Shown: one piece after another, positions 1 through 64,000 of the stretch
Layout of the letters: each line of letters opens with the position of its first letter
Position numbering within the stretch: the first letter of the stretch is position 1
From: a virus
Lineage: Duplodnaviria; Heunggongvirae; Uroviricota; Caudoviricetes
Length of the DNA: 64,000 nucleotides
Virus record (IMG/VR): IMGVR_UViG_3300009826_000001
Location: 1 to 64,000 of that record
Strand: one strand, 5' to 3'
Made by a program: the position numbers and the translations under genes
Notes under the pieces: generated by a model
What the model was told of the DNA's origin: nothing
Databases searched by the model: none
The model's input: the letters and a program-made list of their open reading frames with translations, nothing else

Positions 1-87
1 CCCACGGTGAGGAGCCGGTAACCAACGCGGTGATTGGCAGGGGCAAACTCCGCTGCTCGCGCGGGTTCAAGCTCTACCCTTAGAGCT

Positions 88-276
88 ATGCCGTGGCACA
101 TTGACAAGAAATCCGATCGCTGCCCCGCCAGTAAGCCGTTCGCGGTGATCGGGGGCCGCGACGACGACCACCTGGCCGGTTGTCATGCCACCTGGGACGA
201 GGCCGTGGACCAGCTGCGCGCGCTGTACGCCAACGACGCGAAGTCGATGTACACCACCCCACCCACCCTCGGATGA
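88..276 (+). CDS. hypothetical small protein (62 aa from ATG at 88)
   Basis: ORF in track (34..276); internal ATG at 88; ends TGA overlapping next ATG (ATGA). Confidence 0.3.
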   Translation: MPWHIDKKSDRCPASKPFAVIGGRDDDHLAGCHATWDEAVDQLRALYANDAKSMYTTPPTLG

Positions 277-362
277 CGGTAGGTCTTGTCCAGGCGGCCT
301 GCATCGTGCTGCTGGTCATCATCATCACGTTCGGGCTACTCGTCTGGATCACCCGGGAGTAG
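273..362 (+). CDS. small hydrophobic peptide (29 aa, one TM helix)
   Basis: ATG 273 overlaps upstream stop (ATGA); translation MTVGLVQAACIVLLVIIITFGLLVWITRE. Confidence 0.25.
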   Translation: MTVGLVQAACIVLLVIIITFGLLVWITRE

Positions 363-567
363 CTTTCGCCTGGGCGAGCTCCATGTCCTGCATGACGTAG
401 ACCATCGCCCGCAGGCCGTCCTCGGCGCGCATCAGCCGCAGTCCACAGCGAAACATGGCGTCCTTGTAGGTCTCGGAGTCGGGCGCGTTACGCGCGGCGT
501 CGAGGTGCTCGACGGCAGCCTTCACGTCGTCGACCAGATGCGTGTAGTCGGTGTTCTGGATCATTTC
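349..567 (-). CDS. hypothetical protein (72 aa)
   Basis: C-terminal part of ORF 349..735; start at MIQNTDYTHLV preceded by AGGCAGGAA RBS-like. Confidence 0.5.
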   Translation of the reverse strand, partial: EMIQNTDYTHLVDDVKAAVEHLDAARNAPDSETYKDAMFRCGLRLMRAEDGLRAMVYVMQDMELAQAKATPG

Positions 568-574
568 CTGCCTT

Positions 575-1117
575 TCACCACAGTTGGAACTCCTCATCAG
601 CGGCCACCGCCGCCGGTGTCGTGCGGGCGGCCGACCGGAACAGCGGGTGCTGCCCAGAGCGCAGGTCTTGGTACCAGAGCTGCTTACGTCCCGACAGGTG
701 TGAGAGCACCGTGCGCGCCGCTCGAGGCCCGTCATGATGCCATCCCACCGGGTGTGACAGCCGTTCGTATTGCCAGCCGGAAGCTTTCAGTGACACGCCG
801 GGCTCGTCGGCCAGGATGTAGGTCTGGATGCGCGCGAAACCGAGCGCTTTAGCCGCCCGCGCCGCAGCGCCGTAAAGAAACGAACAGGCGTTGCGACCGC
901 CATCAGTGCAGCAGCGGGTGACTTCCACCCAGTCGTCCTGGTGCTGACCGCCGACTGGGCGCCCGACGACGATCACGCCGACCAACCGATCGGGTGCCAG
1001 CACGCCCAGGCTGAAGCGGTGGCCCTGGATCGGCTTGTGGTGGCGGTGATGCGCGGTGACGAATGCATTGGCCTCCGCCAGCTCGACGTGCACAAGCTCA
1101 AGAGACACTGCTGCCAT
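575..1117 (-). CDS. hypothetical protein (180 aa)
   Basis: ORF track; protein-like composition (HHRHHKPIQGH... GVIVVGRPV...). Confidence 0.5.
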   Translation of the reverse strand: MAAVSLELVHVELAEANAFVTAHHRHHKPIQGHRFSLGVLAPDRLVGVIVVGRPVGGQHQDDWVEVTRCCTDGGRNACSFLYGAAARAAKALGFARIQTYILADEPGVSLKASGWQYERLSHPVGWHHDGPRAARTVLSHLSGRKQLWYQDLRSGQHPLFRSAARTTPAAVAADEEFQLW

Positions 1118-1997
1118 CTCCGTGGTACGGACAGTTGGGGTCCCGGCCGTCCTCGTGGCCGCAGCACAGCTCGTGGCCGTGCTCGGGGTGCTCGTCGCGG
1201 TGACAGGTACAACCGTCTATGTACTGCGCCATGTGCTCCTCGCCTTCTGGGACCGCGCGGATGGTCAGCTGCGCGGCGTCCTGGTTGAACGAATAGCGGG
1301 CCGGGTTGTGGTCGAGGACATCTTCGGTGTTGATACCGACACCGAAGATGCGGTCGGCGATGCGGTCATCGACGCAGACCCGGCACGGACAGGGAGCGAA
1401 GTGGTCGGCCAGCATCATCGGCCGGTCATCGTCGAAGATCGCCGTGACTGTCCCGTCGCGGTCGGCTGCAAACTGGATACCCTCCTCGTCGACGTAGCCC
1501 AAATCGACGAAGCCAGGAGGGATGACATCGGCCGGCCCAGGCGGCAGGATGACGGCGTGCTCGGGCGGCTCGATGAGACACGGCGCGGTCGCGCCCGGGT
1601 TCGGGCAGTCCCAGCCCAGCGTCGCGTTGAGGGTGCGCGCGCTTCCGTTCGTGTCGACATACCACAGCCGCACGCTGGCGACGAGCTCGTTGTAAGCCCC
1701 CACCAGCCCGTTGATCATGTCCGTGATGGTCTGCCCCGGGGGTGGCATCGGGCCGATGAAGGTCGAGCCGTGACAGATGACCTTGCTGTCGTCGTCCTCG
1801 TAGCGATACGTCTCGTCCAGGACGCCGCTACAGCGCATCTGGACCATCCGGGCGGTGACGGGAAGGCCGTGCCAATCGTCGTCGCAGTGCGGGCAGCGGT
1901 GATACCGGTTGACACGGTAGTCGTCCACCGGCCCGCGCTTGAGGCTCTCGTCCACAAGCTCGTCGATCGCGGCCACGATGTCGTGGTCGCCGCTCAT
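1098..1997 (-). CDS. Cys/His-rich hypothetical protein (about 299 aa)
   Basis: ORF 1098..2078, likely start MSGDHD at 1997; C-terminal CTCHRDEHPEHGHELCCGH metal-binding-like cluster. Confidence 0.5.
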   Translation of the reverse strand: MSGDHDIVAAIDELVDESLKRGPVDDYRVNRYHRCPHCDDDWHGLPVTARMVQMRCSGVLDETYRYEDDDSKVICHGSTFIGPMPPPGQTITDMINGLVGAYNELVASVRLWYVDTNGSARTLNATLGWDCPNPGATAPCLIEPPEHAVILPPGPADVIPPGFVDLGYVDEEGIQFAADRDGTVTAIFDDDRPMMLADHFAPCPCRVCVDDRIADRIFGVGINTEDVLDHNPARYSFNQDAAQLTIRAVPEGEEHMAQYIDGCTCHRDEHPEHGHELCCGHEDGRDPNCPYHGDGSSVS

Positions 1998-2173
1998 TGC
2001 GCCGCCCACTCCTGGGGGATCACTGTGCTGAACACGAACGCGGCGTGGTTGCCGGGATGGCCGGTGAACTTGGCGCACCGCGCCTGCGGATTATCAGGAT
2101 GGGCCTGCCGGCACATGACACGTTCCTTCCAGACGCCGGTGGCCGGCCGGGAAAAATCGACGTACTCAGGCAT
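1994..2173 (-). CDS. small Cys/His protein (59 aa, not in ORF track)
   Basis: ATG at rc(2171-2173) preceded by GGAGAA SD; stop TGA overlaps downstream ATG (ATGA); MPEYVDFSRPATGVWKERVMCRQAHPDNPQARCAKFTGHPGNH... Confidence 0.4.
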   Translation of the reverse strand: MPEYVDFSRPATGVWKERVMCRQAHPDNPQARCAKFTGHPGNHAAFVFSTVIPQEWAAQ

Positions 2174-2182
2174 CGAGTTCTC

Positions 2183-2797
2183 CTATCGGTAGTAACCGCT
2201 GACACCAGGGCGCCCGAACTCGGGCGTATGCGGCAGCCGGGACCGTTCGCACAGCCCGGGTGGCCAGTTGCGGTCCACCGGGCGGTGCAGCGGCACCAGG
2301 TCGGGGTTGCCCACGGCCATGATGCCGCCCTCGTGCAGCAGCATGTGGTGGACGTAGTCGGGCTCCCAGCCGTCATCGTGTTTGTTGGGCCCGGTGGTCT
2401 TGTCCAGGTAGGCCGTGGTGGAGCGGTGCGCGACGATCAGCGGGATGCCGCCACCGGAGAGCAGCATCCCCAGCCCGCGTGAGCACCGCTCCTCGTACTC
2501 GAGCGCCGTCTCCTCGTCGGGGTTGAACGCGCGCAGGTCGAACATCCCGGGATAGTGGTGGTTGCTGACCCCGAGCCGATCGGCCACGATGTCGCCGGTC
2601 TGGCTGGCCCGGCACAGGTCGCTGGAGATCACATAGTCCGGCTTGGGGTACTTGGCGCTGATCGCGTCGATGAGGAAATCAGCGCCGGCTTCCGCGGATT
2701 GCCGGCCGAGCTCGTTCAGGCCGATCTGGCGCCAGCCTTCGGGACTGGGGCTGGCTGACGTTTCGCCGTGTCGCATCAGGTAGCCGAGCAGCTTCAC
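2183..2797 (-). CDS. histidine phosphatase (phosphoglycerate-mutase superfamily, branch 1)
   Basis: RHGET catalytic motif, LNELGRQSA, CRASQTGDIVA and LIVAHRSTTAYL motifs typical of RHG histidine phosphatases. Confidence 0.7.
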   Translation of the reverse strand: MKLLGYLMRHGETSASPSPEGWRQIGLNELGRQSAEAGADFLIDAISAKYPKPDYVISSDLCRASQTGDIVADRLGVSNHHYPGMFDLRAFNPDEETALEYEERCSRGLGMLLSGGGIPLIVAHRSTTAYLDKTTGPNKHDDGWEPDYVHHMLLHEGGIMAVGNPDLVPLHRPVDRNWPPGLCERSRLPHTPEFGRPGVSGYYR

Positions 2798-2806
2798 GGC
2801 GACAGA

Positions 2807-3064
2807 TTAGCAATTACTGTCGCCATCACCCGGGAGCCGCGCCCGCGTGATGACGAATCCAGCTTCGTCGAGCAGCTTGAGGATCTCTACGGCCATCTGC
2901 CAGTATGTTTTGTCGCCATCAACCATGCAGGAGTAGCCCCCGTCATGGAACCAGCCCTCGATGGTCTCGGTCGCCTCATCTCGCAGCTCCGCTTCCGCTG
3001 CTACCTGGGCCAGCACTTCGTGTATGGGACGGCCAGGCATGGGAGTGAACTCCTCTGGGGTCAC
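2807..3064 (-). CDS. hypothetical protein (85 aa); C-terminal module paralogous to 3061..3447
   Basis: ORF track; shared WQMAVEILKLLDEAGFVI C-terminus and about 85% DNA identity over about 45 nt. Confidence 0.5.
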   Translation of the reverse strand: MTPEEFTPMPGRPIHEVLAQVAAEAELRDEATETIEGWFHDGGYSCMVDGDKTYWQMAVEILKLLDEAGFVITRARLPGDGDSNC

Positions 3065-3447
3065 TGGGGTGGTTGATTCTTGCGCACAATAACGAACCCG
3101 GCTTCGTCGAGCAGCTGGAGAATTTCTGCGGCCATCTGCCAGCGGCGATCGTCCTTATCGGGATGCAGAATCTCGTGAGCCTGGCGCACGGTCAGGCCCG
3201 ACTCCACCACAGCCGCTCCCCGTTCTGTGAGGGTCAGCGCGGGTGATGAACTGTCGCTGCTGCCGTCTTTGCCGGAATTGAGCCCGATGGCCATCTTGTT
3301 GATCACGCTGGTGTCGGCAACACGTTGCTCGACGCTGAGCCCGGGGGAGGGGCCAACGGTCCACACCCACATGCCGTAGGAGTGGTTGTTCATCGTGAAC
3401 CCGACCTCGCGGCCATCATCGGTGTGCAGCGTTCCGACGATCCTCAT
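3061..3447 (-). CDS. hypothetical protein (128 aa)
   Basis: ORF track; ATGA overlap with upstream gene. Confidence 0.55.
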   Translation of the reverse strand: MRIVGTLHTDDGREVGFTMNNHSYGMWVWTVGPSPGLSVEQRVADTSVINKMAIGLNSGKDGSSDSSSPALTLTERGAAVVESGLTVRQAHEILHPDKDDRRWQMAAEILQLLDEAGFVIVRKNQPPQ

Positions 3448-3623
3448 GAAGCACCGCCCGGTGTCACAGGGTTGACGTAAGCACTCCTAGCGACCTCGAT
3501 TGCCTGCCTTATCTCGTCACTGACGGCACAAAAGGCTTCTTCCGGTTCCTCCACAGGGCGTCGTATCGGTGCCATCCCGAAGATGTCGCCAATACCTGCA
3601 ACGAAGCTCTGCCAGGCCATCAT
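3444..3623 (-). CDS. small protein ending YVNPVTPGGAS (59 aa)
   Basis: start MMAWQ overlaps stop of upstream gene (ATGA). Confidence 0.45.
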   Translation of the reverse strand: MMAWQSFVAGIGDIFGMAPIRRPVEEPEEAFCAVSDEIRQAIEVARSAYVNPVTPGGAS

Positions 3624-3886
3624 GAAGCAGCGCCCGGCGTCACGGGGTTGACGTACATCTCGATGCCGGCCTTGTCGAACGTGAGCAGCATCCCCACCCA
3701 CATCCGGACGCACTGGCCCTCCGTGGCCTCGGGAAAGACTTCCTTCACCAGCGCACGGATACGTTTGTTGAACTCCTCGATCGCGGCCAGCTTACGTTCC
3801 CGCATCAGCCGCGCATCGTCGGCGCGCATCCCGATGAACGCCTCCGGGTCCACGATGCGAATCCCGTCGCGCTCGTTATCCGGCAT
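3620..3886 (-). CDS. small protein ending YVNPVTPGAAS (88 aa)
   Basis: ORF track; same 36-nt 3' terminal sequence as neighbour. Confidence 0.5.
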   Translation of the reverse strand: MPDNERDGIRIVDPEAFIGMRADDARLMRERKLAAIEEFNKRIRALVKEVFPEATEGQCVRMWVGMLLTFDKAGIEMYVNPVTPGAAS

Positions 3887-4058
3887 TCAGTGTCTCCTCG
3901 ATTTCTTCGATAGCCCGGTTGATCTCCCCGATCTCCCGCAGCCTCCTATCCAGGGCTTCCTTGAGGTGCTCCACTTCTTCCTCCCGCCATTTGAGGTCGG
4001 CCTTCAGGTTGTCCAGGTTGGCGCGGAGGTACTTCTTCGCCGTGTCGTTAACGGTCAT
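3876..4058 (-). CDS. small coiled-coil protein (60 aa)
   Basis: MTVNDTAKKYLRANLDNLKADLKWREEEVEHLKEALDRRLREIGEINRAIEEIEETLNAG; ATGA coupling. Confidence 0.45.
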   Translation of the reverse strand: MTVNDTAKKYLRANLDNLKADLKWREEEVEHLKEALDRRLREIGEINRAIEEIEETLNAG

Positions 4059-4312
4059 GACTCGGTAACGCCGAAGGATCGGGTCGGATACGGCGGGGGT
4101 GTCAGGTCGAGGTCGGCGACCTTTTGCCCGTCGACCTCGACGCGGACATAGCCAGCGTCGTGCGGGATGAACTGGGCGATCCTGTCGTCTCCGATAAAGA
4201 TCGCGACGTGCTCGCCGTTGATGATCGCGTCCCACATGCGGTCATTCTGTTTGGTCAGCAGTCTTTGCAGCGCGATGGTGCTCCACACGCTGCGGTCGAT
4301 GTCGTCGCTCAT
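4055..4312 (-). CDS. hypothetical protein (85 aa)
   Basis: start MSDDID; ATGA overlaps on both sides. Confidence 0.5.
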   Translation of the reverse strand: MSDDIDRSVWSTIALQRLLTKQNDRMWDAIINGEHVAIFIGDDRIAQFIPHDAGYVRVEVDGQKVADLDLTPPPYPTRSFGVTES

Positions 4313-5175
4313 GACTGCGGCATCGGGATGACGGGCAGGCCCGGTTGCGTGGAGTTGGGCCAGCACCCGATGGGGCTGCGGTCCTTGTGCGCGTCCAGGC
4401 ACTTGCTCACCAGCACGTTGGGGTCGTTGCTCACCGACTGGCGCAGCTTCTCGTTGGCCTTGGCATCGGCCTCGGCGGTCTTCTCGCGCTGCTCGGCCAC
4501 GCGGGTGTTGGCCTTCTCGATGTTCAGCGCGTTGATCCGGTCCTGAGTGTTGTTGTCGTAGGCCACCAGCGGCACGAACACTTTCTGAATCTCCACCCGG
4601 TCACCCACGGCGCGCTGCACGTCGGCCTGCACCCGCTCGGAGATCCCCACCAGCGGCGCGCCGTCGCTGGCGCCGGGAGCCAGCGGGTCGAACTTGGCGA
4701 ACTCGGTGTTGAGCGCCACGGCCAACTCCTTGTTGACCAGGTTGTCGCGGATGCCGTCGAAGTTGCGGTAGTCCAGGAACAGGCTCGGCGCGGCCTTGGG
4801 GTCCAGCCGCCACTGGATCGTCACGTTGGCCGTGGCCGTGGAGTTGTTGCCCAGGCGCACCACCATGCCGTGATCGGTGCCCTCGAACTTCTCGAGCTGC
4901 ACTGCGCCGTCCATGTTGGTGACGTTCTGCCACGGTGCGGTCCAGTGCAGGCCGTTGGACAGCTCCCCTTGTGGCCGGCCGAAGGTCGTGACGATGCCGA
5001 TGTCGCGGGTGGGCACGATGGTCGCAGTGGAGAACATCAGCAGTAGTCCCGCCAGGAGCGCGCAGCCGATGGCGGTGCCCCAGGCGGGCGCCCGCGCGCT
5101 GCGCACCGCGAGCCCGAAGATCACAGCGCCCAGCGCCACCAGAACCAACAGGCCGATCACAACGACGATGAACAA
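4309..5175 (-). CDS. SPFH/band-7 (stomatin/prohibitin/HflKC-like) membrane protein
   Basis: N-terminal TM helix, then VPTRDIGIVTTFGRP...LSNGLHWTAPWQNVTNMDGAVQ SPFH-like core and EKANTRVAEQREKTAEADAKANEKLRQ coiled coil. Confidence 0.65.
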   Translation of the reverse strand: MFIVVVIGLLVLVALGAVIFGLAVRSARAPAWGTAIGCALLAGLLLMFSTATIVPTRDIGIVTTFGRPQGELSNGLHWTAPWQNVTNMDGAVQLEKFEGTDHGMVVRLGNNSTATANVTIQWRLDPKAAPSLFLDYRNFDGIRDNLVNKELAVALNTEFAKFDPLAPGASDGAPLVGISERVQADVQRAVGDRVEIQKVFVPLVAYDNNTQDRINALNIEKANTRVAEQREKTAEADAKANEKLRQSVSNDPNVLVSKCLDAHKDRSPIGCWPNSTQPGLPVIPMPQS

Positions 5176-5189
5176 GGGGAGTCCTCTCT

Positions 5190-5414
5190 CTAGGTGGTGG
5201 TCACGCGGTACATCGACAGGAGAGCGTCGATACCTTCGGGCCCATCGGCCTCGAAGAATTGGGGGGCGGCATGGGCGTCCGGGCCGCGCACGACGAGCCA
5301 GTCCCAGCCCACCGCCTCGATCCGCACATAATCGTTGCCCAGCATGAACGCGCCGCCACAGTAGCCGTCGAGCAGTTCTCCGACCTGCGGCGGCTTGGGG
5401 AAGATGTCAGGCAC
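5190..5414 (-). CDS. hypothetical protein (74 aa, GTG start)
   Basis: ORF track. Confidence 0.45.
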   Translation of the reverse strand: MPDIFPKPPQVGELLDGYCGGAFMLGNDYVRIEAVGWDWLVVRGPDAHAAPQFFEADGPEGIDALLSMYRVTTT

Positions 5415-5607
5415 GGCGCTGCACCACCTTGGCCACCAGCTCCGGTGAGCAGCCGATCTGGCGCGCGAGGCTGACGTAGCTGCCGCAGCCCTCGGCGTAG
5501 GCGCGAGCGATCAACTCGTCACGCTGGCGGCGGCACTGGTCGCTCTGGCCCGAGAACTCCAGGATTCGTCTGTGAAGTTCCCGGGCCTGAGCGACCAACG
5601 CATCCAT
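5407..5607 (-). CDS. small HTH DNA-binding protein
   Basis: GSYVSLARQIGCSPELVAKVVQRR helix-turn-helix-like segment. Confidence 0.5.
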   Translation of the reverse strand: MDALVAQARELHRRILEFSGQSDQCRRQRDELIARAYAEGCGSYVSLARQIGCSPELVAKVVQRRA

Positions 5608-5865
5608 TCACCGCACCATCTTGTCGGTCGGGTAGACCGCACCGCAGACGAGGCAGGTCTTGCGGTTCTGGGAATCGCGCAGCCGCCGCGTCTTCTCCTC
5701 GTGCGCGTGATAACGCACAATGCCGCCGGTGATGATGACGGCCAGCAGGAGCACGGCACACAGCGCGAAGCCCCAGCCCACCACCCAGGAGGGAATGCCC
5801 GCGACCATCGGCACAGTCTCAGGACAGTCGGGCACATCCACGGTGATCTGCCGCAGCGGGATCAT
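5608..5865 (-). CDS. small membrane protein (85 aa)
   Basis: hydrophobic segment VVGWGFALCAVLLLAVIITGGIV. Confidence 0.45.
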   Translation of the reverse strand: MIPLRQITVDVPDCPETVPMVAGIPSWVVGWGFALCAVLLLAVIITGGIVRYHAHEEKTRRLRDSQNRKTCLVCGAVYPTDKMVR

Positions 5866-6059
5866 GGCCCCATCAGCTCGCTGATCGCTTGCTCGGTGGG
5901 GCTAATGGTCTGGCGCATCTGCTCGATGACCTGCGCACGCATGTCGATGGCCTGGACCAAGCGTCGTGCGGCGTCGATCACTGCGGCCGACGAAGCCGGT
6001 CGCGGCCAGTGAGCGTGCGCCTCCAGTGCTTCGCGCAGCTCGTCGAGCGGTGAGCCCAT
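5862..6059 (-). CDS. hypothetical protein (65 aa)
   Basis: start MGSPLDEL overlaps rsr stop (TGATG). Confidence 0.4.
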   Translation of the reverse strand: MGSPLDELREALEAHAHWPRPASSAAVIDAARRLVQAIDMRAQVIEQMRQTISPTEQAISELMGP

Positions 6060-7771
6060 CAGATGAGGCCGGCCGAGAACTGGCTGATCACCTGCGGAAC
6101 ATTGCTGTCGAACCCAGAGATGTCGATGCTGCCCGCATCCTTCGGGTCGGCGATCGACGTCCCGTTGGCGGTCATGGCCACCACGCCGTAGCGCGTGGGC
6201 CCGTAGCGGTCCCGGTAGGTCTTGAGCGCCTGGTGCGGGTGGATGCTGCCGTACCAGGTTTCCCCGTCCGTGAGCGTCCAGATGGCGTCGAAGTTCAGGT
6301 TCTCCTTCGCCGCCCACTGCATGGGCAACGAGCAGTCCGTCGCGCCGAAGCTCAGGCCGGCCATGTAGCGGCACACGTCGTCGAGGCGACGGCGCGGAGT
6401 GATGTCCAGCCGGGTGGCCGCCGAATTGCGACGCGTGTAGGCGCCGTAACCGCCGCGCTGACCGTCCGAGAACCCGATGATCTCAGCGTCCTTCTCGACG
6501 TTGAGCGTCACCAGCGCGAGCGCGGCCACTGCCTCGCGGCAGGAGATCGGCAGCCCCGACACCGCGCCCCCCATTGAACCCGACACATCGCAGGCCAAGA
6601 GCACCTTCTTGCCGCACGGCTCGACCGCTCCGTAGGCCGCGTAGAACGCGGCGTCCAGCGCGTCGGTCATCTTGGGCGTGGGCGTCCAGGTGGACTCCCC
6701 ACGCGCGGAGCGGCCACTGGCGTAGGTGCGCTGGGCCACCAGCACGTTGATCGGATGCACCCGGCCGCGCTTGAGCCGCTCGGCGTCCTGCAAGTCGCGG
6801 GCGATCACGTTGCCGTAAGCGGAGGTGGTCAGGCCCAGCCGGGTCAGGCGCGGGAGCTGGCGCATGAGCGCGGTGATCGGCATCCCGCCTTCGGCATCCA
6901 GCAGCGCCTCCCACACGCTCGGCTCAACCAGCGCGGCATCGGGCAGCATCTCCCAGGACAACGAGGGATTGTCAGTGATGATCCGAATCCACTGGCTTGC
7001 GCTGGTCGCGGCCTGCGCCTCGATGAACGCGTTGACCAACGCGGGAAGCGCGCGCGGGGTTGCACTCGCGGTGAGCGGAGAGCCCCACGCGTACCCGTTA
7101 CGGTGCCTGTCGGTGATGGCGTTGACGCGCTCGCTGTCGCGTCCGGCCATCGTGTCCACGATGTAGCTGTAGAGCGCATCGCGTGACGCGTCATTGGGGC
7201 ACGGGTGGCTCAGCGCGAGCAGGTCGGCGTGGCGCCAGCCCTCCCGCTGGCGGTACTTGAGCACCTGGTAGGCGAGCTTCTCGGCGTCCTTGGCGTTGTA
7301 CCAGTCAGCCACGGCGCGCTTAAGCGCGCGGCCCCAGCCGCGGAAGTTCTGCACATATCCGGCGAACAGGTACAGGTGACTGGCGGTGCGGCACACGGCG
7401 GGAAGCTTGGAGAGCGCGTAGGCGCGATCGTCTGCGCGCTGCGCCAACGACGCGGCGACAGCCAGCGCGAAGATCGCCGGGTTCTGCCGGGGTGCGCGGC
7501 CCTGTGTGGAGATTTCGGTGAGGGCATCGACGAGCAGGATCGGGCTGGTCTGCGCAAGCTCGACGACGACCTGGGCGTTCTCGCGGGTGAGCTCCGGCTC
7601 GCGCGTGTAGTACGTTCCGCCCTCGGTGCCCAGCGTCAGGAACCGGCGCAGCCGGGTGAACTGGTCGGTGCCGAACACGAAGCCGCCGGCGGCGTTTTTG
7701 ACGGTCGCATCGCCGGCGGGCTGGTTCTGCGGGGTGGCCCGCGTGGAGATCGCGGACAGGGCATCGGCCAT
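6059..7771 (-). CDS. rsr: Ro60 orthologue (TROVE domain + vWA/MIDAS domain), Rsr-like RNA-binding protein
   Basis: RLRRFLTLGTEGGTYY and RQNPAIFALAVA match the Ro60 TROVE signature; C-terminal vWA with LLACDVSGSM MIDAS (DxSxS). Confidence 0.9.
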   Translation of the reverse strand: MADALSAISTRATPQNQPAGDATVKNAAGGFVFGTDQFTRLRRFLTLGTEGGTYYTREPELTRENAQVVVELAQTSPILLVDALTEISTQGRAPRQNPAIFALAVAASLAQRADDRAYALSKLPAVCRTASHLYLFAGYVQNFRGWGRALKRAVADWYNAKDAEKLAYQVLKYRQREGWRHADLLALSHPCPNDASRDALYSYIVDTMAGRDSERVNAITDRHRNGYAWGSPLTASATPRALPALVNAFIEAQAATSASQWIRIITDNPSLSWEMLPDAALVEPSVWEALLDAEGGMPITALMRQLPRLTRLGLTTSAYGNVIARDLQDAERLKRGRVHPINVLVAQRTYASGRSARGESTWTPTPKMTDALDAAFYAAYGAVEPCGKKVLLACDVSGSMGGAVSGLPISCREAVAALALVTLNVEKDAEIIGFSDGQRGGYGAYTRRNSAATRLDITPRRRLDDVCRYMAGLSFGATDCSLPMQWAAKENLNFDAIWTLTDGETWYGSIHPHQALKTYRDRYGPTRYGVVAMTANGTSIADPKDAGSIDISGFDSNVPQVISQFSAGLI

Positions 7772-7791
7772 AGTGATTCCTCTCTGGTTGG

Positions 7792-7866
7792 GGCATGAAC
7801 GAAGTAGGTGTGACCGGATGATTTCTCATTGCAAGGGAGGTAACCGATCACAATCCGGCTCATGCC
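7792..7866 (-). ncRNA. structured RNA-like repeat unit 1 (75 nt; Y-RNA-like/tRNA-mimic candidate)
   Basis: 7-bp terminal stem GGCATGA/TCATGCC; conserved internal motif GAACGAAGTAGGTGTGACCGG; inner GCCGGA/TCCGGC stem; D-loop-like GATCGGTTA on minus strand; strand uncertain. Confidence 0.4.
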
Positions 7867-7876
7867 AGGGGTTGAG

Positions 7877-7948
7877 GGCGTGAACGAAGTAAATGCCGAC
7901 TGGGATTATCTTCCTGAAAGGTAACCAACCGGACTAGCGGCTCACGCC
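7877..7948 (-). ncRNA. structured RNA-like repeat unit 2 (72 nt)
   Basis: terminal stem GGCGTGA/TCACGCC; ACGAAGT motif; inner GCCG/CGGC stem; D-loop-like GGTTGGTTA. Confidence 0.4.
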
Positions 7949-7957
7949 AACATCTTG

Positions 7958-8082
7958 CGCCGCGAACGAAGTGGGTGTGACCGGCGTTTACCTGCTCTGC
8001 CAGTTGAGCTTCGAGACTGCCCCAGCAGTCCCGGTCGGATTCGAACCAACAACACTGATAACCGATTACGTCCGGCTCGCGA
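7958..8082 (-). ncRNA. structured RNA-like repeat unit 3 (125 nt) with tRNA T-arm mimic
   Basis: terminal stem GCCGCGA/TCGCGAC (1 mismatch); GAACGAAGTGGGTGTGACCGG motif; minus-strand GTTGGTTCGAATCCGAC T-arm-like element (8030-8050) and GACTGC-TGGG-GCAGTC hairpin. Confidence 0.45.
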
Positions 8083-8092
8083 CAACATCTGC

Positions 8093-8209
8093 GTGACGAA
8101 CGAAGTAGGGGCGATCCGCACTCGGTATTTCCCGACCCCGGGCCGGGCGTTCTTTCTTGAACTATCACCCTGCGGGCGAACAGGTAAGCGAATCATTTCG
8201 GCTCGTCAC
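8093..8209 (-). ncRNA. structured RNA-like repeat unit 4 (117 nt)
   Basis: terminal stem GTGACGA/TCGTCAC; GAACGAAGTAGGGG motif; no T-loop. Confidence 0.35.
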
Positions 8210-8219
8210 CGAAGTTGTG

Positions 8220-8384
8220 GGTGGGGAACGAAGGGGTTGGCAACCGGAGAGGGCTTACGCCCAGCGAGTTAGGCCACTACTCTACGGCCCGCTCACGCTT
8301 CTCAACGCTTCGCAGGCCGGCGGGATTCGAACCCGCGATCTCATCTTTGACAGAGATAACCAATTGCACGGTCGGCTCCCCACC
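8220..8384 (-). ncRNA. structured RNA-like repeat unit 5 (165 nt) with tRNA T-arm and D-loop mimics
   Basis: 8-bp terminal stem GGTGGGGA/TCCCCACC; minus-strand GCGGGTTCGAATCCCGC (perfect T-arm) and AATTGGTTA D-loop-like; no matching acceptor or anticodon arm. Confidence 0.45.
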
Positions 8385-8394
8385 ACAAGCTAGA

Positions 8395-8514
8395 GGACGC
8401 GAGCGAAGAAGGTGAAGACCGGGTTTCACGCCGGGGCGAAACCCGACGCGGCAGGGTTTGAACCTGCTATGCCAAGTTAACCGATCATCGAACGGCTCGC
8501 GTCCCTATTCAGCT
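8395..8514 (-). ncRNA. structured RNA-like repeat unit 6 (120 nt) with T-arm mimic
   Basis: 10-bp terminal stem GGACGCGAGC/GCTCGCGTCC; minus-strand GCAGGTTCAAACCCTGC T-arm-like and GATCGGTTA D-loop-like. Confidence 0.45.
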
Positions 8515-8630
8515 TTCAAGCAACAACTCAGGGTATGTACGGCGTACATGCTTGTCAAGGACATGTTTTCCCGGCGCGCCGCGAGTCATTACCCATTGCC
8601 GCCCGGATTCGGGCATACAGTGGCGATGTG

Positions 8631-8855
8631 ATGAGAATCCTCGTGGCGGCCCAGATCGGCGGTCGCAACGTGACCGAGACGGTGGAAGTGCCCAACGAGA
8701 CGCGCCAGGCGTTCCGCATGGCGATCGGTGACATCGCGTGCCGCCTGGAGCTGTCCACCTACGGCCCTCCCAGTCCCGTCGAGGAGATGACAATGGAGGA
8801 TCAGCCGGTGAACCTGGGCCAGTCTTTCGCGCGTGGGCCCAAGCCTAATGGCTAA
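8631..8855 (+). CDS. hypothetical protein (74 aa)
   Basis: in-frame ATG at 8631 within ORF 8535..8855; MRILVAAQIGGRNVTETVEV... Confidence 0.4.
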   Translation: MRILVAAQIGGRNVTETVEVPNETRQAFRMAIGDIACRLELSTYGPPSPVEEMTMEDQPVNLGQSFARGPKPNG

Positions 8856-9042
8856 CCGCGGCCTCAAGCGCGCCTACCCGATGGGGCCGCCGCAGCGCGA
8901 CGAGCTGATCATGCGGCTACGCCACCAGGGGTTCACCTACAAGGAGATCGCCGAGCGCGTCGACATGGACGAGTCTGGCGTGCGGCGCGCCGTCGAGCGA
9001 ATCCGCTCCGGCGGCTTCGGCACGGGCGTTATTCGCAGCTAG
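8848..9042 (+). CDS. sigma-70 region-4/LuxR-like HTH protein (64 aa)
   Basis: QRDELIMRLRHQGFTYKEIAERVDMDESGVRRAVERIR; ATG overlaps upstream stop (ATGGCTAA). Confidence 0.5.
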   Translation: MANRGLKRAYPMGPPQRDELIMRLRHQGFTYKEIAERVDMDESGVRRAVERIRSGGFGTGVIRS

Positions 9043-9196
9043 GATCATCCACACCGCGACTGCGGCCGTCAGTGCGAGTACGGCCCCGGCGAACTTCAGC
9101 CACCACTCCCGCCAGTAACGCTCCCGGTGAGTGGTCACGCCATGCGACGCGCACACCCACATGTACTGCGGGTGGTTCTTGCGCCAGCAGTTGCAC

Positions 9197-9463
9197 TTAC
9201 CCATTCGTACCAGGACTAACCCTGAGTCCACCCTCATAGTCCTGTCGGGCCAGATCGACCGAGGCGACAGCGGGTATCCCCGCGTAACGCTCAAGTTGAG
9301 CGGCCAGCCACCAGATCATGCCGTACAGCTCCTGGATGGCCTCATAGACATCGCCCGAACTGCAATCCAGCATGGACTGGAGTTGGTCGTTAGCCAGCAA
9401 CTTTCCCTGATCGTCTACGCAATGACCGTAGCTTCCAGCCACCGTGGTCCTTTCATCCATTGA
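9197..9463 (-). CDS. hypothetical protein (88 aa)
   Basis: start MDERTT within ORF 9197..9544. Confidence 0.4.
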   Translation of the reverse strand, partial: SMDERTTVAGSYGHCVDDQGKLLANDQLQSMLDCSSGDVYEAIQELYGMIWWLAAQLERYAGIPAVASVDLARQDYEGGLRVSPGTNG

Positions 9464-9764
9464 CTCCGTAGTTGCGGCCCTTCTGCCACTGCGCGGCGTG
9501 CAGGTTGCACACCGGCGTGCCACGACCCTCCGGCTGTGGCTCACCCTTGGAATTCACCCACTGCACGGCCTTGTTGGCACAGCCCAGGTAGTTCCACATC
9601 TCCTCGTAGATCGGGCTCGACCAATCCGCGGCGTCGTACTGCAGCTTGGTGCGCGCCCGGCAGCGCAGCGCGCTCACTGGAGCTGCTTCCGAAACGCGAT
9701 AGTCGGCTCGTCGCCGTAGCTGCACTCGGTGTTCGGGCACGACGGCGTGCTGGTGATGCTCCAT
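9453..9764 (-). CDS. hypothetical protein (start uncertain, possibly internal)
   Basis: ORF track; C-terminal WVNSKGEPQPEGRGTPVCNLHAAQWQK looks coding. Confidence 0.35.
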   Translation of the reverse strand: MEHHQHAVVPEHRVQLRRRADYRVSEAAPVSALRCRARTKLQYDAADWSSPIYEEMWNYLGCANKAVQWVNSKGEPQPEGRGTPVCNLHAAQWQKGRNYGVNG

Positions 9765-9931
9765 TCATGGCCGTTGCTGCAGGAGTAGCCGGTGGTGGCG
9801 CGGTTGGGGTCGTGGCTGTGGTAGTTGCCATCTTCGTCGTAGTACGGCCTCCAGCCCATCAACGTCTTGGTAGTTCCGTTGATGTAGACCTTGCTGGTGT
9901 CGCCACTGAGCTGGCATCCGGGGCATTTCAT
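9674..9931 (-). CDS. Cys-rich zinc-ribbon-like protein (85 aa)
   Basis: MKCPGCQ...CSNGHEW...CPNTEC. Confidence 0.5.
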   Translation of the reverse strand: MKCPGCQLSGDTSKVYINGTTKTLMGWRPYYDEDGNYHSHDPNRATTGYSCSNGHEWSITSTPSCPNTECSYGDEPTIAFRKQLQ

Positions 9932-10287
9932 CGGTCGCTCATGCTTCCGCGCTGCGGCATAATCTCTCGCGCACCGTCATAGGGCATGAACGCGTAGGTG
10001 GGCAGGTCATCGGGGTTGTTCATCACCGGGATGCCGTTCTCGTCCATGCCGTTGGGGATCTGCTGCAGCGCCCAGCCATACTGGAGCGCCCAGTTCACAA
10101 TCCGGTCCCATAATCCCTGGTGGGCGATCACGATCTGGCGCGCTTCGAACTTGGGCGGCTCAGCGGCTTCGGGCAGCTCCAGGTCCTCGTCGGCCGGAAA
10201 CCATTTGTGACAGGCCCCGCAGTACCGATTGATCTCGTCGTTGGGGTTGTGACTGGTCTTGTTGCAGTCGGGGCAGGTGAAGCTCAT
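9928..10287 (-). CDS. zinc-ribbon protein (119 aa)
   Basis: MSFTCPDCNKTSHNPNDEINRYCGACHKWF. Confidence 0.5.
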   Translation of the reverse strand: MSFTCPDCNKTSHNPNDEINRYCGACHKWFPADEDLELPEAAEPPKFEARQIVIAHQGLWDRIVNWALQYGWALQQIPNGMDENGIPVMNNPDDLPTYAFMPYDGAREIMPQRGSMSDR

Positions 10288-10532
10288 GAGTGCCTTTCCT
10301 TGACGTGTTGGGCGACCCACTCGGCCGCCTCCTTGACGGTGGTGAACCCGGCGTAGGACTCGCCGCAGTTCTCGCACACGACCAGCTTGTCGGTCGGGTG
10401 CGGCTCGGCGACGATCTCTACCCTTGGTGGATCTGCGGGTCGTTGCGCTGCTTCGCTCGCTGCCGATGGCTTCTTAGGCCGGCGGCCACGACCCCGAAAG
10501 CGGTTCGGGAGCCAGCCCCTCGGAGGGCTCAT
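10284..10532 (-). CDS. hypothetical protein with CxxC motif (82 aa)
   Basis: ORF track; KLVVCENCGESYAGF. Confidence 0.5.
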   Translation of the reverse strand: MSPPRGWLPNRFRGRGRRPKKPSAASEAAQRPADPPRVEIVAEPHPTDKLVVCENCGESYAGFTTVKEAAEWVAQHVKERHS

Positions 10533-10972
10533 GGCTCCTGTTCGCCCACAGTCAGGATCGCCGGGTTGACCACTCCGCCGCTCTCGTCGGCAACGACAGC
10601 CTTTTCCTCGCTCAGATACTGCCGGTTGTGCCAGCGCCGCAGTATTTCGCCGTACGCCCAGAACCGGGCGAGCGCCTCCACCGCACAGCCGTACATGAAC
10701 CCGGTGATGCCGATGTCAGCGTCGGCGTCCTGGCTGGCCTGCTCGGCGATCTCGAGGATGACCTTGGTGACGCCGTCGTGGTAGGCGGCGATCTCCTGCG
10801 AGGTCCACTGGTCGACCGGACCGCCGGGAATCAGTTCCCGGCGCCTGACCTCGGCCTCCATCAGCTCGGCCCACTTCTCGCCGTAGCGCACGACGGCCCT
10901 GCTGTAATCGTCGTCGTTGTTGACCGCGACGTAATCCTGATACTCAGCTTCCCTGCCGGCCACGATCTGCAT
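10529..10972 (-). CDS. hypothetical protein (147 aa)
   Basis: ORF track. Confidence 0.55.
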   Translation of the reverse strand: MQIVAGREAEYQDYVAVNNDDDYSRAVVRYGEKWAELMEAEVRRRELIPGGPVDQWTSQEIAAYHDGVTKVILEIAEQASQDADADIGITGFMYGCAVEALARFWAYGEILRRWHNRQYLSEEKAVVADESGGVVNPAILTVGEQEP

Positions 10973-10981
10973 ATCACTCCT

Positions 10982-11347
10982 TCACCATTGTTCTGACGGG
11001 TTCCCTATCTCGGCTGCCATGTCGTCGTCCTTGCGCGCCCGGCTCTCGTTGCAGTGCCGGTGCGCGGGCTGCCAGTTGGTCTCATCGAAGACCAGCTCGG
11101 GGGCCTGGCGCACCGGGATGATGTGATCCACGGTCGGGGCCCACGGGCTGCGGTAGTGCTGGCGGTAGTTGATCGGATTGCCGCACAGCGCGCACGGCTC
11201 ACCGGCGGCCTCGCAGCGGTACATGAACTGCTTGCGCAGCTGGCGGTAGGTGTTGTTGCGTCGCGGGTCGTCGCGGTCGCGGCCCTTGTGCGCCGGCCGC
11301 CACTCGCCTTCGGGGGTGTCGTCGAAGGGGTCGGCCTGCTCGGTCAC
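10982..11347 (-). CDS. HNH endonuclease
   Basis: CALCGNPINY...PTVDHIIPV...NWQPAHRHCNESR HNH motif; start uncertain (GTG near 11347; ORF open to 11533). Confidence 0.65.
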   Translation of the reverse strand: MTEQADPFDDTPEGEWRPAHKGRDRDDPRRNNTYRQLRKQFMYRCEAAGEPCALCGNPINYRQHYRSPWAPTVDHIIPVRQAPELVFDETNWQPAHRHCNESRARKDDDMAAEIGNPSEQW

Positions 11348-11625
11348 GGAGCGGGGGTGAAGTCGAAATACTTGCTGCGCTGCGTGGCGAAGTAGCCGCT
11401 GAGTTGGAGCACCGTTTTTTCGCAGCAGGGCGGGTGCGCTGTGGAGGTTCCGGCTACCGAGATGATGTGTGGACCGCCATCGGGCACCTGGTCGCCGAAT
11501 CGTGCGTTGCGCCACGCGATCTCCACCGCTCAAGGATAGTCACCGCCAGACCGCGAACAGCAGCAGCCACACCGCGATCGCCAATCCGACCAGCACGCCG
11601 ATGAGAACCATGTGCATGTCCATCA

Positions 11626-11772
11626 TGGCTCTTGGTTCATGTAGACGAACGCCAGCGCGCGCAGCGATAACGCGATGTCGATGAGTGCCAGTGCGATCGC
11701 CTGTTCGGCGAGCCCTTCGCGTGCCATCTCACGCATCTCGGGCAGCTCGCCGTCCTTGTCGAGAAAGTTGGT
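11626..11772 (-). CDS. small protein (about 50 aa, not in ORF track)
   Basis: MTNFLDKDGELPEMREMAREGLAEQAIALALIDIALSLRALAFVYMNQEP; followed by a 27-aa membrane peptide ORF (11542..11625). Confidence 0.3.
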
Positions 11773-12140
11773 CATATCGCGCCGGTCCTTCCCTGGACCT
11801 TCCAGATCACCTCGAAGCCCTCGAACTCGCGGGGCAGCGGGTCCATCGTCACCACGATGCAGCGACGCTGGTCGCCGTACTGGCCGGCCTGCACAGTGAA
11901 GGTCGGCCGATCGGCGATCAGCTGTGCGTAGAAGCGTTCGAGCACCTGGTTGGGTACCTGCGCCGGGGCGTAGGTACTCCTAGGTACTTGCACGACGACA
12001 GATGGGCAGTTGCATTGGCTGCCCTGGGTTGCCCGGTAGGGCTTGCGCAACCACTTGCGTATCCAGTTGCGCCAGTTGATCGGCTTGGCCGGGTGCTTCG
12101 GACACCACTTGGTGCCGACCCGCAGATAACCCTCGGTCAC
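11772..12140 (-). CDS. hypothetical protein (122 aa)
   Basis: ORF track. Confidence 0.5.
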   Translation of the reverse strand: MTEGYLRVGTKWCPKHPAKPINWRNWIRKWLRKPYRATQGSQCNCPSVVVQVPRSTYAPAQVPNQVLERFYAQLIADRPTFTVQAGQYGDQRRCIVVTMDPLPREFEGFEVIWKVQGRTGAI

Positions 12141-12390
12141 TGCTGCGCCATCTGTTGCACCATCCGCTTACCCTCCTCGGTCATGGTCCACATCAGCTGC
12201 TGAGCGTCGATCGACCAGCCCAGCTTCATGTAGCCCTTGAGCCAGTTATCTACCAGGCCAGCCAATATCACCAGCTCCGAGAATTCATTGACAGCCTTTT
12301 CAAGCTCGGCCTCGGACAAGCCGCCTTCGTTGCTCTCCGCAATCTCGACGAGGAAACGTTTCTTTTCGTTGTCAGATAGATACCCGCTCA
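12137..12390 (-). CDS. hypothetical protein (about 84 aa, GTG start)
   Basis: GTGA overlap with upstream stop; VSGYLSDNEKKRFLVEIAES... Confidence 0.45.
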
Positions 12391-12687
12391 CTGCGCGACC
12401 ATCAGCAGTGTGCGCTTGACCTCCTGGGCCTTGCTGAAGGCTTTCATGTAGCTCAGGCCGCTGTAGATGCTGGCGGTGATGCCCAGGATGGTGATCGTCA
12501 GGTCGTAGGTGTCCGCGTCGAAGGTGTCGGGCTCGATCGTGATGCGGGCATCGGCCAGCATCTCGGGGACCTCGATGCCCACGCGCTTGTAGAGCTTCCA
12601 CAGCGGTGCGGACTGGCCGGTGGTCAGGTGGTTCTCGCGGCCGGCAGGGAAGTCCCACTCCCAGTCGGGGTAGCGACGCATCGTCAT
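12388..12687 (-). CDS. hypothetical protein (about 99 aa)
   Basis: ATG (MTMRRY) preceded by GGAAGGA SD; upstream 28-aa TM peptide ORF 12690..12776 (MPPWWWIALTAFAVIVWTVLLIMGWKEK). Confidence 0.5.
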   Translation of the reverse strand: MTMRRYPDWEWDFPAGRENHLTTGQSAPLWKLYKRVGIEVPEMLADARITIEPDTFDADTYDLTITILGITASIYSGLSYMKAFSKAQEVKRTLLMVAQ

Positions 12688-12775
12688 GTCTATTTTTCCT
12701 TCCATCCCATGATCAACAGAACTGTCCAGACGATGACCGCGAACGCGGTCAACGCGATCCACCACCAAGGCGGCA

Positions 12776-13018
12776 TTATTTGAGCTGATCGAGCAGTGGC
12801 ACGCCGAAGTCGACGGCCTTGCAGCGCATGTGGTTGTCGGCGGCGTAACGCAGCGCGGTCAGCTCGTTGCCGAACAGCACGACCGTTCCCTCATGCTTGT
12901 TTTCCTCGTAGGCACACCAGACCACGCGGTGACGCCCGGAACCGGGCAGCTTCGGTGGCTTGGGTGGGTAATCGGTCTGAGCGGCATCGGACTTGTCCAC
13001 ACCCGGCATATTACGCAT
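12776..13018 (-). CDS. hypothetical protein (80 aa), last gene of minus-strand block
   Basis: ORF track. Confidence 0.5.
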   Translation of the reverse strand: MRNMPGVDKSDAAQTDYPPKPPKLPGSGRHRVVWCAYEENKHEGTVVLFGNELTALRYAADNHMRCKAVDFGVPLLDQLK

Positions 13019-13082
13019 GGATTAGTAATCAGACAACGGTGTGTCACCCGGCGTTAACCGGCTCCGACCGTATGATCGGCCC
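13019..13082. promoter_or_regulatory. divergent intergenic region (strand switch), probable promoters
   Basis: only non-coding gap between minus block and plus late operon; short inverted repeat GGTGTGTCACC. Confidence 0.3.
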
Positions 13083-13304
13083 ATGACGATCGGCATCGAC
13101 AAGCTGGACGACCTACAGGGGCTCATGCAGGGATTACTGGGCGTGGCGGCCGCGATTCGCGACAAGCTCACGGCTAAACCGCTGGAGGCCCAGAAGCTGC
13201 ACAGCATCGCGGTGACGCTGCGCAGCATCGACGATTCACTGTGCAGGATCGCCGAGTCGACGGCCATCATGTCGCGGCCCCCGAGCCCGCTCAACAACCG
13301 ATGA
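13083..13304 (+). CDS. hypothetical protein (73 aa)
   Basis: ATG 13083 within ORF 13041..13304. Confidence 0.45.
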   Translation: MTIGIDKLDDLQGLMQGLLGVAAAIRDKLTAKPLEAQKLHSIAVTLRSIDDSLCRIAESTAIMSRPPSPLNNR

Positions 13305-14038
13305 CCGCCGAGCAGCTCGACTTCATCGAGCGCCAGGCCAACGCCTGGCGTGAGATCCGTCAGTGGGCCAAGGATGCGGAGGACCACCCACTGATCCCGA
13401 CGCAGCCCGGCGGCAGCTGGGACGGCCCCGGCTCCACGCTGGACGGTGCGCAGGCGGTGGTGCTGTGGCTACCGAAGCTGATCACCAAGCTGGGCATCAA
13501 GACCATCCTCGACGCGCCGTGCGGAGACTGGACCTGGATGAAGCACGTCGATCTGTTCGGCGTGGACTACACCGGCTGGGACGTGGACGAGGTTCGCATC
13601 GAGAAGTGCGACAACACCGTCAACACGCCGCGCGGTAGCCGCGCCAGGACCACTGCCAAAAAGGTGCGGTTCGAGGAGGTGAACCTGCTCAAGGTCCGCG
13701 ACGTGCCCAAGGTCGACCTCATCATCTGCCGCGATTTTCTGAGCTGTCTGCTCGACGAGCACATCCAGCATGTGCTGACTCGGTTCAAGCTCTCGGGCAG
13801 CACCTGGCTGCTGATCACCACCTACCCCGGCGCCAGCAACGAATACACCTACGACCCGAGCCAGCAGACCTGGGACGGCTATCTCGAGCGGCCGGTCAAT
13901 CTCGAGGGACCGCCCTGGAACTTAGAGCCGGTCGCCCGGGTACCGGAAGTCTCGGGCCCCGGCGGAGTGCTCACGATGCCGCGCGATATGGCGCTGTTCC
14001 CGCTCAATCACGGTGCAGTGTGGACGGATGCTTCCTGA
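13301..14038 (+). CDS. class-I SAM-dependent methyltransferase-like protein (paralogue of 31046..31699)
   Basis: ILDAPCGDWTW (motif I-like), GWDVDE (post-I), DLIICRDFL (motif II-like); ATGA overlap with upstream gene. Confidence 0.55.
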   Translation: MTAEQLDFIERQANAWREIRQWAKDAEDHPLIPTQPGGSWDGPGSTLDGAQAVVLWLPKLITKLGIKTILDAPCGDWTWMKHVDLFGVDYTGWDVDEVRIEKCDNTVNTPRGSRARTTAKKVRFEEVNLLKVRDVPKVDLIICRDFLSCLLDEHIQHVLTRFKLSGSTWLLITTYPGASNEYTYDPSQQTWDGYLERPVNLEGPPWNLEPVARVPEVSGPGGVLTMPRDMALFPLNHGAVWTDAS

Positions 14039-14219
14039 CCAACTGAACAGGATGTTGCGGCTGGCCAATGGTGCGCTGCGCAAGATCGCCGAACGCGAGC
14101 GTATTCCCGAAGGAGCCGACGTTCACCACGACGAAGCCACCCGGCAATACTCCTGGTGGCTCGGCTACCGGCAGGCCGTCGAGGAAATGATCGAGCTGGC
14201 GCGCCAAAGCGGAAGTTAA
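14028..14219 (+). CDS. hypothetical protein (63 aa)
   Basis: ATG 14028 in ORF 14013..14219. Confidence 0.4.
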   Translation: MLPDQLNRMLRLANGALRKIAERERIPEGADVHHDEATRQYSWWLGYRQAVEEMIELARQSGS

Positions 14220-14296
14220 AGTTTTGGGCCCAAAACTTTATAGGTTGACCGCGATAGTAAAGGTTTCTTTATAGGCGCCCGAATCCGGGCGGCGCC
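14217..14296. promoter_or_regulatory. palindrome + AT-rich repeat + GC hairpin, probable terminator/promoter-operator
   Basis: perfect palindrome AGTTTTGGGCCCAAAACT; two CTTTATAGG direct repeats in the only AT-rich stretch nearby; CGCCCGAATCCGGGCG hairpin. Confidence 0.4.
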
Positions 14297-14338
14297 GTGG
14301 CGCTGCTGGATAGCAGCAGGCCGCTGGTTGATTATTGG

Positions 14339-14797
14339 ATGATGACGACGAGCAAAACCGACTGGGACGAGTGGAGCGACGAGTACGGCCAGTGCTACGT
14401 CAACCCGCCCTACCTGATCCGTCAGTACCGCAGTGCCAACGGCGAGACAGTGTGGCAGCTCACCGGCGCCGGCGAGCCGGTCGAGAGCGACGACCTGTCA
14501 TTTCTGCAGCGCGAGGCCGCCGAGCACCGGCGCTCGGCCAGCTCACTACCACTGACCCGGGAGCTGGGCGATCTGAGTGCGGGCGCTACTGGTGGCGGCA
14601 TCGTGCGCGAGGACCGGATGATCGACACCGCGCGATACAAGACCGAGCTCACCGAGCTGCGGCACTGCGCGCGAGCGCTGGCCAGGATGGTGAGCGGGGT
14701 CAACAACATCTACCGCGAGGCCGCGGTGGTCAATAGCCGGGACGTATTGGAGTCGGTACGCGCCGATGTCCAGTCGATATTGGACCGATTGCCCTGA
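14339..14797 (+). CDS. hypothetical protein
   Basis: ORF 14297..14797, ATG at 14339 (MMTTSKTDWDEW). Confidence 0.5.
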   Translation: MMTTSKTDWDEWSDEYGQCYVNPPYLIRQYRSANGETVWQLTGAGEPVESDDLSFLQREAAEHRRSASSLPLTRELGDLSAGATGGGIVREDRMIDTARYKTELTELRHCARALARMVSGVNNIYREAAVVNSRDVLESVRADVQSILDRLP

Positions 14798-14817
14798 GGA
14801 ACATCACACTAAGAAGC

Positions 14818-15078
14818 GTGGATAACGTGCGGATCATCCGTGCCAACGGCGAAGTCGAAGACCTGCCGGCGGGACTGCACACCGAGGAGCCCCGCTCACC
14901 GATGCGCCGGTTCATCCTGGAACTGCCCGAAGGCATCTTCGAGGGCATCGCTATGTCGGGCGGCTGGGTGGTGCTGCACCAGCTGTGCGACGCCATCTTT
15001 GTGATCTACCCCAGCGTCGGTGACCTGCTGGAGCGCAAGAACCTCAACGCCAACATCATCCGGTGGCTGGATGCCTAG
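14818..15078 (+). CDS. hypothetical protein (GTG start)
   Basis: ORF track. Confidence 0.45.
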   Translation: MDNVRIIRANGEVEDLPAGLHTEEPRSPMRRFILELPEGIFEGIAMSGGWVVLHQLCDAIFVIYPSVGDLLERKNLNANIIRWLDA

Positions 15079-15505
15079 TCTGACCAAGGTTGAGCGCGAG
15101 CGCCGGGATGCGTTGATCATCAACCTGTTCCTGTCCGGCCAGCGCGAGAGTGTGATCGCCCGCCGGGTCAACCTGTCGGCCAAGCGTGTCCACCAGATCG
15201 TCGATGAGCAGCTGGCCATCGCCAGCGAACGCTTCGGCCTGATCAGCCAGAAGGCCCTGGTCGTCAGCAATGAGCGCCTCGAGATGCTGCTTAAGGGCAT
15301 CTGGAACAAGGCGGTGTCCGGTGAGGACACCAAGGCCACCGAGGTTGCGCGCCGGCTTTTGGAGCAACAGGCCAAGCTCTACAACATCGCCGCCGACGTG
15401 CCCACCCGGTTCGCCCCGATGGGCGACAACGAGCTGACCGACGAAGTCGACGACCTGCGCAAGTACCGGGCACGCCATCACCCGCAGGAGGCATCCACGG
15501 CATGA
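15071..15505 (+). CDS. putative small terminase / HTH DNA-binding protein
   Basis: ATG overlaps upstream stop; [24 protein letters not shown]; lies upstream of large terminase. Confidence 0.45.
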
Positions 15506-15909
15506 CCAATATTGAGTGGCCGGCAGGATCGCTGAATGAACGCCGCGCCATCTTCGTCTATGAGGTCGCACGCCTGCAGGCCGCGGCGGTTGGCGCGCCT
15601 ATCGTCCCCGAGTCGTGGTCGCACCGTGACGAGGCGTTCCGGTCACAATTCCTCGGTGTCATCGAAATGATGGCCGGCGCGGACCGCAAAAGTGATCCCG
15701 AAGAACTGCACAACGACTGGTGGCGCAAGTACGAGGAGATGGGCTGGGTTTATGGCCCTGAGCGCGATCCGGTCAAAAAGACACATCCTGACATGGTGGA
15801 TTTCAAGCTGCTCGGCTGGCGTGAGCGTAACAAGGACGCTGTGTTCGTCGCGCTCTGCGAGCTAGCACGTCAATGGATCATTGACGACGATCCCGAGGAG
15901 GCGGCATGA
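15502..15909 (+). CDS. hypothetical protein (135 aa)
   Basis: ORF track. Confidence 0.5.
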
Positions 15910-16370
15910 CCGGAAAGCTCTCCGACGAGGACGGTTATGCGTCGGCACCCGGTGTCGAGGACATGGTCGCGGCGTGCGAGAAAAACACCGCGTGGCGCCG
16001 GGTGCTGGCCACCAGCGAGCGCACCCAGATCGTGCTCATGTCCATCCCGGTGAACACCGACATCGGCGCCGAGGTCCACAAGGTGGATCAGACCATCGTC
16101 TTCGTGGCCGGCGAGGGCTACGCCGACCTGGACGGCAGCAGAACAAAGATGGGCCCGGGCTGGATCGCGTTCGTGCCCAAGGGAACCCGGCACAACTTCA
16201 TCAACACCGGCATGGGGGACCTCAAGCTCTATACCGTCTACGCGCCGCCCAACCACAAGCCCGGCGACGTGGAGAAGACCAAGGCCGATGCCGCCAAGGT
16301 GCCCGACGTGCCACTGCACTCCGGGCGCACCTTCGCCTTACCGCGCCGCGATGCCTGGTATTACCAATGA
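15906..16370 (+). CDS. cupin-domain protein
   Basis: [20 protein letters not shown] matches cupin motif 2 G(x)5PxG(x)2H(x)3N; β-rich. Confidence 0.55.
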
Positions 16371-17995
16371 CAGCCGCCGTCGCCGAGGCGGTCCCTACGC
16401 TGGGATCGACGCTGCCGCGCATCTATACCCCTCCCCTGCCGGAGAACTGCGATCCGTATTACGAAGGGCCACAATGCCCTTGCGGCTGCGGGCTGAATGA
16501 CCAGACCAGCTGGGGCTACAGCGCGACCGACTTCCTGGAGAACCTGTGGCACTGGGAGCTGTTGCCCTGGCAGGTCTTTCTCAACTGGCACACCCTGGAG
16601 AAGCGTCCAAAGACCCACTCCGGCTTCCGATTTCCCACCACTTTGGTACTGGTTGCCCGCCAGCAGGGAAAGACCAAGTGGCTCAAGGGCATTGGCCTGT
16701 GGCGGCTGTTCATGGACGAGGGCGGTAAGTCCAGCGCGAGCTGCCCGGCCGCCAAGCTGGCGGTGATCGCGGCGCAGAACCTCGACTATGCCGAGACGAT
16801 GCTGGCCGACGTGGTGGGTGAGATCCGCAGCCACCGAGTCTTCTCCCGCGAGCTCGTCAACCACCGGGTGGTCAACGGCAAGCACCGCGCCATCCTGACC
16901 AATGACCGGCTGTGGCGCGCCGCCACCGCGAGCCGCCGTGGCGCCCGATCGCTGTCGGTGGACCTCGCCATGCTCGACGAGCTGCGCGAGCACACCACCC
17001 ATGACGCCTACAACGCGATCGCCCCGACCACCACGGTGCGGCCCTACTCCCAGGTGATCTGCACGTCCAACGCCGGCGACGTGCGCAGCGTGGTGCTCGA
17101 GGAACTGCGCGAGGTCGCCACCCGGCGCATCGTCAACAACGACACCGAGGGCGCTCAGGTGGGCCTGTGGGAGTGGAGCGTCCCGCTGGACGCCGACCCA
17201 CACGACCAGCAGTTCTGGCACCTCGCGCTGCCGTCGATGGGCCGGCTCAACGAGTTCACGATCGACACCGTGCGCGGCTACTACGAGGCCATGCAGTACA
17301 AGAACATGCCCGGGTTTCGCACGGAGTTCTTATGCCAGACGGTTGACGCGCTGGAACCCGGCATCATCCCGGCCGAGCAGTGGATGGACGGCAAGGACGC
17401 CGCCAGCCGGCGTGCCGAAGGGAGCCTTGTGTATGCCGCCCTCGACATCAGCTACGACCGCAGCTATTCCTACATCGCGGTCGCGGCCCGGCGTGAGGAC
17501 GGCAACATCCACATCGAGGTGATCCAGGCCGCCAATGGCACCGACTGGGTGATTCCGTGGCTGGTCGAGCGCAAAGACAAGTTCGTCGGGGTGGCCGTGC
17601 AGAAGACCGGCGCGCCGGCGTCGAGCCTGATCCCCGAGATGATCGAGGCCGGAATCAAAGTCGTGGAATGGGGGCCGGGCTCCGAGGTCACCGGGGGCTG
17701 CTCGCTGTTCTACGACCGCATCGTCCAGGGCCAGGTTTTCCATAGGCCCAGCCTGGTCCTGGACCGGGCAGCTGCCTCCACGATCAGCCGGCGCGTCGTT
17801 GACGCGTGGGTGTTCGATCGCCGCAACTCTCCGGTGGACGCCGCGCCGCTGGTGGCGTGCGCTGCTGCGGTGTGGCTCCTGGAGCAGATTCCCGAGCCCG
17901 AGCCGATGATCCATTCTTGGCCGAGCGAGGACGAGATCGCGGCGTGGGAGCGCGAGGCAGAAGAACAAGCAAAGGAGATGGGATATGACCGATGA
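16367..17995 (+). CDS. terminase large subunit
   Basis: ATGA overlap with cupin stop; Walker-A-like LVARQQGKTKW; size and position upstream of portal. Confidence 0.8.
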   Translation: MTAAVAEAVPTLGSTLPRIYTPPLPENCDPYYEGPQCPCGCGLNDQTSWGYSATDFLENLWHWELLPWQVFLNWHTLEKRPKTHSGFRFPTTLVLVARQQGKTKWLKGIGLWRLFMDEGGKSSASCPAAKLAVIAAQNLDYAETMLADVVGEIRSHRVFSRELVNHRVVNGKHRAILTNDRLWRAATASRRGARSLSVDLAMLDELREHTTHDAYNAIAPTTTVRPYSQVICTSNAGDVRSVVLEELREVATRRIVNNDTEGAQVGLWEWSVPLDADPHDQQFWHLALPSMGRLNEFTIDTVRGYYEAMQYKNMPGFRTEFLCQTVDALEPGIIPAEQWMDGKDAASRRAEGSLVYAALDISYDRSYSYIAVAARREDGNIHIEVIQAANGTDWVIPWLVERKDKFVGVAVQKTGAPASSLIPEMIEAGIKVVEWGPGSEVTGGCSLFYDRIVQGQVFHRPSLVLDRAAASTISRRVVDAWVFDRRNSPVDAAPLVACAAAVWLLEQIPEPEPMIHSWPSEDEIAAWEREAEEQAKEMGYDR

Positions 17996-18455
17996 CGTTC
18001 CAGTGGGCGCACGGCTGGGGTCCGAGCGGCTCTACGATGTGGACGCCGATGGCTGGCCGCGGCCATTCGAGTCGGCGCTGCGCTATGCAACGGCGGTGGC
18101 CGACACGTTGCCCGATGCCCCCGAGGAACCGCTGACCGAACCCGACGAGCCGCCGATTAGGCCCGAGGAGATCCCCGACTACATCCCCGACGCGCCGGAA
18201 CGGCACCCGCCGATCGGGCTTCGCAACCACAGGCCCGCTCGCAAGGCTGTCAAACCCAAGCGCCGCAAACGTGCCCGGAAACAGGCGAACTGGCGTGAAA
18301 TCCTGTCTACCCTCCTGGAGCTGTGCGGAATCGCCGCGCTGACGACTGGATCGTGGATGATCCGGGCGTGGCTCGGGGTATTGGTGCTGGGCACATGCCT
18401 AGTCTTAATGGGCATAGCTCTGTCTTTTGAGCCAGGGGGCCGAACTAGGGAGTGA
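17985..18455 (+). CDS. hypothetical protein with C-terminal TM segment
   Basis: ORF track; Pro/Glu-rich middle, hydrophobic C-terminus. Confidence 0.45.
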   Translation: MTDDVPVGARLGSERLYDVDADGWPRPFESALRYATAVADTLPDAPEEPLTEPDEPPIRPEEIPDYIPDAPERHPPIGLRNHRPARKAVKPKRRKRARKQANWREILSTLLELCGIAALTTGSWMIRAWLGVLVLGTCLVLMGIALSFEPGGRTRE

Positions 18456-19816
18456 GCGTTCTCGCCCGACTGATGCCGCGCGGCGGCGCGATGGAGCGCC
18501 GCACGCTGGAAAGCTCTGCGTTCGTCCCACCCCCTCAAGTCGGTGTGATCGACGATTACGTCGGCGTACACCGGGCGATGAGCTCAATGACGGTGATGGC
18601 CTGCGTGCGGCTGCTCTCCGATACCATCGCCAGCCTGCCGTGGAAGGCATACCGCAAGGGCAAGGACGGCATCCCCGTCGAGGTCGACCCGCAGCCGGCG
18701 ATCCTGCGCAGCCCGTTCCCCGGCTTCGACTTGTTTCAGTACAAGTGGATGATGGTGTCCTCGATGGCGTTGCGCGGCAACTTCTACGCCTACGTCACCA
18801 GCCGCGACGCCATGTTCCGGCCCACCGCGATCCTGCCTCTGCACCCCGACCTGATTTTTTTGGAGCGCCGACCCGACATCCTGATGTGGATGGACCCCAT
18901 CTACCGCATCATGGGCCAGCAGGTGCCCAGCCAGGACATGGTCCACATCCGGCGCTTCACGATGGCCGGCGAGCCGTGGGGCCTCTCCCCGGTCAAGCAG
19001 GCCGCGGCGGCGATCGGGATGAGCCTGGCCGCCGAGGAATACGGCTACCGCTATTTCCGCGAGTCGGCCAACCCTTCGGGCATGTTGATGACCGAGCAGA
19101 ACCTGTCCGACGACGTGGTCAAGCGCCAGCAACAGCAGTGGATCGCCAGCCACGGTGGCCGCCGGCTGCCGGCGGTGCTCACCGGCGGCTTCAGCTTCAA
19201 GACGCTCACGATTGCGCCCAACGAGGCGCAGTTCCTAGAAACCCGTCAGTTCCAGCGGTCTGAGATCGCCATGATGTACGGGATACCGCCGCACATGATC
19301 GGCGACACCGAACGGTCCACCAGCTGGGGCACCGGCATCGAGCAGCAGTCCATTGGCGCGGTCACATTCACCTTCCGGTCCTGGGCCGCGCCGATTGAAT
19401 CCGTGATGACCAACCTGCTGCCAACCGGCCAATATGTCCGGTTCGACTTCAACGAATTGACCCGAGGTGACATCAAAGCGCGCTACGACGCCTACGACCA
19501 GGCGATCCACTCCGGCTGGCTCAACGTCAACGAGGTTCGCCGCGACGAGCAACGGCCACCGATCGGACCTGATGGCGAAATCTACCTGCAGCCGGTCAAC
19601 TACGCGCCGCTGGGCTTCACCCCGGTGGCAGCACCACCCAAGGCGCCGCCGGCCGTGCCCCCGAACTACCCCGAAGCTCCCGGGGTGAAAGAGCCACCCG
19701 GAAAGGCTGGGCCGCCGCAGCCGGGGAAGCCAAACGGTAAAGGCACCCGAGATGACATCGGTGAGTATTTCGGGCGCCTATATCCGTGGCTTGACCCAGA
19801 GAATCAGCGAGGATAA
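18452..19816 (+). CDS. portal protein
   Basis: 454 aa, position between terminase and protease; HK97-like portal composition. Confidence 0.75.
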   Translation: MSVLARLMPRGGAMERRTLESSAFVPPPQVGVIDDYVGVHRAMSSMTVMACVRLLSDTIASLPWKAYRKGKDGIPVEVDPQPAILRSPFPGFDLFQYKWMMVSSMALRGNFYAYVTSRDAMFRPTAILPLHPDLIFLERRPDILMWMDPIYRIMGQQVPSQDMVHIRRFTMAGEPWGLSPVKQAAAAIGMSLAAEEYGYRYFRESANPSGMLMTEQNLSDDVVKRQQQQWIASHGGRRLPAVLTGGFSFKTLTIAPNEAQFLETRQFQRSEIAMMYGIPPHMIGDTERSTSWGTGIEQQSIGAVTFTFRSWAAPIESVMTNLLPTGQYVRFDFNELTRGDIKARYDAYDQAIHSGWLNVNEVRRDEQRPPIGPDGEIYLQPVNYAPLGFTPVAAPPKAPPAVPPNYPEAPGVKEPPGKAGPPQPGKPNGKGTRDDIGEYFGRLYPWLDPENQRG

Positions 19817-19820
19817 AGGG

Positions 19821-22001
19821 ATGGACCACAGTAATCGCGCCCGCCTGATCGACGTCCCGGAGCGCCGCACCCTCGCGATGCCACCGGAGTTGCGTAAAGA
19901 CCCGGGCACCGGGCAGCTGGTGATGAGCGGCTACGCCGCGACGTGGGACCCCTACGACTGCTACGGCGGACCCGACCACGGCGGGTGGGTGGAGAAGCTG
20001 GAACGGGCCGCGTTCGAGCGCACCCTTGACGAGAAGCCCGACATGATGCTGCTGGTCAACCACGAGGGACTGCCGCTGGCGCGCACCAAGAGCGGCACGC
20101 TGCAACTTGACACCGACCGGCGAGGTCTGACGATGCGCGCGATGCTCGATCCCGACGACCCCGACGTGCAGCGGCTGATCCCGAAGATGAAGCGCAAAGA
20201 CCTCAACGAGATGAGTTTTTCGTTCCGGGTCAAAGATCAGGCGTGGAACAGCGATTACAGCCACCGCACGATAACTGAACTATCACTTCAGAAAGGGGAC
20301 GTGTCGATTGTCAATTACGGCATGAACCCCAACACCCATGCGATCATGGGCGTGGAATCGCTGGCACGCGCGGACGGGAGCGCACTGATGGAGGTCCGGC
20401 GCCTGGACCGCACCGTGCTGGCCGGGGCGATGGCCAACCTGCGCCGCGCCTGGCGTGCCAACGAGGAACCCGAGCACTGCCCCGGTGGCGCGGATTGCAT
20501 GGGCGCGATGTGCCCCGACCACGGCGAGAAGGCCGGCAAGCGCCAGTCCACGCTGGTCAACTTCGATGGCGGTCACTTGCTGCACGGCGGGGAGTGCCTG
20601 ACGTGTGCGGGGGCCCGCGCCAAGACGCCGTCCCAGTACGGCAACGTCGACTACGCCGACCCCGGCTACCTGGACAGCTCGGGCAAGCAGGCCAAGGGCG
20701 GCAACGGCGTCAAGCGGTACCCGATAGATAAGACCCACGTCAAAGCGGCGTGGAGCTATATCAACATGCCCAAGAACCAGAAGGGCTACACGCCAAGCCA
20801 GCTGGCGTCGATCAAGAACAAGATCAAGGCTGCCATGAAGAAGTTCGGGCACGATACCGACGACAGCGACTCCAAGAGCCTGCAGACCGTGGTCGATATC
20901 GACCGGGTCGAGGGCGTGCGAACCGCAACCGGCGGCCTGGCGCTGGTGGCCGTGATGACCGATGGGTCGCGCACCCCGCTGCCGTCCTTGCAGGACACTT
21001 CCAGCCCGATTTCGGGCGTTCCCAGGATGCGCAAGACCGACAACTCGGTCACCGGGTCGGGCAAGGTCAGCGGAACGCGCGTGCCGGTCAAGGACGAGGG
21101 CGAGGACGACCCCGACGAGTTCGGCGAGCCGATCAAGGCCAGTATGCAGAACTGGAAGGACGACGAGGGCCCGAACGACCCGCACAACGAGCCCTACAAG
21201 GCACCGGGTCGCACCGGGCCGGGACAGGCCACCGACAATTCGGTGCTGGACGCCAAGCCCAAGACCAAGGACACCGACTTCTACGACATCTGGCCGGAGT
21301 ATTCGCCCAACGATCCGCACGACGACCCGTATGACGCGCCCAGCGACGAGGGTGACAAAGACCCCGACGAGCTGCACGGCGACCCGGCCCCCGAGCCGAG
21401 CCCCGCAGTCGGCACGGCGTTTCGGCAGGGCACCGGCCCGCGGCTGGGTGGTCACGACATTCCCACCACCGACCATCCGTACAGCGACGATATCGGCACC
21501 GAGCCCTCCGGTGATGCCTATGGCCCGCAGAAGGAGATGGACGACGAGGCCGTCGAGGACGAGCACCACGCCAAGACCACCAGCACCTCCAAGGAGTGGA
21601 TGGAGGGCAGCGCGGCCGAGGACCCGTGGGGCAAGCGCGAGCTGCCCGAGGACAATCCCGACTTCGACGACCCGGTGAAGATCCACGCCACTGCGCGCCG
21701 CGAAGGCAAGAAGCCGCCGACCGATCCCGATGACCCGGAGTACGAGAATGAGCGCCAAGACGGCGAGTCCGAGGCCGCCCCGGACTTCGGCGGCGGCGAG
21801 GATGGCGAGTCCGATTCCGACATGTCCGACGACATGGACGACGCCACGACAGGAGATGGCGGCGATGGCGGCGGCCTGGGCGAGATGTATTCCTACCAGC
21901 CCAGCGTGACCGAGCACCTGCAGCGACTACGACGCAATGCCGAGCTGCCCGACCTGCCGACGCTTGCTGAGGCGGCGGCGTACCTGCACCAGCTGGGCTA
22001 G
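19821..22001 (+). CDS. capsid maturation protease fused to long acidic scaffold-like C-terminal extension
   Basis: N-terminal about 200 aa HK97 prohead-protease-like; C-terminal about 480 aa D/E/P-rich; RBS AAAGGG before ATG 19821. Confidence 0.7.
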   Translation: MDHSNRARLIDVPERRTLAMPPELRKDPGTGQLVMSGYAATWDPYDCYGGPDHGGWVEKLERAAFERTLDEKPDMMLLVNHEGLPLARTKSGTLQLDTDRRGLTMRAMLDPDDPDVQRLIPKMKRKDLNEMSFSFRVKDQAWNSDYSHRTITELSLQKGDVSIVNYGMNPNTHAIMGVESLARADGSALMEVRRLDRTVLAGAMANLRRAWRANEEPEHCPGGADCMGAMCPDHGEKAGKRQSTLVNFDGGHLLHGGECLTCAGARAKTPSQYGNVDYADPGYLDSSGKQAKGGNGVKRYPIDKTHVKAAWSYINMPKNQKGYTPSQLASIKNKIKAAMKKFGHDTDDSDSKSLQTVVDIDRVEGVRTATGGLALVAVMTDGSRTPLPSLQDTSSPISGVPRMRKTDNSVTGSGKVSGTRVPVKDEGEDDPDEFGEPIKASMQNWKDDEGPNDPHNEPYKAPGRTGPGQATDNSVLDAKPKTKDTDFYDIWPEYSPNDPHDDPYDAPSDEGDKDPDELHGDPAPEPSPAVGTAFRQGTGPRLGGHDIPTTDHPYSDDIGTEPSGDAYGPQKEMDDEAVEDEHHAKTTSTSKEWMEGSAAEDPWGKRELPEDNPDFDDPVKIHATARREGKKPPTDPDDPEYENERQDGESEAAPDFGGGEDGESDSDMSDDMDDATTGDGGDGGGLGEMYSYQPSVTEHLQRLRRNAELPDLPTLAEAAAYLHQLG

Positions 22002-22003
22002 TT

Positions 22004-23356
22004 ATGATCGTCGGTGTCGGTACGGGCCGCTCAGGCACCTTGACGTTGGCACTATTGCTGGATGGTTGTCAGAACATCCGGTGCGTGCATGAGTCCGAGC
22101 CGCTGTTGCCGTGGGAGATCGACGGCCGCGCCTACAAGGACAAGCTCGCCGAGATCAAGGCCGAGCCGGGCCGCGCCGAGGTCGGCTTCTACTGGCTGAA
22201 CTACCTGCGGCCACTGCTCAAGGACGTTCCCGACGTGCGGATCGTGGCCACCCGGCGCGACCCGGTGAAGACCGCCGAGTCCTTCGCGGCCTACATGGGC
22301 CCCAAGCGCAACCACTGGCTGGATCACAAGGGTGTGGGCTGGGAGCTCGACCCGCTGTTCGACGACTGTTACCCCACCTACGAGATACGCGACCGCCACC
22401 AGGCGATCGTGCGCTACTGCACCGAGTACAACGCCGAGGTGGACCGGCTGCGGCGCAAGTACCCCTCCCAGGTGCTGGTGGTCAAGACCGAAGACCTGGG
22501 CACCATCGCCACCCAGCAGAAGATTTTCGAGCACTGCGGCATCCCCAAGTCCGATCGCTGCTATGTCGCCGGCATCCACCACAACAAGCGCAAGGAAACC
22601 CGCGACCAGCAAGACGAGCTGGACCTCACGGCGCTGTCGACCACCGGGGACTCTCAGCGCATCCCGCTCTACGTCGGCACCTACCGCAAGCGCAAGCACA
22701 TCGAGACCTGCCTGCGCAGCATCGACGCCAACGTCAAGGGCTACGACGAGATCATCTTCCTCGACGACTCCGGCGACCGGCTGCACACCAAGTGGCTCCT
22801 GCAGTACGGGCAGGTGGTGGCACTGCCCAAAGTCGGGCACAGCGTCGCGATGCGGGCACTGTGCGCGCACGCCAACGGGCGCCAGCTGGCCTGGATCGAG
22901 GAGGACTTCGAGATCACTGGCTCGATGGACCTCACTGAGATGAGCGAGCACCTCTACCACCGGCCCTACCTGGCGCAGATCGCGCTGCTGCGCCAGCCGT
23001 TGTGGGCCGACGAGAAGCGCCTCGGCGGCGTGCTGGAGGCGGTGGCCGCCAACGGCTGGGCGGTGCGCTATGTGCTGGGGCTGTGGGAATCGCGTGGGTG
23101 GTTCACCTGCAACCCCTCCCTGTGGCGCGGGCATGTCACCGAGCTGGGCTGGCCCAATCCCAAGCGGGTGGCCGGGCGCGACTACAGCAGCGAATGGATC
23201 AAGAGCAAAGAACTGCGCGAACTGTTCATGGGCGAGAAGCTGCCCTCGGACTGGATGGCGCCGATCAGCGAAAAGGAGCCGCGTGGCTACTCGTTCGGAT
23301 TCCTCGACGGCATCCGGTGTCACCACTGGGGACACCGGGAGGGCCACGGCTATTAA
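22004..23356 (+). CDS. sulfotransferase-like domain fused to GT2-like glycosyltransferase domain
   Basis: N-terminal IVGVGTGRSGTLTL (5'-PSB-like P-loop) and VATRRDPVKTAESFAAY (RDP 3'-PB-like) resemble carbohydrate sulfotransferases; C-terminal IPLYVGTYRKRKHIETCLRSI...EIIFLDDSGD GT-A/GT2-like. Confidence 0.55.
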   Translation: MIVGVGTGRSGTLTLALLLDGCQNIRCVHESEPLLPWEIDGRAYKDKLAEIKAEPGRAEVGFYWLNYLRPLLKDVPDVRIVATRRDPVKTAESFAAYMGPKRNHWLDHKGVGWELDPLFDDCYPTYEIRDRHQAIVRYCTEYNAEVDRLRRKYPSQVLVVKTEDLGTIATQQKIFEHCGIPKSDRCYVAGIHHNKRKETRDQQDELDLTALSTTGDSQRIPLYVGTYRKRKHIETCLRSIDANVKGYDEIIFLDDSGDRLHTKWLLQYGQVVALPKVGHSVAMRALCAHANGRQLAWIEEDFEITGSMDLTEMSEHLYHRPYLAQIALLRQPLWADEKRLGGVLEAVAANGWAVRYVLGLWESRGWFTCNPSLWRGHVTELGWPNPKRVAGRDYSSEWIKSKELRELFMGEKLPSDWMAPISEKEPRGYSFGFLDGIRCHHWGHREGHGY

Positions 23357-23512
23357 CCGGCGTCGGCTCAAGGACCGTCATCGCCAGCTTTGCGACGGGT
23401 CGATGGCGGTCCCCACGGAGTACGAGGACGACGAGTACGCGATCTGCCTGGCCTGCGGCCGGCGGCTGTGGGTCGGGCGCAACGGCAAGATTCCCAACCA
23501 TTGGCCGTCGAA

Positions 23513-24196
23513 GTGAAGCCCTCGGTGCAGGTGGTCATCCCTTGGCGGCCCAGTCCCGAGCGGATGGCCGCCTTCGAGCGGACCATGCAGTTCTGGAACT
23601 ACGTCGGCTGGCCGGTGGTGTTCGGCGACTCGCCGGCCGACAAGCCGTTCTCGCTGGCCCAGGCCCGTAACCGCGGGGTGGCCAAGACCTCGGCGCAGAT
23701 CGTGGTGGTGTCCGACGCCGACACCATCCCCACGCTGCAGAACGTGGTGCGCGCGGTCGATGATCCCGGTCCCGGTGTGACCTGGGTGTTTAGCCACTAC
23801 CGGCGTATCCACCAGGACTGGGTGGACAAGCCCGACCTGATGGGCGCCCCGCTGATCGAGAGCTGGGAGAACGGACTGGGCGGCTGCTATGTCTGCAAGC
23901 GGTCCACCTACTTCTACATCGGCGGCACCGATCCCCGGTTCATCGAGTGGGGCTTCGAGGACACCTCGATGTATGCGGTGGCCTCCACGCTGGCCCAGGC
24001 CCGCCGGATGCCGGGCGTGATCTTTAGCTTTGAGCACGACGGCGGTTGGACCAAGCGCGGCAACCAGGCCAACCGGCCGCTGTTCACGCCGTATTACAGC
24101 GCGCGGCGCAAGCCGTGGATGATGCGTGCGCTGCTGCGCCAGCGCGCACAGGCCGACCCCACCGACCCGGCCAACATCTACTGGGGACGCCGGTGA
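23513..24196 (+). CDS. GT-A glycosyltransferase (β4GalT/GT7-like)
   Basis: GTG start overlapping upstream stop (GTGA); VVVSDADTIP DxD region, EWGFEDTSMY resembles the WGxEDDD galactosyltransferase motif. Confidence 0.6.
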   Translation: MKPSVQVVIPWRPSPERMAAFERTMQFWNYVGWPVVFGDSPADKPFSLAQARNRGVAKTSAQIVVVSDADTIPTLQNVVRAVDDPGPGVTWVFSHYRRIHQDWVDKPDLMGAPLIESWENGLGGCYVCKRSTYFYIGGTDPRFIEWGFEDTSMYAVASTLAQARRMPGVIFSFEHDGGWTKRGNQANRPLFTPYYSARRKPWMMRALLRQRAQADPTDPANIYWGRR

Positions 24197-24363
24197 GCGA
24201 TGTCATTCCCAATGATGGCCGCTACATCGTTGTCCGCACCGGCCAGCCGGAGGTCTTACTGGTGGCCTGCGCGGAGTGCGGTGTGCTGCTGTGGGACATC
24301 GACGCGCACTACAAACACGCACATTTCGTTCCACCCCATCCACCGCGCGGCGTGTCGCACTAA
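24193..24363 (+). CDS. small protein (56 aa) with CxxC
   Basis: GTGA overlap; VSDVIPNDGRYIVVRTGQPEVLLVACAECGVLLWDIDAHYKHAHF. Confidence 0.4.
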   Translation: MSDVIPNDGRYIVVRTGQPEVLLVACAECGVLLWDIDAHYKHAHFVPPHPPRGVSH

Positions 24364-24466
24364 TCGCCGCGGGCGCCGTGGTAACACTGTTTCTCACGGA
24401 ATCGCGTAGATAAAGCCGGCACGGCTGAAGCCGCGACTCCCACCCTGGCACAGGGGCCCTGATTGA

Positions 24467-24492
24467 TCAGCGCCCTGTTCCGGGCGCTGAAT
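24467..24492 (+). terminator. stem-loop AGCGCCC-TGTTCC-GGGCGCT upstream of capsid gene
   Basis: perfect 7-bp inverted repeat, 6-nt loop, in 150-nt non-coding gap. Confidence 0.35.
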
Positions 24493-24511
24493 TCCGAGTT
24501 AAGGGAATGAA

Positions 24512-25999
24512 ATGCCCGAGTTGCTAGAGGAGCGAGATCCGCTCAATCCGGCCGGGGGCATGGAGGCGTACCTCAAACGTATGCTCCAGCGCCGGGCTCA
24601 ATTAGTCCGACAGCGCGAGGCGTTGCAGGAGAAGGCCGAGGCCGTCCTGCTCGAAGCGCGCAGTGCGGGCCGCGACCAGCTTGGTCCTGAGGAAGATTCC
24701 GAGCTGCGCAAGTACACCAAGCAGATGAAGGCCCTGGGCGCCGACATTGCCGGCCTCGACGAGCGTATCGAGGAAACCCGGCAAGAGGTCGAGCGCACCG
24801 GCTCCATCAGCAAGAACCTCGCCAAGATTCGGCAGGCCGAGACTGCGGTCACCCGGGTCCGTGAGATGGCGGTCTACCAGCAGGGTGACAAGCGCCGGTC
24901 CTATATGCAGGACTTGGTGAAGATGAGCCTCAACCTGGACGCCACCGGCGAGTGCCGGGAACGCCTGATGCGGCACGCACAGGACGTTGCCACCAGCGAT
25001 GACTACCGGGAGTTCCGCGACATCGACCGGGTTGACGGTACCGGCGGTTACGCCGTGCCGCCCGTCTGGCTGATGAATCAGTACATCGAGTTGGCACGTC
25101 CGGGCCGGGCGTTCGCCAACCTGGTGCAGCGCCAGCCACTACCCGGCGGTACGGACTCGATCAACATCCCCAAGCTGTTGACCGGGACCGCGGTCGGTAT
25201 GCAGACCGACAACCAGGACGTCACCGAGGTGGACCTGACGGACACCTTCGTGAACGCTCCGGTACGCACCATCGCCGGCCAGCAAGGGCTCGCCATCCAG
25301 TTGATCGACCAGTCGCCCATCGCGTTCGACGACGTGGTGTTCCGCGACCTGGTGGCCGCGCACGCCGCCGCTGTGGACCAACAGGTTCTACAGGGCGACG
25401 GCACAGGCGGGCTTGGCCCGGGCAACCAGGCCGGCGGCCAGGTGCTCGGCGTGGACTACACCCCGGGGATTCTCACAGTGGCAGCCGCCACGGTGGACAT
25501 CCAGGGCGTGTACTCCGCGATCGCCAACGCCATCCAGCAAGTGCACACCACGCGTTTCCTGCCGCCCGAGGTGATCGTCATGCACCCGCGGCGATGGGGC
25601 TGGTTCCTGAGCCTGCTGGACACCACGCAGCGCCCGCTGTTCCTGCCCAGCGCCAACAGCCCGATGAACATCGGCGGTCTGTTGACTGCGGTGGCAAGCC
25701 AGCAGGTGGTCGGCCAGATGCACGGCCTGCCGGTGGTCACCGACCCGAACATCTCCACTGGGACGCCGCCTACCGGCGCACCGTTGGGGACGCCGGGCGA
25801 TGGCGAGGACACCATCTACGTCGCACGCGTGAGCGACTTGGTTCTGTGGGAGGGTGGCATCCGCGCTCGCGTGCTGCCGGAAACCCGCGCACAGACCCTG
25901 ACAGTCCTCCTGCAAATCTATTCGTACATCGCGTTCAGCGCAGGGCGGTATCCACAGTCCGTCGCGGTCATAACAGGTTTGACCCCACCGACCTTCTGA
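24512..25999 (+). CDS. major capsid protein (HK97 fold) with N-terminal coiled-coil delta-like region
   Basis: AAGGGA RBS; 495 aa; position after protease/scaffold; followed by strong terminator. Confidence 0.8.
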   Translation: MPELLEERDPLNPAGGMEAYLKRMLQRRAQLVRQREALQEKAEAVLLEARSAGRDQLGPEEDSELRKYTKQMKALGADIAGLDERIEETRQEVERTGSISKNLAKIRQAETAVTRVREMAVYQQGDKRRSYMQDLVKMSLNLDATGECRERLMRHAQDVATSDDYREFRDIDRVDGTGGYAVPPVWLMNQYIELARPGRAFANLVQRQPLPGGTDSINIPKLLTGTAVGMQTDNQDVTEVDLTDTFVNAPVRTIAGQQGLAIQLIDQSPIAFDDVVFRDLVAAHAAAVDQQVLQGDGTGGLGPGNQAGGQVLGVDYTPGILTVAAATVDIQGVYSAIANAIQQVHTTRFLPPEVIVMHPRRWGWFLSLLDTTQRPLFLPSANSPMNIGGLLTAVASQQVVGQMHGLPVVTDPNISTGTPPTGAPLGTPGDGEDTIYVARVSDLVLWEGGIRARVLPETRAQTLTVLLQIYSYIAFSAGRYPQSVAVITGLTPPTF

Positions 26000-26006
26000 C
26001 CTGCGG
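25994..26006 (+). repeat. 13-bp direct repeat TTCTGACCTGCGG (left copy)
   Basis: identical copy at 26853..26865 flanking the EndoVII gene. Confidence 0.6.
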
Positions 26007-26033
26007 TTTTACAACTAAATAGCCTCAAACAGC

Positions 26034-26077
26034 AAACTCCCCGGTAGTCAATCAGACTCCGGGGAGTTTGCTTGTTA
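26034..26077 (+). terminator. rho-independent terminator after capsid gene
   Basis: CAAACTCCCCGG / CCGGGGAGTTTG 12-bp stem followed by CTTGTT. Confidence 0.6.
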
Positions 26078-26148
26078 GCAAACCTCCCAGCAAACCGATT
26101 GCGTTGTGGGACACAAAATTGTCGCAGCCCGCTGTTAAGTTGCGCGGC

Positions 26149-26841
26149 ATGGATGATTCCCTGTTCTCGTACAGCGACCTTGATCCAGACCAACGAATCC
26201 CAGTGTGGGGGCCAGAGGGTCTGTTGCCACTGGGATTAGATGATCCTGACGTCGCGGCCGAGGGCATCCACTTCTGTCATAAGTGCAACAGAGTGAAGTT
26301 GCACTCGGAGTTCTACATTCGGCCAGGAAGTGGCCGAGTTCAATTCCCCTGCTCGGACTGTATAAGGGAGTACCAGAAGCGATACGCCGGAAACGATGAG
26401 TTCAATGCTCACCGACGAAAGCAATATGCGAATGACCCCGAGAAGCAGGCGAAGAATCGCGAGCGCCACCAACGCCTAATGCTCGATCCCGCATACCGGG
26501 CAGCGCAAGTGGAGAGGGTCAAGAAATGGGTCGATTCCAATCCCCTTCGCCGCTGGGCGACTCAGCTCAGCAGGTACAGCATCACGCCTGATGATTACGA
26601 AAAAATCTTCGCGGCGCAGGGAAGCGTCTGTGCAGGATGCTTAGCTCCCCCGAACGGCAGGAAGCTGGCTGTGGATCATAACCACCGGTGCTGCGACGGC
26701 GACTTCTCATGCGGGGCGTGCATCCGCGGCCTGCTATGCGATACCTGCAATCGCCGGATCTTGGGTAATGCGGAGAAGAATCGCACCGTCGAAGAAGCAA
26801 CTGCGGTGCTGCGTAGGCTGGCTGACTATCTGGAGGCTTGA
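26149..26841 (+). CDS. Endonuclease VII-type HNH homing endonuclease
   Basis: CAGCLAPPNGRKLAVDHNHRCCDGDFSCGACIRGLLCDTCNRRILG canonical EndoVII/HNH motif; ATG 26149 in ORF 26068..26841. Confidence 0.8.
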   Translation: MDDSLFSYSDLDPDQRIPVWGPEGLLPLGLDDPDVAAEGIHFCHKCNRVKLHSEFYIRPGSGRVQFPCSDCIREYQKRYAGNDEFNAHRRKQYANDPEKQAKNRERHQRLMLDPAYRAAQVERVKKWVDSNPLRRWATQLSRYSITPDDYEKIFAAQGSVCAGCLAPPNGRKLAVDHNHRCCDGDFSCGACIRGLLCDTCNRRILGNAEKNRTVEEATAVLRRLADYLEA

Positions 26842-26852
26842 CGCCGCCTACG

Positions 26853-26865
26853 TTCTGACCTGCGG
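26853..26865 (+). repeat. 13-bp direct repeat TTCTGACCTGCGG (right copy)
   Basis: see 25994..26006. Confidence 0.6.
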
Positions 26866-26873
26866 AAACGCTG

Positions 26874-26911
26874 AAAACTGGCCGCCACGATCAAGTGGCG
26901 GCCAGTTTTTT
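26874..26911 (+). terminator. bidirectional rho-independent terminator
   Basis: AAAACTGGCCGCC-ACGATCAAGT-GGCGGCCAGTTTTTT. Confidence 0.65.
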
Positions 26912-26936
26912 GTGTGGCTACCGATACCCTTAACTC

Positions 26937-27323
26937 ATGGCCGCGCCCGTTCCCAACCGCTGGGCCAACGATCCCCACCCGCGCGGCGTCCCATTACTGC
27001 CAGCGCCCCCGCCAGTCTGGGACCCGTGTAGTCACGGTGGCGACCTGGCGGTACACGGCACCGGAGAGTGCGCTGACTCCGCCAACCCCGCCACCGCTGT
27101 CACGGCCGAGGTTCGCTGGATGGCCGATCCCGGCCTGGGCCCCGAACCGGCCCGTGCCGCGTCAGTGCTCTATATCGCCAGCCTGGCCGCGGCCGGCAGC
27201 GGGGCGACGTTCTTTGCCCGCGACGCGATGTTCGGCGACGTGGAGCCGGTACTGCAAACCGCGCCGACGCCCACGATGGGCAAGCTGCTGTTCTTCCCCA
27301 CGGATCACAAGCGCCTCGGCTGA
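26937..27323 (+). CDS. hypothetical head/connector-region protein (128 aa)
   Basis: ORF track; preferred over overlapping 475-aa Arg/Pro-rich ORF 26914..28341. Confidence 0.4.
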   Translation: MAAPVPNRWANDPHPRGVPLLPAPPPVWDPCSHGGDLAVHGTGECADSANPATAVTAEVRWMADPGLGPEPARAASVLYIASLAAAGSGATFFARDAMFGDVEPVLQTAPTPTMGKLLFFPTDHKRLG

Positions 27324-27347
27324 ACATCGACACGGACAGACCAGCCG

Positions 27348-27827
27348 GTGGCATTGCCTCCCACCGGCTGGTCCCGCGTTTACGCTTATGTCATGGCAGA
27401 GCTTTACGACATGGCCACCGAGGATGTCCGCGATCCCGATAGCGCCCGCGCCCAGGCGATCAAGACAGCGGTACGCAACTACAAAGCGGCCCACAAGAAG
27501 CCACCCGAGCACTTGCAGCGGCTGGCCGACGAGCTCAACGGCCGGCCCGAGAAGAAGCCTGAGCCGGAGCCCGAGCCCCTCCCGGAGCCAGAGCCCGAGT
27601 CCGAACCCAAGCCGCAAGATTTCAGCGTCAGTGTCGATGGCGTGGATCAAGGCCCTGGGCAGGTGGACACGCGCCCCGACGACAGTCATCCCGGTGAACA
27701 GATCACGCCCGAATCCGGGCACAGGCCCAGGTCCAAGCCCAAGCCCGACGAACCGATCTTCCATGAGTTGCCCGGCCCTCTCTCGTCCCGCCGACCCCGC
27801 CGTAAACCCAAGGAGGAAACCAAGTGA
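27348..27827 (+). CDS. hypothetical protein with PEPEPEP linker
   Basis: ORF track. Confidence 0.45.
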   Translation: MALPPTGWSRVYAYVMAELYDMATEDVRDPDSARAQAIKTAVRNYKAAHKKPPEHLQRLADELNGRPEKKPEPEPEPLPEPEPESEPKPQDFSVSVDGVDQGPGQVDTRPDDSHPGEQITPESGHRPRSKPKPDEPIFHELPGPLSSRRPRRKPKEETK

Positions 27828-28084
27828 CGACTGCCATCAGCACTCCCGAGGGGCCCGTCGACACCGTCAACTACAGCACCCCCGCTCCCGAGGACGGGAC
27901 GATCTACCAGCGCGACCCGGCCACCGGCGACGTCTACATCGTGGCCGTCTTCGACCGCAACCCCTACAGCACCGGCCGTGGCGAGGGCGGCTGGTGCAAC
28001 CAGACCATCCCGCCGCAGGTGCCACCGCGCACCCCGATTTCGGCGGGCTACACGATGGTCGACGGAAGCTGGACGAGTGGCTGA
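27824..28084 (+). CDS. hypothetical protein (86 aa)
   Basis: ORF track. Confidence 0.45.
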   Translation: MTTAISTPEGPVDTVNYSTPAPEDGTIYQRDPATGDVYIVAVFDRNPYSTGRGEGGWCNQTIPPQVPPRTPISAGYTMVDGSWTSG

Positions 28085-28751
28085 GGACGACGAGGAATGG
28101 ATCGCGGCCCGTAAGGAAGCGGCTCTGCGTGTCCACAAGGACCCGATCCTCGACCTCATCGACACGCGCGACCCGGACTGGAATCTCTACGTCCAGCGCG
28201 ACATCCACTACCTACTGCGCGCGGCCGGCAAGACGATCCGGCAATACTGCGGGTGGCACATCTACCCCAATATCACCGAAACGCTCTACGACCAGGAGCT
28301 GGGCTCGGGCGGTCGGATCATCCTGCCCACGCTGTTTTTGACCGACGTGCTGTCGGTGAAGCTGCGCTTCGGCTCACCCGACCGACTGTTCGAGCTGAGT
28401 CCTCACGAGTACAGCTGGTGGCAGAACGGCTACATCATGCCTAATCGCCAGCCCTGGTCCGGGCGCGACTGGACCGGCTACTACTACGAGCCCGGGCCCA
28501 CGTTCCTGCCGGTGACCCGGCCCGGCTTCGCCCACGTCACCATCTGTCACGGCTATGACCGGGTGCCTGACGACATCCGGCAGGTGACCTTCGAGCTGGC
28601 CCGCTGGACGCAGGAGATGCCTATCGGCGGCAACGTGAGGATGATCAGCTCGCCGGGCTTCCGGCTGGCGCTCAACCAGGGCATGGGGATGAACCTGAAC
28701 CCCGACCAGAAGCTACGCCTGGGCAACTACTGCATCGGGAACTTCAAGTGA
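28077..28751 (+). CDS. putative head-to-tail connector protein (224 aa)
   Basis: GTG 28077 overlapping upstream stop; position between capsid and tail genes. Confidence 0.45.
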   Translation: MAEDDEEWIAARKEAALRVHKDPILDLIDTRDPDWNLYVQRDIHYLLRAAGKTIRQYCGWHIYPNITETLYDQELGSGGRIILPTLFLTDVLSVKLRFGSPDRLFELSPHEYSWWQNGYIMPNRQPWSGRDWTGYYYEPGPTFLPVTRPGFAHVTICHGYDRVPDDIRQVTFELARWTQEMPIGGNVRMISSPGFRLALNQGMGMNLNPDQKLRLGNYCIGNFK

Positions 28752-29050
28752 GCCGCATGGACGTCTCCGGCTGGCACAGCAAGGTGATCCGCGAGATAGA
28801 GCGCCAGCACGCGGCACGCCAGCATCCTCCTCTGCACTCGGGTTGGCGGGTCGCGCGTCTTGAGGTCAATGCTGATGATTGGCAAGAGGTGGGAGCCGAG
28901 CTGAAACGCAGCGCCACCGGCGACCCGCTGTACCTGCCGCCTGATGCTGAGCTCAACGCGGCGGCGGAAGCCGGGGCGGTGGGAACGATGCACGGCATTC
29001 CCGTCTGGCTGTCGCCCACCCTCCCCCGTGGCCGGGTGGACGCTAGATGA
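28748..29050 (+). CDS. hypothetical protein (100 aa)
   Basis: ORF track. Confidence 0.45.
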   Translation: MSRMDVSGWHSKVIREIERQHAARQHPPLHSGWRVARLEVNADDWQEVGAELKRSATGDPLYLPPDAELNAAAEAGAVGTMHGIPVWLSPTLPRGRVDAR

Positions 29051-29146
29051 TTCCGACTCGGTGGGCTGCGCATACCGACCATAAGGCAGACGGCAAATGA
29101 TAGCTTCGGCTGATGTCGCTGAACCTTTAATTCTGGGAATAACGCA

Positions 29147-29290
29147 ATGACTCCGACCCTATTCGCACGCCTCGCGACCGCCATCCGGGCGATCCTGTTC
29201 AACATCACGCACCCGCACCGGATGCCTCAGTGCCGACACGGCTTTGCCCCTGACCAGGGGTTGGGCCTGTGGTGCCCGGCATGTCGATAA
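29147..29290 (+). CDS. small Cys-rich zinc-ribbon-like protein (47 aa, not in track)
   Basis: MTPTLFARLATAIRAILFNITHPHRMPQCRHGFAPDQGLGLWCPACR; stop overlaps next ATG. Confidence 0.3.
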   Translation: MTPTLFARLATAIRAILFNITHPHRMPQCRHGFAPDQGLGLWCPACR

Positions 29291-29688
29291 TCCCTAGCCC
29301 GTGGGCCATCGCCTACGCGCACCGGCACTTCACCGGCACCAAGGACTCGCACGGCAACAAGAAGCGCATCACCGACCCGCCCGAGATACGGATGGTGATG
29401 AGCATCGCCCAGCCGGGCCGCTTCGGCGCCAGCCGCGAGGTCATCTCCGCCGAGAACCTGCTGCGCGACGAGACCGCGCTGATGATGGCGGTCGCCGACC
29501 CGACGATCTACTACGTCGATGACTCCATCTGGATCTTCCCCGAGTTCGACAAGTACGGCTGCCTGATCCCGGGCTCAGGCATCGCCTACTGGATCATGGG
29601 CACACCCGCCGATGACCGCCAGGGGCCGTGGCCGGATCTACTGGCCATGTTCGGCGGCGTCGTTAGATGTAAACGAGTCAGCGGCTAA
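29281..29688 (+). CDS. hypothetical protein (135 aa)
   Basis: ATG 29281 in ORF 29269..29688. Confidence 0.5.
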   Translation: MSIIPSPWAIAYAHRHFTGTKDSHGNKKRITDPPEIRMVMSIAQPGRFGASREVISAENLLRDETALMMAVADPTIYYVDDSIWIFPEFDKYGCLIPGSGIAYWIMGTPADDRQGPWPDLLAMFGGVVRCKRVSG

Positions 29689-29694
29689 TTAGAC

Positions 29695-29895
29695 TTGCGG
29701 AGTATGATTCGCAACTCTCTGAAAGCGATCGCCGCCGGCATCGGCGCGATCCTGAGCGTAGCCGTCGCGCTGGACGGCATCGGTTTCATCCCCGCCTCGG
29801 CCAGGGCAGTCACCAGCATCGTCATCGCCGTACTCACGCCGGTCGCCACCTGGCTGGCGCCCTACACCGCGACCGCGACCGAGACCGTTGACTGA
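29695..29895 (+). CDS. small two-TM membrane protein (66 aa)
   Basis: AIAAGIGAILSVAVALDGIGFIP... and IVIAVLTPVATWLAPY hydrophobic helices. Confidence 0.45.
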   Translation: MRSMIRNSLKAIAAGIGAILSVAVALDGIGFIPASARAVTSIVIAVLTPVATWLAPYTATATETVD

Positions 29896-30469
29896 GTTTG
29901 CCGGCGAGCTCGGCGAAGGCGCCTTTGGAGCGGCCGAAGCCGCCGGCGGTGACGAAGCCGAGGCCGGCGCTGGGATCAGCCCGTGGCCAATGGACCTGGG
30001 CCACGGCAACTACATGGTGCTCGACCCGGCTGCAATCGAAGCGTTGTTCACCACCCCGCAAGCCAACGCGGCGGTACAGGCCCGCGCCCAGTCGGTGATC
30101 GACATCGCCAACGGTCTGGCCGTGCTACACGGCGTGGTCTATGAAGCCGTGGAGATCAACACCGGGCCGTGGGCGACGAACTTCTTTGGCGTTGAGACAA
30201 CCCGGCCGGTGATCGTGGTGCGGCCCAAGAACTTCTGGGCCTATCTTGAGGAACAACAGCACTCCACCCTGATGATCGCGGCTCACATGGCGGGCAACGA
30301 CCCGAAGGTCACCTACGAGAATCTGTCACAGGGCCTTCCGCTGGACGAGTCCTTCGGCGGATTCAACACGCCGCTGGGTGTGGTGATGGGCGAGATGGAG
30401 GCGTTCTCCGAGGAGCCGGGAACCGGCGACACCGCGGGCGGCGGATTTGAGGAGGGGGCCACGACATGA
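29888..30469 (+). CDS. hypothetical protein (start uncertain: TTG 29888 or ATG 29990)
   Basis: ORF track. Confidence 0.45.
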   Translation: MTEFAGELGEGAFGAAEAAGGDEAEAGAGISPWPMDLGHGNYMVLDPAAIEALFTTPQANAAVQARAQSVIDIANGLAVLHGVVYEAVEINTGPWATNFFGVETTRPVIVVRPKNFWAYLEEQQHSTLMIAAHMAGNDPKVTYENLSQGLPLDESFGGFNTPLGVVMGEMEAFSEEPGTGDTAGGGFEEGATT

Positions 30470-30978
30470 CGTCCTCCTACCCGATCACGGCGGCCATCCG
30501 GCCGTTTCCCACCATGCGGCCAATCCCGGTCGAGGACGTGGCGGTGGCCTACTTCACAGCGATGCTCGATCCGCTGGTGGTCTGCACCCGTAACCCCGAG
30601 TCGCTGCCAGGCGAAGACACGCCCGGGGAGTTCCTGAGAATTCAGGCCGGAGGTGGCCGCCAGCTGCCCAACTGGTACTGGTTCGACATGAGTGTGATCC
30701 TGCACAGCTATGCGCCCAACGACCTGGAGACTCACGCCGAGCGCAACCTCGGCGATGCCATAGCGTGGGGCGCCAACGCACAGGGCACGCTCGTCACCAT
30801 TCCTAACGGCGACCAATACTGGATCACCTACAGCTTCGCCTCGGGCACGCTCACTCGTCTGGGCGATCCGCTGGTGGACATGATCCGTTACCGCGGCATG
30901 GTGACCTGGCGCGTGCAGGGTCACCAGCTGGCGCCCAATCCGGTGGTTCCGTCACCGGATGGCCAGCCCGCGGTATGA
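30466..30978 (+). CDS. hypothetical protein (170 aa)
   Basis: ATGA overlap; followed by 25-aa TM peptide ORF 30975..31052 (MTIVIACVALGVFLALLLHFDRREW) coupled to next gene. Confidence 0.5.
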   Translation: MTSSYPITAAIRPFPTMRPIPVEDVAVAYFTAMLDPLVVCTRNPESLPGEDTPGEFLRIQAGGGRQLPNWYWFDMSVILHSYAPNDLETHAERNLGDAIAWGANAQGTLVTIPNGDQYWITYSFASGTLTRLGDPLVDMIRYRGMVTWRVQGHQLAPNPVVPSPDGQPAV

Positions 30979-31045
30979 CCATCGTGATCGCGTGCGTGGC
31001 ACTGGGGGTCTTCCTGGCGCTGCTACTGCACTTTGACCGTAGGGA

Positions 31046-31699
31046 ATGGTGATGGGCTTCATCGAGCAGCAGGCGAGCGCCTGGACGCAGATTGTGGACA
31101 TGATGATCGAGCAGCCCACCAATGTGCTCATCAACGGGTCGATGAACGGCCCCGCAGCCAACATGGCCGGGAGCGCCAACGTGCGTCACGAGCTGCCGTT
31201 TTTGCTGCGCGAGTACAAGATCACCTCGATGCTCGACGTGCCATGCGGGGACCTGTCCTGGATTCGGCACACCGACCTGCGCAGCCTCTATGTGTATATC
31301 GGCGTCGATGTCGACCGCCGGCTCATTGACGAGGCGCGCCGAGCGTGCCCAATGGGCGGGTTCATCTGCGCCAATATCCTCACCCGCGAGAAGCTGCCTG
31401 TGGTCGATCTGATCCTGTGCCGGGACTTCCTCATGTGCCTGCCTGACGAGCACCTGCAGTCGGTGATCGAGAAGTTCAAATGCTCGGCGGCAGCGTACCT
31501 GTTGGCGAGTAACTACCCGGGCTCGTCGAACACCTTCGACTACCATCCCGAGCAGTTCCCTATCCTCGGTTACCTGGAGAGGCCGTACGATCTCACTGCG
31601 CCACCGTTCAACCTGGAGCAGATCGACGGCATCATCGAGAACCAAGCATCGGCAGGATTGGTGAGCAAACCGCATGAGCTGGCACTATTCAAAATCTGA
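31046..31699 (+). CDS. class-I SAM-dependent methyltransferase-like protein (paralogue of 13301..14038)
   Basis: MLDVPCGDLSWI, GVDVD, DLILCRDFLMCLPDEHLQSV, YPGSSN...GYLERP shared with 13301..14038. Confidence 0.55.
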   Translation: MVMGFIEQQASAWTQIVDMMIEQPTNVLINGSMNGPAANMAGSANVRHELPFLLREYKITSMLDVPCGDLSWIRHTDLRSLYVYIGVDVDRRLIDEARRACPMGGFICANILTREKLPVVDLILCRDFLMCLPDEHLQSVIEKFKCSAAAYLLASNYPGSSNTFDYHPEQFPILGYLERPYDLTAPPFNLEQIDGIIENQASAGLVSKPHELALFKI

Positions 31700-31711
31700 T
31701 GCAGAAATCTG

Positions 31712-32188
31712 ATGCAGCCTGAGTGGGCTGCCCGATTCTGGGCGAGGGTCGACAAGAACGGGCCCATCTCAGAGCTAGGCACTCCCTGTTGGATCTGGAC
31801 AGGACCACAGGCCGGAAAGGGATACGGATATCCCTGCTTCAATGGCAAGCATGAGTACGCCCACCGGCTTGCCTGGGAACTGGCCTACGGCCCGATCGGC
31901 AATGGGCTCACTATCGACCATCGCTGTCACGTTCCGCTCTGTGTCAACGCCGAGCATCTACGCTGCGTGACGCAGAAGCAGAACATCGAAAACCAGCGAA
32001 ACGGGATAAGACAGAGTGCCAACGGAGTTCGTGGAGTCACCCGAGGGAGATGGGGCGTCGGCTTCACCGCCCAGCTCAAGCATGAGGGAAAGTGCATCTA
32101 CCTCGGTACATACGCCACGCTCGAGGAAGCCGAGCAGGCGGCGGTCAACGGCCGCGCAAGGCTATTCACCCATTCAGACGGACGTTAG
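31712..32188 (+). CDS. HNH endonuclease with C-terminal AP2 domain
   Basis: CWIWTG...GYGYP...AHRLAWELAYGPIGNGLTIDHRCHVPLCVNAEHL (HNH_3) and GVRGVTRGRWGVGFTAQLKHEGKCIYLGTYATLEEAEQA (AP2). Confidence 0.75.
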   Translation: MQPEWAARFWARVDKNGPISELGTPCWIWTGPQAGKGYGYPCFNGKHEYAHRLAWELAYGPIGNGLTIDHRCHVPLCVNAEHLRCVTQKQNIENQRNGIRQSANGVRGVTRGRWGVGFTAQLKHEGKCIYLGTYATLEEAEQAAVNGRARLFTHSDGR

Positions 32189-32288
32189 CTTGACAGGATC
32201 GCGGCCGGCTTTTAGCGTGAATCGCGTGTAGGTAACCAATTCCGCAGGACCAGTCCCGGGCAAGCTCTATATCGCTGTCCGGGCTGAT

Positions 32289-32591
32289 TTGTCTCCGGGG
32301 CTCGCGATGGCCCAAGCAGTCCACGCCGGTATCGACTTCAGCCTGAGATTCCCCGGGCTAGTTGAGGCATGGCATCGCGATTCCAACAATGTGGTGATCG
32401 TCGGCGCGCCCAACGAGGCGGGGCTGCTGATGCTCGACAGCCTCGCCTATTCGCTCGGCATGAAACACCAGCTCGTCACCGAGCCCGACATCGGCGACGC
32501 CGCCACCGCCATCGTCCTGGAGCCCGGCTCCCTGGCCAAGCGCATGTGCGCGGAGTTCCCGCTGGCGTTACGGGAGGACGCGGTGGCCTAA
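32289..32591 (+). CDS. hypothetical protein (100 aa)
   Basis: ORF track; followed by GGGCG-CTTG-CGCCC hairpin. Confidence 0.45.
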   Translation: MSPGLAMAQAVHAGIDFSLRFPGLVEAWHRDSNNVVIVGAPNEAGLLMLDSLAYSLGMKHQLVTEPDIGDAATAIVLEPGSLAKRMCAEFPLALREDAVA

Positions 32592-32688
32592 GACCCGGCG
32601 GCGGGGCGCTTGCGCCCGTAAGGAGGTTCGAAGCCTTCCGCCGCCACCAGCCGCGAGTCATGGCGACAGATGAGGCCCTAACCCTCTA

Positions 32689-33366
32689 TCAGCCCGGTCC
32701 GATCCCGGGGCGCGGCGCTTGACCGCCCGGTTTCGGGCGCCGGTGAAACCCCGAATGCTGTGCGTAGAGGTGCTCGGGATTCACGCAACCCTCATTGCGG
32801 CAGCTGCGCAGGATGACCGTGCGCGCCGGGATGGGCCCGTAGTGCAGCTCCCAGCAGTAGCGGTGCGCCAGCATGGTCTTGCCATTGACGCCGATGGTGG
32901 GCCGGCCGCGCCAGCCCCAGCAGTTGTTCTCCGGGCTCATCTGCACGCGGTCCCAGAACCGTTCCTCGGGCGTGCGCGTGATGAAGACCTCGCCGGGATC
33001 GCCGGTCTTGAGCCACGTCATGTAGTGGCTCACGCACCAGCCCCGGCAGTGCGCCGAGCGGGTGCAGCCGTCGACGATGCACTTGGCCCACTGGGGACGC
33101 TTGAGCTCGACATTGGCGAACTTCGCGCCGATCGAGCGCCAGTAGGACCGACGTGCCGCGGTGCTGCCGGCCTTCCAGACACGCAGGTCGGGCTCCATTG
33201 TGACCTCCACCAGCCCGCGGTCCGAGAGTGCCTTGACGGCCCGGTACGCCTGTGCGCGGGTGATGGCCAGCGCGGTGGCGATGCGACCGGTGGTCAGGTA
33301 TCGGCGGGTATCGCGCTCAAGAAGCGCCAGGATGCGGCGCTGCACGGACCCGATGGAGCGGCTCAC
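32689..33366 (-). CDS. HNH endonuclease with N-terminal HTH (opposite strand to late operon)
   Basis: CWGWRGRPTIGVNGKTMLAHRYCWELHYGPIPARTVILRSCRNEGCVNPEHL HNH_3 motif; N-terminal winged-helix-like; GTG start directly after T7 tract. Confidence 0.75.
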   Translation of the reverse strand: MSRSIGSVQRRILALLERDTRRYLTTGRIATALAITRAQAYRAVKALSDRGLVEVTMEPDLRVWKAGSTAARRSYWRSIGAKFANVELKRPQWAKCIVDGCTRSAHCRGWCVSHYMTWLKTGDPGEVFITRTPEERFWDRVQMSPENNCWGWRGRPTIGVNGKTMLAHRYCWELHYGPIPARTVILRSCRNEGCVNPEHLYAQHSGFHRRPKPGGQAPRPGIGPG

Positions 33367-33498
33367 AAAAAAACCGTATAGAAGTGCACGGCTTTATGGT
33401 ATTCGCCCGGTCGGTCACTGCGGTGTTTCGCCGCGACGGCGCCTTACATCGCTGTAATTCTGGGAGCCGGGCCACCCTCTATTCCAAGGAGTAGACGA

Positions 33499-34158
33499 AT
33501 GACCAGCCTGTATCCCGACGCGGGGACGCTACCGCCTACCGGACAGGGCATCGTCTCTGAAGCACAAGAGATCGTTGCCCCGTTTCCTAAGGTCACCGGC
33601 GGTGTGCTGTGGGCGCCCCTGGGCAGTCCCATTCCCACCGACTCGGTGACCCCGCTGTCTTCCGATTACGTGAGCCTGGGCCGCGTGTCCGACGTCGGTG
33701 TGATCCGAAACGAGGACCGTCCGTCCACCGACCAGCACGACTGGGGTGGCGACCTGATCGCGATCCTGCAGCAGTCCTACAGCATGACGATCAAGTTCTC
33801 CCTGTTGCAGCTGATGAACGCCGACGTGCAGGGTGCGGCGCACGGCCACAATAACGTCACTGTGACAAATGCGACCGCCACCAGCGGTACCCAGATCGCC
33901 GTGAAGTACAACAGCCAGCTGCTCGACTACGGCCAGTGGGTCATCGACGCGTACTTCATCAACATGACCATGCGGCTGTTCATCCCGTATGGGCGCCTGA
34001 CCGTCATCGGTCCGATGACCTGGGTGCACAAGGCGCTGGCGATGGCCGAGCTGACGCTGCGACCGTTCCCTGACCTCAACAACAACATGGCCTATGAGTA
34101 TTGGGATGACGGTGTGTTGGCCACTGCCGCAGCGGGTTCCGGTACGTCGGGCACCTAA
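33499..34158 (+). CDS. major tail subunit
   Basis: strong AAGGAG RBS; 219 aa; immediately upstream of G/G-T chaperone pair. Confidence 0.6.
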   Translation: MTSLYPDAGTLPPTGQGIVSEAQEIVAPFPKVTGGVLWAPLGSPIPTDSVTPLSSDYVSLGRVSDVGVIRNEDRPSTDQHDWGGDLIAILQQSYSMTIKFSLLQLMNADVQGAAHGHNNVTVTNATATSGTQIAVKYNSQLLDYGQWVIDAYFINMTMRLFIPYGRLTVIGPMTWVHKALAMAELTLRPFPDLNNNMAYEYWDDGVLATAAAGSGTSGT

Positions 34159-34170
34159 CAGGAGGTTGAT

Positions 34171-34671
34171 TTGACCGTCATGGCGGACCGTAAAGCAACA
34201 CGCAAGGCCACGCCGCCACGGAAAGCGGCCGCGCGCAAGGCTCCAGCTAAGCGCGCGGCCAAAGCCGTGCCCATCGAGATTCCCGATCTCAACGGCCAGC
34301 GCCCCCCGGAGCCCTTCCCGCCTACGCCCGAATCCGGGCAGGCCGCACCCAAGCCCGCAGTGCCCGACCATCCCTACGGAAACGTCCCGGTCTATATCTT
34401 CCATCCCAAGGTGGTGCGGCCCGGCGACAGTATGGACCCCATCGTCTTCCCGGCGATCACCACGATCAACGCCGACGTCGAGTTCTTCTGGGAGCTCGAC
34501 GAGATGGACCCGATGCACCAGGCGTTCCGCTACATGAAGAAGGCCAACGTGCCGCGCGAAGTCCAGCGCCGGGTGGTGCGACTGCCGGAAACCGAGGCCG
34601 CGCGGTTCCTCAACGGATGGTTCAAGGGTGTGCTGCTGCCGGAGGGAGTTGAACCGCCGGGGGAATCCTGA
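34171..34671 (+). CDS. tail assembly chaperone (G)
   Basis: 166 aa; position before overlapping -1 frame ORF and tape measure. Confidence 0.7.
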   Translation: MTVMADRKATRKATPPRKAAARKAPAKRAAKAVPIEIPDLNGQRPPEPFPPTPESGQAAPKPAVPDHPYGNVPVYIFHPKVVRPGDSMDPIVFPAITTINADVEFFWELDEMDPMHQAFRYMKKANVPREVQRRVVRLPETEAARFLNGWFKGVLLPEGVEPPGES

Positions 34672-35144
34672 TGGTCGGTGCGGTGATCACGCGGCACTGG
34701 CCGGCCTTGGTGCGCGATGTCCTCGCGCTGGGCTACCGGCCAACCGACCTGTTCACCAAGCTGAGCTTCTCCGAAGTCGCCTGCATCATCATCGCCTCAC
34801 CTCCCAACAGCGCGGTGCGCCATTCCGTCGACAAGGGCTGGAGCCGCGAGGCGCACCTGCTGGCGAACATGGCCGAAGGTGAGGCCGGCATCGCCAAGAT
34901 CAAGGAGCCCTATCAACGGCCCGGCGTGACCGAACGCCAGTCCGACGACCCCACCCAGAACCCGTTCTTCACCGCCGATGCGCTGACCTGGGAGGAATTC
35001 GACCGGCGTGAGAAAGAACGCTACGACCCCAACCGTAAGCACGTGAAACGACCCGGTAGCAGTCATTCCCGGGCGCTGCAGAGCTCGGGCCCCCGCCCGG
35101 TTCCTAAGGTCAACGAACTGAAGTTCGGCAGGAACCGTAAATGA
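34171..35144 (+). CDS. tail assembly chaperone G-T product via programmed -1 frameshift near 34653-34669
   Basis: -1 frame open from 34653 through 35144; G-run CCGGGGGAA in the 17-nt overlap window; T ORF ends 3 nt into the TMP start. Confidence 0.5.
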
Positions 35145-38100
35145 CGGCTTTCGGCACCAACCTGTGGGTCACCGTCCTGCCCGCCCTGCAAGGGTTGCAG
35201 GAGCGGTTCCGTGAGGCCGGCCGACTGGCCGGCGTGGCGATGGGCTACGCCGCCGGCGAGCACGTCAGCAACGCGCTCATCCAGCACGCCTCGCGCGCCG
35301 GCCAGTCGGCTGGCGCAGCAGCGGCCACCGAGTTCGGCCAGAGCTTCGGCCAGGGCGTCACTGGCGGTCAGGCCATCGGCCAGATCCAGTCCGTGCTCAC
35401 CGACTCGTTCAAGGGCTTCGGCGGAAAGCTCGCCGCCGACTTCGTGGCCGACTTCAACAACGCGCTGCAGGGCAAGGGCCTCAACTTCGGCGACCTGATG
35501 AGGCCGATGGACCAGCTCGAGAACGCGATGCTGGGCCCGATCCAGCGCGTGACCGAGCACATCCCATTGATCGGCACAGCGCTACGCGAGGTCAAGGCAG
35601 ACTTCGACACCTTCCAGGCCGCCGGTATCGGCTGGCTCTCGTCGCTGACCGACATCGCCAACCGCTACCAGGAGATCGCGCGCACGATCGCCGGCCAGAC
35701 GGTGAACACCAGTGCCATCGAGCAATACACCGGGCTTGTGCGCGACATCATGGCCTCGGGCGCACTGGTGCGTGTCGAGGATCTGGGCACCGCAATTGGC
35801 CGGCTAGGCAACAACATTCGCGATCTGGACCCTACCCAGCTCGGCGAGCTTGCCAAGAACTTCGCCCAGGTCGAGGAAGTTGTCGGCAACATCGACGCCG
35901 AGAAGTTCGCCGGCGTGCTCTCGGCGTGGCAGGTGCCTGCGACGCAGGCCAACGAAACGCTGACCATGTTGGGCAACGTCGCCCGAGATAGCGGCCAGAA
36001 GATCAACGCCACCATGTCCGAGATGATCTCGGCCGGCCCCGCGCTGCGTGCGATGGGCTACGACTTCATGCAGACGGCGATGCTGTTCTCCGAAGCTGCC
36101 AAGTACGGTGACACCGCCCAGCGCGCGGTCTATGCGTTCACCCACGCTTACAAGCAGTTCATCGACCTCAACGTCGATCCCAAGGCCGGCATGAAGCAGG
36201 TCCTGGAAAACATCAAGGCGATGACGGAGTCCCCGGACCCGCAACTGGAACGTGCGGGTGTGCAACTCGCCGAGCAGGTGTTCGGCCAGCGCGCCGCGGC
36301 CACCCTCGTCGACATGCTCAAGAAGGGCATCCTCGACGCCGCCGATGCGATGCACGTGCCTGAGGCATTCAAGAAGGAAATGGGCGAGACGGTCGAGCAG
36401 ACGGCCACGCTGGGGCAGGAATGGGAGCGCGTCGGAGCGCAGATTCAGGCCGCGCTGCAACCGGTTGGCACCGCACTGGCGGGCTCGCTGGCGCAATCCA
36501 CCCGCGGCATCTCGGAGTGGCTGGCCGAGAACCAGGCCAAGATCCTGGGCTGGGGCGAGCAGATCACCCAGGTGGTCCTGAGCGGCGTCCAGCACATGAT
36601 GAGCTTCTTCGGCGAGGCGCTGCAGGCCGGGGCGACGTTCGTCAACGCCTTCAAGGAGATGGTTTACGTCGGCTTCGAGGCCATCCTGCAGCCGCTGCAC
36701 GGCTTCACTGAGCTGCTGGCCAAGGCCCATGTGCCGCATTTCAAGGAGATGGCCGATGACCTCGGCCTGATCCAGCAGAAGATGAACCAGATCCACGACT
36801 TCGACGCGGGCCGGTTCACCTACAACCTGGGCACCGGACTCAAGGAGGGTGCCGACCAGGCTGAGAACATCCGGCAGTCACTGGTCAGCTCCACCGCGCT
36901 GGCCCAGCAGGTGCTCCAGCTGCACGCCGCGTTACGGATGAACATCGGCGGCCAGATGCAGGAGGGCATCGAGCAGATCCGTGACGCGGCCGGCCATCTG
37001 ATACCGCCCACCCCGGACAACCTTGAGCTGCAGCTCAAGGGCAGTGCCGCCCAGCACGAGGCGGCAGTCAAGGCTTTCGAGAACGTCGGCGCCGGCATCG
37101 AATTCGACAAGGACGGCGTGCTAGGCGGCAAGATCCGCAGGGTTTTCGCGCTCGCCGGACACAAGGGCCTCGACGAAGCCCTCAAGGTGTTCAGGGGCGA
37201 GGTCGTCAACATCCCGGTGCAGGCCGTCGACGGTTCGGGGAACGTGATCGACGCCGATCACCCGCTGGTTGGCGGGGATGCGCTGGGCGGCGGCGACATC
37301 GACGTCACTGCGGTGGGCGGGCTGGCGCCGGTCGGCGCGGTGGACGCCAGCGGGATTCCCCGCCCGAGCGGCAGTGCTTTCGGCGGACAGCCGTTGCCGG
37401 CCGGCCAAGCCCCCGCGACACCGCCGGCACCTGCCGCCGACTCAGGTGAGCAGGGCCGCGCCGGGACACCGCCACCGCCGATGCCACCGGCCTTCGGCGT
37501 GCCCAGCACCTCCGGGCTGGTGTGGGGGGATGCCGGGCCGGTCCAGACCGGCACACTAGTCAGCTGGCATCCTGATTACGCCGGCGCGGGTGCCGCCGCC
37601 GGCGGCTTCGGTGTCAGTGAACCGCAACGGGTCCAGCTCGTCTCGATGATCTCCCAGCTGCCGCAGGCCCCGGCGACCGGCGCCGCACCCGACCCGGGTG
37701 CCTACCGCAACTACCTCATCTCCCAGGCGCAGGCCGCCGGCCTGAGCCCGGTTGAAATCGGCATGACGCTGGCCGTCGCCCAGCATGAAACACAGTGGCA
37801 GGAACCGGGATTCATGGGTTTCGGCCCGGAGGCCACTCGGCGTGGATACAACTACGACGCCGATCCCAAGGGCGCGATCGACCAGTTCATCCGGCAGTAC
37901 ACCACCCGCCTGGGACAGGCCCCGGGACTCAACCGCAACGATCCCGCCGCGGTCGCCGATTACATCTGGCACACCGTTCACGGTGCCGCCGACCCTCACT
38001 ACGGTGCCTCGCTGATGTCGACCTACCAGGGCATTGGCCCGACTAGCGGGCCGCTCTCCCCGCAGGCGACCCAGGCGCTGGACCACGCCAGCGACACGGT

Positions 38101-41100
38101 CAAGGGACTGTCTGCGCAGATGCCAGTCGGGTTCGCCGACGCCCGCAGCCTGGCCGACCAGCTCCGGGGCGTCGGTTACCAATGGGGCGGTGCCGGGGAC
38201 AAAGTCAACCAGTTCATGTATGACTGCTCGGGCCTGATCAGCGAGATGTACAAGACGCTGACCGGCCTGCCGGCAGGCCCGGAGGTCAAGGGCGGCCCAC
38301 AGGGCGGCCGGTTCACCACCCAGACCCTGATGGACCCAAAGCAGCTCGCCGCGCTGGGATTCGTGCCGGGCTACGACCCCACCTCGATGTTCAACATCGG
38401 CTTCAACGCGGCACACGTGGCGGGTTCGCTGGGCACCGAGGCGCAGGGCCAGCTCAACATCGAGTCCAATGCCCCGCCCGGCTACGTCCAGGTGGGCGCG
38501 GGCACCAAGGGCGCGCACGACCCGCAGTTCACCCAGTTCGCACACCTGCCCGACTGGATGGTCCGTGGTGCCGGCACGCCGACCGGAACCCCGCAGACCA
38601 TCTGGGGCACCGGCGCCGCCGGCACCCAGACGATTCCGCTGGAAGCGTGGCGAGGCTGGATCGCCGGCGGCAAGCATTACCCGCTGGGAGTCTCTCAAGC
38701 GTCCCCGCAGTTGCAGTATCTGGCCCAGATCATCTCGATGATCCCGCAGTTCAGCGCGCTGCAGGCGACTGCGCAGGGCGGTGGGCTGGAATTTACCGGC
38801 GAGGATGCCCAGCTTCGGGCATTGCACGCCGAGCTTCAAAAATCCGGCATCCCGATGACCGAGGTCCCTGGGGCGCTGGATGTCACGGTGCCCCAAGAGC
38901 ACATGCAGCGGTTGATCTACGACACGATCTCCCACTTCACGCCAGTCGGTCAGGAGGTCAGCTTCGGCGGTCCCGGCGGCGTCAACATCGAGCCGGTGCC
39001 GGCGGGGACAGCCGGAGCGCCACACGCGCCGGCCCCGCCGCATGACATGTCACAGGGCGACTGGGCGGCCCTGGGTGCCGAAACCCTGTTGGGTGGGTTG
39101 GCGGCACGGTTCATCGCGTGGCCGATGATCCGGCGCATCTTCGGGATGGCGCGCGGTCTGCGGGCCGGCGCGCGAGGGGTAACGGGGGGTGCCGGATTCG
39201 GCGGTGCCGCACGCGGTGCTGGCGGCGGCTACGCTGCCGCGTACTGGGCGATCAAGGCCGCAGAAGCTGCGCGCCAAGCACCGCGGGGCGGCTCGGAAGC
39301 TTTGCGCGCGGCAGGACTGGACGTTGACCCGATCAGCCAGCGGCTCTGGGAAAGCGGCCCCACGTTTTTCGAGCGCATCAGTGGGCTGGACAGACTGCGC
39401 AGCATCGCGTCGATGCAGCAGTTCCTCAACCAAGCAGACATGCTCGGCGAGGCGGGTTACCCCGAGGGGCTGCTGCCCCCGGATCTGGGTGCTACAGGTA
39501 TTCCCAGTCCGGCGTTAGTGCGCCGGGCGCACCGGATCGCTGCGGGCGAGTCCGCGCTGCGGCCCGGTTTCGGCGCATTGGAACTGGGAGCCGGGCCGCT
39601 CGGTGAGAGCTTCCGTGATCCGGTCACCGGACAGTTCCTGCCGTCAGCGACCTGGGCTGCCGGTCCCGGCGGGGAGTCGCCCTACCCGTTCGACCTGATG
39701 AGCAGCATGAGCCGGTTCCAGCCCGGCCAGATCGCCACCTGGACAGGCATGGCCCGGCCCACCTTCCTCGATGATCTGGCCGCTGCTCAGCGGCAATTCC
39801 TCCGGTTGGCTCAGCTGCCGGCCGAATCCAACTGGCTCACTCAACTCAACCTCGCTCAGCAGCCTTTCGGCGCGCCGACCTACGACCGTTACCGCGGCCT
39901 GATGAGCACCCTGAGCCAGGCCGCGCCCGGCGACATCCTAGGAGCCGTCCCGGAAGCGCAGCGGATGGCGGCCGATGCTGTCGCATTGGCCCGCAACATT
40001 GGGCTCACCTTCGGTGGGGCGCCGCGTTCGGTATCGGCCCGCGCCCAGGAACTACGCAGCCTGTTCGCGCGAGGACCGGCGGCAACGCCGATCACCGGGG
40101 CGCTCGCCGACATCCCCGCCGACATCATGCAACGGCTCACCGGCGGGGTAGCAGGATTGCCGCTGCTCACCACGCCCGAAGCCCCAGCCGAAGCCTTGAT
40201 CCGCAACATCCAGGCGATGGCGGGACAGGTCGAGCTCCGTCAGACGATGAACTGGCTCGCCGCCGAGGCGCAGGCCCTTTCTGGTGCCGGGCGCCAGTAT
40301 GTGATGCCCGGTGTCGCGATGCCGCAGGGTCTTTTCTTCCAGCAGGCGCAGGCGGCAGAAGCCGCGATCCGGGCCAGGATGGCGGCCGGCGAGCTTGGCG
40401 CAGGTGTGGAGTGGGGCATCGAACGCGGGCCGCTACCCGAGGTTGATCCGCGCATCTACCCGTTGCCACCCGGCGAGATTTATCCCAGTCTCGGTGAGGG
40501 ATACGACCCCACGTCGATAGCGACGGGGCAGCAGATCTATGGCCGCCCACTTCCGGGTGGCGGCATGAGCCGGGACTACTGGATCGAAGGTAGCGGGAAC
40601 TCCTGGCGGCTACACGACCTGCGCACCGGCGGCGAACCGCTCCAGCTCGGACAATACCGGACCCGCAAAGCTGCGACGGAGGGCTTGCGTCAGCATCTGA
40701 CCCAAGTGCGTCGAGCGCAGCAAGAACAGGCGATCGCCCGGGCGAACGAGGTAGCCCGGCGCGCTAGGTCGCTAACGGGCATGGGACCGGCGCTGCGGGA
40801 ATCCACGGCCGAGGTCACCGCACGAATCTCAGAAGCAGTGGCCCAGGCGGGATTCGGCAATATCCCCGAGGCTGCAATGGCCCGGGTGTCGCGTTTTGTC
40901 CAGGACCCCGCCGAGGCGCAGCTGCTCGCCCAGATGCTCGGCATCGAGCCTGGGAAGGTTGAGCCCATCTTCGGTCCCGAGCCACCGCCGACGCCAGCGG
41001 GGATGGTGGCCGAGGCCCAGGCCGCGCTCGAGGCCGGCGAGGCGATCACCCCCAAGGCCGGTGAGGCGACTATCTCGAAGGCCGAAGCCGGCCAGACTTG

Positions 41101-44100
41101 GCGTCGGTACCGTCCCCGCACCGCCGCCGGCGAAGGCAACTTCATCATCTCGGGCAAGCGCGGCCGCTATACCGTCCGTGACCTCACCGAGCGCGGTGCC
41201 GAACGCCAGGTCGGCGGAGAGTACCGCACCGTCACCGAGGCTCGCCAGGAGCTCGAAGCCGAGGTGGAACGGATACACCAGGCTGCGCTCGAGGAACTGC
41301 GGGCCGGCCTGGACGCCACCCGCGCCGTGCAACGCAGCCGCGACATCGCCGACGTGATGGGGATGCTTGAGACGGGGCCGGCGTTTGACACCGGCGGCTT
41401 CGCCGACATATTGCGCGGCCTGCAGCTCCCGGCACCGCCTGCGCCCATTTCCATTCCGTACCCCCAGTTCCCGACGCCGGCAGCTCCCGTCTCCATTCCC
41501 TATCCCCAGTTCCCCGCGCCGCGACCGACTCCCCTGTTGATGCCGCGCGTGCGGCCTACGCCACCGCCGGTATCCAGCGAGACGCTCGCCGGGCGCCCAA
41601 TCCTGGAAGCAGTGGGCCGGATGCCGCGCGCTTGGCCGAGCGAACTACCCGCAGGACCGCCCAGCCCGGCAATCGTGGCGAGTTATCTGGACTCTTTCCA
41701 GAAGTATTGGAACGACCTGAGCCCTATAGAGAAGTACGCGGTCTCGCAGGCTCACGCAATGGGCACCCTTCCGATGGAGGACCTGCTCGCACATGCGGGG
41801 TTCGAGAGTGCCGGCGGCTGGGACCCGGGAATGCTCAGCGCGCTCGAATCCGCCATCGCTCCCACCCTTACCACTTCCGTGCAGGACGTGATCGGAGCCC
41901 CAGCTGCCGCGGCGGCGGGGGCTCCCGCGCCAGCTGCCGCGGCAGCGGCACCTGGAACTTACGCCATCGGTCCCGGTGCCCTCGCGCCCGAAGTCCTCGC
42001 CACACCGCCACGGCCACCGGCCCCACTGGCGCCCCCCGGGCTGCTCAGTCGTCTTCTGACCGAGCGCCCCTCTGTCTCGTGGTTGCCAGCGCCGGTCCAG
42101 CGGGCGCTCGGCCAGCTCAGCGACCTCTACTCCCGGCTTCCCGCGCCGGTACGCACGGGCCTGCGGTGGGGAGGACGCGCGCTGGAAGTCGGCCAGGTCG
42201 CCGGAGCGGGCGTCGAGGCCGCGCACGGTGTCGCCGAGCAGGACACGACGGCAGAGAAGGTTGGTGCGCTGGCCCTTACGGCGGGTGGAACGGCTTTACT
42301 GGCTGCGGCCGCGCCAGAACTCGGTACCTTCGCGGCGGTGCTGGGCGCCGCCGCCGGTGCGGCACAGTTGGACGAGCTCGTTCAGCGACACGCGCCCGGA
42401 CTGGTCGCAGCGACCCAGGACTGGACTCCCGGTGCGATCGCCGACCGTCTGGGAGCAGGAACGCGACGGATTTTCGCCGGCGCTCTGCCGAGATTCTTCG
42501 GACCACCACCCACCGCTCCACCGCCAACGCAGCCGGTTGCACCCACCGGCCCACCGGCCGGTGGGCCACCACCGCCACCGCCGGGGCTGCCCAGCGTCCT
42601 CGGAGCAGGAGGGGGTACGCCGCCAACGGTGCACGTCGTGCCACCCCCCGGCGAGGAACACCGCTGGCGCGGCATTTATCCGGCTATCTCAGGCATGCTT
42701 CCCGGCGGAGCGGACTGGGAAGCGCAATATGGCGGTAAGTCGGGAATCGAGCAGGCCCTCACCGCCGAGCTCGGCTCCGGTGGCATGACGCTAGCCAAGG
42801 ATATTGTCGGCGGGATCAATAAGCTCGGCCCCACGATCGCTGACCTGATTGGTGCGGCAGGCAAGGGCATCGTCGATCTTGCGAGGCCGCCGAGCGAGGC
42901 CGAGCGGCGGGAGTGGGGTCCGGGCTCGGAGTTCGGCGCCCTAGGCAAGGCTCGCGACGAAGCGCCCGTCGCTGACGCCGTCTCCGATGCGGTTGGAGAT
43001 GTCTCCGACGCGGGCGTGGACATTGTGCATAGTGTCGGCGATGCCTTTCATAGCTTTTGGTTCGGTTCTCCGCCCGCGAGGCCGACACCTAAGGCACCCC
43101 CGGTCACACCCCCGACAAAACCCAGCGACACAGGTGGCGACGAGGACTGGGACTCGGAGGACTTCACCGGACCCGAGGGCGTGATCCAGCCCGTCGAGGC
43201 AGCCCCGAAATGGACTGTTACAGAGGGAGTCCCCCAGCCGCTCGCCCCGAAGGATCAACCGGATCAACCGGGCGACACCGGCGGCGGAGGCGGCGGCGGT
43301 GGTGGCGGTGGCACCACCGATAGCGGCGACTTCGATGAGGACGACGACTTCACCGGCCCCGAGGGTGTCATCCAGCCGGCCGAGGCCCCTGCGCCACAGG
43401 CCCCGGCTCAGGGCGGTGGCGGTCCACCGCCGCCCGAGCAACAGGCCGGTGGTCCGCCCCCATTGGAACAGCCCGGTGGCGCCCCCGGGACCACTCCTGG
43501 ACAGCCCCCTCCCACAACCTTCACCACCACCCCCGGCGGCAGCGGCTACGGAACTCCCGTCTTCGTCACGAACTGGCCCGGTGTGGGCGCCGGTACTGGC
43601 GCGGCGGGAGCTCCCCCACCGGCAGCCCCCGCGCCTGCTCCCGCGCCTGCTCCCGCGCCTGCGCCCGCACCCGGCGCCGAGGCGCCGCCAGTAGCCGCCG
43701 CAGCACCGGCCGCAGCACCGCCTACTGGCGCACCACCGGAGGGTGGTCCGGCGGCGCTGGCACCGTCACCGGGAGCTACGGCCGCGACGGGACCCATCCC
43801 GGCCGGAGCCAGCCCTGACCAGATGGCTTACGGAGGGCAGCCGTATGGCCCGCAGGGTCCGATCGACCTCAACTACTTCGACCCCTATTCCCGGTATCCC
43901 GCGATGCACCAGCGGGCCTACCGGACGTGGCTGCATGAGTACGAGCGGTGGCAGATCGAAGTCAGCACCCGGTCCCCGCAGATCGAGCTGCTGAATTCAG
44001 AGCTCGCCAGCGCGAAGTCGGCTTATGACATCGAGCAGCAGAAGTGGGGTGCCATCGTCGCCCGGGGCGAGGCCGAGCAGCGCCTAGGGCATGGGATAGA

Positions 44101-45325
44101 TGCGCCCACGCAAGCGGCACTGAACACGGGCAGCCACGCGATCAACTCCGCTGCAAGCAAACTCAACTCGGCCAGCACCAAGCTGTTCGAGGCCACGGCC
44201 GACATCCCGCCGCCGCCCAAGCCTCCTGGCGCCGACGAGCGCGCCGACAAGGACGCGATCAGCCTGGGTCACGGCCTCATCCAGGGCATCTTCGAGGAAC
44301 TGGGCTTCGGCAAAGGGGCCTCGGCGGTGTTCGGCGAGGCGATCACCAGCTGGGGCATCACCAAGATGCTGGGTGCGGGGCTGGACTGGTTCATCGGCGG
44401 TCCCGGCGCGGGCATGTTCGGTGAGCAGGGCGGCCTGGTCCCAGGCAAGGGCAAGCTGTTCGGGTTTGGGGGCGCACGCGGACCGACCGGCCAGAACCTA
44501 GGCGCTGGCTTGGCGCTTGGTTTCGGTGTCCCCAAACCGTTGGTCGAAGCAGGGATGGAGCCCGGCGAAGGCGGTATGCACCCCGGGGAAAACCTGCGGG
44601 GACCAGGACAAGTGGGCAGGCCCGGTTTACCGCAAGTTCTTGGTCCGCTGACCGCGCCTGGTGCCGCGGCTCCCGTTATCGGTCCCAACGGCGGCCCACT
44701 GCCGGTCACGCTGCAACCAGGCCACCAAATTGCGGGGTCACCCGGCGCGCCTGGCAGTACGCCCCAGAACCCGTTGCATGCCGCACTCACGCCGGGACCT
44801 GGCGGCGTGCCGCCTGGTGGCCCTCCTGTCCAGCCTGGTCAAACGCGGGGCTGGTGGCAGCCGTTGCCGGGTGGCGCTGGGCATTATGTGACAGCTGGCT
44901 GGTCGGGTGGCGCTACTGGCGCCGCACCCGACTGGCTCGACCTAGCCGAGGGCGCCGGCGGTGGTGGCCCGGTAACCAGCGTGGGCAGTGCTCTGTTGCG
45001 CACGTTTGCGCCGATGATGCAGCGCCGCCAGCCCTACGATTACGAGGCGCTGCCATATTCACCCGGCAAGATCGCCACAGCCGCCTATACCGCTCCCTCG
45101 TCGCAGTCGCCGACCGTTCCCGGCGGTGGACTGGCCGGTGTGGCAGGTAATTACGGCGGTGTCTCGATCCACAACTACAACCCGACGATGATCGGGCCGC
45201 CCCATTACCAGGTGCCCGGGCAGCTCGGTGACCAGCTGAACAGCGTGCTGACCTCGATAGGCACCCAGCACACTCCGCAACTCGGCGGCGCCGCCGCCGC
45301 TGCCTCATCGTTGCCGGCGGGATAA
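35141..45325 (+). CDS. tape measure protein, 3394 aa, with embedded transglycosylase-like and NlpC/P60 peptidase motifs
   Basis: single uninterrupted ORF directly after G/G-T; YQWGG...DCSGL NlpC/P60 motif near 38175-38240; AVAQHETQWQEPGFMGFGPEATRRGYNYD motif near 37770-37900; C-terminal third Pro/Gly/Ala-rich. Confidence 0.85.
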   Translation: MTAFGTNLWVTVLPALQGLQERFREAGRLAGVAMGYAAGEHVSNALIQHASRAGQSAGAAAATEFGQSFGQGVTGGQAIGQIQSVLTDSFKGFGGKLAADFVADFNNALQGKGLNFGDLMRPMDQLENAMLGPIQRVTEHIPLIGTALREVKADFDTFQAAGIGWLSSLTDIANRYQEIARTIAGQTVNTSAIEQYTGLVRDIMASGALVRVEDLGTAIGRLGNNIRDLDPTQLGELAKNFAQVEEVVGNIDAEKFAGVLSAWQVPATQANETLTMLGNVARDSGQKINATMSEMISAGPALRAMGYDFMQTAMLFSEAAKYGDTAQRAVYAFTHAYKQFIDLNVDPKAGMKQVLENIKAMTESPDPQLERAGVQLAEQVFGQRAAATLVDMLKKGILDAADAMHVPEAFKKEMGETVEQTATLGQEWERVGAQIQAALQPVGTALAGSLAQSTRGISEWLAENQAKILGWGEQITQVVLSGVQHMMSFFGEALQAGATFVNAFKEMVYVGFEAILQPLHGFTELLAKAHVPHFKEMADDLGLIQQKMNQIHDFDAGRFTYNLGTGLKEGADQAENIRQSLVSSTALAQQVLQLHAALRMNIGGQMQEGIEQIRDAAGHLIPPTPDNLELQLKGSAAQHEAAVKAFENVGAGIEFDKDGVLGGKIRRVFALAGHKGLDEALKVFRGEVVNIPVQAVDGSGNVIDADHPLVGGDALGGGDIDVTAVGGLAPVGAVDASGIPRPSGSAFGGQPLPAGQAPATPPAPAADSGEQGRAGTPPPPMPPAFGVPSTSGLVWGDAGPVQTGTLVSWHPDYAGAGAAAGGFGVSEPQRVQLVSMISQLPQAPATGAAPDPGAYRNYLISQAQAAGLSPVEIGMTLAVAQHETQWQEPGFMGFGPEATRRGYNYDADPKGAIDQFIRQYTTRLGQAPGLNRNDPAAVADYIWHTVHGAADPHYGASLMSTYQGIGPTSGPLSPQATQALDHASDTVKGLSAQMPVGFADARSLADQLRGVGYQWGGAGDKVNQFMYDCSGLISEMYKTLTGLPAGPEVKGGPQGGRFTTQTLMDPKQLAALGFVPGYDPTSMFNIGFNAAHVAGSLGTEAQGQLNIESNAPPGYVQVGAGTKGAHDPQFTQFAHLPDWMVRGAGTPTGTPQTIWGTGAAGTQTIPLEAWRGWIAGGKHYPLGVSQASPQLQYLAQIISMIPQFSALQATAQGGGLEFTGEDAQLRALHAELQKSGIPMTEVPGALDVTVPQEHMQRLIYDTISHFTPVGQEVSFGGPGGVNIEPVPAGTAGAPHAPAPPHDMSQGDWAALGAETLLGGLAARFIAWPMIRRIFGMARGLRAGARGVTGGAGFGGAARGAGGGYAAAYWAIKAAEAARQAPRGGSEALRAAGLDVDPISQRLWESGPTFFERISGLDRLRSIASMQQFLNQADMLGEAGYPEGLLPPDLGATGIPSPALVRRAHRIAAGESALRPGFGALELGAGPLGESFRDPVTGQFLPSATWAAGPGGESPYPFDLMSSMSRFQPGQIATWTGMARPTFLDDLAAAQRQFLRLAQLPAESNWLTQLNLAQQPFGAPTYDRYRGLMSTLSQAAPGDILGAVPEAQRMAADAVALARNIGLTFGGAPRSVSARAQELRSLFARGPAATPITGALADIPADIMQRLTGGVAGLPLLTTPEAPAEALIRNIQAMAGQVELRQTMNWLAAEAQALSGAGRQYVMPGVAMPQGLFFQQAQAAEAAIRARMAAGELGAGVEWGIERGPLPEVDPRIYPLPPGEIYPSLGEGYDPTSIATGQQIYGRPLPGGGMSRDYWIEGSGNSWRLHDLRTGGEPLQLGQYRTRKAATEGLRQHLTQVRRAQQEQAIARANEVARRARSLTGMGPALRESTAEVTARISEAVAQAGFGNIPEAAMARVSRFVQDPAEAQLLAQMLGIEPGKVEPIFGPEPPPTPAGMVAEAQAALEAGEAITPKAGEATISKAEAGQTWRRYRPRTAAGEGNFIISGKRGRYTVRDLTERGAERQVGGEYRTVTEARQELEAEVERIHQAALEELRAGLDATRAVQRSRDIADVMGMLETGPAFDTGGFADILRGLQLPAPPAPISIPYPQFPTPAAPVSIPYPQFPAPRPTPLLMPRVRPTPPPVSSETLAGRPILEAVGRMPRAWPSELPAGPPSPAIVASYLDSFQKYWNDLSPIEKYAVSQAHAMGTLPMEDLLAHAGFESAGGWDPGMLSALESAIAPTLTTSVQDVIGAPAAAAAGAPAPAAAAAAPGTYAIGPGALAPEVLATPPRPPAPLAPPGLLSRLLTERPSVSWLPAPVQRALGQLSDLYSRLPAPVRTGLRWGGRALEVGQVAGAGVEAAHGVAEQDTTAEKVGALALTAGGTALLAAAAPELGTFAAVLGAAAGAAQLDELVQRHAPGLVAATQDWTPGAIADRLGAGTRRIFAGALPRFFGPPPTAPPPTQPVAPTGPPAGGPPPPPPGLPSVLGAGGGTPPTVHVVPPPGEEHRWRGIYPAISGMLPGGADWEAQYGGKSGIEQALTAELGSGGMTLAKDIVGGINKLGPTIADLIGAAGKGIVDLARPPSEAERREWGPGSEFGALGKARDEAPVADAVSDAVGDVSDAGVDIVHSVGDAFHSFWFGSPPARPTPKAPPVTPPTKPSDTGGDEDWDSEDFTGPEGVIQPVEAAPKWTVTEGVPQPLAPKDQPDQPGDTGGGGGGGGGGGTTDSGDFDEDDDFTGPEGVIQPAEAPAPQAPAQGGGGPPPPEQQAGGPPPLEQPGGAPGTTPGQPPPTTFTTTPGGSGYGTPVFVTNWPGVGAGTGAAGAPPPAAPAPAPAPAPAPAPAPGAEAPPVAAAAPAAAPPTGAPPEGGPAALAPSPGATAATGPIPAGASPDQMAYGGQPYGPQGPIDLNYFDPYSRYPAMHQRAYRTWLHEYERWQIEVSTRSPQIELLNSELASAKSAYDIEQQKWGAIVARGEAEQRLGHGIDAPTQAALNTGSHAINSAASKLNSASTKLFEATADIPPPPKPPGADERADKDAISLGHGLIQGIFEELGFGKGASAVFGEAITSWGITKMLGAGLDWFIGGPGAGMFGEQGGLVPGKGKLFGFGGARGPTGQNLGAGLALGFGVPKPLVEAGMEPGEGGMHPGENLRGPGQVGRPGLPQVLGPLTAPGAAAPVIGPNGGPLPVTLQPGHQIAGSPGAPGSTPQNPLHAALTPGPGGVPPGGPPVQPGQTRGWWQPLPGGAGHYVTAGWSGGATGAAPDWLDLAEGAGGGGPVTSVGSALLRTFAPMMQRRQPYDYEALPYSPGKIATAAYTAPSSQSPTVPGGGLAGVAGNYGGVSIHNYNPTMIGPPHYQVPGQLGDQLNSVLTSIGTQHTPQLGGAAAAASSLPAG

Positions 45326-45328
45326 GCC

Positions 45329-46432
45329 ATGACCGCCGCCTCGCCCGCCCTGCTCCCCTCCCCGCTGTTCCCGGGGAGCACGACCGCCGCCTACGTGCTG
45401 CCCGAGCTCGACGTGGGCAGCGATTTCGGGGCCCTGCCGCTCACGCTGCGCGGCATGGAGACGCGGTGCGTCTACATCTCCCCGGCTGGCGATCTGTTCA
45501 ACCTGACGGGCCCGATGGCCGGTCTGGAGGGCGTGCGGATCATCACCCAGCTCACCGGCGACCAGTCCTGGCCGATCGAGCAGGTGCTCACCCGCTCGCC
45601 CTACATCATGGGAGCGCGGATCAACCGCACCAACGTGGGCGAACGGCACTTCCAGGCCGGGATCATGATCGGCAGCCACTCCCCGCCGCTGACCGAGTAC
45701 CAGTACCGGATGGCCAACAACCACTGGTGGGCCAGCCAGGACGAGAACAACGACGGCTGGTTCGGCATGTATACCCGGTTCTCGGGATGGCGCTGGATTC
45801 CGCTGCGCATCTTCCAGACAATCAAGACCCCGCAGCGCATCGACCCGACTGCCTTCGGCAACAACGCCGCGGCCTGGGACATCAGCTGGATCGCCCAGCG
45901 GCCGTGGTTCACCAAGGTCGCGCTCTACGACAGCTTCCAGGCCAGCATGGTCACCACCCCCACACTGGCCCCAGCCGGTTCCATCTCGGGCACGCCCGAG
46001 GAAGCCGAGTATTACTGGGGCACCGTGGTGCTGGCCAACCGCGGCGATCTGCCCAGTTGCGCGCAGTTCTTCATCACCAGCCCCGGCCAGGCCATCGTGC
46101 AGGACAACGACTCGCAGCGGCTGGTGGTGCTGCCGCTGACCACGACCAACGTCGGCACTTACATGTGCGACACGGCTCCCGGCGTGCGGACGCTGACCGC
46201 GGCCAATGACCCGTCCGACAACCTGCTGTTCGACTTCATCCGGCAGTCCACCATCCTGGACTTCTTCCTGGGCGGTATCGCCAATGAGGGACTGCCGCTG
46301 GCGATGCAGTTCCAGAACCGCTTCATCTACCAGGTGCCACCGCAGACGGTGTGTTCGTTCACCGTGGGCCACTCCAATCCCGGCGGCGTCATCACGGTGC
46401 TGATGCCCCAGATGTATAAGCGCGGCACATGA
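45329..46432 (+). CDS. minor tail protein (367 aa)
   Basis: position after TMP. Confidence 0.6.
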   Translation: MTAASPALLPSPLFPGSTTAAYVLPELDVGSDFGALPLTLRGMETRCVYISPAGDLFNLTGPMAGLEGVRIITQLTGDQSWPIEQVLTRSPYIMGARINRTNVGERHFQAGIMIGSHSPPLTEYQYRMANNHWWASQDENNDGWFGMYTRFSGWRWIPLRIFQTIKTPQRIDPTAFGNNAAAWDISWIAQRPWFTKVALYDSFQASMVTTPTLAPAGSISGTPEEAEYYWGTVVLANRGDLPSCAQFFITSPGQAIVQDNDSQRLVVLPLTTTNVGTYMCDTAPGVRTLTAANDPSDNLLFDFIRQSTILDFFLGGIANEGLPLAMQFQNRFIYQVPPQTVCSFTVGHSNPGGVITVLMPQMYKRGT

Positions 46433-48420
46433 CCACCGGCACCGGCGTCACCAGCACGGGTCTGGCCGGCCCGCTCATCGGCAGCCTGCAGCAGCTGGTG
46501 GGCAACTTGCGCATCCCGGCGATCCAGTTCAACACCTGGGTCGACTCCCTGCTCAACCTGCCGGAACCGGGCGTGCCCGACCCGCTGACTTCACCGGCCA
46601 GCTGTGCCACCTACCTGTCGGCGCTGCGCCAGGTCACCGTCGAGTCGGGCTATCAGCGTCCGCTGATCCGCATCACTGACGGCAACCTCGAGGTGATGAC
46701 CGAGCTGGAAGGCGAGATCAGCTGCTCGATGCAGGACTTGAGCGCCGACACCGGGATGGTCAACCTCAAGATCAACTTCGACAACTGGCTGGTCGACTGG
46801 ATGACCAACCAGACCATGCCGGTCGAGGATCTCAACCTGCTGATCGACCCGATCGCGAGTAACCCAGACTGGAGAACCCGCTGGGGCGGCAAGATCACCA
46901 TGCTCGACGTCAAGCAGGACGACAAGGGCGTGCACAGCATCGAGATCAAGGCGATGCACTTCCGCGAGCACGCGAAACATCTCCTGGTCGCCGCCAACCC
47001 GATCTTCCCGCCGGAGATCCAGCTTCCCCGGATGTGGGTGCTGCCCGGCCCGATGCGGACCATCGGCTTCATCACTGCGTTCGTCAACCTGGCGCGGCTG
47101 TTCATGCCGGGGTGGTCGACGATCACCAACATCGCCAACCCGGCCGGCTGGATCAACCCAGTCAGCCCTGATGCGGCCCTGAACGTGCTACCGACCTACT
47201 GGCCGATCCAGCCCGCGTTCGTGGATGTGGTGACCGATCAGTCCCGGTGGACCTCGATGGGCGCCAACTGGCAGAACTGGCACGAGGCGTTCAAGGGGAT
47301 GCTCACCGACGCGGGCTGCCAGATGCGCTTCTACACCTACCTGACCACCGACAAGGACAGCCCGAACGTGGAGCTGGCCTCGATCCTGGACCTGGCACCC
47401 GACCTGCTCTCGCTGATGGGCATCGACACCGGCAACCTCGCTGTCGACCTCACCGAGATCGCCGCCCCACAGCGCAACGCGATCTGTGTGGCCTTCGAGA
47501 ACATCTCTGGTGTCACCGGCCCGACCGGCACCGCGGTGGACGGCCTGATCAACACCGTGGCCGTCACACTGGACGACCTGATCACGCCGTTCGCGATCGA
47601 CCCCACCACCGGCAACGTGTTCGACCCGGCGCAGATCCTCAACGGCGAGCCGGTGGAATCGGCGACCGGGCTGGGCCAGACCTACCTGTTCGAGCAGCTG
47701 CTCGGGGTGGCGCCGGCGCCGCCCCAGGTGATCTGGTGGGACGGCTACTGGAACGGTCTGATGGAGACCGAGCTCATCTGGAACAAGGGTGGCGTCAAGA
47801 CCATCATGACTGGGGGCAAATCGCCCACGCTGGTCAACTCCGCCATCGACTTCTCGATAAAGTACGCGCTCGCCCAACTATCGGCCGTATTGGACGAATG
47901 GCTGGGCGTCGCGGATTTCTCCGGCGTCATTCAAACACCGGGCACTCCGGGTTTGGACAATCTCTACAATGGACAGCTCGACAACACAATTTTAGCCTGG
48001 GAACGCTATACCGATCCTTTGCGCGCTTTATACAGCGGGGACATGGCGTGGCAGGAGCACTTCGAAAAGGGCTCCGGTACGGCCTACGTGCTGGCCAGCA
48101 TCCTCACGCTGCGACTGGGCGACTGGAATACCAACCCCTATGCGGCGTTCAAGGCCAAGACGATCGACGGCTATCCCTGGATCGCCAACGTCGATTATCA
48201 CGTCGGTGATCGTGTCGGTTTTGAGCGCAACGGAATTATCTGGGTCGATAATGTCATGGGAATTACCCGGGAATGGGACTGGGAAAAGCCGCTCACCACC
48301 ACGGTGAAGATCGGCGACGACAAGCGCAAGGGCGACCCGATCGCGGCCGCGTTTCACACGATGGAGAACCTCTACACATTCGTGGGAACCCTGGCCGGAC
48401 AGGGGACACTGTTCCAGTGA
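46429..48420 (+). CDS. minor tail protein (663 aa)
   Basis: ATGA overlap; position. Confidence 0.6.
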   Translation: MTTGTGVTSTGLAGPLIGSLQQLVGNLRIPAIQFNTWVDSLLNLPEPGVPDPLTSPASCATYLSALRQVTVESGYQRPLIRITDGNLEVMTELEGEISCSMQDLSADTGMVNLKINFDNWLVDWMTNQTMPVEDLNLLIDPIASNPDWRTRWGGKITMLDVKQDDKGVHSIEIKAMHFREHAKHLLVAANPIFPPEIQLPRMWVLPGPMRTIGFITAFVNLARLFMPGWSTITNIANPAGWINPVSPDAALNVLPTYWPIQPAFVDVVTDQSRWTSMGANWQNWHEAFKGMLTDAGCQMRFYTYLTTDKDSPNVELASILDLAPDLLSLMGIDTGNLAVDLTEIAAPQRNAICVAFENISGVTGPTGTAVDGLINTVAVTLDDLITPFAIDPTTGNVFDPAQILNGEPVESATGLGQTYLFEQLLGVAPAPPQVIWWDGYWNGLMETELIWNKGGVKTIMTGGKSPTLVNSAIDFSIKYALAQLSAVLDEWLGVADFSGVIQTPGTPGLDNLYNGQLDNTILAWERYTDPLRALYSGDMAWQEHFEKGSGTAYVLASILTLRLGDWNTNPYAAFKAKTIDGYPWIANVDYHVGDRVGFERNGIIWVDNVMGITREWDWEKPLTTTVKIGDDKRKGDPIAAAFHTMENLYTFVGTLAGQGTLFQ

Positions 48421-49094
48421 CGACCTACAAAGAGCGCAATCCCCGGCGCCGCGGCAGCCAGCCCAACCGGGATTCCAAGTACGCCTTCCCCGGCTCGAAC
48501 CCCTACGCCCGGTCCAGCCACGCGCCGTTGCTGGAGTTCGGCGAGTGGGGCGAGCTGACGCCCAAGACGATCCAGCAGGCCGGCCTGACCGGCGAAGCCC
48601 GCAAGCGCGCCCAGGAGCTGCTCAAGGTGCAGGCCGCCTACCTGGAGATTTACCAGGCGCTGGACTTCCCCAACGATCCCGAGGGCAACGTATGCGATCT
48701 GTCTGGCGCGCACATGACCCAGCCCAAGATCGCGATCGCCTGGACGCTGGCCCTGCTGGGCTTTCGGCGCACTGGGCGCGGCTACATCAAGAAACGCCAC
48801 TACGACGTGCCCGGCGTCTACGACAACGCCTACTACTACGTCGACTCGCGCGCACCCGACGAGGCGTTCGAGGAACTGCGTCCCGAACACCGTTCTGGCG
48901 ACTACAAGCTGCCACCGGACACCCGCCGGCTGGCCGCGATGCGCGACGGCGAGGAGCCCATGCAGTTCCCGCCGGGCTGGGCGGTCAAGCCCGAGGTCAA
49001 CATCGAGTACATCGACCGCGACGAGTACCGCAAACGTTGCGCGACCGAGAACGCGGAGCGCCCGGAATCGGGCAGTGAGGATGAGCAGTCATGA
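48417..49094 (+). CDS. hypothetical tail-region protein (GTG start, about 225 aa)
   Basis: GTGA overlap with upstream stop; in-frame continuation of ORF 48273..49094. Confidence 0.5.
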   Translation: MTTYKERNPRRRGSQPNRDSKYAFPGSNPYARSSHAPLLEFGEWGELTPKTIQQAGLTGEARKRAQELLKVQAAYLEIYQALDFPNDPEGNVCDLSGAHMTQPKIAIAWTLALLGFRRTGRGYIKKRHYDVPGVYDNAYYYVDSRAPDEAFEELRPEHRSGDYKLPPDTRRLAAMRDGEEPMQFPPGWAVKPEVNIEYIDRDEYRKRCATENAERPESGSEDEQS

Positions 49095-50326
49095 CCAGCA
49101 CCCTGATCAACATCCCCGCCGCCACCACCTACGCGCCGGCCAGCAACCAGACCTCGACGGTCCCGCAGATCGGCTCGATCCTCTACATGGCCAGCTACCT
49201 GTTCCAGCTGGCGCTCTCGAGCGAGATCACCCCGCCCGACACGCCGAACATGTACTCGGGGCGCCTGGAGATCATGGGCGATCCCGGCGCGATCGACCTG
49301 TCGCCGCTGATGGGCCCGCAAGGATTTCCCGGCGATGCTTCATTCGCGCTCAGGCGCCAGGACACCCCGGTGGTCAACAGCATCGACGAGCTGCCGACCA
49401 ACCTCACCGACACCACTACCGACATCGGCAAGTATTGGCAGATCGCCACCATCACGGGCGGCGTGATCACCGCCGTGTGGTCCTACGTCTGGTACGGCGA
49501 CTCCTGGCGGGTGCTGCAGATCGGCACCTTCGGCCCTCCCGGTCCCACCCCGGAGATTTCGGTGGCGTGTGAGGCCATCCCGCCACAGAAGCTGCCGACT
49601 TACCCCGACACCACCAGCATCGTGCAGACCAGCGGGGATGCCCTGGACCCGTCGTGGATCTTCCAGCTGGCGGTCCCGGCCGGCCCACCCGGTCCGGTCG
49701 CCGCGGTGGCGACGTTCCCCGACGTGGACGAGACCAACATCGCCGTGATGGACGTGCTGGCGTTCTCCGGGCATTACACCGACCAGGCCAAGCCGATCTT
49801 CAAGCCGTTCTCACTGACCGGCTACGCCTGCCAGTTCTACAGCGTGCCGCAGTCGATCTTCCAGTCCTACTCCGGGTTTGCCCAGCAGGCGTTCATCGGC
49901 AGCTACGCGCTGCCGCCGCAGAACTTCGAGTGGACGCCGATCGTGTGGGGCCACATCGGGGAGGGCGGCGCGATGCTGTCCACCAGCCCGTTCACCGTGG
50001 GCTGCCAGGTGCTGCTGGGCTCTGACACGATGAACACCGGCTCGAACCCCAACGCTGGCCAGCTCATCGCCCGCGGCATCGGCAACACGCTGGGCGAGGT
50101 CAACATCGTCCCGCACTACAGCTACTCCCCCTACACCGGCACCACGCTGACGCCCGAGAACGGCGTGGCGGTCGTTCCCGCTCAACACACCGGGGACGAG
50201 GGCACGATTTTTCTCAACCTTTGGAACGATGGTTTATATGGCGCCTACAACTTCCAGCCGACCAACGCGCAGCTATTTGTGCTGGTGGTGCCCGTCGATC
50301 TGGCTGCCAGCATCCAGCCGTGGTGA
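49091..50326 (+). CDS. minor tail protein with collagen-like GPxG motifs (paralogue of 52031..53833)
   Basis: MGPQGFPGD, GPPGPTP; conserved C-terminal region shared with 52031..53833. Confidence 0.6.
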   Translation: MTSTLINIPAATTYAPASNQTSTVPQIGSILYMASYLFQLALSSEITPPDTPNMYSGRLEIMGDPGAIDLSPLMGPQGFPGDASFALRRQDTPVVNSIDELPTNLTDTTTDIGKYWQIATITGGVITAVWSYVWYGDSWRVLQIGTFGPPGPTPEISVACEAIPPQKLPTYPDTTSIVQTSGDALDPSWIFQLAVPAGPPGPVAAVATFPDVDETNIAVMDVLAFSGHYTDQAKPIFKPFSLTGYACQFYSVPQSIFQSYSGFAQQAFIGSYALPPQNFEWTPIVWGHIGEGGAMLSTSPFTVGCQVLLGSDTMNTGSNPNAGQLIARGIGNTLGEVNIVPHYSYSPYTGTTLTPENGVAVVPAQHTGDEGTIFLNLWNDGLYGAYNFQPTNAQLFVLVVPVDLAASIQPW

Positions 50327-50332
50327 GCACTG

Positions 50333-50746
50333 ATGGCTAACGAACCGACGATCACCCAGCATGGCGACTGGCATTTGGTGCGGCTGGGCAACTGGGAGGT
50401 CAGCATCGCCCCGGACGGCCTGCTGATGCTGCCCCGGCACCTGCACCCGCGCGAGGTCCCCGAGTTCTGTGCGGCGATCACCGCTGCTGCCGAGAAAGCG
50501 ACGGAAGTCGTCTCCGGCAATGAGGAAGCCGCTGCCGCAGCTGTGCCGGCCAAGCCCACCCCGCGCGGGCGACGCCAGGCGATGGTTGCCAGTGGTGACC
50601 TGCCACCGGGTGCTCAGCGCCGAAACATTGTGGCACGCACGGAAACCGGCCGCGGGGCCATCGGGCGCAACCGGCCACGCGATCTGCGCGAGCGCCGGGT
50701 CCCGCAGCCACCGGGACCGCCGGGGGTCACCAATGGCGGCAGATAA
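50333..50746 (+). CDS. hypothetical protein (137 aa)
   Basis: ORF track. Confidence 0.45.
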   Translation: MANEPTITQHGDWHLVRLGNWEVSIAPDGLLMLPRHLHPREVPEFCAAITAAAEKATEVVSGNEEAAAAAVPAKPTPRGRRQAMVASGDLPPGAQRRNIVARTETGRGAIGRNRPRDLRERRVPQPPGPPGVTNGGR

Positions 50747-51107
50747 GCCGATGCGGCCCAAGAGCCCGCCGGTCCGGGTGGAAGTCCGTATCGGCGGCAA
50801 ACTGCGGTTCGCCAACGACGTCTACGAACCGAGCCTTGTCAACGATGAGTTGACGGTCCTGCTCACCGCAGCCCTCAAGCCCACGATGGTGCCCGTGCAG
50901 GAGGCACCGGCGGGTAGCCAGCGTGATGAGTTCGCCGCCGACCCGCGCAACGGCACGCAGATTCTCATGCAGATCCACAACGGCGTGCGGGAGGCCCCTG
51001 CGCCACCGCCTACGCCGACACCTGTCCCGCCCGAATCCGGGCAGACCGCCGCACCCTTGCCGGGACGGCGACCGAGCACGGCCAAGCGCACCAGGAGGAA
51101 ACGATGA
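50733..51107 (+). CDS. hypothetical protein (about 124 aa)
   Basis: ATG 50733 (MAADKPM) in frame of ORF 50469..51107. Confidence 0.4.
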   Translation: MAADKPMRPKSPPVRVEVRIGGKLRFANDVYEPSLVNDELTVLLTAALKPTMVPVQEAPAGSQRDEFAADPRNGTQILMQIHNGVREAPAPPPTPTPVPPESGQTAAPLPGRRPSTAKRTRRKR

Positions 51108-52030
51108 CCACCCCGGTCGGGCAGTCCCTGACCTACTTCCCGGTCACCGGCGACTACCAGAGTGTCAACGCCCCACTGCCCCAGTCCACCACCAGTGCGC
51201 CGATCATGGGCCCGATCCAGGGACTGGTCACCTTCACCCCCCGCGTGCCGGCCGGGTGGGTCGCCTACGTCGCCGACTACCAGATCAGCCAGGACTCCAA
51301 CAACACCCAGACGGTCCAGATCATCGGCGCGATCACCGGCGGTGCCTGGACGCTGGGTTTTCAGGGCGTGTGGACCGCGCCCATCGCCGCGGGTGCCACC
51401 GCCGCCGAGGTGCAGGCCGCCCTGGGCGCGCTGGAAACGGTCGGCACGCCGAACGTGACGGTCACGGGCAATGACGGCGGTCCCTACACGGTGGAGTTCG
51501 TCGGCACGCTGGCCAACCAGCCGTTGCCGCAGTTACTGTCCAGCGTGGGCACCCCGGCCACCGGTGGGCTGACCGTGTCGTCGGGGTCGCCCTACATCAC
51601 CGTGGTGATGCTGCAACCCGGCTCGGTGAGCCGGGTGGCGCCATGCGCTATCGCGATCCCGCCGCTGGTGGCGCGCATCTGGACCACCGGAGAGCTCAGC
51701 GCGATCAACGTGGCCGACTCCGCGGGCGTCGAGCTGGTCGCCAACACCGAAGTGCTCGACCTGACCTACGACCTGATCTATGACGTCACGTTCAACAGCA
51801 TCACCTACGCGGGCCAGCCGCAGTCGCTGGCGCCGTTCGCGTTCATCGCGCCCACTGACGGGACGCCGGTCTGCCTGACCGACCCCAACCTGGCGCGGAT
51901 CGGCTTCGTCGGCCCGCTGGCCACCACCTGGTTCCCCGGTTGGACTCCGAGCCCGACCATCACCGGCGCGACTATCACGCCGCTGACCGTGGTGTCGGTC
52001 GGCGCCGGAGTGTCCTCTGTGGTGGCCTAA
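51104..52030 (+). CDS. minor tail protein (308 aa)
   Basis: ORF track. Confidence 0.5.
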   Translation: MTTPVGQSLTYFPVTGDYQSVNAPLPQSTTSAPIMGPIQGLVTFTPRVPAGWVAYVADYQISQDSNNTQTVQIIGAITGGAWTLGFQGVWTAPIAAGATAAEVQAALGALETVGTPNVTVTGNDGGPYTVEFVGTLANQPLPQLLSSVGTPATGGLTVSSGSPYITVVMLQPGSVSRVAPCAIAIPPLVARIWTTGELSAINVADSAGVELVANTEVLDLTYDLIYDVTFNSITYAGQPQSLAPFAFIAPTDGTPVCLTDPNLARIGFVGPLATTWFPGWTPSPTITGATITPLTVVSVGAGVSSVVA

Positions 52031-53833
52031 ATGACCAGTGCCACCACCACCACAACGACGTCGGCGATCGCCGCGGTCGGCGATACCAGTTTCCTGGCGA
52101 ACTACCTGATCAACGCGCGGCTGTACGCGGTGGTGGTGCCACCGGGAGCCGAGCAGGAGTTCGTGGCGACCTTCGAGGTCAACGGCAGCCAGGGCACGCT
52201 GACGATGGCGGCGATGATCGGCCCGCAGGGTCCCAAGGGCATCGACATGTTCGCCCTCTACCTGCAGACCGACGACATCGAGACACCGGCCGACCTGCCG
52301 ACCACCCTGCAGGACACGGTGGCTGACCAGGGCAAGTTCTGGGTCTTCGACGACGTGGACAACCTGGGCAACATCATCGGCTCCTCGGGTTACATCTGGT
52401 TCGGTACGGGCTGGCGCCGGATCATGATGGGCACCCCCGGTCCTCCCGGGGTTGTGCCGGTGATCACCCCCAGTGTGGCGCTCGTGCCACCCACCGAGGA
52501 CTCCGAGGTCATCCCCGGCGGCACGGCGGCGTTCCCCACGATGGAATTCGACCTGGCCGCACCGGCGGGCCCACAGGGACCGGGCGCCGCGCTCGCGGTG
52601 GCACCCGACGTGGACCTGACCACTAACCCGCCAGTCGTGGGTGACGTGCTGGGCTGGACCGGCGCGTACACCACCGACACCGCACTGATGAGTCCCACCA
52701 GCCTGACCGCGGTGCTCACCAGCGCCGGCTCGCTGGTGGCCGGCAGCTACAGCTATGTGGTCACCGCCGTCAACAGCTCGGGAGAGTCCACCCCGTCCAA
52801 TGAGGTGAGCGTCACCCCGGCCTCGACCGGCGCGGTGGGACTGGCCTGGTCGACCGTGGTCGGCGCGACCAGCTACAACGTCTATCGCGGGAACACCGCC
52901 GGCGGCGAGAACCTCAACCTGGCCAGCGTCACCACCCCGGCCTACACCGACGACGGCACGGCCACCGGCACGGCGGCCACGCCGCCCACGGTGAACAGCG
53001 CGACCACCCAGTACCCGATCTGGGTTCCGGTCAACGTCAGTGAGCTGATCCCCGCTCCCTTCTCCATGCCGGAGAACGCCTTCTCCAGCTACACCGGGCT
53101 TTCCCAGCGCGCACCGATCGGCTCGTTCGCGCTGCCCGCGCAGCCCTATGCCTGGACCCCGATCGTGTGGGGCCACATCGGCGCGTTCGGCATCGAGCTC
53201 TCGGCCAACCCGCTGATGATCGGCTGCGAGGTGCTGCTCGGCGACACCACCACGGGCCAGCTGGTGGGCCGTGGCTTCGGCAACACGCTCGGTGAAGTCA
53301 ACGTGATGCCGCACTACTCCACGCCGTCCATCCCGGCGCAGGCGATCAGCCCGACCAACGACCTGGCCGTGGTCCCGGCCAACCACACCAACCCGGCCCA
53401 AGGGACGGTCTACGTCAACCTCTACAACGACGGCGACATCGGGATCTATATGTTTTCCCCCACCGACGCCCAGCTGTTCGTCATGGTCATCCCCGTCGAC
53501 CCGGCACCGACCACCGGCTCGGGCGGCTCGGGAACCACCGGCGCGCCGACAGCCACCCCCAGCCTGCTGACCTCCATCGAAACCCTGCTCAGTGGCCTGC
53601 TGACGCTGGACCCGACCACCATCTCGGCCGACCTTTCCACCGTGATCTCCACCCTGCAGGGCTTCCTGGGCGGCGCGGTCGCCAACATCACCACGATCCC
53701 GACCACCATCGTGACCTCGATCCAGTCGGCATTGAGCGGCGTGACGAGCCTGTTCGACCCGACCACCATCACCACCGACCTTGCGGGCGCGGTGACTACG
53801 GTGCAGAACTTCCTCACCAGCATCGGCTTATAG
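52031..53833 (+). CDS. minor tail protein with collagen-like motifs and FN3-like insert
   Basis: IGPQGPKGID, GTPGPPGVVP; SYSYVVTAVNSSGESTPSNEVSVTPA...SYNVYRG FN3-like; C-terminal homology to 49091..50326. Confidence 0.6.
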   Translation: MTSATTTTTTSAIAAVGDTSFLANYLINARLYAVVVPPGAEQEFVATFEVNGSQGTLTMAAMIGPQGPKGIDMFALYLQTDDIETPADLPTTLQDTVADQGKFWVFDDVDNLGNIIGSSGYIWFGTGWRRIMMGTPGPPGVVPVITPSVALVPPTEDSEVIPGGTAAFPTMEFDLAAPAGPQGPGAALAVAPDVDLTTNPPVVGDVLGWTGAYTTDTALMSPTSLTAVLTSAGSLVAGSYSYVVTAVNSSGESTPSNEVSVTPASTGAVGLAWSTVVGATSYNVYRGNTAGGENLNLASVTTPAYTDDGTATGTAATPPTVNSATTQYPIWVPVNVSELIPAPFSMPENAFSSYTGLSQRAPIGSFALPAQPYAWTPIVWGHIGAFGIELSANPLMIGCEVLLGDTTTGQLVGRGFGNTLGEVNVMPHYSTPSIPAQAISPTNDLAVVPANHTNPAQGTVYVNLYNDGDIGIYMFSPTDAQLFVMVIPVDPAPTTGSGGSGTTGAPTATPSLLTSIETLLSGLLTLDPTTISADLSTVISTLQGFLGGAVANITTIPTTIVTSIQSALSGVTSLFDPTTITTDLAGAVTTVQNFLTSIGL

Positions 53834-53843
53834 GCAGCTGGTC

Positions 53844-56800
53844 TTGGCTGGGGCGATCGACCTCTACGCCGGCAGTCCCTCGATTGCCGGCTCCAACCTG
53901 TTCCAGATCGACCACAACCCGCTGGATCAGCTCGACCAGGGCATCCAGGACGTCATCGGGCAGGGCTCCTCGGGGCTGGGCGCCAACATCCTGACGGCGA
54001 TCGAAACCGTGGCCCAGGCGATCATCGACACCATCCTGGGCCTGCCGATCGACACGCCACTGAACTTCTCCACCGACGTCAACGCCGCGCTGGGGATGCT
54101 GGGCAGCTTCATCGACAACCTGCTCACCTTCCTGGGCGATCTCAACCCGCTGGACCCGAACTTCCTGTCCAACATGGAGCAGTACGCTGCGCAGTTCATC
54201 GAGTCCATCCTGGCGCCCACCGGCATCTTCGATCTGGCCCAGCAGATCATCGACGCGCTGACCGGCGAGAGCAACTCCTCGATCTCTGGCCTGCTCACCT
54301 GGCTCGACGGCTTCTACAACGCGCTGACCGGCGGCGCGTCCTCGACGCTGGCCGGCGTGGAGAGCTTCTTTACCAACCTGCTCTCACTGTTCGGGCTGTC
54401 CGGCTCGGCGCTGACCGCCTCGGGCTTTGATCCGTTGACGGCGATCGAAACCTTCATCACCGACATCCTGGCGCCCAACGGACTAACCACCCTGATCACG
54501 AACCTGATCGGCAGCATCAGCACCGACCTGGGTGCGGTATGGGCGGCGATCACCGGGATCGCCGGGGCGACGGTCACCGACGTTCAGACCCTGTTCTCCA
54601 ACCTGGCGTCGCTGTTCGGCATCGACCTGTCCAGCCTGAGCAGCGGCACCTTCGATCCGCTCACGGCGATCGAGAACTTCATCACCAACATCCTGCAACC
54701 GAACGGCCTGACCGACTGGATCACCAACCTGCTCTCGGGGCTCGGGATCAGCGCCAGTGGTATCAGCGCGACCGTGCTGACGGACTTAGAAAGCATCATC
54801 GGTGACATCGGCTCGCTTTTGACCGGCGCGAACGTACCGGCGCTGCAGACCGTGATCGACGACTTGCAGTCCGTGATCGACGCGCTCACCGGCGGGACCG
54901 GTGTGATCGCCGACATCACGACCACGATCACGGATGCGATCAGCAGCGCGGCGTCCCTGGCCCAGGGCATCATCGACACGCTGACCGGCAGTGCAGCAGG
55001 CACCGGCACACTCGGTGATCTGGTCACGTCGGTGCAGAGCATGGTCAGCAATGCCGTCAGCAGCGCCGTGAGCACCCTGACATCGCTGGTCCAGGGCGTC
55101 ATCGACACGCTGACCGGAGCTGCCTCGGGCACCGGGACACTGGCCGACCTACAAACCTGGCTGGCCAACCTGCTCTCGATGTTCGGGGTCAACCTGACCG
55201 ACCTGACCAGCGGCACGTTCGACCCGCTGACCACGATCGAGAACTTCATCACGAACATCCTGGCGCCCAACGGGCTCTCGACCATGCTCGACAACCTGCT
55301 GTCCTCGCTGGGCATCTCGAGTAGCGGCATCAGCGCCACCGTGCTCACCGACCTGTCGTCCATCGCCAACGAGATCGGGTCGCTGCTAGGGATCTCCAAC
55401 ATCCCCGATCTGCAAACGCTGGTAGACACCCTGACCGGCGGCTCGGGATCGGCGATCAGTGCCGTCGCCAGCATCCCGGCCGCGATCGGCGGGGTGATCG
55501 ACACTCTGATGCAGGGCTGGGGCGCCACCGGCTCGGGCTACACGCTGGCCGACCTGCTCAACGCGGCGATGAGCATCCCGTCGCAGGCCGTGGCCGGCGT
55601 GCTGGGCGGCACCAACATCGGCACCGCGATCGAGGGTGTCATCGACTCGGCCGTGCAGGCGCTGTCCAACGACGCCACGTCGGCCGGCAACGGCCTGTCG
55701 GTGTTCACCAACCTGCTCAACGACCTGTCCAACATGCTCGGGTTCAACTCGACCGGCGCGGCACCGGCGGGCTCGCTGACCGCGATCGCGCAGACCAACT
55801 CCGAGTTCATCAACCAGCAGTCGGTGACTCAGCCGCTGTCGGCCAACGTGGACCCGACCACCGACGCGGTGTTCCCGCTGTCCAACCTCGCCAGCCTGGG
55901 AACTCCGGCCTCACTGCCGCTGGTCGCACTCACCGCCGCCAACAGCGTCGTCGGGTTCATCTCCACGGTGTACGGCGGCGTCAAGGAATCCATCGACTGG
56001 ATCGGCTACCCGCAAGGCGGCAGCATCGCCGGGATGACCGGGCTCTACCTCAACATCTGGTCGATCAACACCACCACCGGCGTTCCCACGCTGGTGTGGC
56101 AGACGCCCGCCAGCATCCTCAACCAAGTCTCCATCGACACCAAGCCGGACTGGAACGCGCTGAACCTGCCGACCGCCAACTTCATCAGCTCGGTGCAGGG
56201 CGCGATCTACGCCGTCGAGATGGTGCTGACCGGATCAGGGCAGTACAACGTGGTCGGGATGGCCAACGCGATCCCGGCCAAGACCGGCGTCATCCCGGCG
56301 ATGATCGGTGCGCAGCGTGGTGGCGCGACGGCCACCGCGCCTAACAGTCTGCCGGTCATCGGCACCGCGCCCAGCTTTGTCTACGACGCCTCGACCCCGT
56401 GGTTCGGGATGAGCGGCACGGCAGGCCAGACCCAGTACGTGCCCAACCTGGTGCAGCTGTCCACACCGGCCGGGCCCACCTCGATGGTCAACCCCGCGGT
56501 GAGCAACGGATGGGCGAACTACTTCGACATCGTGGTCTGCGGTGCCGGTGGCGGCGGGTCCTCCGGCGGCCTGGTTACCGGAGGCGACGGCGGCTCGGCG
56601 GGCCTGTGGGCGGCGGCGACGTTCACCAGGGCCCAGATGGGCACGGCCAACATCACCGTGCAGGTGGGCGCCGGCGGTGCGGGTGGTCAGGGGCCCGGTC
56701 AGAACGGGGGCAGTGCGGGCACAGCGAGCTACGTCAGCGTGCCAGGACAGGCCACCATCACCGGCGCGGGCGGCGCGGGCTGTGACAACGAGAGCGGAGG

Positions 56801-57020
56801 GCTCACGGCCGGCGCCGGTGTGGAGGCCGGCAACTACCCGCACAACACCGCACACGGCGCGACGAACACCTACTACGGCGGCCTGGGCGGCGCGACCGGG
56901 CAGACCTACGGGGCGCAACCCGGCGGTGGCGGCGCAGGGGGAAACGCCGACATCTACGGCTCATATATCTCCGGTGGCAACGGCGGCCCCGGTGTGGTCT
57001 TTATCCTGGCATATCAATAG
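53844..57020 (+). CDS. large tail fibre-like protein with about 75-aa internal tandem repeats and Gly-rich C-terminus
   Basis: repeats LxxLFGxxLxxLxSGTFDPLTAIExFITNILxPNGL at about 54361, 54587 and 55150; C-terminal GGGGSSGG...GAGGAGGQGPGQNGG. Confidence 0.6.
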   Translation: MAGAIDLYAGSPSIAGSNLFQIDHNPLDQLDQGIQDVIGQGSSGLGANILTAIETVAQAIIDTILGLPIDTPLNFSTDVNAALGMLGSFIDNLLTFLGDLNPLDPNFLSNMEQYAAQFIESILAPTGIFDLAQQIIDALTGESNSSISGLLTWLDGFYNALTGGASSTLAGVESFFTNLLSLFGLSGSALTASGFDPLTAIETFITDILAPNGLTTLITNLIGSISTDLGAVWAAITGIAGATVTDVQTLFSNLASLFGIDLSSLSSGTFDPLTAIENFITNILQPNGLTDWITNLLSGLGISASGISATVLTDLESIIGDIGSLLTGANVPALQTVIDDLQSVIDALTGGTGVIADITTTITDAISSAASLAQGIIDTLTGSAAGTGTLGDLVTSVQSMVSNAVSSAVSTLTSLVQGVIDTLTGAASGTGTLADLQTWLANLLSMFGVNLTDLTSGTFDPLTTIENFITNILAPNGLSTMLDNLLSSLGISSSGISATVLTDLSSIANEIGSLLGISNIPDLQTLVDTLTGGSGSAISAVASIPAAIGGVIDTLMQGWGATGSGYTLADLLNAAMSIPSQAVAGVLGGTNIGTAIEGVIDSAVQALSNDATSAGNGLSVFTNLLNDLSNMLGFNSTGAAPAGSLTAIAQTNSEFINQQSVTQPLSANVDPTTDAVFPLSNLASLGTPASLPLVALTAANSVVGFISTVYGGVKESIDWIGYPQGGSIAGMTGLYLNIWSINTTTGVPTLVWQTPASILNQVSIDTKPDWNALNLPTANFISSVQGAIYAVEMVLTGSGQYNVVGMANAIPAKTGVIPAMIGAQRGGATATAPNSLPVIGTAPSFVYDASTPWFGMSGTAGQTQYVPNLVQLSTPAGPTSMVNPAVSNGWANYFDIVVCGAGGGGSSGGLVTGGDGGSAGLWAAATFTRAQMGTANITVQVGAGGAGGQGPGQNGGSAGTASYVSVPGQATITGAGGAGCDNESGGLTAGAGVEAGNYPHNTAHGATNTYYGGLGGATGQTYGAQPGGGGAGGNADIYGSYISGGNGGPGVVFILAYQ

Positions 57021-57028
57021 GAGGCGTC

Positions 57029-60000
57029 GTGCCGGGCCAGATCACCTTTGAGGTCATCGCCGTCCAGTCCGTCACGGCACCCTTCGACGGCATCGGCGGC
57101 TTGTCGAGCTTCTTCACCCAGGGTGCCGCCGCACCGTTTAGCGCCGAGGGCTCCCTGGACGCGTTGCAGACGGCGATCACCGTGTTCTCCGGCGAGGGCA
57201 GCCTGACGATGGCGCTGCCGACACCGGCGCAGTTCGAGGGCGTAGGAGAGCTGTCCGGCGCGATCGCGGTGCCACTGGATGCCCAATTCGGCACCGAAGG
57301 GCTGCTCAACGACGTACCCTCCGTGGGGGTCAATCCGGTGTTCGGCGCCGAAGGTGTACTCGACGCCGAGATGATCGCCGCGCTGGACGCCCCGTTCAAC
57401 TCCGAGGGCGATTTCGGCGCGATCATCCCCGTGTTCGGTGACGCCGATTTCAGCACCACCGGCACGCTCGGTGTCACGGTCACGACGCTGGCTCCGGGTC
57501 AGGCGCTGTTCGCCGCAGTCGGTCAGCTGGGCGCCGACGTCGAGATGATCGAGTTCCTCGACGGACAGTTCTCCAGCGAAGGCTCGCTATCCGCCGAGGC
57601 GGCCGAGGGCCTTCCGGCCGAGTTCGACAGCACCGGGACGCTGGACGCCGATGTGCTGGCGATCGACGTGGTGAGCGCGCAATTCAGTGCGGAGGGCGTT
57701 TTCACCCCGGCTCCCAGCGCGGGGATGGATGCACAACTGCCCAGTTCCGGGCAGTTGTCGGTCAGCATCCTGGCCGTCGCCATCGTCGCAGCGCAGTTCA
57801 ACGGCGAGGGGCAACTCGACTCGGCCCTCGTCGAGGTGATCGCCGCCGAGTTCACCGCTTCTGCTTCGCTGGCTGCCGCGGTGGTTGAGCGCGCCGAGAG
57901 CGACGGCATCTTCAGCGGTGAGGCCGCGCTGGACGGGATCTCGGGTGCGGCCCTGGACGGCGAGCTCGACGGCGCCGGCCAGCTCAGCCTCGTGGTCGTC
58001 GCCGGCATGGGAACCGCAGCGCCGTGGAGCGGCGAGGGGTCGCTCGCGGCGGTGGTGGTACCGGCGGCTGCTGGCGCGTTCGCTGGGACCGGCTCGCTGG
58101 ATGCGGCCGTGGTCGGAGTCGGCCAGGCCGAGGCGCTGTTCTGCACCGTCGGTGAGCTGGGGTGCATCGTCACGCCTCGCATCGCACTGACGGCGCAGTT
58201 CACCGGAGGGGGCCAGCTGGGCGCGGCGGCGTGGGCGGGTATCGACGCCAACTTCTCCAGTGAGGGCACGCTGATCCCGCCGCGCAACCCGTACACGATT
58301 TACATCGCCGACCAGGGGTATTACACGCTAAACAGCTGGGACGGCTTTGTTTACACGACGCTGGCCGGTCCTGCCGGCGCTGGAGGCTACTACCTCGGAC
58401 CCGCTTATATGGGCTCCGACCTTAGCACCGGCATGGTCTATATGGCCGACTATTTCTACCCGTATCAGATCATCACCTGGGACGGGGCAACAGTTGGAGC
58501 GATATTGGGCGGCCTGGACACCCCTGGGGACCTGAACTACCCCAACGGTGTCGCTGCGGCCAACGGTCTGGTGTACGTCGCTGACACGCAGAACTACCGG
58601 ATCGTGACCTGGGACGGCGCCACCGAGGGGGTACTGCCGCTCACGTTGGCCGGTCCCACCGACGTGGCCGTTGACAGCAAGGGCGTTCTCTATATCGCCG
58701 ATAGCTACGGCCACGCCGCGTACTCCTGGGACGGCACCACACAGCAGCCCCTGCCGCTTCCGGACGGGTTTAGTCCTATGACGCTGGCTACAGACCCGCA
58801 GGATAACGTCTACTTCCTTGCCACTTGGCCCTTAGGTGTGCAGAAGTGGGACGGATCGACCATGCAGGATGTCGAGATCCCCGGCATAACCGCCAACTCC
58901 GGAGGTGGTGGCATCGGAGTTGACCCCGGTGGCCTCCTCTACATAGCCGACAGCAGCAACAACCGCATCGTGACCTGGGACGGCACGACGCTGACCCAGC
59001 TCCCAATCCCCTCGACTTCTTGGCCCGTTGGCCTGGCGTTCCTGCCGACAGTTCCTGCGGTAGTGGGCATCATGGCGCCACGTGAGGCCGCTGCCGAGCT
59101 CTCCGGCGTGGGCACTCTCTCAGCATCCACGGTCCCGTCCACGAGTCGCTCGGGCGCGCTGAGCGCCACCGGCACGCTGGCCGTCACCGTGGTGGCCAGG
59201 CAATTCGCCGCGCCCGCGTTCTCGGGCGGTGCGTCGCTGCAAGCCACCGCGTCCCCCAAGAGGGCCACCAATGCGGGACTGAGTGCCAGCGGGACTCTGT
59301 CGAGCACGGCCTCGGGCACGGTGACCTTCCAGCCCTTCACCGTGGAAAACACCAACCTCTACGGCCAGCCCGTTCCGGCCGGCGCAGTCGGCTGCTACGT
59401 CACCCTGATCGGCGGGGGTGGTGCCGGAGCGACTAACAGTGGCACCACAGCCGGCGGCGGTGGTGGTGGCGGTGGGATGATCACCCGCACCTGGATTCCG
59501 GTGGCCTCACTGGGATCGACGTACTCGGTGGAACGGGGAGGTCCCTCTGTCTCGCCCGGGACCGGGGGAGGGCCATCCTGGTTCACCTCGGGCTCGGTCA
59601 GTCTCTATGGCAACGGCGGTAGCGGAGGCGGCGATCCGACGGCTGGTGCTGGAGGCACCACCAGCGTCGCGGGAATTACCGCGACGGCATTGACGGGCGG
59701 CGCTGGAGGAACCGGAGCCGGTAGCGGCAACGCAGCCCCTGCTGTGTCAACGGGCGCGCCTGGCGGTGGCGGTGGCGGCGGTCAGTCCAGCGTCGGGGGC
59801 GCCGGCGGCAGTAGCGCAACGGTAGCTGGCGGAGCAGCAGGAGCCGCGTCAGCCGGTGCCGGTGGCAGCCCCGCCGCCTCCGCGGCCGGTAACGGGGGAG
59901 CCGGCGGCGGAGGCGGCGGCTCGTCTCTGTCGACCGGAGCCGGTGTCGGTGGCGCGGGGGGCGCCTACGGCGGAGGAGGCGGCGGAGGCGGCGCAGCTCT

Positions 60001-60622
60001 GTCGGGAAACGCCGGGGTCGGCGGCCTTGGCGGCACCGGCTACACGCGCGTGGAGTGGGTGGATGAGACGGGTGCTCCCCCGTCCTACGCTGACACGTTT
60101 GCTCGCGCCAATGCCACCACCCTGGGCAGCGACTGGATAAATATCAGCGGAACCATGATCATCGACACCAACCGGGCCATCGGCGGGACCACGTCAACCA
60201 CCTGGAACCTTGCCCGTTACTACGCGCCCGCGCCATCCGACGACATGTTTGCCGAGGCCGACTGGGGTTCTACCGACATCGCCAACAACTCGGCTTACAT
60301 CATGATCGGGGCGAACAGCACAGATACCGACTGCGCGATGCTTTATAACTGGAACAACCAGTATTTGTTCCTGAACACGTTCATCAACAACACGCAGACC
60401 CAACGCGCCTCGTGGGCAGGCGATCCCTCCGGTCATGTCCGGATTCAGCGCGTCGGCAACGTCTACACCGCCTTGGTTAATGGCACCGCGCGCGTCACCT
60501 GGACCGACAGCAGTAACGTGCTAACCCGAGACGTCAACCACCGCAACTTCGTCATCGGGTCCGACCGCAAGTCATCGACGGGCTACGGGTACCTGCAGAA
60601 CTGGACGGCGGGAACGCCATAA
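57029..60622 (+). CDS. giant tail fibre-like protein: FxxEGxL repeat array, NHL β-propeller, Gly-rich module, C-terminal lectin-like domain
   Basis: about 18-20-aa periodic repeats (AxFxxEGxL) from about 57100 to 58300; NHL-like blades (LVYVADTQNYRIVTWDG etc.) from 58380 to 59000; CYVTLIGGGGAG...GGGGGGGMITRTWIPVASLGSTYS. Confidence 0.65.
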   Translation: MPGQITFEVIAVQSVTAPFDGIGGLSSFFTQGAAAPFSAEGSLDALQTAITVFSGEGSLTMALPTPAQFEGVGELSGAIAVPLDAQFGTEGLLNDVPSVGVNPVFGAEGVLDAEMIAALDAPFNSEGDFGAIIPVFGDADFSTTGTLGVTVTTLAPGQALFAAVGQLGADVEMIEFLDGQFSSEGSLSAEAAEGLPAEFDSTGTLDADVLAIDVVSAQFSAEGVFTPAPSAGMDAQLPSSGQLSVSILAVAIVAAQFNGEGQLDSALVEVIAAEFTASASLAAAVVERAESDGIFSGEAALDGISGAALDGELDGAGQLSLVVVAGMGTAAPWSGEGSLAAVVVPAAAGAFAGTGSLDAAVVGVGQAEALFCTVGELGCIVTPRIALTAQFTGGGQLGAAAWAGIDANFSSEGTLIPPRNPYTIYIADQGYYTLNSWDGFVYTTLAGPAGAGGYYLGPAYMGSDLSTGMVYMADYFYPYQIITWDGATVGAILGGLDTPGDLNYPNGVAAANGLVYVADTQNYRIVTWDGATEGVLPLTLAGPTDVAVDSKGVLYIADSYGHAAYSWDGTTQQPLPLPDGFSPMTLATDPQDNVYFLATWPLGVQKWDGSTMQDVEIPGITANSGGGGIGVDPGGLLYIADSSNNRIVTWDGTTLTQLPIPSTSWPVGLAFLPTVPAVVGIMAPREAAAELSGVGTLSASTVPSTSRSGALSATGTLAVTVVARQFAAPAFSGGASLQATASPKRATNAGLSASGTLSSTASGTVTFQPFTVENTNLYGQPVPAGAVGCYVTLIGGGGAGATNSGTTAGGGGGGGGMITRTWIPVASLGSTYSVERGGPSVSPGTGGGPSWFTSGSVSLYGNGGSGGGDPTAGAGGTTSVAGITATALTGGAGGTGAGSGNAAPAVSTGAPGGGGGGGQSSVGGAGGSSATVAGGAAGAASAGAGGSPAASAAGNGGAGGGGGGSSLSTGAGVGGAGGAYGGGGGGGGAALSGNAGVGGLGGTGYTRVEWVDETGAPPSYADTFARANATTLGSDWINISGTMIIDTNRAIGGTTSTTWNLARYYAPAPSDDMFAEADWGSTDIANNSAYIMIGANSTDTDCAMLYNWNNQYLFLNTFINNTQTQRASWAGDPSGHVRIQRVGNVYTALVNGTARVTWTDSSNVLTRDVNHRNFVIGSDRKSSTGYGYLQNWTAGTP

Positions 60623-63600
60623 TGCCGGGCACACTGGGTTTCCAAGTCGCGATGCTCGTCAACGCCGCGAGCGAGTTCTCCGGCGAGGGCGAACTCGTCG
60701 TGGCCGGCGGCCCCGCGATCGACGCCGCGTTCAACAGCGAAGGACAGCTGAGCACCCGGGTCGAGGCCACGGCCCAATTCAATGGCGAAGGCCAGCTCGA
60801 CGCCGAGACCGAGCAGATCGCCCAGCTTGATGCGCCGTTCAACTCCGCCGGTTACCTCTCGGTCGTGGAGCTGGAGCTGCTCGACGCGCCGTTCAACGGC
60901 GAGGGCACGCTGACGGCGCAGCTCGCTGCGGCACTCAAGGCGCCGTTCTCATCGGACGGCACGCTGAGTGCGATGGTCATGGGCAGTGCGGACTTCAACG
61001 GCGAAGGCCAGCTCGACGCGGCGCTGCAGGCCACCGTCGATGCGGAGTTCAACACGGAGGGCCAACTGGCCCCGTCCGCGCTGAAGATGCTTTACCCGCA
61101 GTTCAACGGCGAGGGCACGCTGGATGCCCGTGTCGAGGAGGGTGTGGCCGCGCGGTTCGGCGCGCAGGGCTCGCTGTCGGTCGTTGTCGAGACGCTGGCG
61201 CAGTTCAGCGGCGAGGGTCAGCTCGACACTGAAGTCCAGGCCGCGTTGGGTGCCGGATTGGGCGCCGAGGGTCAGCTCAACATCGGGCTGATCCAGGGCG
61301 CGGTGATCGAGTTCGATGCCGAGGGCACGCTATCCGCGCAGGCACTGGAGGGTGCTCCGGCGGGGTTCTCGTCGGAGGGCTCACTGGATGCGCTGGTCGG
61401 CCAGCTCGCCTACCCCGAGTTCGAGGGCGAAGGATGGCTGAGCGCCGATGCCACCCAGATACGCCCCGGCGAGGCTTTGTTCTCCGGTGAGGGATCGCTA
61501 CAAGTCGGTGTTGCCGCGCCGCTCGGAGCGGACTTCGGCGCCGATGCCACGTTAGGTGCATCGGCGCTCGCCGGTGCTGCCGGGCCGTTCAACGGCGAGG
61601 GCACGATGAGCACCGCCATCGCGGTGCCACTGGACGCGGAGTTTTACGCCGACGCCACTCTGGTATCTGACACCGTGCCGGTACAGCCCGGCGAGGCGCT
61701 TTTCCCGGCCGAAGGATCGCTACAGGTCACGGCGGCCGCGCAACTCGACGCGCCCTACTGCGCGACCGGGACACTGGCGACGCAGATCAGCGCCATCGTC
61801 GACATCGAGGTCGTCTGGTTCGATGCCGGTGGCACTTTGAGCGCGGCGGTGGCCGAAGAATTCGACGTGCTGTTCGAAGGCGCGGGCGTCCTTGTGTTCG
61901 ACGCGGTGGAGGCGTTCCCGCGCAGTGCCGTCTTCTCATCGGCCGGCACGCTTGCGGCCGATGCCGTCGAGGCGTTCCCGCGCGACGCGGAGTTCTCGGC
62001 AATCGGCACGCCAGGCGCCGGCGCCGACGCTGGGCTGGATGCCCAGTTCCGGGCGGTCGGGGCATTGGATGCGGTGGTCGTTGCGGGGATCGCGGCGATC
62101 TTCGACGCAGAGGGCTCGTACCTGCCGCATGAGGCCGAGGTCATGCACCCCGAGTTCGGCGCCACCGGCACGCTGGACGCGCTGGCCGAACAAACTATCG
62201 ACGCGCAGTTCACCGGGACGGGGTCGGCGAATGCGAGCGCCCAGGTTGGTGTGAATGCCGCGTTCAGTGCGCAGGCAACTCTTGTCATCACCAATCTCGA
62301 ATCCGAGGTCATCACCCCCGATGGAACGACGAAGACCATCGTGCTGGAGAACGTGAACGACCTGGAGGACTTCGTTCCCGATGGACTTCAGTCCTGCTAC
62401 GTCACCCTCATCGGCGGCGGTGGCAGTGGTGGTAACGGCAACAACGCCGCTGTCGCCGGTGGTGCTTCGGGTGGTGGCGGCGGTGGCCGCATCGACCGGG
62501 TGTCTATTGATCCGAGCCTGCTGGGCACCACGTTCAGCGTCGTTACGGGCGTGGGGGGCAACTCGCCCAGCGGCGCTCAGGCCCACGGGATCGCGGGCAG
62601 CGCCTCCACCTTCACTTCTGGCAGCGTCGCCCTGTCAGCGGGCGGTGGTCAGGGTGGCACTGGCGGGAGCATGGCCGACCCTATTCCTGGTGGCGCGGGT
62701 GGCACCTGTTCGGCCACGGGTGTTTCGGTTACGAGCTACACGGGAGGCGCGGGGGCGGCGTCGGATACCACTACACCGGCCGGGTCGTCGGCTCCCAGCA
62801 CCTCGAATAACCAGGGCTCCGGCGGTGGCAACGGCAACTGCACCTCTGGCGCTCCACCCACCAAGGGTGGCTCGTCGCTCTATGTCGCCGGGGGCGCGCT
62901 GGGGCAGATGCCGCCCAGTGCGGGTCTAGGCAACGGCGGCGCCGGCGGCGGCGGTCAGGGCGATAGCAACAGCGCGGGTGCCCAAGGTGGCCTCTACGGC
63001 GGCGGTGGTGGTGGCGGTGGCAGCACCATCTTGCTGGGCACGCCCGGTACGGGTGGGCCCGGCGCGCAGGGGTACGCGAAGGTGGAGATGGAAGTCTTCA
63101 TCCCGGCCGATGCGACACAGCTGGACCCTGTCTCGCTCGAAAACACCAATGTCGTCAACGCGCCGGTGCCAAACTGCTCGGGCATGTACGTCACCCTGAT
63201 CGGCGCGGGGGGCGCCGGTACGGTGGGTCCCGGCTCCGGTGGCGGCGGCGGTGGCCGCATCGCGCGAGTGTGGATACCGATAGCGAGCCTGGGGTCTACT
63301 TACTCGATCACCAGGGGCCTTGGGGTCGCTGGGGCAAACGGCGGGGCCTCCACCTTCACCTCTGGCGCCGTCACGTTGTCGGCCGGTGGCGGCGTGTGGG
63401 GTGGGAGCACCCACGCTGGGGGAACCTGCGTGGTCAGCGGCGTTGCGGCCAGCAGCTATCCCGGCGCTGCAGGGAGCACTGCTGCGGGTACAGCATCTGC
63501 GGCTGCCGGAGCCGGAGGCGGCGGTGGTGCCGGGTACACCGATGGCGGATCGGGCATCCTCTACGACAACGGGGGGAACGCCGGGGGAAACTCCACCGCA

Positions 63601-64000
63601 TCAACTCCCGTAGTTACGGGTGGAGCAGCGGGTCAGCCCGGCAAGGCCCAGGACCCGCAGCTTGGTGGCGGCTCAGGCGGCGGCGGTGCAGGGTCGAACG
63701 CGTATGGGGCCGCCGGGTCCGGTGGACTTGGTGGTAACTACGGCGGTGGTTCGGGTGGTTCTGGGAACAGCCAGTATGGGAACGGAGCGTCCACGCCCGG
63801 TGGCGGCGGCTACACGCTGCTGGAATACACACCCATCGCGCCGATCAACCGCAACGTGAGGTTCACCGGCGGTGGCCAGCTCGGCTTCAGCAAGTTCGTC
63901 GCCAGCACCTACATCGCCCGGCCGCAGTTCAACACGGCGGGTCAGCTGGGCGCAGCCGTTCTCAAGGGCGCACGCCCCTCGTTCAACGCTCAGGGCAGCC
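60623..64000 (+). CDS. giant tail fibre-like protein (3' partial; runs off window)
   Basis: ATG 60623 overlaps upstream TAA; no stop in frame to window end; same FNGEGQL repeat array and two CYVTLIGGGG...RI.R.WIP.ASLGSTYS Gly-rich modules. Confidence 0.6.

Follow-up and report, generated by a model that had tools for sequence, protein, structure and literature searches.

A minus-strand gene for a Ro60-like protein in the DNA of an uncultured phage raises the question of whether the protein is a genuine member of the Ro60/Rsr family, whether candidate Y RNAs are encoded beside it, and what use a phage could make of the two together. The window analysed here, the whole stretch of 64,000 nt, corresponds in reverse complement to a section of a metagenomic contig of ~127 kb. 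The phage Ro60 module as such is already known: Ro-like proteins are annotated in 357 deposited phage genomes, mycobacteriophage Ro60 is credited to Pedulla 2003 in a passage of PMC4201824, phage YrlA RNAs were reported in that same paper by Chen et al. in 2014, and the Ro60-Yrl-PNPase complex of a Thermus phage was characterised in 2025 by Hu et al. (PMC12135203). The locus described here is a well-preserved and unusually expanded example of this module and not a new system, and its array of six Y-RNA modules is the only noteworthy extension over the phage Ro60 modules known so far. A search of the literature, not an exhaustive one, brought up no role in vivo for any phage Ro60; the Thermus phage study was done in vitro, and its authors call for an infection model (PMC12135203).

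Identity of the Ro60 gene

The initial annotation had described a 570-aa minus-strand ORF with three quoted motifs, and both the ORF (6059..7771, minus strand, ATG start) and the motifs, RLRRFLTLGTEGGTYY, RQNPAIFALAVA and LLACDVSGSM, are present. A Shine-Dalgarno-like GAGAGGA, read from the sequence, lies at 7778..7784 on the same strand, 6-7 nt before the ATG. The Pfam search that the annotation had called for returned two domains, both well above their cut-offs: TROVE, the HEAT-repeat ring (PF05731; E 1.5e-49, 169.8 bits with the cut-off at 23), at aa 24-347 (6731..7702, minus strand), and vWA_Ro60 (PF25045; E 7.2e-51, 172.8 bits with the cut-off at 27.7) at aa 389-565 (6077..6607, minus strand). 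PHROG 850, 'RNA-binding protein', matches at 3.5e-92. The best sequence match in the PDB (phmmer) is Xenopus Ro60, 1yvp, at E 1.4e-95, with residues 14-570 aligned to 6-538, and D. radiodurans Rsr (2nvo, E 3.6e-91) and human Ro60 (9nen, E 1.6e-90) were also matched. Judged by these sequence scores, the match of the protein to the Ro60/Rsr family is far above chance level. An AF2 model (pLDDT 83, pTM 0.78) compared by Foldseek gave TM 0.74-0.83 over 557-566 columns to the Ro60 structures 2i91, 1yvp and 9nep, and 0.68-0.77 to Rsr 2nvo; this was the structure prediction and alignment also proposed in the annotation, and the fold is the closed ring of the solved structures. In sequence, the protein is colinear with Xenopus Ro60 and D. 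radiodurans Rsr from one end to the other.

The functional residues agree with the fold. By the definition in PMC11277228 (DxSxS...T...D), the MIDAS of the vWA domain is complete, and its five residues, D395, S397, S399, T478 and D502, do not vary across 33 relatives and correspond in the alignment to the Xenopus motifs DVSAS, TDC and TDCET. Our comparison of Y-RNA-contact residues covered the equivalents of K170, R174 and H187 (Xenopus/mouse numbering), all of which fall within the TROVE domain. K172, R174 and R176, aligned to Xenopus K170, K172 and R174, are invariant across the same 33 relatives. K170 and R174 are reportedly basic cavity residues of Ro60 (Fuchs et al. 2006). H189 is aligned to Xenopus H187, the residue at which the substitution H187S abolishes Y RNA binding (PMC11277228), and the position is His in 18 and Arg in 11 of the 33. 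The TROVE hit is thus significant and K172, R176 and H189 are present, where a missing hit or lost ring residues had been named as grounds against the identification. Pfam domains, PDB alignment and fold all agree with the full-length TROVE plus vWA/MIDAS protein first proposed, and we regard the gene as confirmed to be a genuine full-length Ro60/Rsr orthologue, in which the HEAT-repeat ring is closed by the vWA domain, its MIDAS intact.

The invariance of the residues aligned to Xenopus K170/R174, together with the fact that the top structural matches, 2i91 and 9nep, are both Ro60 with misfolded RNA, could be read in favour of RNA quality control or repair of the classical kind, to the benefit of the phage. 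Damaged or misfolded RNA, be it host rRNA and tRNA or phage transcripts, e.g. after UV or oxidative stress, would be threaded through the Ro60 cavity for refolding or degradation, and the Y RNAs would act mainly as gates to the cavity and not as tethers to an enzyme of the host, along the lines of the gate-and-tether model described in PMC4201824. We consider this unlikely, as it leaves unexplained the six distinct effector domains upstream of the gene, which are conserved across phages (see below), and there is no RtcB or RtcA gene in the neighbourhood.

Phage setting and neighbouring genes

That the gene is phage-encoded, as initially claimed, is borne out by the structural and packaging genes in the same window, which encode a large terminase, a head protease, the major capsid protein, a 3394-aa tape measure and minor tail proteins. 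The identical Ro60 protein (P0001) was independently called on 11 metagenomic contigs. Searched by megablast against the deposited phages, the Ro60 region and a further 20 kb with structural genes gave no close relative, the matches being short, with 75-90% identity, and the best of them having ~75% identity across ~400 nt, so that the phage is not assignable to a known cluster. The Ro60 protein falls in a separate clade of metagenomic phage contigs of 87-165 kb, with 61-70% protein identity. A phylogeny against M. smegmatis Rsr had been suggested in the annotation, and our crude NJ tree puts the phage protein beside mycobacterial Rsr, to which it is ~55% identical. The source is a large uncultured actinobacterial phage.

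Downstream of Ro60 and in the same direction lie an SPFH/Band_7 gene at 4309-5175 and four small ORFs of 65, 85, 66 and 74 aa (together 4309..6059, minus strand; gene calls and Pfam), the former syntenic in the nearest relatives. On the other side, the array is bounded by two small divergent genes on the plus strand (8631..9042; gene calls on an identical contig and Pfam), encoding proteins of 74 aa and of 64 aa, the second with an HTH/sigma-70 region 4. The accessory block that contains Ro60 also holds the Thoeris inhibitor Tad4 (81 bits) and Mom, and in relatives Acb5, Sequestin and PTH2 are found near Ro60. We found no gene for PNPase, RtcB, RtcA, rtcR or any other known Ro partner near Ro60 or in the annotated flanks, which means that a partner would have to be supplied by the host.

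The Y-RNA array

The initial annotation had also expected probable RNA partners beside the gene, and directly upstream of Ro60 we found six Y-RNA-like modules with covarying stems. They span 7791-8504, i.e. 20-733 nt upstream of Ro60, on the same strand and with only 7-11 nt between neighbours; by the criterion of Chen et al. 2014, Y RNA genes lie within 4 kb of Ro60 on the same strand, and all six do. The 5' strand GAGC-C-G, with its bulged C, is invariant, the common form of the motif being GCCGGA(U/C)G, with the exact GNCGAA in M3 only; the common form is counted as a variant of the Ro-binding motif (GNCGAAN0-1G, or GGUCCGA with a bulged C), which is carried by a stem of the paired 5' and 3' ends. 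At gathering thresholds Rfam has no match anywhere in the window, and the RNAs emerge in E-value mode and from motif and covariance analysis. For the latter we used a covariance model, R1, trained on the short modules only.

Counting away from the Ro60 start codon, M6 (7791..7867, minus strand; R1 73.7 bits) and M5 (7876..7949, minus strand; 76.1 bits) are short, simple hairpins, M6 being built of the closing stem GCAUGAGC/GUUCAUGC, the bulged C and the upper stem GUGAUCGG/CCGGUCAC. M4 (7958..8084, minus strand; R1 35.9 bits, untrained) is of the canonical YrlA type; its T-arm, GUUGGUUCGAAUCCGAC, and its D-arm, AGCUCAACUGGCAGAGC, both align to the Rfam YrlA model RF02553, at 35.4 bits and E 4e-5, under the gathering score of 69. 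The YrlA matches in the phages Boopy, Alice, Farewell and Magritte are likewise below threshold, at 25-52 bits. M3 (8092..8210, minus strand; R1 43.6 bits, untrained) carries the exact motif as GCCGAAAUG and has three internal hairpins. M2 (8220..8384, minus strand), the longest, combines a T-arm, CGCGGGUUCGAAUCCCGCC, with an acceptor-like hairpin and a D-arm of type-II-like form, and M1 (8395..8504, minus strand; R1 46.8 bits, untrained) has a T-arm-like hairpin, GCAGGUUCAAACCCUGC, as its only tRNA-like part.

The T-arm of M2 aligns to the Rfam tRNA model at 27.2 bits (8312-8375), under the gathering score of 29. We considered whether M2 could be a real, possibly permuted tRNA, since one of its hairpins has a 7-nt loop, CUGUCAA, similar to an anticodon loop for Asp, and rejected this on account of the sub-threshold score, the mispaired acceptor positions and the variability of the loop among orthologous modules.

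A putative promoter of the Y-RNA/Ro60 unit, read by eye as TTGACA, 17 nt and TACCCT, lies at 8530..8558 on the minus strand. A consensus scan of 5800-9200 called neither a promoter nor a terminator on the flanks of the array, and gave one terminator-like match, inside M5, which is within chance expectation.

Covariation and conservation of the array

Covariation was assessed on 33 modules out of 6 phage loci. Across these, 90% of the stem cells pair, compared with 32-44% when the partners are slid, a percentage that is inflated by the modules having been picked partly by stem complementarity. Double-compensatory cells numbered 61 where 16 were expected, and the covariation score was matched by none of 500 shuffles. 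Independent of that choice of modules are the untrained hits of R1, which recovers the long modules M1, M3 and M4 and has no hit outside the array in the 64-kb window; with filters off the long modules score lower than in the default search. M2 was detected by neither of these two runs, and the evidence for it consists therefore of the motif pair, a closing stem paired at 5/5, a terminal stem that is closed by RNAfold and orthologues in five other loci.

Across 58 independent loci of viral Ro60, R1 gave 74 hits; every one of them shares the strand of Ro60, and with few exceptions they lie a short way upstream of it. The related phages, at 61-70% protein identity, keep the orthologous module classes in order, with 3-7 modules at a locus, and the 3' docking strand changes in concert within each phage, reading GUUC, GCCC or GCUC. 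The compensatory changes in the stems imply purifying selection on the RNA structure. These observations speak against the gene being a passenger, that is, an rsr locus lately taken from a host, without function in the phage life cycle and possibly decaying. In favour of a capture stand the proximity to mycobacterial Rsr in identity and in the crude tree and the layout of the locus, M. smegmatis too having its Y RNA genes upstream of rsr and on its strand. We nevertheless hold a passenger to be highly improbable: the ORF is intact and every functional residue is kept, the protein belongs to a clade of phage contigs of its own, in each of which the array is kept, Ro60 is retained in the 357 deposited phages and the 58 IMG/VR loci, and the stems carry the compensatory changes expected of selected RNAs.

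The tRNA-like parts of M1, M2 and M4 raise a further possibility, counter-defence by tRNA mimicry, in which these modules, stabilised by Ro60, would be decoys or sponges for tRNA-targeting defences (anticodon nucleases or tRNA-cleaving toxins, for example) or for sensors of damaged tRNA, protecting the translation apparatus during infection. It draws on the T-arm and/or D-arm mimics in three modules, on Tad4 and Mom in the Ro60 block and on Acb5, Sequestin and PTH2 in relatives. It draws as well on the contrast between the described phages, where tRNA/tmRNA clusters surround the Ro gene, and our 64-kb window, in which ARAGORN found no tRNA gene, and on the Salmonella rsr-yrlBA-rtcBA operon, which reportedly responds to damaged tRNAs (PMC7790460). 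The case is a purely contextual one, however, as anti-defence neighbours are weak evidence in the accessory regions of phages, and the loop sequence of the anticodon-arm-like hairpin of M2 is variable among orthologues. Moreover, the best-conserved modules, M5 and M6, are ones with no tRNA-like part, and no Y RNA is known to block a defence system, all of which leaves tRNA mimicry a doubtful explanation.

Proposed function

The reading that we find the most probable, with some reservation, is that the phage makes a particle of Ro60 and Y RNA by which RNA decay in the host, e.g. by PNPase, is redirected or restrained. The reading is by analogy to the RYPER of D. radiodurans and Salmonella and to the Ro60-Yrl-PNPase complex of the Thermus phage phiLo. 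Ro60 and the six upstream Y-RNA genes are probably transcribed together, and the 7-11 nt packing of the modules suggests that the RNAs would be excised from one precursor, as are YrlA and YrlB in M. smegmatis. The modules share a presumed docking helix, in which 5' GAGC-[bulged C]-GG(A) is paired to 3' (A)CUUCGYYC, and which includes a variable closing stem and the upper stem GAUCGG/CCGGUC. It can be hypothesized that this helix binds the outer rim of the Ro60 ring in the manner of the Xenopus Ro60-Y RNA complex, leaving the differing interiors of the modules to serve as effector arms. The particles would then engage RNA-decay and quality-control enzymes of the host, with PNPase as the prime candidate, and these enzymes would be re-directed or attenuated during infection. 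That the phage manipulates RNA metabolism in some such way would be a reasonable supposition, in line with the work on the Thermus phage Ro60 (PMC12135203). The attenuation of PNPase seen with the phiLo protein might not carry over, as that protein is structurally distant from ours (TM 0.52-0.63, 18% identity).

A more speculative extension, to which we give little credence at present, would make the array of six specialised Y RNAs a multiplexed kit of adaptors and decoys, by which one Ro60 ring is aimed at several host targets, such as PNPase, tRNA-processing or tRNA-modifying enzymes and tRNA-targeting defence nucleases. The tRNA-like members would then be counter-defence decoys near Tad4 and Mom, and the GUUC/GCCC/GCUC strand would reflect co-evolution of Ro60 with its RNAs.

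The locus offers a clean natural example in an uncultured lineage of actinobacterial phages of ~90-165 kb, with a protein unusually close to animal Ro60. Its six distinct modules are ready variants for asking which effector arm recruits which host factor. Some of the 'hypothetical protein' ORFs upstream of the Ro genes of deposited phages are probably Y-RNA genes.

Comparison with known systems

Among the known phage loci, one close to ours is that of the mycobacteriophages, whose Ro-like RNA binding protein (Farewell gp36, Sparky and the cluster C phages of the Alice/Bxz1 type; PHROG 850) has the same two domains at full length and 50-56% identity. Farewell and Alice also have Y-RNA modules just upstream on the same strand, ~2 and ~3 respectively as against six here, and our Ro60 differs in belonging to a separate metagenomic clade and in lying outside any tRNA cluster. 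In the bacterial system of M. smegmatis, the Y RNAs upstream of rsr are cut from one precursor and tether Rsr to PNPase (PMC4201824). Its Rsr (P0106) is ~55% identical to the phage protein, and its YrlA and YrlB resemble the phage array in being upstream on the same strand and in combining a tRNA-like YrlA with a shorter second RNA; there are two Y RNAs in M. smegmatis and six modules here. Both have a YUAY element after the Ro-binding strand (GGUUAYC here). The motif is mostly GCCGGA in the phage array and GNCGAA in M. smegmatis, and the Ro-binding helix can be recognised here on both of its strands, each of them conserved, compared with the 5' strand only in the RNAs of M. smegmatis and Salmonella (PMC4201824). 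The RYPER and rsr-yrlBA-rtcBA systems of D. radiodurans and S. Typhimurium likewise have an orthologous protein, Y RNAs less than 2 kb from its gene and a tRNA-like Y RNA, whereas the locus here is in a phage setting, with no rtcB, rtcA, rtcR or PNPase nearby.

The phiRo60 of Thermus phage phiLo is the sole phage Ro60 that has been studied biochemically, and the only experimental precedent for function. It binds its own upstream Yrl RNAs and the PNPase of the host, which it slows (PMC12135203; PDB 9KOP, 9L5Y). The two loci have in common a phage-encoded Ro60, Yrl genes in the upstream non-coding region and the lack of a phage PNPase, and they differ in that phiLo has two Yrls (Yrl1/Yrl2) in place of six modules. 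The proteins are very distant from each other (sequence E 1.5e-4, with the 18% identity and TM 0.52-0.63 given above), phiRo60 having an extended C-terminal helix and being able to dimerise, and the protein described here is much closer to animal Ro60. Indeed, it is the vertebrate Ro60-Y RNA complexes (Xenopus 1YVP/1YVR and human 9NEN) that are closest in both sequence and structure (E 1.4e-95, TM 0.74-0.83), our protein being set apart by lineage-specific insertions (aa ~205-245 and ~435-450) in which the pLDDT is low. The architecture of the docking helix, 5' G-x-x-C-[bulged C]-G-A with a conserved 3' strand, is common to both, the 5' strand reading GGUCCGA in animals and GAGCCGGA here. The effector loops are pyrimidine-rich in vertebrates and tRNA-like in the phage, and, unlike in vertebrates, the RNA genes of the phage are clustered and probably co-transcribed with Ro60.

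A complete Ro60 gene on a phage genome

The minus-strand ORF at 6059..7771, for which the initial annotation had claimed a 570-aa Ro60 with a TROVE and a vWA domain, is present exactly as described; it starts with ATG, a few bases 5' of which the sequence reads GAGAGGA, a Shine-Dalgarno-like element, and all three quoted motifs are found in its translation. In Pfam both domains scored far above their curated cut-offs, TROVE (PF05731) at residues 24-347 (E = 1.5e-49) and the Ro60-specific vWA domain (PF25045) at residues 389-565 (E = 7.2e-51), so that the profile search proposed with the claim upholds the architecture. The protein matched phrog_850, 'RNA-binding protein', in PHROGs (3.5e-92) and, among PDB sequences, Xenopus Ro60 (1.4e-95; window residues 14-570 against 6-538), D. 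radiodurans Rsr (3.6e-91) and human Ro60 (1.6e-90), the last two at near-full length. The Ro60 of Thermus phage phiLo (9KOP/9L5Y), the only phage Ro60 having a solved structure, is a remote relative (1.5e-4). An AlphaFold2 model with 33 homologues as input (mean pLDDT 83, pTM 0.78) aligned in Foldseek with Ro60 structures at TM 0.74-0.83 across ~560 columns and with Rsr at 0.68-0.77, in keeping with the claim, and with phiRo60 at just 0.52-0.63.

Across 33 aligned relatives (55-70% identity), the MIDAS residues D395, S397, S399, T478 and D502 showed no variation, and neither did K172, Y173, R174 and R176. By pairwise alignment K172 and R176 correspond to Xenopus K170 and R174, which we take to be the RNA-binding cavity residues of Fuchs et al. 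2006, and H189 to H187. His occupies position 189 in the window protein and in 18 of the 33 relatives; Y RNA binding was reported lost in an H187S mutant (PMC11277228). The Ro60 is complete, with intact RNA-binding and MIDAS residues. The initial annotation had named a missing TROVE match or lost ring residues as grounds against itself, and since the match is there and the residues are retained, these grounds fall away.

That the gene is phage-encoded is borne out by structural genes in the same window: large terminase (15881-17995), a head-maturation protease fusion (19752-22001), major capsid protein (24512-25999), tape measure (35141-45325, plus strand; weak phrog_991 match) and several minor tail proteins. 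The tape-measure gene is a single ORF of 3394 aa, flanked on one side by the tail-assembly region and on the other by minor tail genes; should its product be one tape measure protein, that protein would be extraordinarily long and a tail of several hundred nanometres is predicted.

The phage belongs to an undescribed lineage, and a megablast search for a close relative among ~50,000 deposited phage genomes returned short matches only, at 75-90% identity. An identical Ro60 was found on 11 metagenomic contigs, of which the longest (127,382 and 127,506 bp) were assembled independently, and coordinate mapping places the window as the reverse complement of ~60.5-124.5 kb of JGI contig Ga0123356_10000051. 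The nearest Ro60 proteins (61-70% identity) are all metagenomic, many from contigs of 87-165 kb; M. smegmatis Rsr and the Ro of mycobacteriophages Sparky/Farewell follow at 55-56%, and that of cluster C phages at ~50%. In a neighbour-joining tree, crude and without bootstrap, the window Ro60 falls in a clade of those metagenomic phage sequences, which neighbours the group of mycobacterial Rsr and Sparky/Farewell and is separate from Alice, a cluster C phage. From the G+C content of 65% and the nearest relatives, a member of Mycobacteriales is the obvious guess for the host.

Six Y-RNA-like modules upstream of Ro60

A stretch of ~860 nt without a called gene separates the start of Ro60 (7771) from two divergently transcribed genes (8631-9042, plus strand). 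In E-value mode, Rfam gave two sub-threshold matches here on the Ro60 strand, YrlA at 7960-8074 (35.4 bits, E = 4e-5; gathering score 69) and a tRNA-like match at 8312-8375 (27.2 bits; gathering score 29). The probable RNA partners that the initial annotation mentioned are represented by six minus-strand modules with covarying stems: M1 (8504-8395), with a T-arm only; M2 (8384-8220), with a T-arm and a type-II-like D-arm; M3 (8210-8092), with three hairpins; M4 (8084-7958), of the canonical YrlA type with T-arm, acceptor-like hairpin and D-arm; and M5 (7949-7876) and M6 (7867-7791), simple hairpins of ~75 nt. All six begin with xxxxGAGCCG...(GAU)CGGUUAYC and end with CCGGUC...(A)CUUCGUUCxxxx, the xxxx flanks varying by module yet being complementary every time (CGCGAGC/GCUCGCG, GGGGAGC/GUUCCCC, GACGAGC/GUUCGUC, GCGUGAGC/GUUCACGC and GCAUGAGC/GUUCAUGC). 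In the invariant core, GAGC-[C]-G is paired with CG-YYC and one C is bulged, and RNAfold closes the terminal stem in 6/6 modules.

The modules are 7-11 nt apart, and the spacers at 7868-7875, 7950-7957, 8085-8091, 8211-8219 and 8385-8394 (minus strand) share a loose CA(A)GAUGUUGG-like motif, also present in the related locus L005, which may be a processing signal for precursor cutting. Upstream of the array lies a candidate promoter, TTGACA-17-TACCCT (8558-8530, minus strand), for which the promoter scan gave no call. Its putative -35 is overlapped by an imperfect palindrome, ACATGTCC TTGACA AGCATGT ACGCCGTACAT (8536-8570, minus strand), which could be an operator for an adjacent small HTH protein.

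Conservation and covariation of the array

A gene-free gap of 550-1060 nt occupies the same place in five related phage loci, and the gene calls for a sixth, that of the relative P0017, leave a comparable gap. Applied to the five, the same search recipe gave module counts of 6, 7, 5, 6 and 3. The modules sort into orthologous classes, whose order is largely preserved in the other phages. When the stem halves of all 33 modules were aligned on the motif without gaps, standard pairs filled 90% of stem cells against 32-44% with partners slid by 1-3 columns, a paired fraction biased by the demand for at least 4/5 complementary flank bases in choosing the 3' partner. In each of four stem columns there were 12-16 double changes that preserved pairing, and no more than one cell was unpaired; double-change cells numbered 61 where 16 were expected, and none of 500 shuffles reached the observed covariation score. 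A covariance model trained on ten short modules only recovered the untrained long M1, M3 and M4 (E = 4e-7 to 4e-10) as well as their counterparts in relatives, and the flank-selection bias is therefore no longer a concern. This model found no match outside the modules in the 64-kb window and did not detect M2, which is supported by its motif pair, a 5/5 closing stem, RNAfold and orthologues in five loci. Across 58 independent IMG/VR Ro60 loci, 74/74 matches to the model fell on the Ro60 strand, nearly all directly upstream of the gene. Ro60 and an array with a covarying Ro-type docking helix are both kept across the phage clade; that Ro60 is a functionless passenger is disfavoured, as conservation and covariation speak against it.

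Within each phage, the 3' strand of the docking helix (alignment columns 23-24; window, L005, L007-L010) varies in concert: GUUC in 5/6 window modules and all modules of L007, L008 and L010, GCCC in 6/6 of L005, giving an A-C mismatch, and GCUC in 4/6 of L009, with GCUU in a fifth. The pattern is suggestive of gene conversion inside the arrays or of co-evolution between the RNAs and their own Ro60.

Among the viral loci, L021-L029, L038, L049, L069 and L071, IMG/VR UViGs with isolate-genome style ids and apparently from isolate genomes, have a Ro60 54% identical to that of the window and two upstream modules each. Their Ro60 is near in score to Mycobacteroides abscessus entries named 'TROVE domain-containing protein', and M. 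abscessus may carry its Rsr on a prophage. On L072, a 405-kb viral contig of 42-43% G+C, two Y-RNA-like matches (5483-5872) are on the Ro60 strand but downstream of the gene.

Genomic neighbourhood

The minus-strand block containing Ro60 also holds accessory/counter-defence genes for a Tad4 type I Thoeris inhibitor homologue (10529-10972; 81 bits, cut-off 25), a Mom-family protein (575-1117; 32 bits, cut-off 27) and a branch-1 histidine phosphatase (2183-2797), and in relatives Acb5, Sequestin and PTH2 occur near Ro60 genes. An SPFH/Band_7 membrane-scaffold gene (4309-5175, minus strand) lies downstream of Ro60 after four small ORFs; in the three nearest relatives this gene (L005 7968-8990; L007 7917-8942) follows a single ORF of 66-67 aa. 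ARAGORN found no tRNA gene in the whole window (1-64000). The Ro genes of Farewell, Alice, Boopy, HangryHippo and Magritte lie in or beside tRNA/tmRNA clusters, whose place is taken in the window by the tRNA-like Y RNAs. Covariance-model and Rfam YrlA matches directly upstream of the Ro gene in Alice (L011 2597-2946) overlap the hypothetical-protein ORFs gp218 and gp219, small CDS calls that are probably RNA genes; in Farewell (L001 3616-3836) the Y-RNA-like matches, also directly upstream of the Ro gene, lie in unannotated space beside gp35.

Possible roles of the array

Adjacent to Ro60 and on its strand, the array of structured RNAs carries a Ro-type docking helix. As the most likely mechanism we propose that array and gene would form one transcription unit, whose precursor would be cut into separate Y RNAs, each docking on Ro60 and tethering a host factor through its variable arm. 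YrlA/YrlB of M. smegmatis are 'processed from a single precursor' (PMC4201824). The best precedents are the Rsr-Y RNA-PNPase machine (RYPER) known from D. radiodurans and Salmonella (PMC4201824) and Thermus phage phiRo60, which binds two upstream Yrl RNAs and host PNPase and makes that enzyme ~four-fold slower in vitro (PMC12135203). No PNPase or Rtc gene was found near the Ro60 locus, and the partner would therefore come from the host. A rival reading is classical quality control of misfolded RNA, with the Y RNAs as gates. The neighbouring Tad4 and Mom genes, the Acb5, Sequestin and PTH2 of relatives and the window's lack of tRNA genes suggest another rival role, in which the Y RNAs would be tRNA-mimic decoys or act in counter-defence. 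That the array is a multiplexed adaptor or decoy kit co-evolving with its Ro60 is a speculation we hold to be improbable.

Comparison with known systems

Phage Ro60 is established knowledge: for mycobacteriophage Ro60, Chen et al. 2014 (PMC4201824) refer to Pedulla 2003, they describe YrlA-like RNAs from 22 bacteriophages, and a 2025 study characterised a complex of phage Ro60, Yrl and PNPase (PMC12135203). Matches to the window Ro60 occur in 357 deposited-phage records (353 covering at least 80% of its length) from phages of Mycobacterium, Streptomyces, Gordonia, Microbacterium and others, annotated, among the matches listed, as 'Ro-like RNA binding protein' or 'RNA-binding protein'. The window protein is unusually similar to animal Ro60. 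Multi-module arrays also occur outside this phage; by covariance model and Rfam there are ~2 modules upstream of the Ro gene in Farewell and ~3 in Alice, against six in the window, and the viral lineages L035 and L047 have at least four each. The window array (six; seven in one relative) is among the largest seen, with distinct and conserved classes. The core of its modules shares its architecture with the Ro-binding helix of animal Y RNAs (GGUC-[C]-GA) and with the GNCGAA motif of bacterial YrlA (PMC4201824), but while the 5' docking strand alone is recognisable in Salmonella and M. smegmatis (Chen et al., PMC4201824), both strands are conserved in the window.

What the first reader, a model, noticed from the sequence alone, without database searches (positions are those of the whole stretch)
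7792..8514. Array of six structured RNA-like repeat units, including tRNA T-arm/D-loop mimics, immediately upstream of rsr
Between the rsr start (7771) and 8514 there are six consecutive units of 72-165 nt, each closed by a perfect or near-perfect 7-10-bp terminal stem (e.g. GGCGTGA...TCACGCC; GGTGGGGA...TCCCCACC; GGACGCGAGC...GCTCGCGTCC). Each carries a conserved 21-nt motif next to one stem strand (GAACGAAGTAGGTGTGACCGG and variants) and an inner GCCGG/CCGGC stem. Read on the minus strand (the rsr strand), three units contain near-canonical tRNA T-arms (GCGGG-TTCGAAT-CCCGC; GTTGG-TTCGAAT-CCGAC; GCAGG-TTCAAAC-CCTGC), and all six contain a D-loop-like xGGTTA element (GATCGGTTA, AATTGGTTA, GGTTGGTTA, GATTCGCTTA). 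None has a complementary acceptor stem or an anticodon arm, so they are not genuine tRNAs. This is the architecture reported for bacterial and phage Y-RNA-like (YrlA) RNAs: a Ro-binding terminal helix plus a tRNA-like T/D module. A tandem array of six next to a phage Ro gene is unusual and may be a set of Ro-binding tRNA mimics or decoys.
Basis: partly seen in the sequence, partly recalled or inferred. Interest (0 to 1): 0.85.

Follow-up and report, generated by a model that had tools for sequence, protein, structure and literature searches.

The report
Six Y RNA genes before phage Ro
A phage carries six small structured RNA genes in a row in front of its Ro (Rsr) gene; they belong to the known bacterial/phage Y RNA (YrlA/YrlB) family that binds Ro, so this is an unusually large and varied example of a known thing, not a new kind of element.

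Summary
Between 8504 and 7792, on the rsr strand, lie six units of 72-165 nt separated by 7-9 nt. Each is closed by a 9-11-bp stem and framed by GAGCCG at the 5' end and CTTCGYTC at the 3' end. The gene at 7771-6059 is a Ro60/Rsr orthologue.

Two covariance models built only from units next to rsr in other genomes rank these six as the six best hits of R2 in the whole window. Five have E of 0.03 or lower. U3 is marginal.

Helices in the family covary strongly. The family includes the M. smegmatis YrlA that has been shown to bind Rsr.

The units fall into four classes:
- U2 and U4 are YrlA type, a permuted tRNA (T arm, closed acceptor stem, D arm).
- U1 is YrlB type (T arm plus hairpin).
- U5 and U6 are minimal.
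- U3 carries a D arm plus an anticodon-like arm, a class seen in only two other loci.

Arrays are normal here. By a lower-bound count, bacteria have 1-4 units and phages 2-5. By eye, two phage loci have six and about eight.

Verdict: a new, large member of a known kind. No expression or binding data exist for it.

The parts
8530..8558 (-). Candidate promoter of the array-rsr operon: TTGACA (8558-8553), 17-nt spacer, TACCCT (8535-8530). It lies in the 125-nt gap between U1 and a divergent plus-strand gene.
   Evidence: Read from the sequence. The tool's stricter sigma-70 scan found nothing. TACCCT fits the mycobacterial TANNNT -10 form, which is my own knowledge. This part is an inference.
8395..8504 (-). 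U1: a YrlB-type Y RNA. It has a 10-bp terminal stem, GAGCCG, stem 2, GGTTAAC, a T arm (8467-8451, GCAGG-TTCAAAC-CCTGC), a 9-bp hairpin (8450-8427) and no D arm.
   Evidence: R2 gives 36.3 bits, E 3e-05. It resembles the T-arm-plus-hairpin units in the second position of Mycolicibacterium loci, and L080.
8220..8384 (-). U2: a YrlA-type Y RNA. It has a V hairpin (8356-8339), a T arm (8336-8320, GCGGG-TTCGAAT-CCCGC), a long acceptor-like hairpin (8319-8285), a D arm (8282-8266) and an extra hairpin (8262-8251).
   Evidence: R2 gives 52.4 bits, E 2.3e-08. Rfam gives a partial YrlA match of 20 bits, and a tRNA match of 27.2 bits (GA 29) at 8312-8375. The Levitt-pair equivalent is C:G.
8093..8210 (-). 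U3: a Y RNA of a rare class. It has the Ro-type closing helices and GCTTACC. Its apical module is hairpin 1 (8178-8166), then UA, a D-like arm (8162-8149, GTTC-AAGAAA-GAAC) and an anticodon-arm-like hairpin (8147-8131, 5-bp stem and 7-nt loop). It has no T arm.
   Evidence: R2 gives only 16.6 bits, E 0.21. It is still the fifth-best hit in the window and sits in register in the array. The same module is conserved in L002 2104-2222 and L006 3765-3887, with compensatory changes in hairpin 1.
7958..8083 (-). U4: the most canonical YrlA-type Y RNA. It has a T arm (8050-8034, GTTGG-TTCGAAT-CCGAC), a 9-bp acceptor-like hairpin (8033-8012) and a D arm (8009-7994, GCTC-AACTGGCA-GAGC).
   Evidence: R2 gives 65.8 bits, E 5.6e-11. 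Rfam YrlA RF02553 gives 35.4 bits, E 7.8e-06, below GA 69. The Levitt-pair equivalent is U:A. The family-invariant U8 is A here.
7877..7948 (-). U5: a minimal Y RNA with terminal stem, GAGCCG, stem 2, GGTTACC and a small apical hairpin only.
   Evidence: R3, built from short units of other loci, gives 48.5 bits, E 5.4e-08.
7792..7866 (-). U6: a minimal Y RNA. It ends 20 nt before the rsr start codon.
   Evidence: R3 gives 41.7 bits, E 1.5e-06. R2 gives 21.4 bits, E 0.025.
7777..7784 (-). Shine-Dalgarno-like GAGAGGAA for rsr.
   Evidence: Read from the sequence.
6059..7771 (-). rsr: a Ro60 orthologue of 570 aa (TROVE ring plus vWA domain). It is the presumed protein partner of all six RNAs.
   Evidence: Pfam TROVE 1.5e-49 and vWA_Ro60 7.2e-51. 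It is 56% identical to Ro of Mycobacterium phages Farewell and Sparky.
8631..8855 (+). Divergently transcribed small gene (74 aa) that bounds the promoter region.
   Evidence: In identical metagenome contigs a 74-aa gene is called on the opposite strand, followed by a 64-aa HTH gene. The 860-nt array is left without any gene call. ORFs inside the array have no PHROG match.

Best explanation
The region is a polycistronic array of six Y RNA genes of the bacterial/phage YrlA/YrlB family. It is transcribed with the phage's Ro60 (rsr) gene from a promoter about 20-50 nt upstream of U1.

Inferred steps: host RNases cut the 7-9-nt single-stranded spacers. Each released RNA is then capped by the phage Rsr ring, which binds the conserved bulged helix formed by the RNA's 5' and 3' ends. 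On the 5' strand that helix reads GAGCCG(G/A)A, the local form of the published GNCGAA(N)G motif. On the 3' strand it reads CTTCGYTC.

The variable apical modules then act as adaptors or gates for Rsr:
- Two units display a full permuted-tRNA elbow (T arm, acceptor-like stem, D arm).
- One displays a T arm plus acceptor-like hairpin.
- One displays a D arm plus anticodon-like arm.
- Two display nothing.

By analogy with D. radiodurans, Salmonella and Thermus phage phiLo, the RNPs would couple Rsr to host PNPase or to tRNA-recognising enzymes, and so redirect structured-RNA decay or repair during infection.

What is shown: the sequence and structure anatomy, homology to the family, covariation, and the link to rsr. 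What is inferred: transcription, processing, Rsr binding and the effector.
For: - Partner protein: Rsr identity is established.
- Repeat frame: six units share an identical frame.
- Independent model R2: it was built from 45 units beside rsr in other genomes, with no window sequence. It ranks the six units first to sixth in the window: 65.8, 52.4, 36.3, 21.4, 16.6 and 15.9 bits, against 15.1 for the best background hit.
- Independent model R3: 48.5 bits for U5 and 41.7 bits for U6.
- Family structure: 93.6% of cells are paired and 27 of 39 pairs show compensatory changes. Shifted controls give 37-46% paired. For the short units, 93.3% are paired and 12 of 18 pairs are compensatory.
- Tertiary pair: the Levitt-pair equivalent covaries (C:G 30, U:A 14, U:G 1). 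U2 and U4 obey it.
- Location of family hits: 247 of 256 non-window R2 hits lie within 1.8 kb upstream of rsr on its strand.
- Link to experiment: the family contains the sequence targeted by the M. smegmatis YrlA probe, at 3-5 mismatches. That RNA co-precipitates with Rsr (PMC4201824).
- Rfam: YrlA hits U4 at E 7.8e-06.
- Shared partner: all six units share a lineage-specific 3' strand, CTTCGYTC, absent from 167 units called elsewhere. Their apical modules match different classes in other genomes. This fits six RNAs adapted to one cognate protein.
- Operon layout: there are no terminators between the units and rsr, no ORF with homologues inside the array, and no gene call there in identical contigs.
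- Precedent in phages: phage Ro60 binds two upstream Yrl RNAs and forms a complex with host PNPase in Thermus phage phiLo (PMC12135203).
Against: - There are no expression, processing or binding data for this phage.
- No unit reaches Rfam's YrlA gathering score (35.4 against 69). Units of related mycobacterial and phage loci do not reach it either.
- U3 and U5 score at background level with the YrlA-type model R2. U3 is supported only by its position, the shared frame and two homologues.
- The published AA of GNCGAA is replaced in five of six units (GTT, GAC, GGA, GCT, GGA).
- U4 has A at the otherwise invariant U8.
- The promoter was called by eye and not by the scanning tool.
- RNAalifold prefers an alternative local pairing, GCCGG with TCGGT, for the invariant 5' region. 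This cannot be judged because nothing varies there.
Confidence: 0.8

Rival explanations
1. The six structures act mainly in cis, as a structured 5' leader of the rsr mRNA. Rsr would bind its own leader and autoregulate translation or stability. Stable trans-acting RNAs would be a by-product or absent.
For: The units lie between the candidate promoter and rsr with no terminator. U6 ends 20 nt from the start codon, next to the RBS. The same upstream, same-strand position holds in nearly all loci.
Against: In M. smegmatis, the homologous upstream YrlA and YrlB accumulate as discrete RNAs bound by Rsr (PMC4201824). In Salmonella the Y RNAs lie 3' of rsr (bioRxiv 10.1101/312249), so a leader position is not required. 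Strong conservation of tRNA-like tertiary pairs has no obvious role in a leader. This reading is not exclusive with the main explanation.
Confidence: 0.1
2. The units are tRNA mimics that work independently of Ro. They would be decoys or competitive inhibitors for host enzymes or defence nucleases that recognise tRNA elbows, acceptor minihelices or D/anticodon halves. The link to rsr would be incidental or only stabilising.
For: Four of the six units display different tRNA sub-domains. The phage has no genuine tRNA genes. M. smegmatis YrlA is cut by RNase P and receives CCA, and Salmonella YrlA is modified by TruB and DusA (PMC4201824), so tRNA enzymes do engage such RNAs.
Against: Two units (U5, U6) have no tRNA-like part, yet keep the Ro-type helix. 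That helix is the most conserved part and is homogenised in all six. The family is tied to rsr across roughly 100 loci. Anticodon-loop identity elements such as U33 are absent from U3.
Confidence: 0.07
3. The region is a decayed phage tRNA gene cluster of pseudo-tRNAs with no present function.
For: Near-threshold tRNA scores occur inside U2 (27.2 bits, GA 29) and U3 (16 bits). Related phages carry real tRNAs just upstream of their units, for example Sparky.
Against: ARAGORN finds none. The arm order is permuted (T arm, acceptor, D arm). All units share a non-tRNA closing frame that covaries across genomes. Decay would not preserve compensatory pairs or the Levitt-pair covariation.
Confidence: 0.02
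4. The repeats function at the DNA level, as protein-binding iterons, recombination sites or another repeat-based element.
For: Six direct repeats carrying a shared 21-nt motif (finding).
Against: Unit lengths vary from 72 to 165 nt. Conservation follows base-pairing rather than sequence. Model hits are strand-specific: 45.7 bits against 13.9 bits on the two strands of U5.
Confidence: 0.01

Closest known systems
Mycobacterium smegmatis YrlA and YrlB (Chen et al. 2014, RNA 20:1715; PMC4201824)
   Same: Both are encoded directly upstream of rsr on the same strand. YrlA has the closing helix with a GNCGAA-type motif, the YUAY junction, and T arm, 7-bp acceptor-like stem and D arm. YrlB keeps a T arm only. 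The window's U2 and U4 match the YrlA layout, and U1 matches the YrlB layout. The YrlA probe target recurs, with 3-5 mismatches, in the units used to build R2.
   Different: M. smegmatis has two RNAs and this phage has six. The 3' strand of the closing helix reads CACACGCCC in M. smegmatis-like units and CYACTTCGTTC here. U3, U5 and U6 have no described counterpart in that paper. Binding is shown there and only inferred here.
Salmonella Typhimurium YrlA (Rfam RF02553; crystal structure PDB 6CU1, bioRxiv 10.1101/312249)
   Same: It has a modular design, with an Rsr-binding helix plus an effector module that folds like tRNA using the same tertiary pairs. U4 aligns end to end with the Rfam model.
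   Different: U4 scores 35.4 bits against a gathering score of 69. The Salmonella RNAs lie 3' of rsr in an rtcBA repair operon under RtcR control. No rtcB or rtcA was seen next to rsr here.
Deinococcus radiodurans Yrn1/Yrn2 and the four small RNAs a-d upstream of rsr
   Same: Several small RNAs are encoded upstream of rsr. Both strands of the Ro-binding helix are recognisable. Yrn1 has a T arm and an 'anticodon arm' between tRNA-like elements (PMC4201824), which recalls U3. Yrn1 tethers Rsr to PNPase.
   Different: It belongs to a different sequence lineage and is a cellular, not phage, system. There are at most four RNAs, and only some of them bind Rsr well.
Thermus phage phiLo Yrl1/Yrl2 with phage Ro60 (NAR 2025, PMC12135203)
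   Same: A phage-encoded Ro60 has Y-RNA-like genes immediately upstream. The RNAs bind the phage Ro60 and form a ternary complex with host PNPase.
   Different: There are two RNAs rather than six. No tRNA-like modules are reported in the passages read. The host phylum is unrelated.
Mycobacterium phage prophiGD43A-5 (MW584167) and Sparky (KM083128) rsr loci
   Same: These carry the closest Rsr proteins (55-56% identity). prophiGD43A-5 has six units of the same classes upstream of Ro, including the rare D-arm class. Sparky has two.
   Different: The units are not annotated as Y RNAs in those records, and one is annotated as tRNA-Thr. The order of the classes differs, and so does the helix motif (GA(A/G)CAGGA ... 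CACGTTC). Sparky also has genuine tRNAs upstream.

Membership tests
Bacterial/phage Y RNA, YrlA subfamily (Chen et al. 2014) | Encoded within about 4 kb of a Ro60/Rsr gene on the same strand. | tested here: met
   All six units lie 21-733 nt upstream of the rsr ATG (7771) on the minus strand.
Bacterial/phage Y RNA, YrlA subfamily (Chen et al. 2014) | 5'-proximal GNCGAA(N0-1)G motif, the presumed Rsr contact. | tested here: inconclusive
   GNCG (as GCCG) is present in 6/6. The following AA is present only in U3 (GCCGAAAUG). U4 and U6 have GCCGGA, which is the commonest actinobacterial variant (GGGCCGGAG in A2). U1, U2 and U5 have GTT, GAC and GCT.
Bacterial/phage Y RNA, YrlA subfamily (Chen et al. 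2014) | Helix formed by the 5' and 3' ends, supported by covariation. | tested here: met
   The window units have 9-10 consecutive pairs. In the family, helix 1 is 95% paired and 9 of 11 pairs show compensatory changes. Among the 14 window, L001 and L002 units, it is 95% paired with 5 of 9 pairs compensatory.
Bacterial/phage Y RNA, YrlA subfamily (Chen et al. 2014) | Conserved YUAY at the start of the V region. | tested here: met
   UUAU or UUAC occurs in U2-U6, and UUAA in U1. It sits within TCGGTTA, which is invariant in 45/45 family members.
Bacterial/phage Y RNA, YrlA subfamily (Chen et al. 2014) | Permuted tRNA-like domain: T arm, then acceptor-like hairpin, then U8-A9 and D arm, with G18/G19 and a Levitt-pair equivalent. 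| tested here: met
   This is met by U2 and U4 only. Their Levitt-pair equivalents are C:G and U:A, as in the family. U4 has A in place of U8. U1 lacks the D arm, U3 lacks the T arm, and U5 and U6 lack the whole domain. Those four are Y-RNA-like but are not YrlA in the strict sense.
Bacterial/phage Y RNA, YrlA subfamily (Chen et al. 2014) | Physical association with Rsr, and stabilisation by it. | not testable with these tools
   This needs co-immunoprecipitation or EMSA.
Rfam RF02553 (YrlA) | Score at or above the curated gathering threshold of 69 bits. | tested here: not met
   The best score is U4 at 35.4 bits, E 7.8e-06. There are no hits at gathering level in the window or in 15 related mycobacterial and phage loci. 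The Rfam threshold therefore excludes this whole actinobacterial/phage branch, not only this locus.
Actinobacterial/phage rsr-linked Y RNA family as modelled here (R2, R3) | Significant match to a covariance model trained without the window. | tested here: met
   With R2: U4 5.6e-11, U2 2.3e-08, U1 3e-05, U6 0.025. With R3: U5 5.4e-08, U6 1.5e-06. U3 reaches only E 0.21, which is inconclusive on score alone.
tRNA | Cloverleaf in canonical order with an open acceptor stem and an anticodon arm, detected by tRNA finders. | tested here: not met
   ARAGORN finds 0 genes. The Rfam tRNA model gives 27.2 and 16.0 bits, below GA 29. The arm order is permuted.

The most novel reading that the evidence does not exclude
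The array is a deliberately diversified adaptor set. One phage Ro ring would be served by six RNAs, and four of them display different pieces of a tRNA: the full elbow plus acceptor, a T-arm/acceptor minihelix, and a D-arm/anticodon-arm half. The Ro RNP could then be docked onto several different host tRNA-handling enzymes or nucleases, or could titrate host tRNA-targeting defence factors during infection. The D-arm/anticodon-arm class (U3, with L002 unit A and L006 3765-3887) would be a previously undescribed Y RNA type.
Probability: 0.15. Interest if true: 0.7.

Novelty: new member of a known kind. Interest (0 to 1): 0.4.

Why it matters
Y RNAs are thought to work as interchangeable adaptors that decide what Ro60 does, but the effectors of the tRNA-like bacterial Y RNAs are still unknown. 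This phage packs six Y RNAs of four structural classes and their single Ro partner into 2.5 kb. That makes it a compact natural test bed: one can ask which module recruits which host factor, and why phages carry Ro at all.

There are also two practical points. Rfam's YrlA threshold misses this whole actinobacterial/phage branch. In at least one deposited phage genome, part of such a unit is annotated as a tRNA.

Tried and rejected
- Rfam at gathering thresholds on the window and on 15 related loci gave no YrlA hits. Only the E-value mode gave a lead.
- Megablast of the array against phage genomes found nothing. No close DNA relative exists in that collection, so microevolution of this exact array could not be studied. 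The three metagenome contigs that carry the same Rsr have an identical 869-nt region.
- My first model, R1, joined 5' and 3' halves and included window units. It found only the short units, because long units exceed its window. It was not independent, so I did not use it for membership.
- Iterating an nhmmer profile of the 5' half drifted towards the GGGCCGGAG majority and lost window units. I used it only to show positional specificity.
- My simple stem-finder mis-set some 3' ends, for example L001 2763-2955. Copy numbers are therefore given as model-based lower bounds plus counts made by eye.
- Plus-strand reading was rejected. The plus-strand motif GAACGAAG looks like GNCGAAG, but model scores are strand-specific, and the T arms, D arms and Rfam alignment fit only the minus strand.
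- Coding potential was rejected. ORFs inside the array have no PHROG match, and the region is not called as a gene in identical contigs.
- The sigma-70 scan tool found no promoter. The proposed promoter rests on my own reading of the sequence.
- The supplementary tables of Chen et al. 2014, and the 2020 Annual Review, were not available. I could not check whether multi-copy phage arrays were already tabulated there.
Full report
**What is there**

On the minus strand, the 713 nt from 8504 to 7792 consist of six back-to-back units:

| Unit | Coordinates | Length |
|---|---|---|
| U1 | 8504-8395 | 110 nt |
| U2 | 8384-8220 | 165 nt |
| U3 | 8210-8093 | 118 nt |
| U4 | 8083-7958 | 126 nt |
| U5 | 7948-7877 | 72 nt |
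| U6 | 7866-7792 | 75 nt |

The spacers between units are 7-9 nt. Each unit begins GGnnnGAGCCG and ends CTTCG(T/C)TCnnnCC. Its ends pair over 9-10 consecutive base pairs.

A second helix follows, in which ..TCGG pairs with CCGG... (the bases differ in U2, U3 and U5). Next comes the motif GGTTA(C/T)C, which is GCTTACC in U3 and GGTTAAC in U1. Last comes a variable apical part.

U6 ends 20 nt before the ATG of a 570-aa ORF (7771-6059). That ORF is a Ro60/Rsr orthologue: TROVE 1.5e-49 and vWA_Ro60 7e-51. No terminator-like site separates the units from rsr.

Upstream of U1 there are 125 nt before a divergently oriented small gene. That gene is called on the opposite strand in identical metagenome contigs. 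The gap contains TTGACA-17 nt-TACCCT at 8558-8530. I read this as the promoter, but the scanning tool did not call it.

The window itself is a siphovirus-type phage or prophage. It encodes a terminase, portal, protease, major capsid protein, minor tail proteins and a 3394-aa ORF in the tape-measure position. It has no tRNA gene.

**Is it more than chance, and what family is it?**

Rfam at curated thresholds reports nothing. In E-value mode, the YrlA model RF02553 aligns end to end with U4 (35.4 bits, E 7.8e-06) and partly with U2. The tRNA model nearly reaches threshold inside U2 (27.2 bits against 29).

To get an independent test I collected rsr loci from 80 bacterial genomes, 15 IMG/VR contigs and three deposited phages. 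Nearly all have the same kind of unit upstream of rsr on the same strand.

I built two models that contain no window sequence.

- R2 comes from 45 long units. Their alignment shows invariant TCGGTTA, a T arm, a variable 7-bp hairpin, and GTAGCTCA..AGAGC. On it, my hand-drawn structure is 93.6% paired, against 37-46% when the partners are slid. Of its 39 pairs, 27 show compensatory changes.
- R3 comes from 20 short units. It is 93.3% paired, and 12 of 18 pairs are compensatory.

Searching all 64 kb on both strands with filters off gave these results:

| Unit | Model | Bits | E-value |
|---|---|---|---|
| U4 | R2 | 65.8 | 5.6e-11 |
| U2 | R2 | 52.4 | 2.3e-08 |
| U1 | R2 | 36.3 | 3e-05 |
| U6 | R2 | 21.4 | 0.025 |
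| U3 | R2 | 16.6 | 0.21 |
| U5 | R2 | 15.9 | 0.29 |
| best background hit | R2 | 15.1 | 0.41 |
| U5 | R3 | 48.5 | 5.4e-08 |
| U6 | R3 | 41.7 | 1.5e-06 |

The six best R2 hits are exactly the six units.

Five units therefore have independent statistical support. U3 rests on three things: the shared frame, its in-register position, and two homologues.

The family is the one studied experimentally. The target of the published M. smegmatis YrlA 5' probe recurs, with 3-5 mismatches, in the units that built R2. That RNA co-precipitates with Rsr, is cut by RNase P and receives CCA (PMC4201824).

The 5' GAGCCG(G/A)A is the local form of the published GNCGAA(N0-1)G motif, which is thought to contact Rsr. 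The actinobacterial consensus is GGGCCGGAG or GGGCCGAAG.

The 'D-loop-like GGTTA' is the published YUAY junction, not a D-loop.

U2 and U4 have the YrlA layout. The order is V hairpin, T arm, closed acceptor-like hairpin, (U/A)A, D arm with GG. This is a circularly permuted tRNA.

The tertiary Levitt-pair equivalent covaries in the family (C:G 30, U:A 14, U:G 1). U2 (C:G) and U4 (U:A) follow the rule.

U1 has a T arm stacked on a 9-bp hairpin and no D arm. [quoted passage not shown]

U5 and U6 have only a small apical hairpin.

U3 is different. It has a hairpin, then UA, then a 4-bp D-like arm (GTTC-AAGAAA-GAAC), then G, then a 5-bp stem with a 7-nt loop, then AAAU. That is the D-arm/anticodon-arm part of a tRNA in normal order, without a T arm. 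I found this module in only two other places:

- unit A of the M. abscessus prophage prophiGD43A-5
- one unit of a Mycobacterium MAG

The core UAGUUCAAG..AGAACGCCC is conserved there, and hairpin 1 shows compensatory changes.

**Array context**

Tandem units are the norm. With R2 at E 0.01 or lower, which is a lower bound that misses short or divergent units, the counts are:

| Loci | Units per locus |
|---|---|
| 80 bacterial loci | 0-4 (13 loci have four) |
| 18 phage/viral loci | 0-5 (one truncated locus at 0, the rest 2-5) |

By the same criterion the window has three. Inspection gives six for the window, six for prophiGD43A-5 and about eight for one IMG/VR contig. Six is therefore at the high end but not unique.

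Of the 256 non-window hits, 247 lie within 1.8 kb upstream of rsr on its strand.

All six window units carry the 3'-strand variant CTTCGYTC. It occurs in none of 167 units called elsewhere, where ACACGCCC dominates. The six units of prophiGD43A-5 likewise share their own variant.

So the Ro-type helix is homogenised within an array, while the apical modules match distinct classes across genomes. This is what one expects if all members of an array serve one cognate Rsr. That reading is an inference.

**Mechanism**

The best-supported reading runs as follows:

1. One transcript starts near 8523 and carries six Y RNAs followed by the rsr mRNA.
2. Host RNases cut in the short single-stranded spacers.
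3. Rsr binds and stabilises each RNA through the bulged terminal helix.
4. The apical modules act as adaptors or gates. This is by analogy with three systems:
   - Yrn1 in D. radiodurans, which tethers Rsr to PNPase
   - YrlA in Salmonella, which co-purifies with Rsr and PNPase and is modified by TruB and DusA
   - the Ro60-Yrl-PNPase complex of Thermus phage phiLo

Only the anatomy, homology, covariation and linkage are shown here. Everything else is inferred.

**Rivals**

- A purely cis-acting leader is possible and not exclusive with the main explanation.
- Ro-independent tRNA decoys are unlikely, because the Ro-type helix is the best-conserved part and two units have no tRNA-like part.
- Decayed tRNA genes are excluded by the permuted order and by covariation.
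- DNA-level repeats are excluded by strand-specific structural conservation.

**Novelty**

Y RNAs next to bacterial and mycobacteriophage rsr have been known since 2014: 254 bacterial species and 22 phages. Two per locus are documented in Salmonella and M. smegmatis, and up to four small RNAs in Deinococcus. Two are documented in a Thermus phage.

The papers I could search do not describe arrays of five or more, or the D-arm/anticodon-arm class. The decisive supplementary tables and the 2020 review were not available.

I therefore file this as a new, unusually large and diverse member of a known kind. The interest score of 0.4 rests mainly on three points:

- It is a compact test system for Y RNA adaptor function.
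- It shows that current Rfam thresholds miss this branch.
- tRNA annotation can mislabel these units. For example, 'tRNA-Thr' in prophiGD43A-5 overlaps a 113-bit YrlA-type unit.

Noticed in passing
L002 2250-2328 (Mycobacterium phage prophiGD43A-5, MW584167 26001-26079): The feature annotated 'tRNA-Thr (tgt)' lies inside a YrlA-type unit (L002 2256-2387; 113 bits with R2). The V hairpin CCA-CTTGTAA-TGG was probably read as an anticodon arm, so this is likely a mis-annotation. The same effect gives a 27.2-bit near-tRNA hit inside U2 of the window (8312-8375).
   Followed up: partly
L092 1-1704 (IMGVR_UViG_3300047160_018504): About eight Y-RNA-like units lie in 1.6 kb upstream of rsr, the largest array seen. 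The unit at 687-825 encloses a normal-order tRNA-like domain (Rfam tRNA 32.8 bits at 726-797) within a Ro-type closing helix.
   Followed up: partly
window 7792-8504, compared with 167 units in other loci: All six window units share the 3'-strand variant CTTCGYTC of the Ro-type helix. None of the 167 units called in other loci has it. The six units of prophiGD43A-5 share a different private variant. This suggests concerted evolution within arrays, or co-evolution with the cognate Rsr.
   Followed up: partly
window 35141-45325 (+): A single 3394-aa ORF sits in the tape-measure position between the head genes and the minor tail genes. It is exceptionally long. It was not analysed.
   Followed up: no
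window 4309-5175 (-): An SPFH/Band 7 family protein (Pfam 1.4e-16; PHROG 200 'lipoprotein', 6e-55) is encoded about 0.9 kb downstream of rsr on the same strand. It occupies the same position in all identical metagenome contigs.
   Followed up: no
L099/L100 1-243 (metagenome contigs identical to the window around rsr; about 3 kb upstream of rsr): A gene whose product hits PF25186 (Tad4) lies upstream of the divergent small genes. The exact Rsr protein occurs on 11 metagenome contigs (Logan SRR10512955, JGI 3300010049, ENA ERZ27257292), so the phage is recurrent in environmental samples.
   Followed up: no
L015, L016, L019, L026, L029 (Promicromonospora), 1.6-3 kb upstream of rsr, opposite strand: A second pair of YrlA-type units (99-121 and 44-56 bits) lies on the strand opposite to rsr. 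These are the main exception to the rule that units sit on the same strand immediately upstream.
   Followed up: no
alignment A2 columns 10-15 with 23-28 (window equivalents such as 8494-8490 with 8479-8475 in U1): RNAalifold prefers a local hairpin between the invariant GCCGG of the Rsr motif and the invariant TCGGT before TTA. This pairing would compete with stem 2. Nothing varies there, so it can be neither supported nor excluded. It could be an alternative conformation.
   Followed up: no

What the first reader, a model, noticed from the sequence alone, without database searches (positions are those of the whole stretch)
13301..31699. Virion carbohydrate-modification gene set: GT-A galactosyltransferase-like plus two paralogous methyltransferase-like genes
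23513..24196 is a GT-A enzyme with a DxD region and a β4GalT-like EWGFEDTSMY motif. 13301..14038 and 31046..31699 are clear paralogues sharing DxPCGDxxW, DLIxCRDFLxCLxDEHxQxV, YPGxSN and GYLERP, a class-I SAM-methyltransferase-like layout. Together with the sulfotransferase-GT2 fusion they imply a multi-step virion O-glycan pathway (glycosylation, O-methylation, sulfation).
Basis: partly seen in the sequence, partly recalled or inferred. Interest (0 to 1): 0.55.

Follow-up and report, generated by a model that had tools for sequence, protein, structure and literature searches.

The report
Phage virion glycosylation and methylation genes
A metagenomic Mycobacterium-type phage carries glycosyltransferase, sugar-tailoring methyltransferase and sulfotransferase genes among its head and tail genes. 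This arrangement is already known from mycobacteriophages that coat their particles with sugars, so the finding is real but largely ordinary.

Summary
13301-14038 and 31046-31699 are true paralogues (39% identity, E 5e-56) with a confidently predicted class I SAM-methyltransferase fold. 23513-24196 has a GT-A glycosyltransferase fold with invariant DxD and WGxED motifs.

The window is a roughly 127-kb metagenomic siphophage whose nearest isolates are Cluster J mycobacteriophages. The sulfotransferase-GT2 fusion and the GT-A gene lie between the prohead protease and major capsid genes. One methyltransferase lies upstream of the terminase; the other lies between the tail terminator and the major tail protein.

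The GT-A protein is homologous to Corndog gp37 and Che8 gp109, which belong to the operons of phages reported to glycosylate their virions. The methyltransferase family is repeatedly fused to, or embedded among, glycosyltransferases in other phages.

The best explanation is therefore late-expressed O-glycosylation of capsid and tail-tube proteins, with methyl and possibly sulfate tailoring (confidence about 0.6). The target and the chemistry are inferred, not shown.

It is a new member of a known kind. GT and methyltransferase insertions in structural operons were described for Cluster J in 2013 and Cluster O. The less ordinary parts are the rare sulfotransferase-GT2 fusion and the two retained methyltransferase lineages.

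The parts
13301..14038 (+). MT1: class I SAM-dependent methyltransferase (245 aa), phrog_3382 family, MT1-type lineage. Its start overlaps the stop of the upstream ORF (ATGA). The motif I variant D71-APCGDWT-W79 lies at 13511-13537.
   Evidence: phrog_3382, E 8e-42; invariant G42 D71 C74 G75 W79 Y90 G92 D139 R144.
22004..23356 (+). Sulfotransferase-like N-domain (about residues 1-200) fused to a GT2-type GT-A domain (about residues 220-450; phrog_3047). It sits directly after the prohead protease gene.
23404..23516 (+). 37-aa CxxC mini-ORF whose stop overlaps the GT-A start (GTGA). Possibly translationally coupled; function unknown.
   Evidence: called as a 37-aa gene in L006.
23513..24196 (+). 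GT-A fold glycosyltransferase (227 aa), phrog_1721 'galactosyl transferase', homologous to Corndog gp37 and Che8 gp109. DxD lies at 23714-23722 and EWGFEDTSMY at 23945-23974.
   Evidence: (E 1.9e-32).
24512..25999 (+). Major capsid protein (495 aa). It is the putative acceptor, with a T/P-rich loop (residues about 406-430, STGTPPTGAPLGTPG) and the C-terminus ...TGLTPPTF.
   Evidence: Its role as acceptor is inferred only.
31046..31699 (+). MT2: paralogous class I SAM-methyltransferase (217 aa), MT2-type lineage, between the tail terminator (30466-30978) and an HNH endonuclease (31712-32188). Motif I lies at 31235-31261.
   Evidence: (E 1.5e-35).
33499..34158 (+). Major tail (tube) protein (219 aa). 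It is a putative acceptor. Its C-terminal 12-residue Ser/Thr/Gly/Ala tail ATAAAGSGTSGT (34120-34155) is absent from most homologues.

Best explanation
These genes form a phage-encoded virion glycosylation and glycan-tailoring set of the type known from mycobacteriophages. The proposed sequence of events is as follows.

1. Late in infection the genes are co-transcribed with the head and tail genes.
2. The GT2 domain of the 22004-23356 protein and the GT-A enzyme (23513-24196) use host nucleotide-sugars to build short O-linked glycans on exposed Ser/Thr of the major capsid protein and/or the tail-tube protein. The tube protein's C-terminal tail ATAAAGSGTSGT is the most likely site.
3. The two paralogous SAM-dependent methyltransferases then methylate sugar hydroxyls, probably at two different positions or on two different substrates, because both lineages are retained in related phages.
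4. The N-terminal sulfotransferase-like domain may add sulfate from host PAPS.

The result would be a chemically capped glycan coat on the particle.

Shown here: the enzyme folds and motifs, the homology to the Che8 and Corndog operon genes, and the recurrent genetic linkage of this methyltransferase family to glycosyltransferases.

Inferred: the acceptor proteins, the linkage type, the donor sugars, the methylation and sulfation chemistry, and the biological benefit.
For: Gene order:
- It runs TerL, membrane protein, portal, protease, ST-GT2, GT-A, MCP ... tail terminator, MT2, HNH ... major tail protein, chaperones, tape measure.
- Corndog, which secondary sources report as glycosylated on capsid and tail tube (PMC11600133; PMC12363180), has methyltransferase gp35 plus GT gp36-38 in the equivalent place between portal and MCP.

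GT-A:
- It is homologous to Corndog gp37 (E 4e-13) and Che8 gp109 (E 1.6e-10).
- The AF2 model (pLDDT 92) has a GT-A fold. Top PDB matches are K4CP, beta4GalT7, beta4GalT1 and ppGalNAc-transferases.

MT1:
- The AF2 model (pLDDT 90) has a class I methyltransferase fold.

Linkage of the methyltransferase family to glycosyltransferases:
- In 6 of 8 long viral proteins the methyltransferase domain is fused to GT2 or GT34 domains, and in P0116 it is fused to a GT7 beta4GalT domain.
- Cluster J phage Ariel has the order MCP, GT, GT, kinase, MT homologue (39%)..., GT.
- prophiGD91-2 has GT x3, an MT homologue, another MT and a GT upstream of the terminase.
- Cyanophage ACG-2014f has the MT homologue among nucleotide-sugar epimerases, an aminotransferase, GTs and a 'Galactose-3-O-sulfotransferase'.
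- In the close relative L010, the slot between protease and MCP holds a single Methyltransf_23 + GT-A fusion.
- In an unrelated temperate phage, ST-GT2 (45%), GT-A (41%) and a non-homologous methyltransferase are adjacent, just upstream of the structural genes.

Tail-tube protein:
- Only 6 of 59 major-tail-protein homologues carry a C-terminal extension.
- 3 of those 6 have a phrog_3382-type methyltransferase within 10 kb, versus 0 of 53 without an extension. The hypergeometric p is about 6e-4, by my own arithmetic and not corrected for relatedness.

Cluster J:
- The Cluster J paper describes the same kind of insertion of GTs, methyltransferases and a kinase between the capsid and connector genes (PMC3706429).
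Against: - There is no direct evidence. The phage is known only from metagenomes.
- The window has no homologue of Che8 gp110 / Corndog gp38, which a secondary source calls essential.
- MT1 and MT2 are not homologous to the Corndog gp35 / Che8 gp108 methyltransferase.
- MT2 is flanked by homing-endonuclease genes. Its position next to the tail genes may therefore reflect mobile insertion rather than function.
- MT1 sits upstream of the terminase, the slot where Cluster E phage Typha keeps DNA-modification genes.
- Relative L016 has a TET-associated glycosyltransferase (TAGT) and a ParB_N protein near its methyltransferase.
- The MCP C-terminus is the same in Typha, where no GT was seen in the annotated left arm.
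- Structural neighbours of MT1 span O-, N-, C- and protein-N-terminal methyltransferases at similar scores, so the fold does not identify the substrate.
- Among 77 immediate neighbours of family members, the individual carbohydrate-enzyme Pfam families matched only 1-3 neighbours each (about a dozen in all, not de-duplicated) at E<=1e-4.
Confidence: 0.6

Rival explanations
1. The enzymes remodel host cell-envelope glycoconjugates (glycolipids, arabinogalactan/LAM-type polymers) during infection rather than virion proteins. Possible purposes are blocking superinfection, aiding release, or altering receptors.
For: Phage GT-A enzymes and sugar methyltransferases are generic tools, and nothing here identifies the acceptor. 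Homologues of the GT pair in Cluster C1 and Gordonia phages lie far from the structural genes, near lysis or replication genes. The cyanophage island looks like a surface-polysaccharide cluster.
Against: In this phage, in Corndog and in Cluster J, the genes are embedded in the late structural operon next to the capsid gene. No flippase, polymerase or lipid-carrier genes were seen in the window. Homology points to operons tied to virion glycosylation.
Confidence: 0.15
2. The glycosyltransferases glycosylate the virion, but MT1 and MT2 methylate virion proteins directly (N-terminal amine or side chains of capsid or tail proteins) rather than sugars.
Against: The family is repeatedly fused to GT2, GT7 and GT34 domains and sits in nucleotide-sugar islands. 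The structural-neighbour list is flat across substrate classes.
Confidence: 0.1
3. The set hypermodifies phage DNA (glycosylated and/or methylated bases) to evade restriction.
For: Relative L016 carries a TAGT (TET-associated GT, 50.8 bits) and a ParB_N protein near its methyltransferase. Cluster E relative Typha has 7-deazaguanine genes in the slot upstream of the terminase.
Against: Neither window GT matches TAGT. No TET/JBP, hydroxymethylase or deazapurine genes were found among the window ORFs that were scanned. By inspection, MT1 and MT2 lack the DPPY/NPPY or PCQ...ENV signatures of DNA methyltransferases. Their motif IV is DLIxCRD.
Confidence: 0.05

Closest known systems
Corndog (Cluster O) gp35-gp38 and Che8 (Cluster F) gp108-gp110 virion glycosylation operons (Freeman et al. 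2023, Cell Host Microbe; known here only through citing papers PMC11600133 and PMC12363180)
   Same: Both are phage-encoded GT-A enzymes plus a methyltransferase, placed in or next to the structural module. In Corndog they lie between portal and MCP, as they do here. The window GT-A is homologous to gp37 and gp109 (E 4e-13 and 1.6e-10).
   Different: There is no homologue of gp38 / gp110. The methyltransferases belong to a different family (phrog_3382, not the gp35/gp108 type). There are two methyltransferase paralogues, dispersed rather than in one operon. A sulfotransferase-like domain is fused to the second GT.
Cluster J mycobacteriophage insertion between the capsid and connector genes (Pope et al. 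2013, PMC3706429; e.g. Ariel gp14-21)
   Same: These are the nearest isolated relatives (portal about 50% identical). They carry several GTs plus SAM-methyltransferases interrupting the structural operon. Ariel gp17 belongs to the same methyltransferase family (38-39% identity). MT-GT fusions occur (LittleE gp17).
   Different: In Cluster J the genes are placed after the MCP rather than before it. Cluster J also has a Ser/Thr kinase and up to five GTs. No sulfotransferase is reported there (0 occurrences in the paper).
Synechococcus phage ACG-2014f glycan island (gp223-235)
   Same: It has the same methyltransferase family (36% identity), flanked by GTs and accompanied by an annotated sulfotransferase.
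   Different: It is a myovirus of cyanobacteria. The island also makes its own nucleotide-sugars (epimerases, an aminotransferase) and is not in the structural module. Its target is unknown.
Beta-1,4-galactosyltransferases (CAZy GT7: beta4GalT1, beta4GalT7) and E. coli K4 chondroitin polymerase
   Same: Shared features are the GT-A fold, a DxD motif, a WGxED-type loop and a downstream His.
   Different: Identity is only 13-18% and TM-scores about 0.5. There is no Glyco_transf_7N domain, and the 7C match (21.8 bits) is below the gathering score of 23. Donor specificity is unknown.

Membership tests
Class I (Rossmann-fold) SAM-dependent methyltransferases | Seven-stranded alpha/beta Rossmann-like fold | tested here: met
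Class I (Rossmann-fold) SAM-dependent methyltransferases | Motif I nucleotide-binding loop after beta1 (consensus hh[D/E]hGxGxG) and an acidic residue at the end of beta2 | tested here: met
   The loop is the variant L-D71-A-P-C74-G75-D. D71, C74 and G75 are invariant across 49 family members. D94 (GWDVD) is at least 90% conserved. Assigning these positions to the motifs rests on general knowledge of the fold.
Class I (Rossmann-fold) SAM-dependent methyltransferases | Score above the gathering threshold of a Pfam methyltransferase family | tested here: not met
   Best scores were CheR 22.2 (threshold 27) and Methyltransf_12 21.3 (30) for MT1, and Methyltransf_25 21.0 (27) for MT2. No NCBIfam hit and no PDB sequence hit.
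Class I (Rossmann-fold) SAM-dependent methyltransferases | Binds SAM and transfers methyl | not testable with these tools
   Requires biochemistry.
PHROG phrog_3382 (phage 'methyltransferase') | Significant full-length profile match | tested here: met
   E 8.2e-42 for MT1 and 1.5e-35 for MT2.
GT-A fold glycosyltransferases (GT2/GT7-like) | GT-A fold | tested here: met
   AF2 pLDDT 92. 215 PDB matches at E<=1e-3, topped by K4CP, beta4GalT7, beta4GalT1, ppGalNAc-transferases and heparosan synthase.
GT-A fold glycosyltransferases (GT2/GT7-like) | DxD metal/nucleotide-sugar binding motif | tested here: met
   D68-A-D70, with both Asp invariant in 12 homologues.
GT-A fold glycosyltransferases (GT2/GT7-like) | Score above a Pfam GT family gathering threshold | tested here: not met
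   Glyco_tranf_2_2 25.2 (threshold 27.3), Glyco_transf_7C 21.8 (23), Glycos_transf_2 19.7 (23.3). The PHROG phrog_1721 match is strong (1.9e-32).
CAZy GT7 beta-1,4-galactosyltransferases | Glyco_transf_7N + 7C domain pair | tested here: not met
   No 7N match, and 7C is below threshold. The PDB beta4GalT7 sequence match has E 0.72.
CAZy GT7 beta-1,4-galactosyltransferases | UDP-galactose donor specificity | not testable with these tools
   The 'galactosyl transferase' names in phage records are annotation transfers, not tested functions.
Mycobacteriophage virion glycosylation system (Che8/Corndog type) | Homologue of the operon GT Che8 gp109 / Corndog gp37 | tested here: met
   BLASTP E 1.6e-10 and 4.3e-13.
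Mycobacteriophage virion glycosylation system (Che8/Corndog type) | Homologue of Che8 gp110 / Corndog gp38 (called essential in PMC12363180) | tested here: not met
   No BLAST hit from any window query. Profile-profile comparison of the GT2 domain against the gp110 family gave probability 0.3%.
Mycobacteriophage virion glycosylation system (Che8/Corndog type) | Methyltransferase encoded with the GTs | tested here: met
   Two methyltransferases are present. They are analogous to Corndog gp35 / Che8 gp108 but not homologous to them.
Mycobacteriophage virion glycosylation system (Che8/Corndog type) | O-glycans on capsid and tail-tube subunits | not testable with these tools
   The only indication is indirect: a Ser/Thr-rich C-terminal tail on the tail-tube protein, rare in its family.
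PAPS-dependent sulfotransferases (N-domain of 22004-23356) | Pfam sulfotransferase family above threshold, with conserved 5'-phosphosulfate and 3'-phosphate binding motifs | tested here: met
   Sulfotransfer_3 scores 31.3 bits against a threshold of 27. GTGRSGT and R-R-D...S are conserved in at least 80% of 139 homologous domains. Assigning them to PAPS binding rests on general knowledge. The closest PDB sequence, 9kf1 'sulfotransferase family protein', has E 0.021.
PAPS-dependent sulfotransferases (N-domain of 22004-23356) | Sulfate transfer to a glycan | not testable with these tools
   Requires biochemistry.

The most novel reading that the evidence does not exclude
The particle carries O-glycans that are both methylated, at two distinct positions by two subfunctionalised methyltransferase paralogues, and sulfated by a sulfotransferase domain physically fused to a glycosyltransferase. 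To my knowledge this would be the first sulfated glycoprotein coat on a bacteriophage. The ST-GT2 + GT-A pair would be a portable cassette found in only a handful of phages.
Probability: 0.2. Interest if true: 0.6.

Novelty: new member of a known kind. Interest (0 to 1): 0.3.

Why it matters
Glycan coats on mycobacteriophage particles are reported to reduce antibody recognition, which matters for phage therapy of mycobacterial infections (PMC11600133, PMC12363180).

This locus extends that kind of system to an uncultured relative of the Cluster J phages. It gives the phrog_3382 methyltransferase family a well-supported role as a glycan-tailoring enzyme. It also identifies a rare sulfotransferase-glycosyltransferase fusion that could add a new chemical layer, sulfate, to phage surface glycans.

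If confirmed, these enzymes would be candidate tools for engineering phage surfaces. As it stands, the finding mostly confirms a known pattern.

Tried and rejected
- **PDB sequence search with MT1.** No hit at E<=1.
- **NCBIfam.** Nothing useful for any of the five proteins.
- **GT2 domain of the fusion versus the Che8 gp110 / Corndog gp38 family.** Profile-profile probability was 0.3%, so they are unrelated.
- **Cupin_2 protein (15906-16370) as a possible sugar isomerase/epimerase.** The best PDB relatives are BH2720 and polyketide cyclase-type cupins, so there is no sugar link and it was dropped.
- **Immediate-neighbour census of 77 ORFs next to family members.** Carbohydrate enzymes are the commonest recognisable class, but each carbohydrate family matched only 1-3 neighbours and most neighbours have no Pfam hit at all. 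This gives only modest support.
- **Single-sequence scan for tail-tube relatives.** It found nothing. An alignment-based scan was needed.
- **Freeman et al. 2023 primary paper.** It is not held, so its content is cited only through other papers or marked as recollection.
- **Nucleotide search of the region against isolated phages.** Only a 53-nt capsid match to Cluster E phages was found, so this is not a known isolate.
- **Minor-tail and left-arm proteins scanned for further carbohydrate enzymes.** None were found.

Full report
**Observation**

Gene callers on the source contigs agree with the boundaries: MT1 at 245 aa and the GT at 227 or 231 aa.

MT1 (13301-14038) and MT2 (31046-31699) align end to end at 39% identity, E 5e-56. 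The GT (23513-24196) carries D68-A-D70 and E145-WGFEDTSMY. D68, D70, W146, G147, E149, D150 and H175 are invariant among its 12 detectable homologues.

**Context**

The window is GC-rich (62-71%). It is part of a roughly 127-kb contig seen in several metagenomes (JGI 3300010049 and Logan/ENA assemblies).

It is not a sequenced isolate. Nucleotide search finds only a 53-nt capsid match to Cluster E mycobacteriophages. At the protein level, the nearest isolates are Cluster J mycobacteriophages, with the portal about 50% identical.

From about 13 kb onward, one rightward operon runs as follows:
- MT1
- small ORFs
- a RyR-domain protein
- a cupin
- large terminase
- a membrane protein
- portal (18452-19816)
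- prohead protease fused to a long DUF6582 region (19752-22001)
- the sulfotransferase-GT2 fusion (22004-23356)
- a 37-aa CxxC ORF
- the GT-A (23513-24196)
- major capsid protein (24512-25999)
- endonuclease VII
- adaptor, neck and terminator proteins
- MT2
- an HNH endonuclease
- major tail protein (33499-34158)
- chaperones
- a 3394-aa tape measure

**The methyltransferases**

Pfam methyltransferase matches are all below their gathering scores, and there is no PDB or NCBIfam sequence match. Both proteins nevertheless match PHROG phrog_3382 'methyltransferase' strongly (8e-42 and 1.5e-35).

The invariant residues D71, C74 and G75 (LDAPCGD) sit where motif I lies, and D94 and D139 sit where motifs II and IV lie. 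The fold does not reveal the substrate, because the neighbour lists are flat across substrate classes and include protein N-terminal methyltransferases.

The substrate inference comes from genetics:
- IMG/VR holds 255 viral contigs with a family member.
- Of eight cases in which the domain is part of a long protein, six are fused to GT2 or GT34 domains. One metagenomic protein fuses it to a GT7 beta4GalT domain.
- In Cluster J phage Ariel, the homologue gp17 lies among three GTs just after the capsid gene.
- In the Che8-like prophage prophiGD91-2, it lies among four GTs upstream of the terminase.
- In cyanophage ACG-2014f, it lies among nucleotide-sugar epimerases, an aminotransferase, GTs and an annotated galactose-3-O-sulfotransferase.
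- A census of 77 immediate neighbours shows carbohydrate enzymes as the commonest recognisable class, though each carbohydrate family matched only 1-3 neighbours and most neighbours are unannotatable.

MT1-type and MT2-type orthologues form separate lineages. Both are present, close together, in relatives L009 and L010. The duplication therefore predates this phage and both copies are retained.

**The GT-A**

The protein matches PHROG phrog_1721 'galactosyl transferase' at 1.9e-32. Its Pfam GT matches are just below threshold.

The AF2 model has pLDDT 92. Its best PDB matches are the chondroitin polymerase K4CP, beta4GalT7, beta4GalT1, polypeptide GalNAc-transferases and heparosan synthase. 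The beta4GalT resemblance is thus real, but it is not membership: there is no 7N domain, identity is 13-18%, and the donor sugar is unknown.

The protein is a detectable homologue of Corndog gp37 (E 4e-13) and Che8 gp109 (E 1.6e-10). Corndog has methyltransferase gp35 and GTs gp36-38 between its portal and capsid genes. Che8 has gp108-110, and gp108 shares its N-terminal part with Corndog gp35. Citing papers state that these enzymes glycosylate capsid and tail-tube proteins.

In the close relative L010, the same slot between protease and capsid holds one protein with a Methyltransf_23 domain fused to the GT-A orthologue.

**The sulfotransferase-GT2 fusion**

The N-domain passes the Sulfotransfer_3 threshold. 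Its GTGRSGT and RRD...S motifs are conserved in 139 homologous domains. The C-domain is a phage GT of the phrog_3047 type. It is 42% identical to Gordonia phage Rabbitrun gp121, and it pairs with a phrog_1721 GT in Cluster C1 and Gordonia phages.

The fusion itself is rare. One other cluster was found among 5.8 billion proteins, and one other representative among 1.84 billion. That other cluster comes from a temperate phage in which ST-GT2 (45%), the GT-A orthologue (41%) and an unrelated Methyltransf_24 enzyme are consecutive genes just upstream of the terminase-portal-protease-capsid block. This conserved neighbourhood, with a non-homologous methyltransferase in the third position, argues that glycosylation, methylation and the sulfotransferase-like activity belong to one pathway.

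**Likely acceptors**

The tail-tube protein ends in ATAAAGSGTSGT, beyond the point where most homologues stop. Of 59 homologues, six have any extension. Three of those six have a phrog_3382-type methyltransferase within 10 kb, against none of the 53 without an extension. By my arithmetic p is about 6e-4, uncorrected for shared ancestry, so this is only suggestive.

The capsid protein has a T/P-rich loop, but its C-terminus is the same as in Typha. My recollection is that Freeman et al. mapped glycans to the C-termini of capsid and tube subunits. I could not check this, because the paper is not held.

**Mechanism and rivals**

The best-supported reading (about 0.6) is late, cytoplasmic O-glycosylation of virion subunits by the two GT domains, followed by methyl capping by MT1 and MT2 and possibly sulfation.

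The rivals are:
- Host-envelope remodelling (about 0.15).
- Direct protein methylation by the methyltransferases (about 0.1).
- DNA hypermodification (about 0.05). This cannot be dismissed outright, because relative L016 has a TET-associated GT and a ParB_N protein beside its methyltransferase, and Cluster E phages keep DNA-modification genes upstream of the terminase.

MT2's position may simply reflect mobile insertion, because it is flanked by HNH genes.

**Comparison and novelty**

GT and methyltransferase insertions in the structural operon were described for Cluster J in 2013, including MT-GT fusions. They are also described for Cluster O, and virion glycosylation is reported for Che8, Corndog and Myrna. 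The finding is therefore a new member of a known kind.

The less ordinary elements are:
- The sulfotransferase-GT fusion. No report of phage virion glycan sulfation turned up, although a cyanophage island also carries an annotated sulfotransferase.
- The absence of a gp110/gp38-type GT.
- The retention of two methyltransferase lineages.

Interest is modest, at 0.3.

Noticed in passing
window 6059-7771 (-) and 7960-8074 (-): A Ro60/TROVE + vWA_Ro60 orthologue (570 aa) has a full-length but sub-threshold YrlA (Y RNA-like) match just upstream on the same strand (35.4 bits vs gathering score 69, E 9.9e-6). This looks like a phage-borne Ro60 / Y-RNA module.
   Followed up: partly
window 8312-8375 (-): A tRNA-like element sits just below the Rfam threshold (27.2 vs 29 bits), in the ORF-poor gap next to the YrlA-like match. 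ARAGORN finds no tRNA in the window.
   Followed up: partly
window 10529-10972 (-): A 147-aa protein has a precomputed Pfam hit to PF25186 (Tad4) on the source contig. By its Pfam name I take it to be a candidate anti-defence gene, but I did not check this.
   Followed up: no
window 35141-45325 (+): The tape measure ORF is 3394 aa, which would imply an exceptionally long tail.
   Followed up: no
window 19752-22001 (+): The prohead serine protease (Peptidase_S78) is fused to a long C-terminal region containing DUF6582, 749 aa in total. It may be a protease-scaffold fusion.
   Followed up: no
window 26068-26841 (+), 31712-32188 (+), 32689-33366 (-): An endonuclease VII-like gene and an HNH endonuclease gene interrupt the structural operon, the first right after the capsid gene and the second right after MT2. 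A third, minus-strand ORF (32689-33366) was not scanned; I read it as possibly HNH-like from its Cys/His-rich sequence only. These are probably free-standing homing endonucleases.
   Followed up: partly
window 23404-23516 (+): A 37-aa CxxC mini-ORF has a stop codon that overlaps the GTG start of the GT-A gene (GTGA).
   Followed up: no
L089/L090 6076-8760 and 9119-11638: In the temperate phage that carries the other ST-GT2 cassette, the portal gene contains an intein with a LAGLIDADG domain, and the 894-aa gene upstream of it (probably the terminase) also carries a LAGLIDADG_3 domain.
   Followed up: no
L016 12327-12890 (+) and 12859-13851 (+): A related phage has a ParB_N protein and a TET-associated glycosyltransferase (TAGT, 50.8 bits) in the insertion between protease and capsid that also holds its methyltransferase. 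This hints that some relatives may glycosylate DNA.
   Followed up: partly
L010 15289-16614 (+): The closest large relative encodes a single Methyltransf_23 + GT-A fusion in the slot between protease and capsid. Both methyltransferase paralogues lie close together (about 770 bp apart, one small ORF between them) upstream of its terminase.
   Followed up: yes
window 57029-60622 (+), 53844-57020 (+), 46429-48420 (+): Large minor tail proteins carry NHL repeats, a Gly_rich_2 domain and a Sipho_Gp37 domain respectively.
   Followed up: no
window 2183-2797 (-), 4309-5175 (-): The leftward arm encodes a histidine phosphatase (His_Phos_1) and a Band_7 protein.
   Followed up: no
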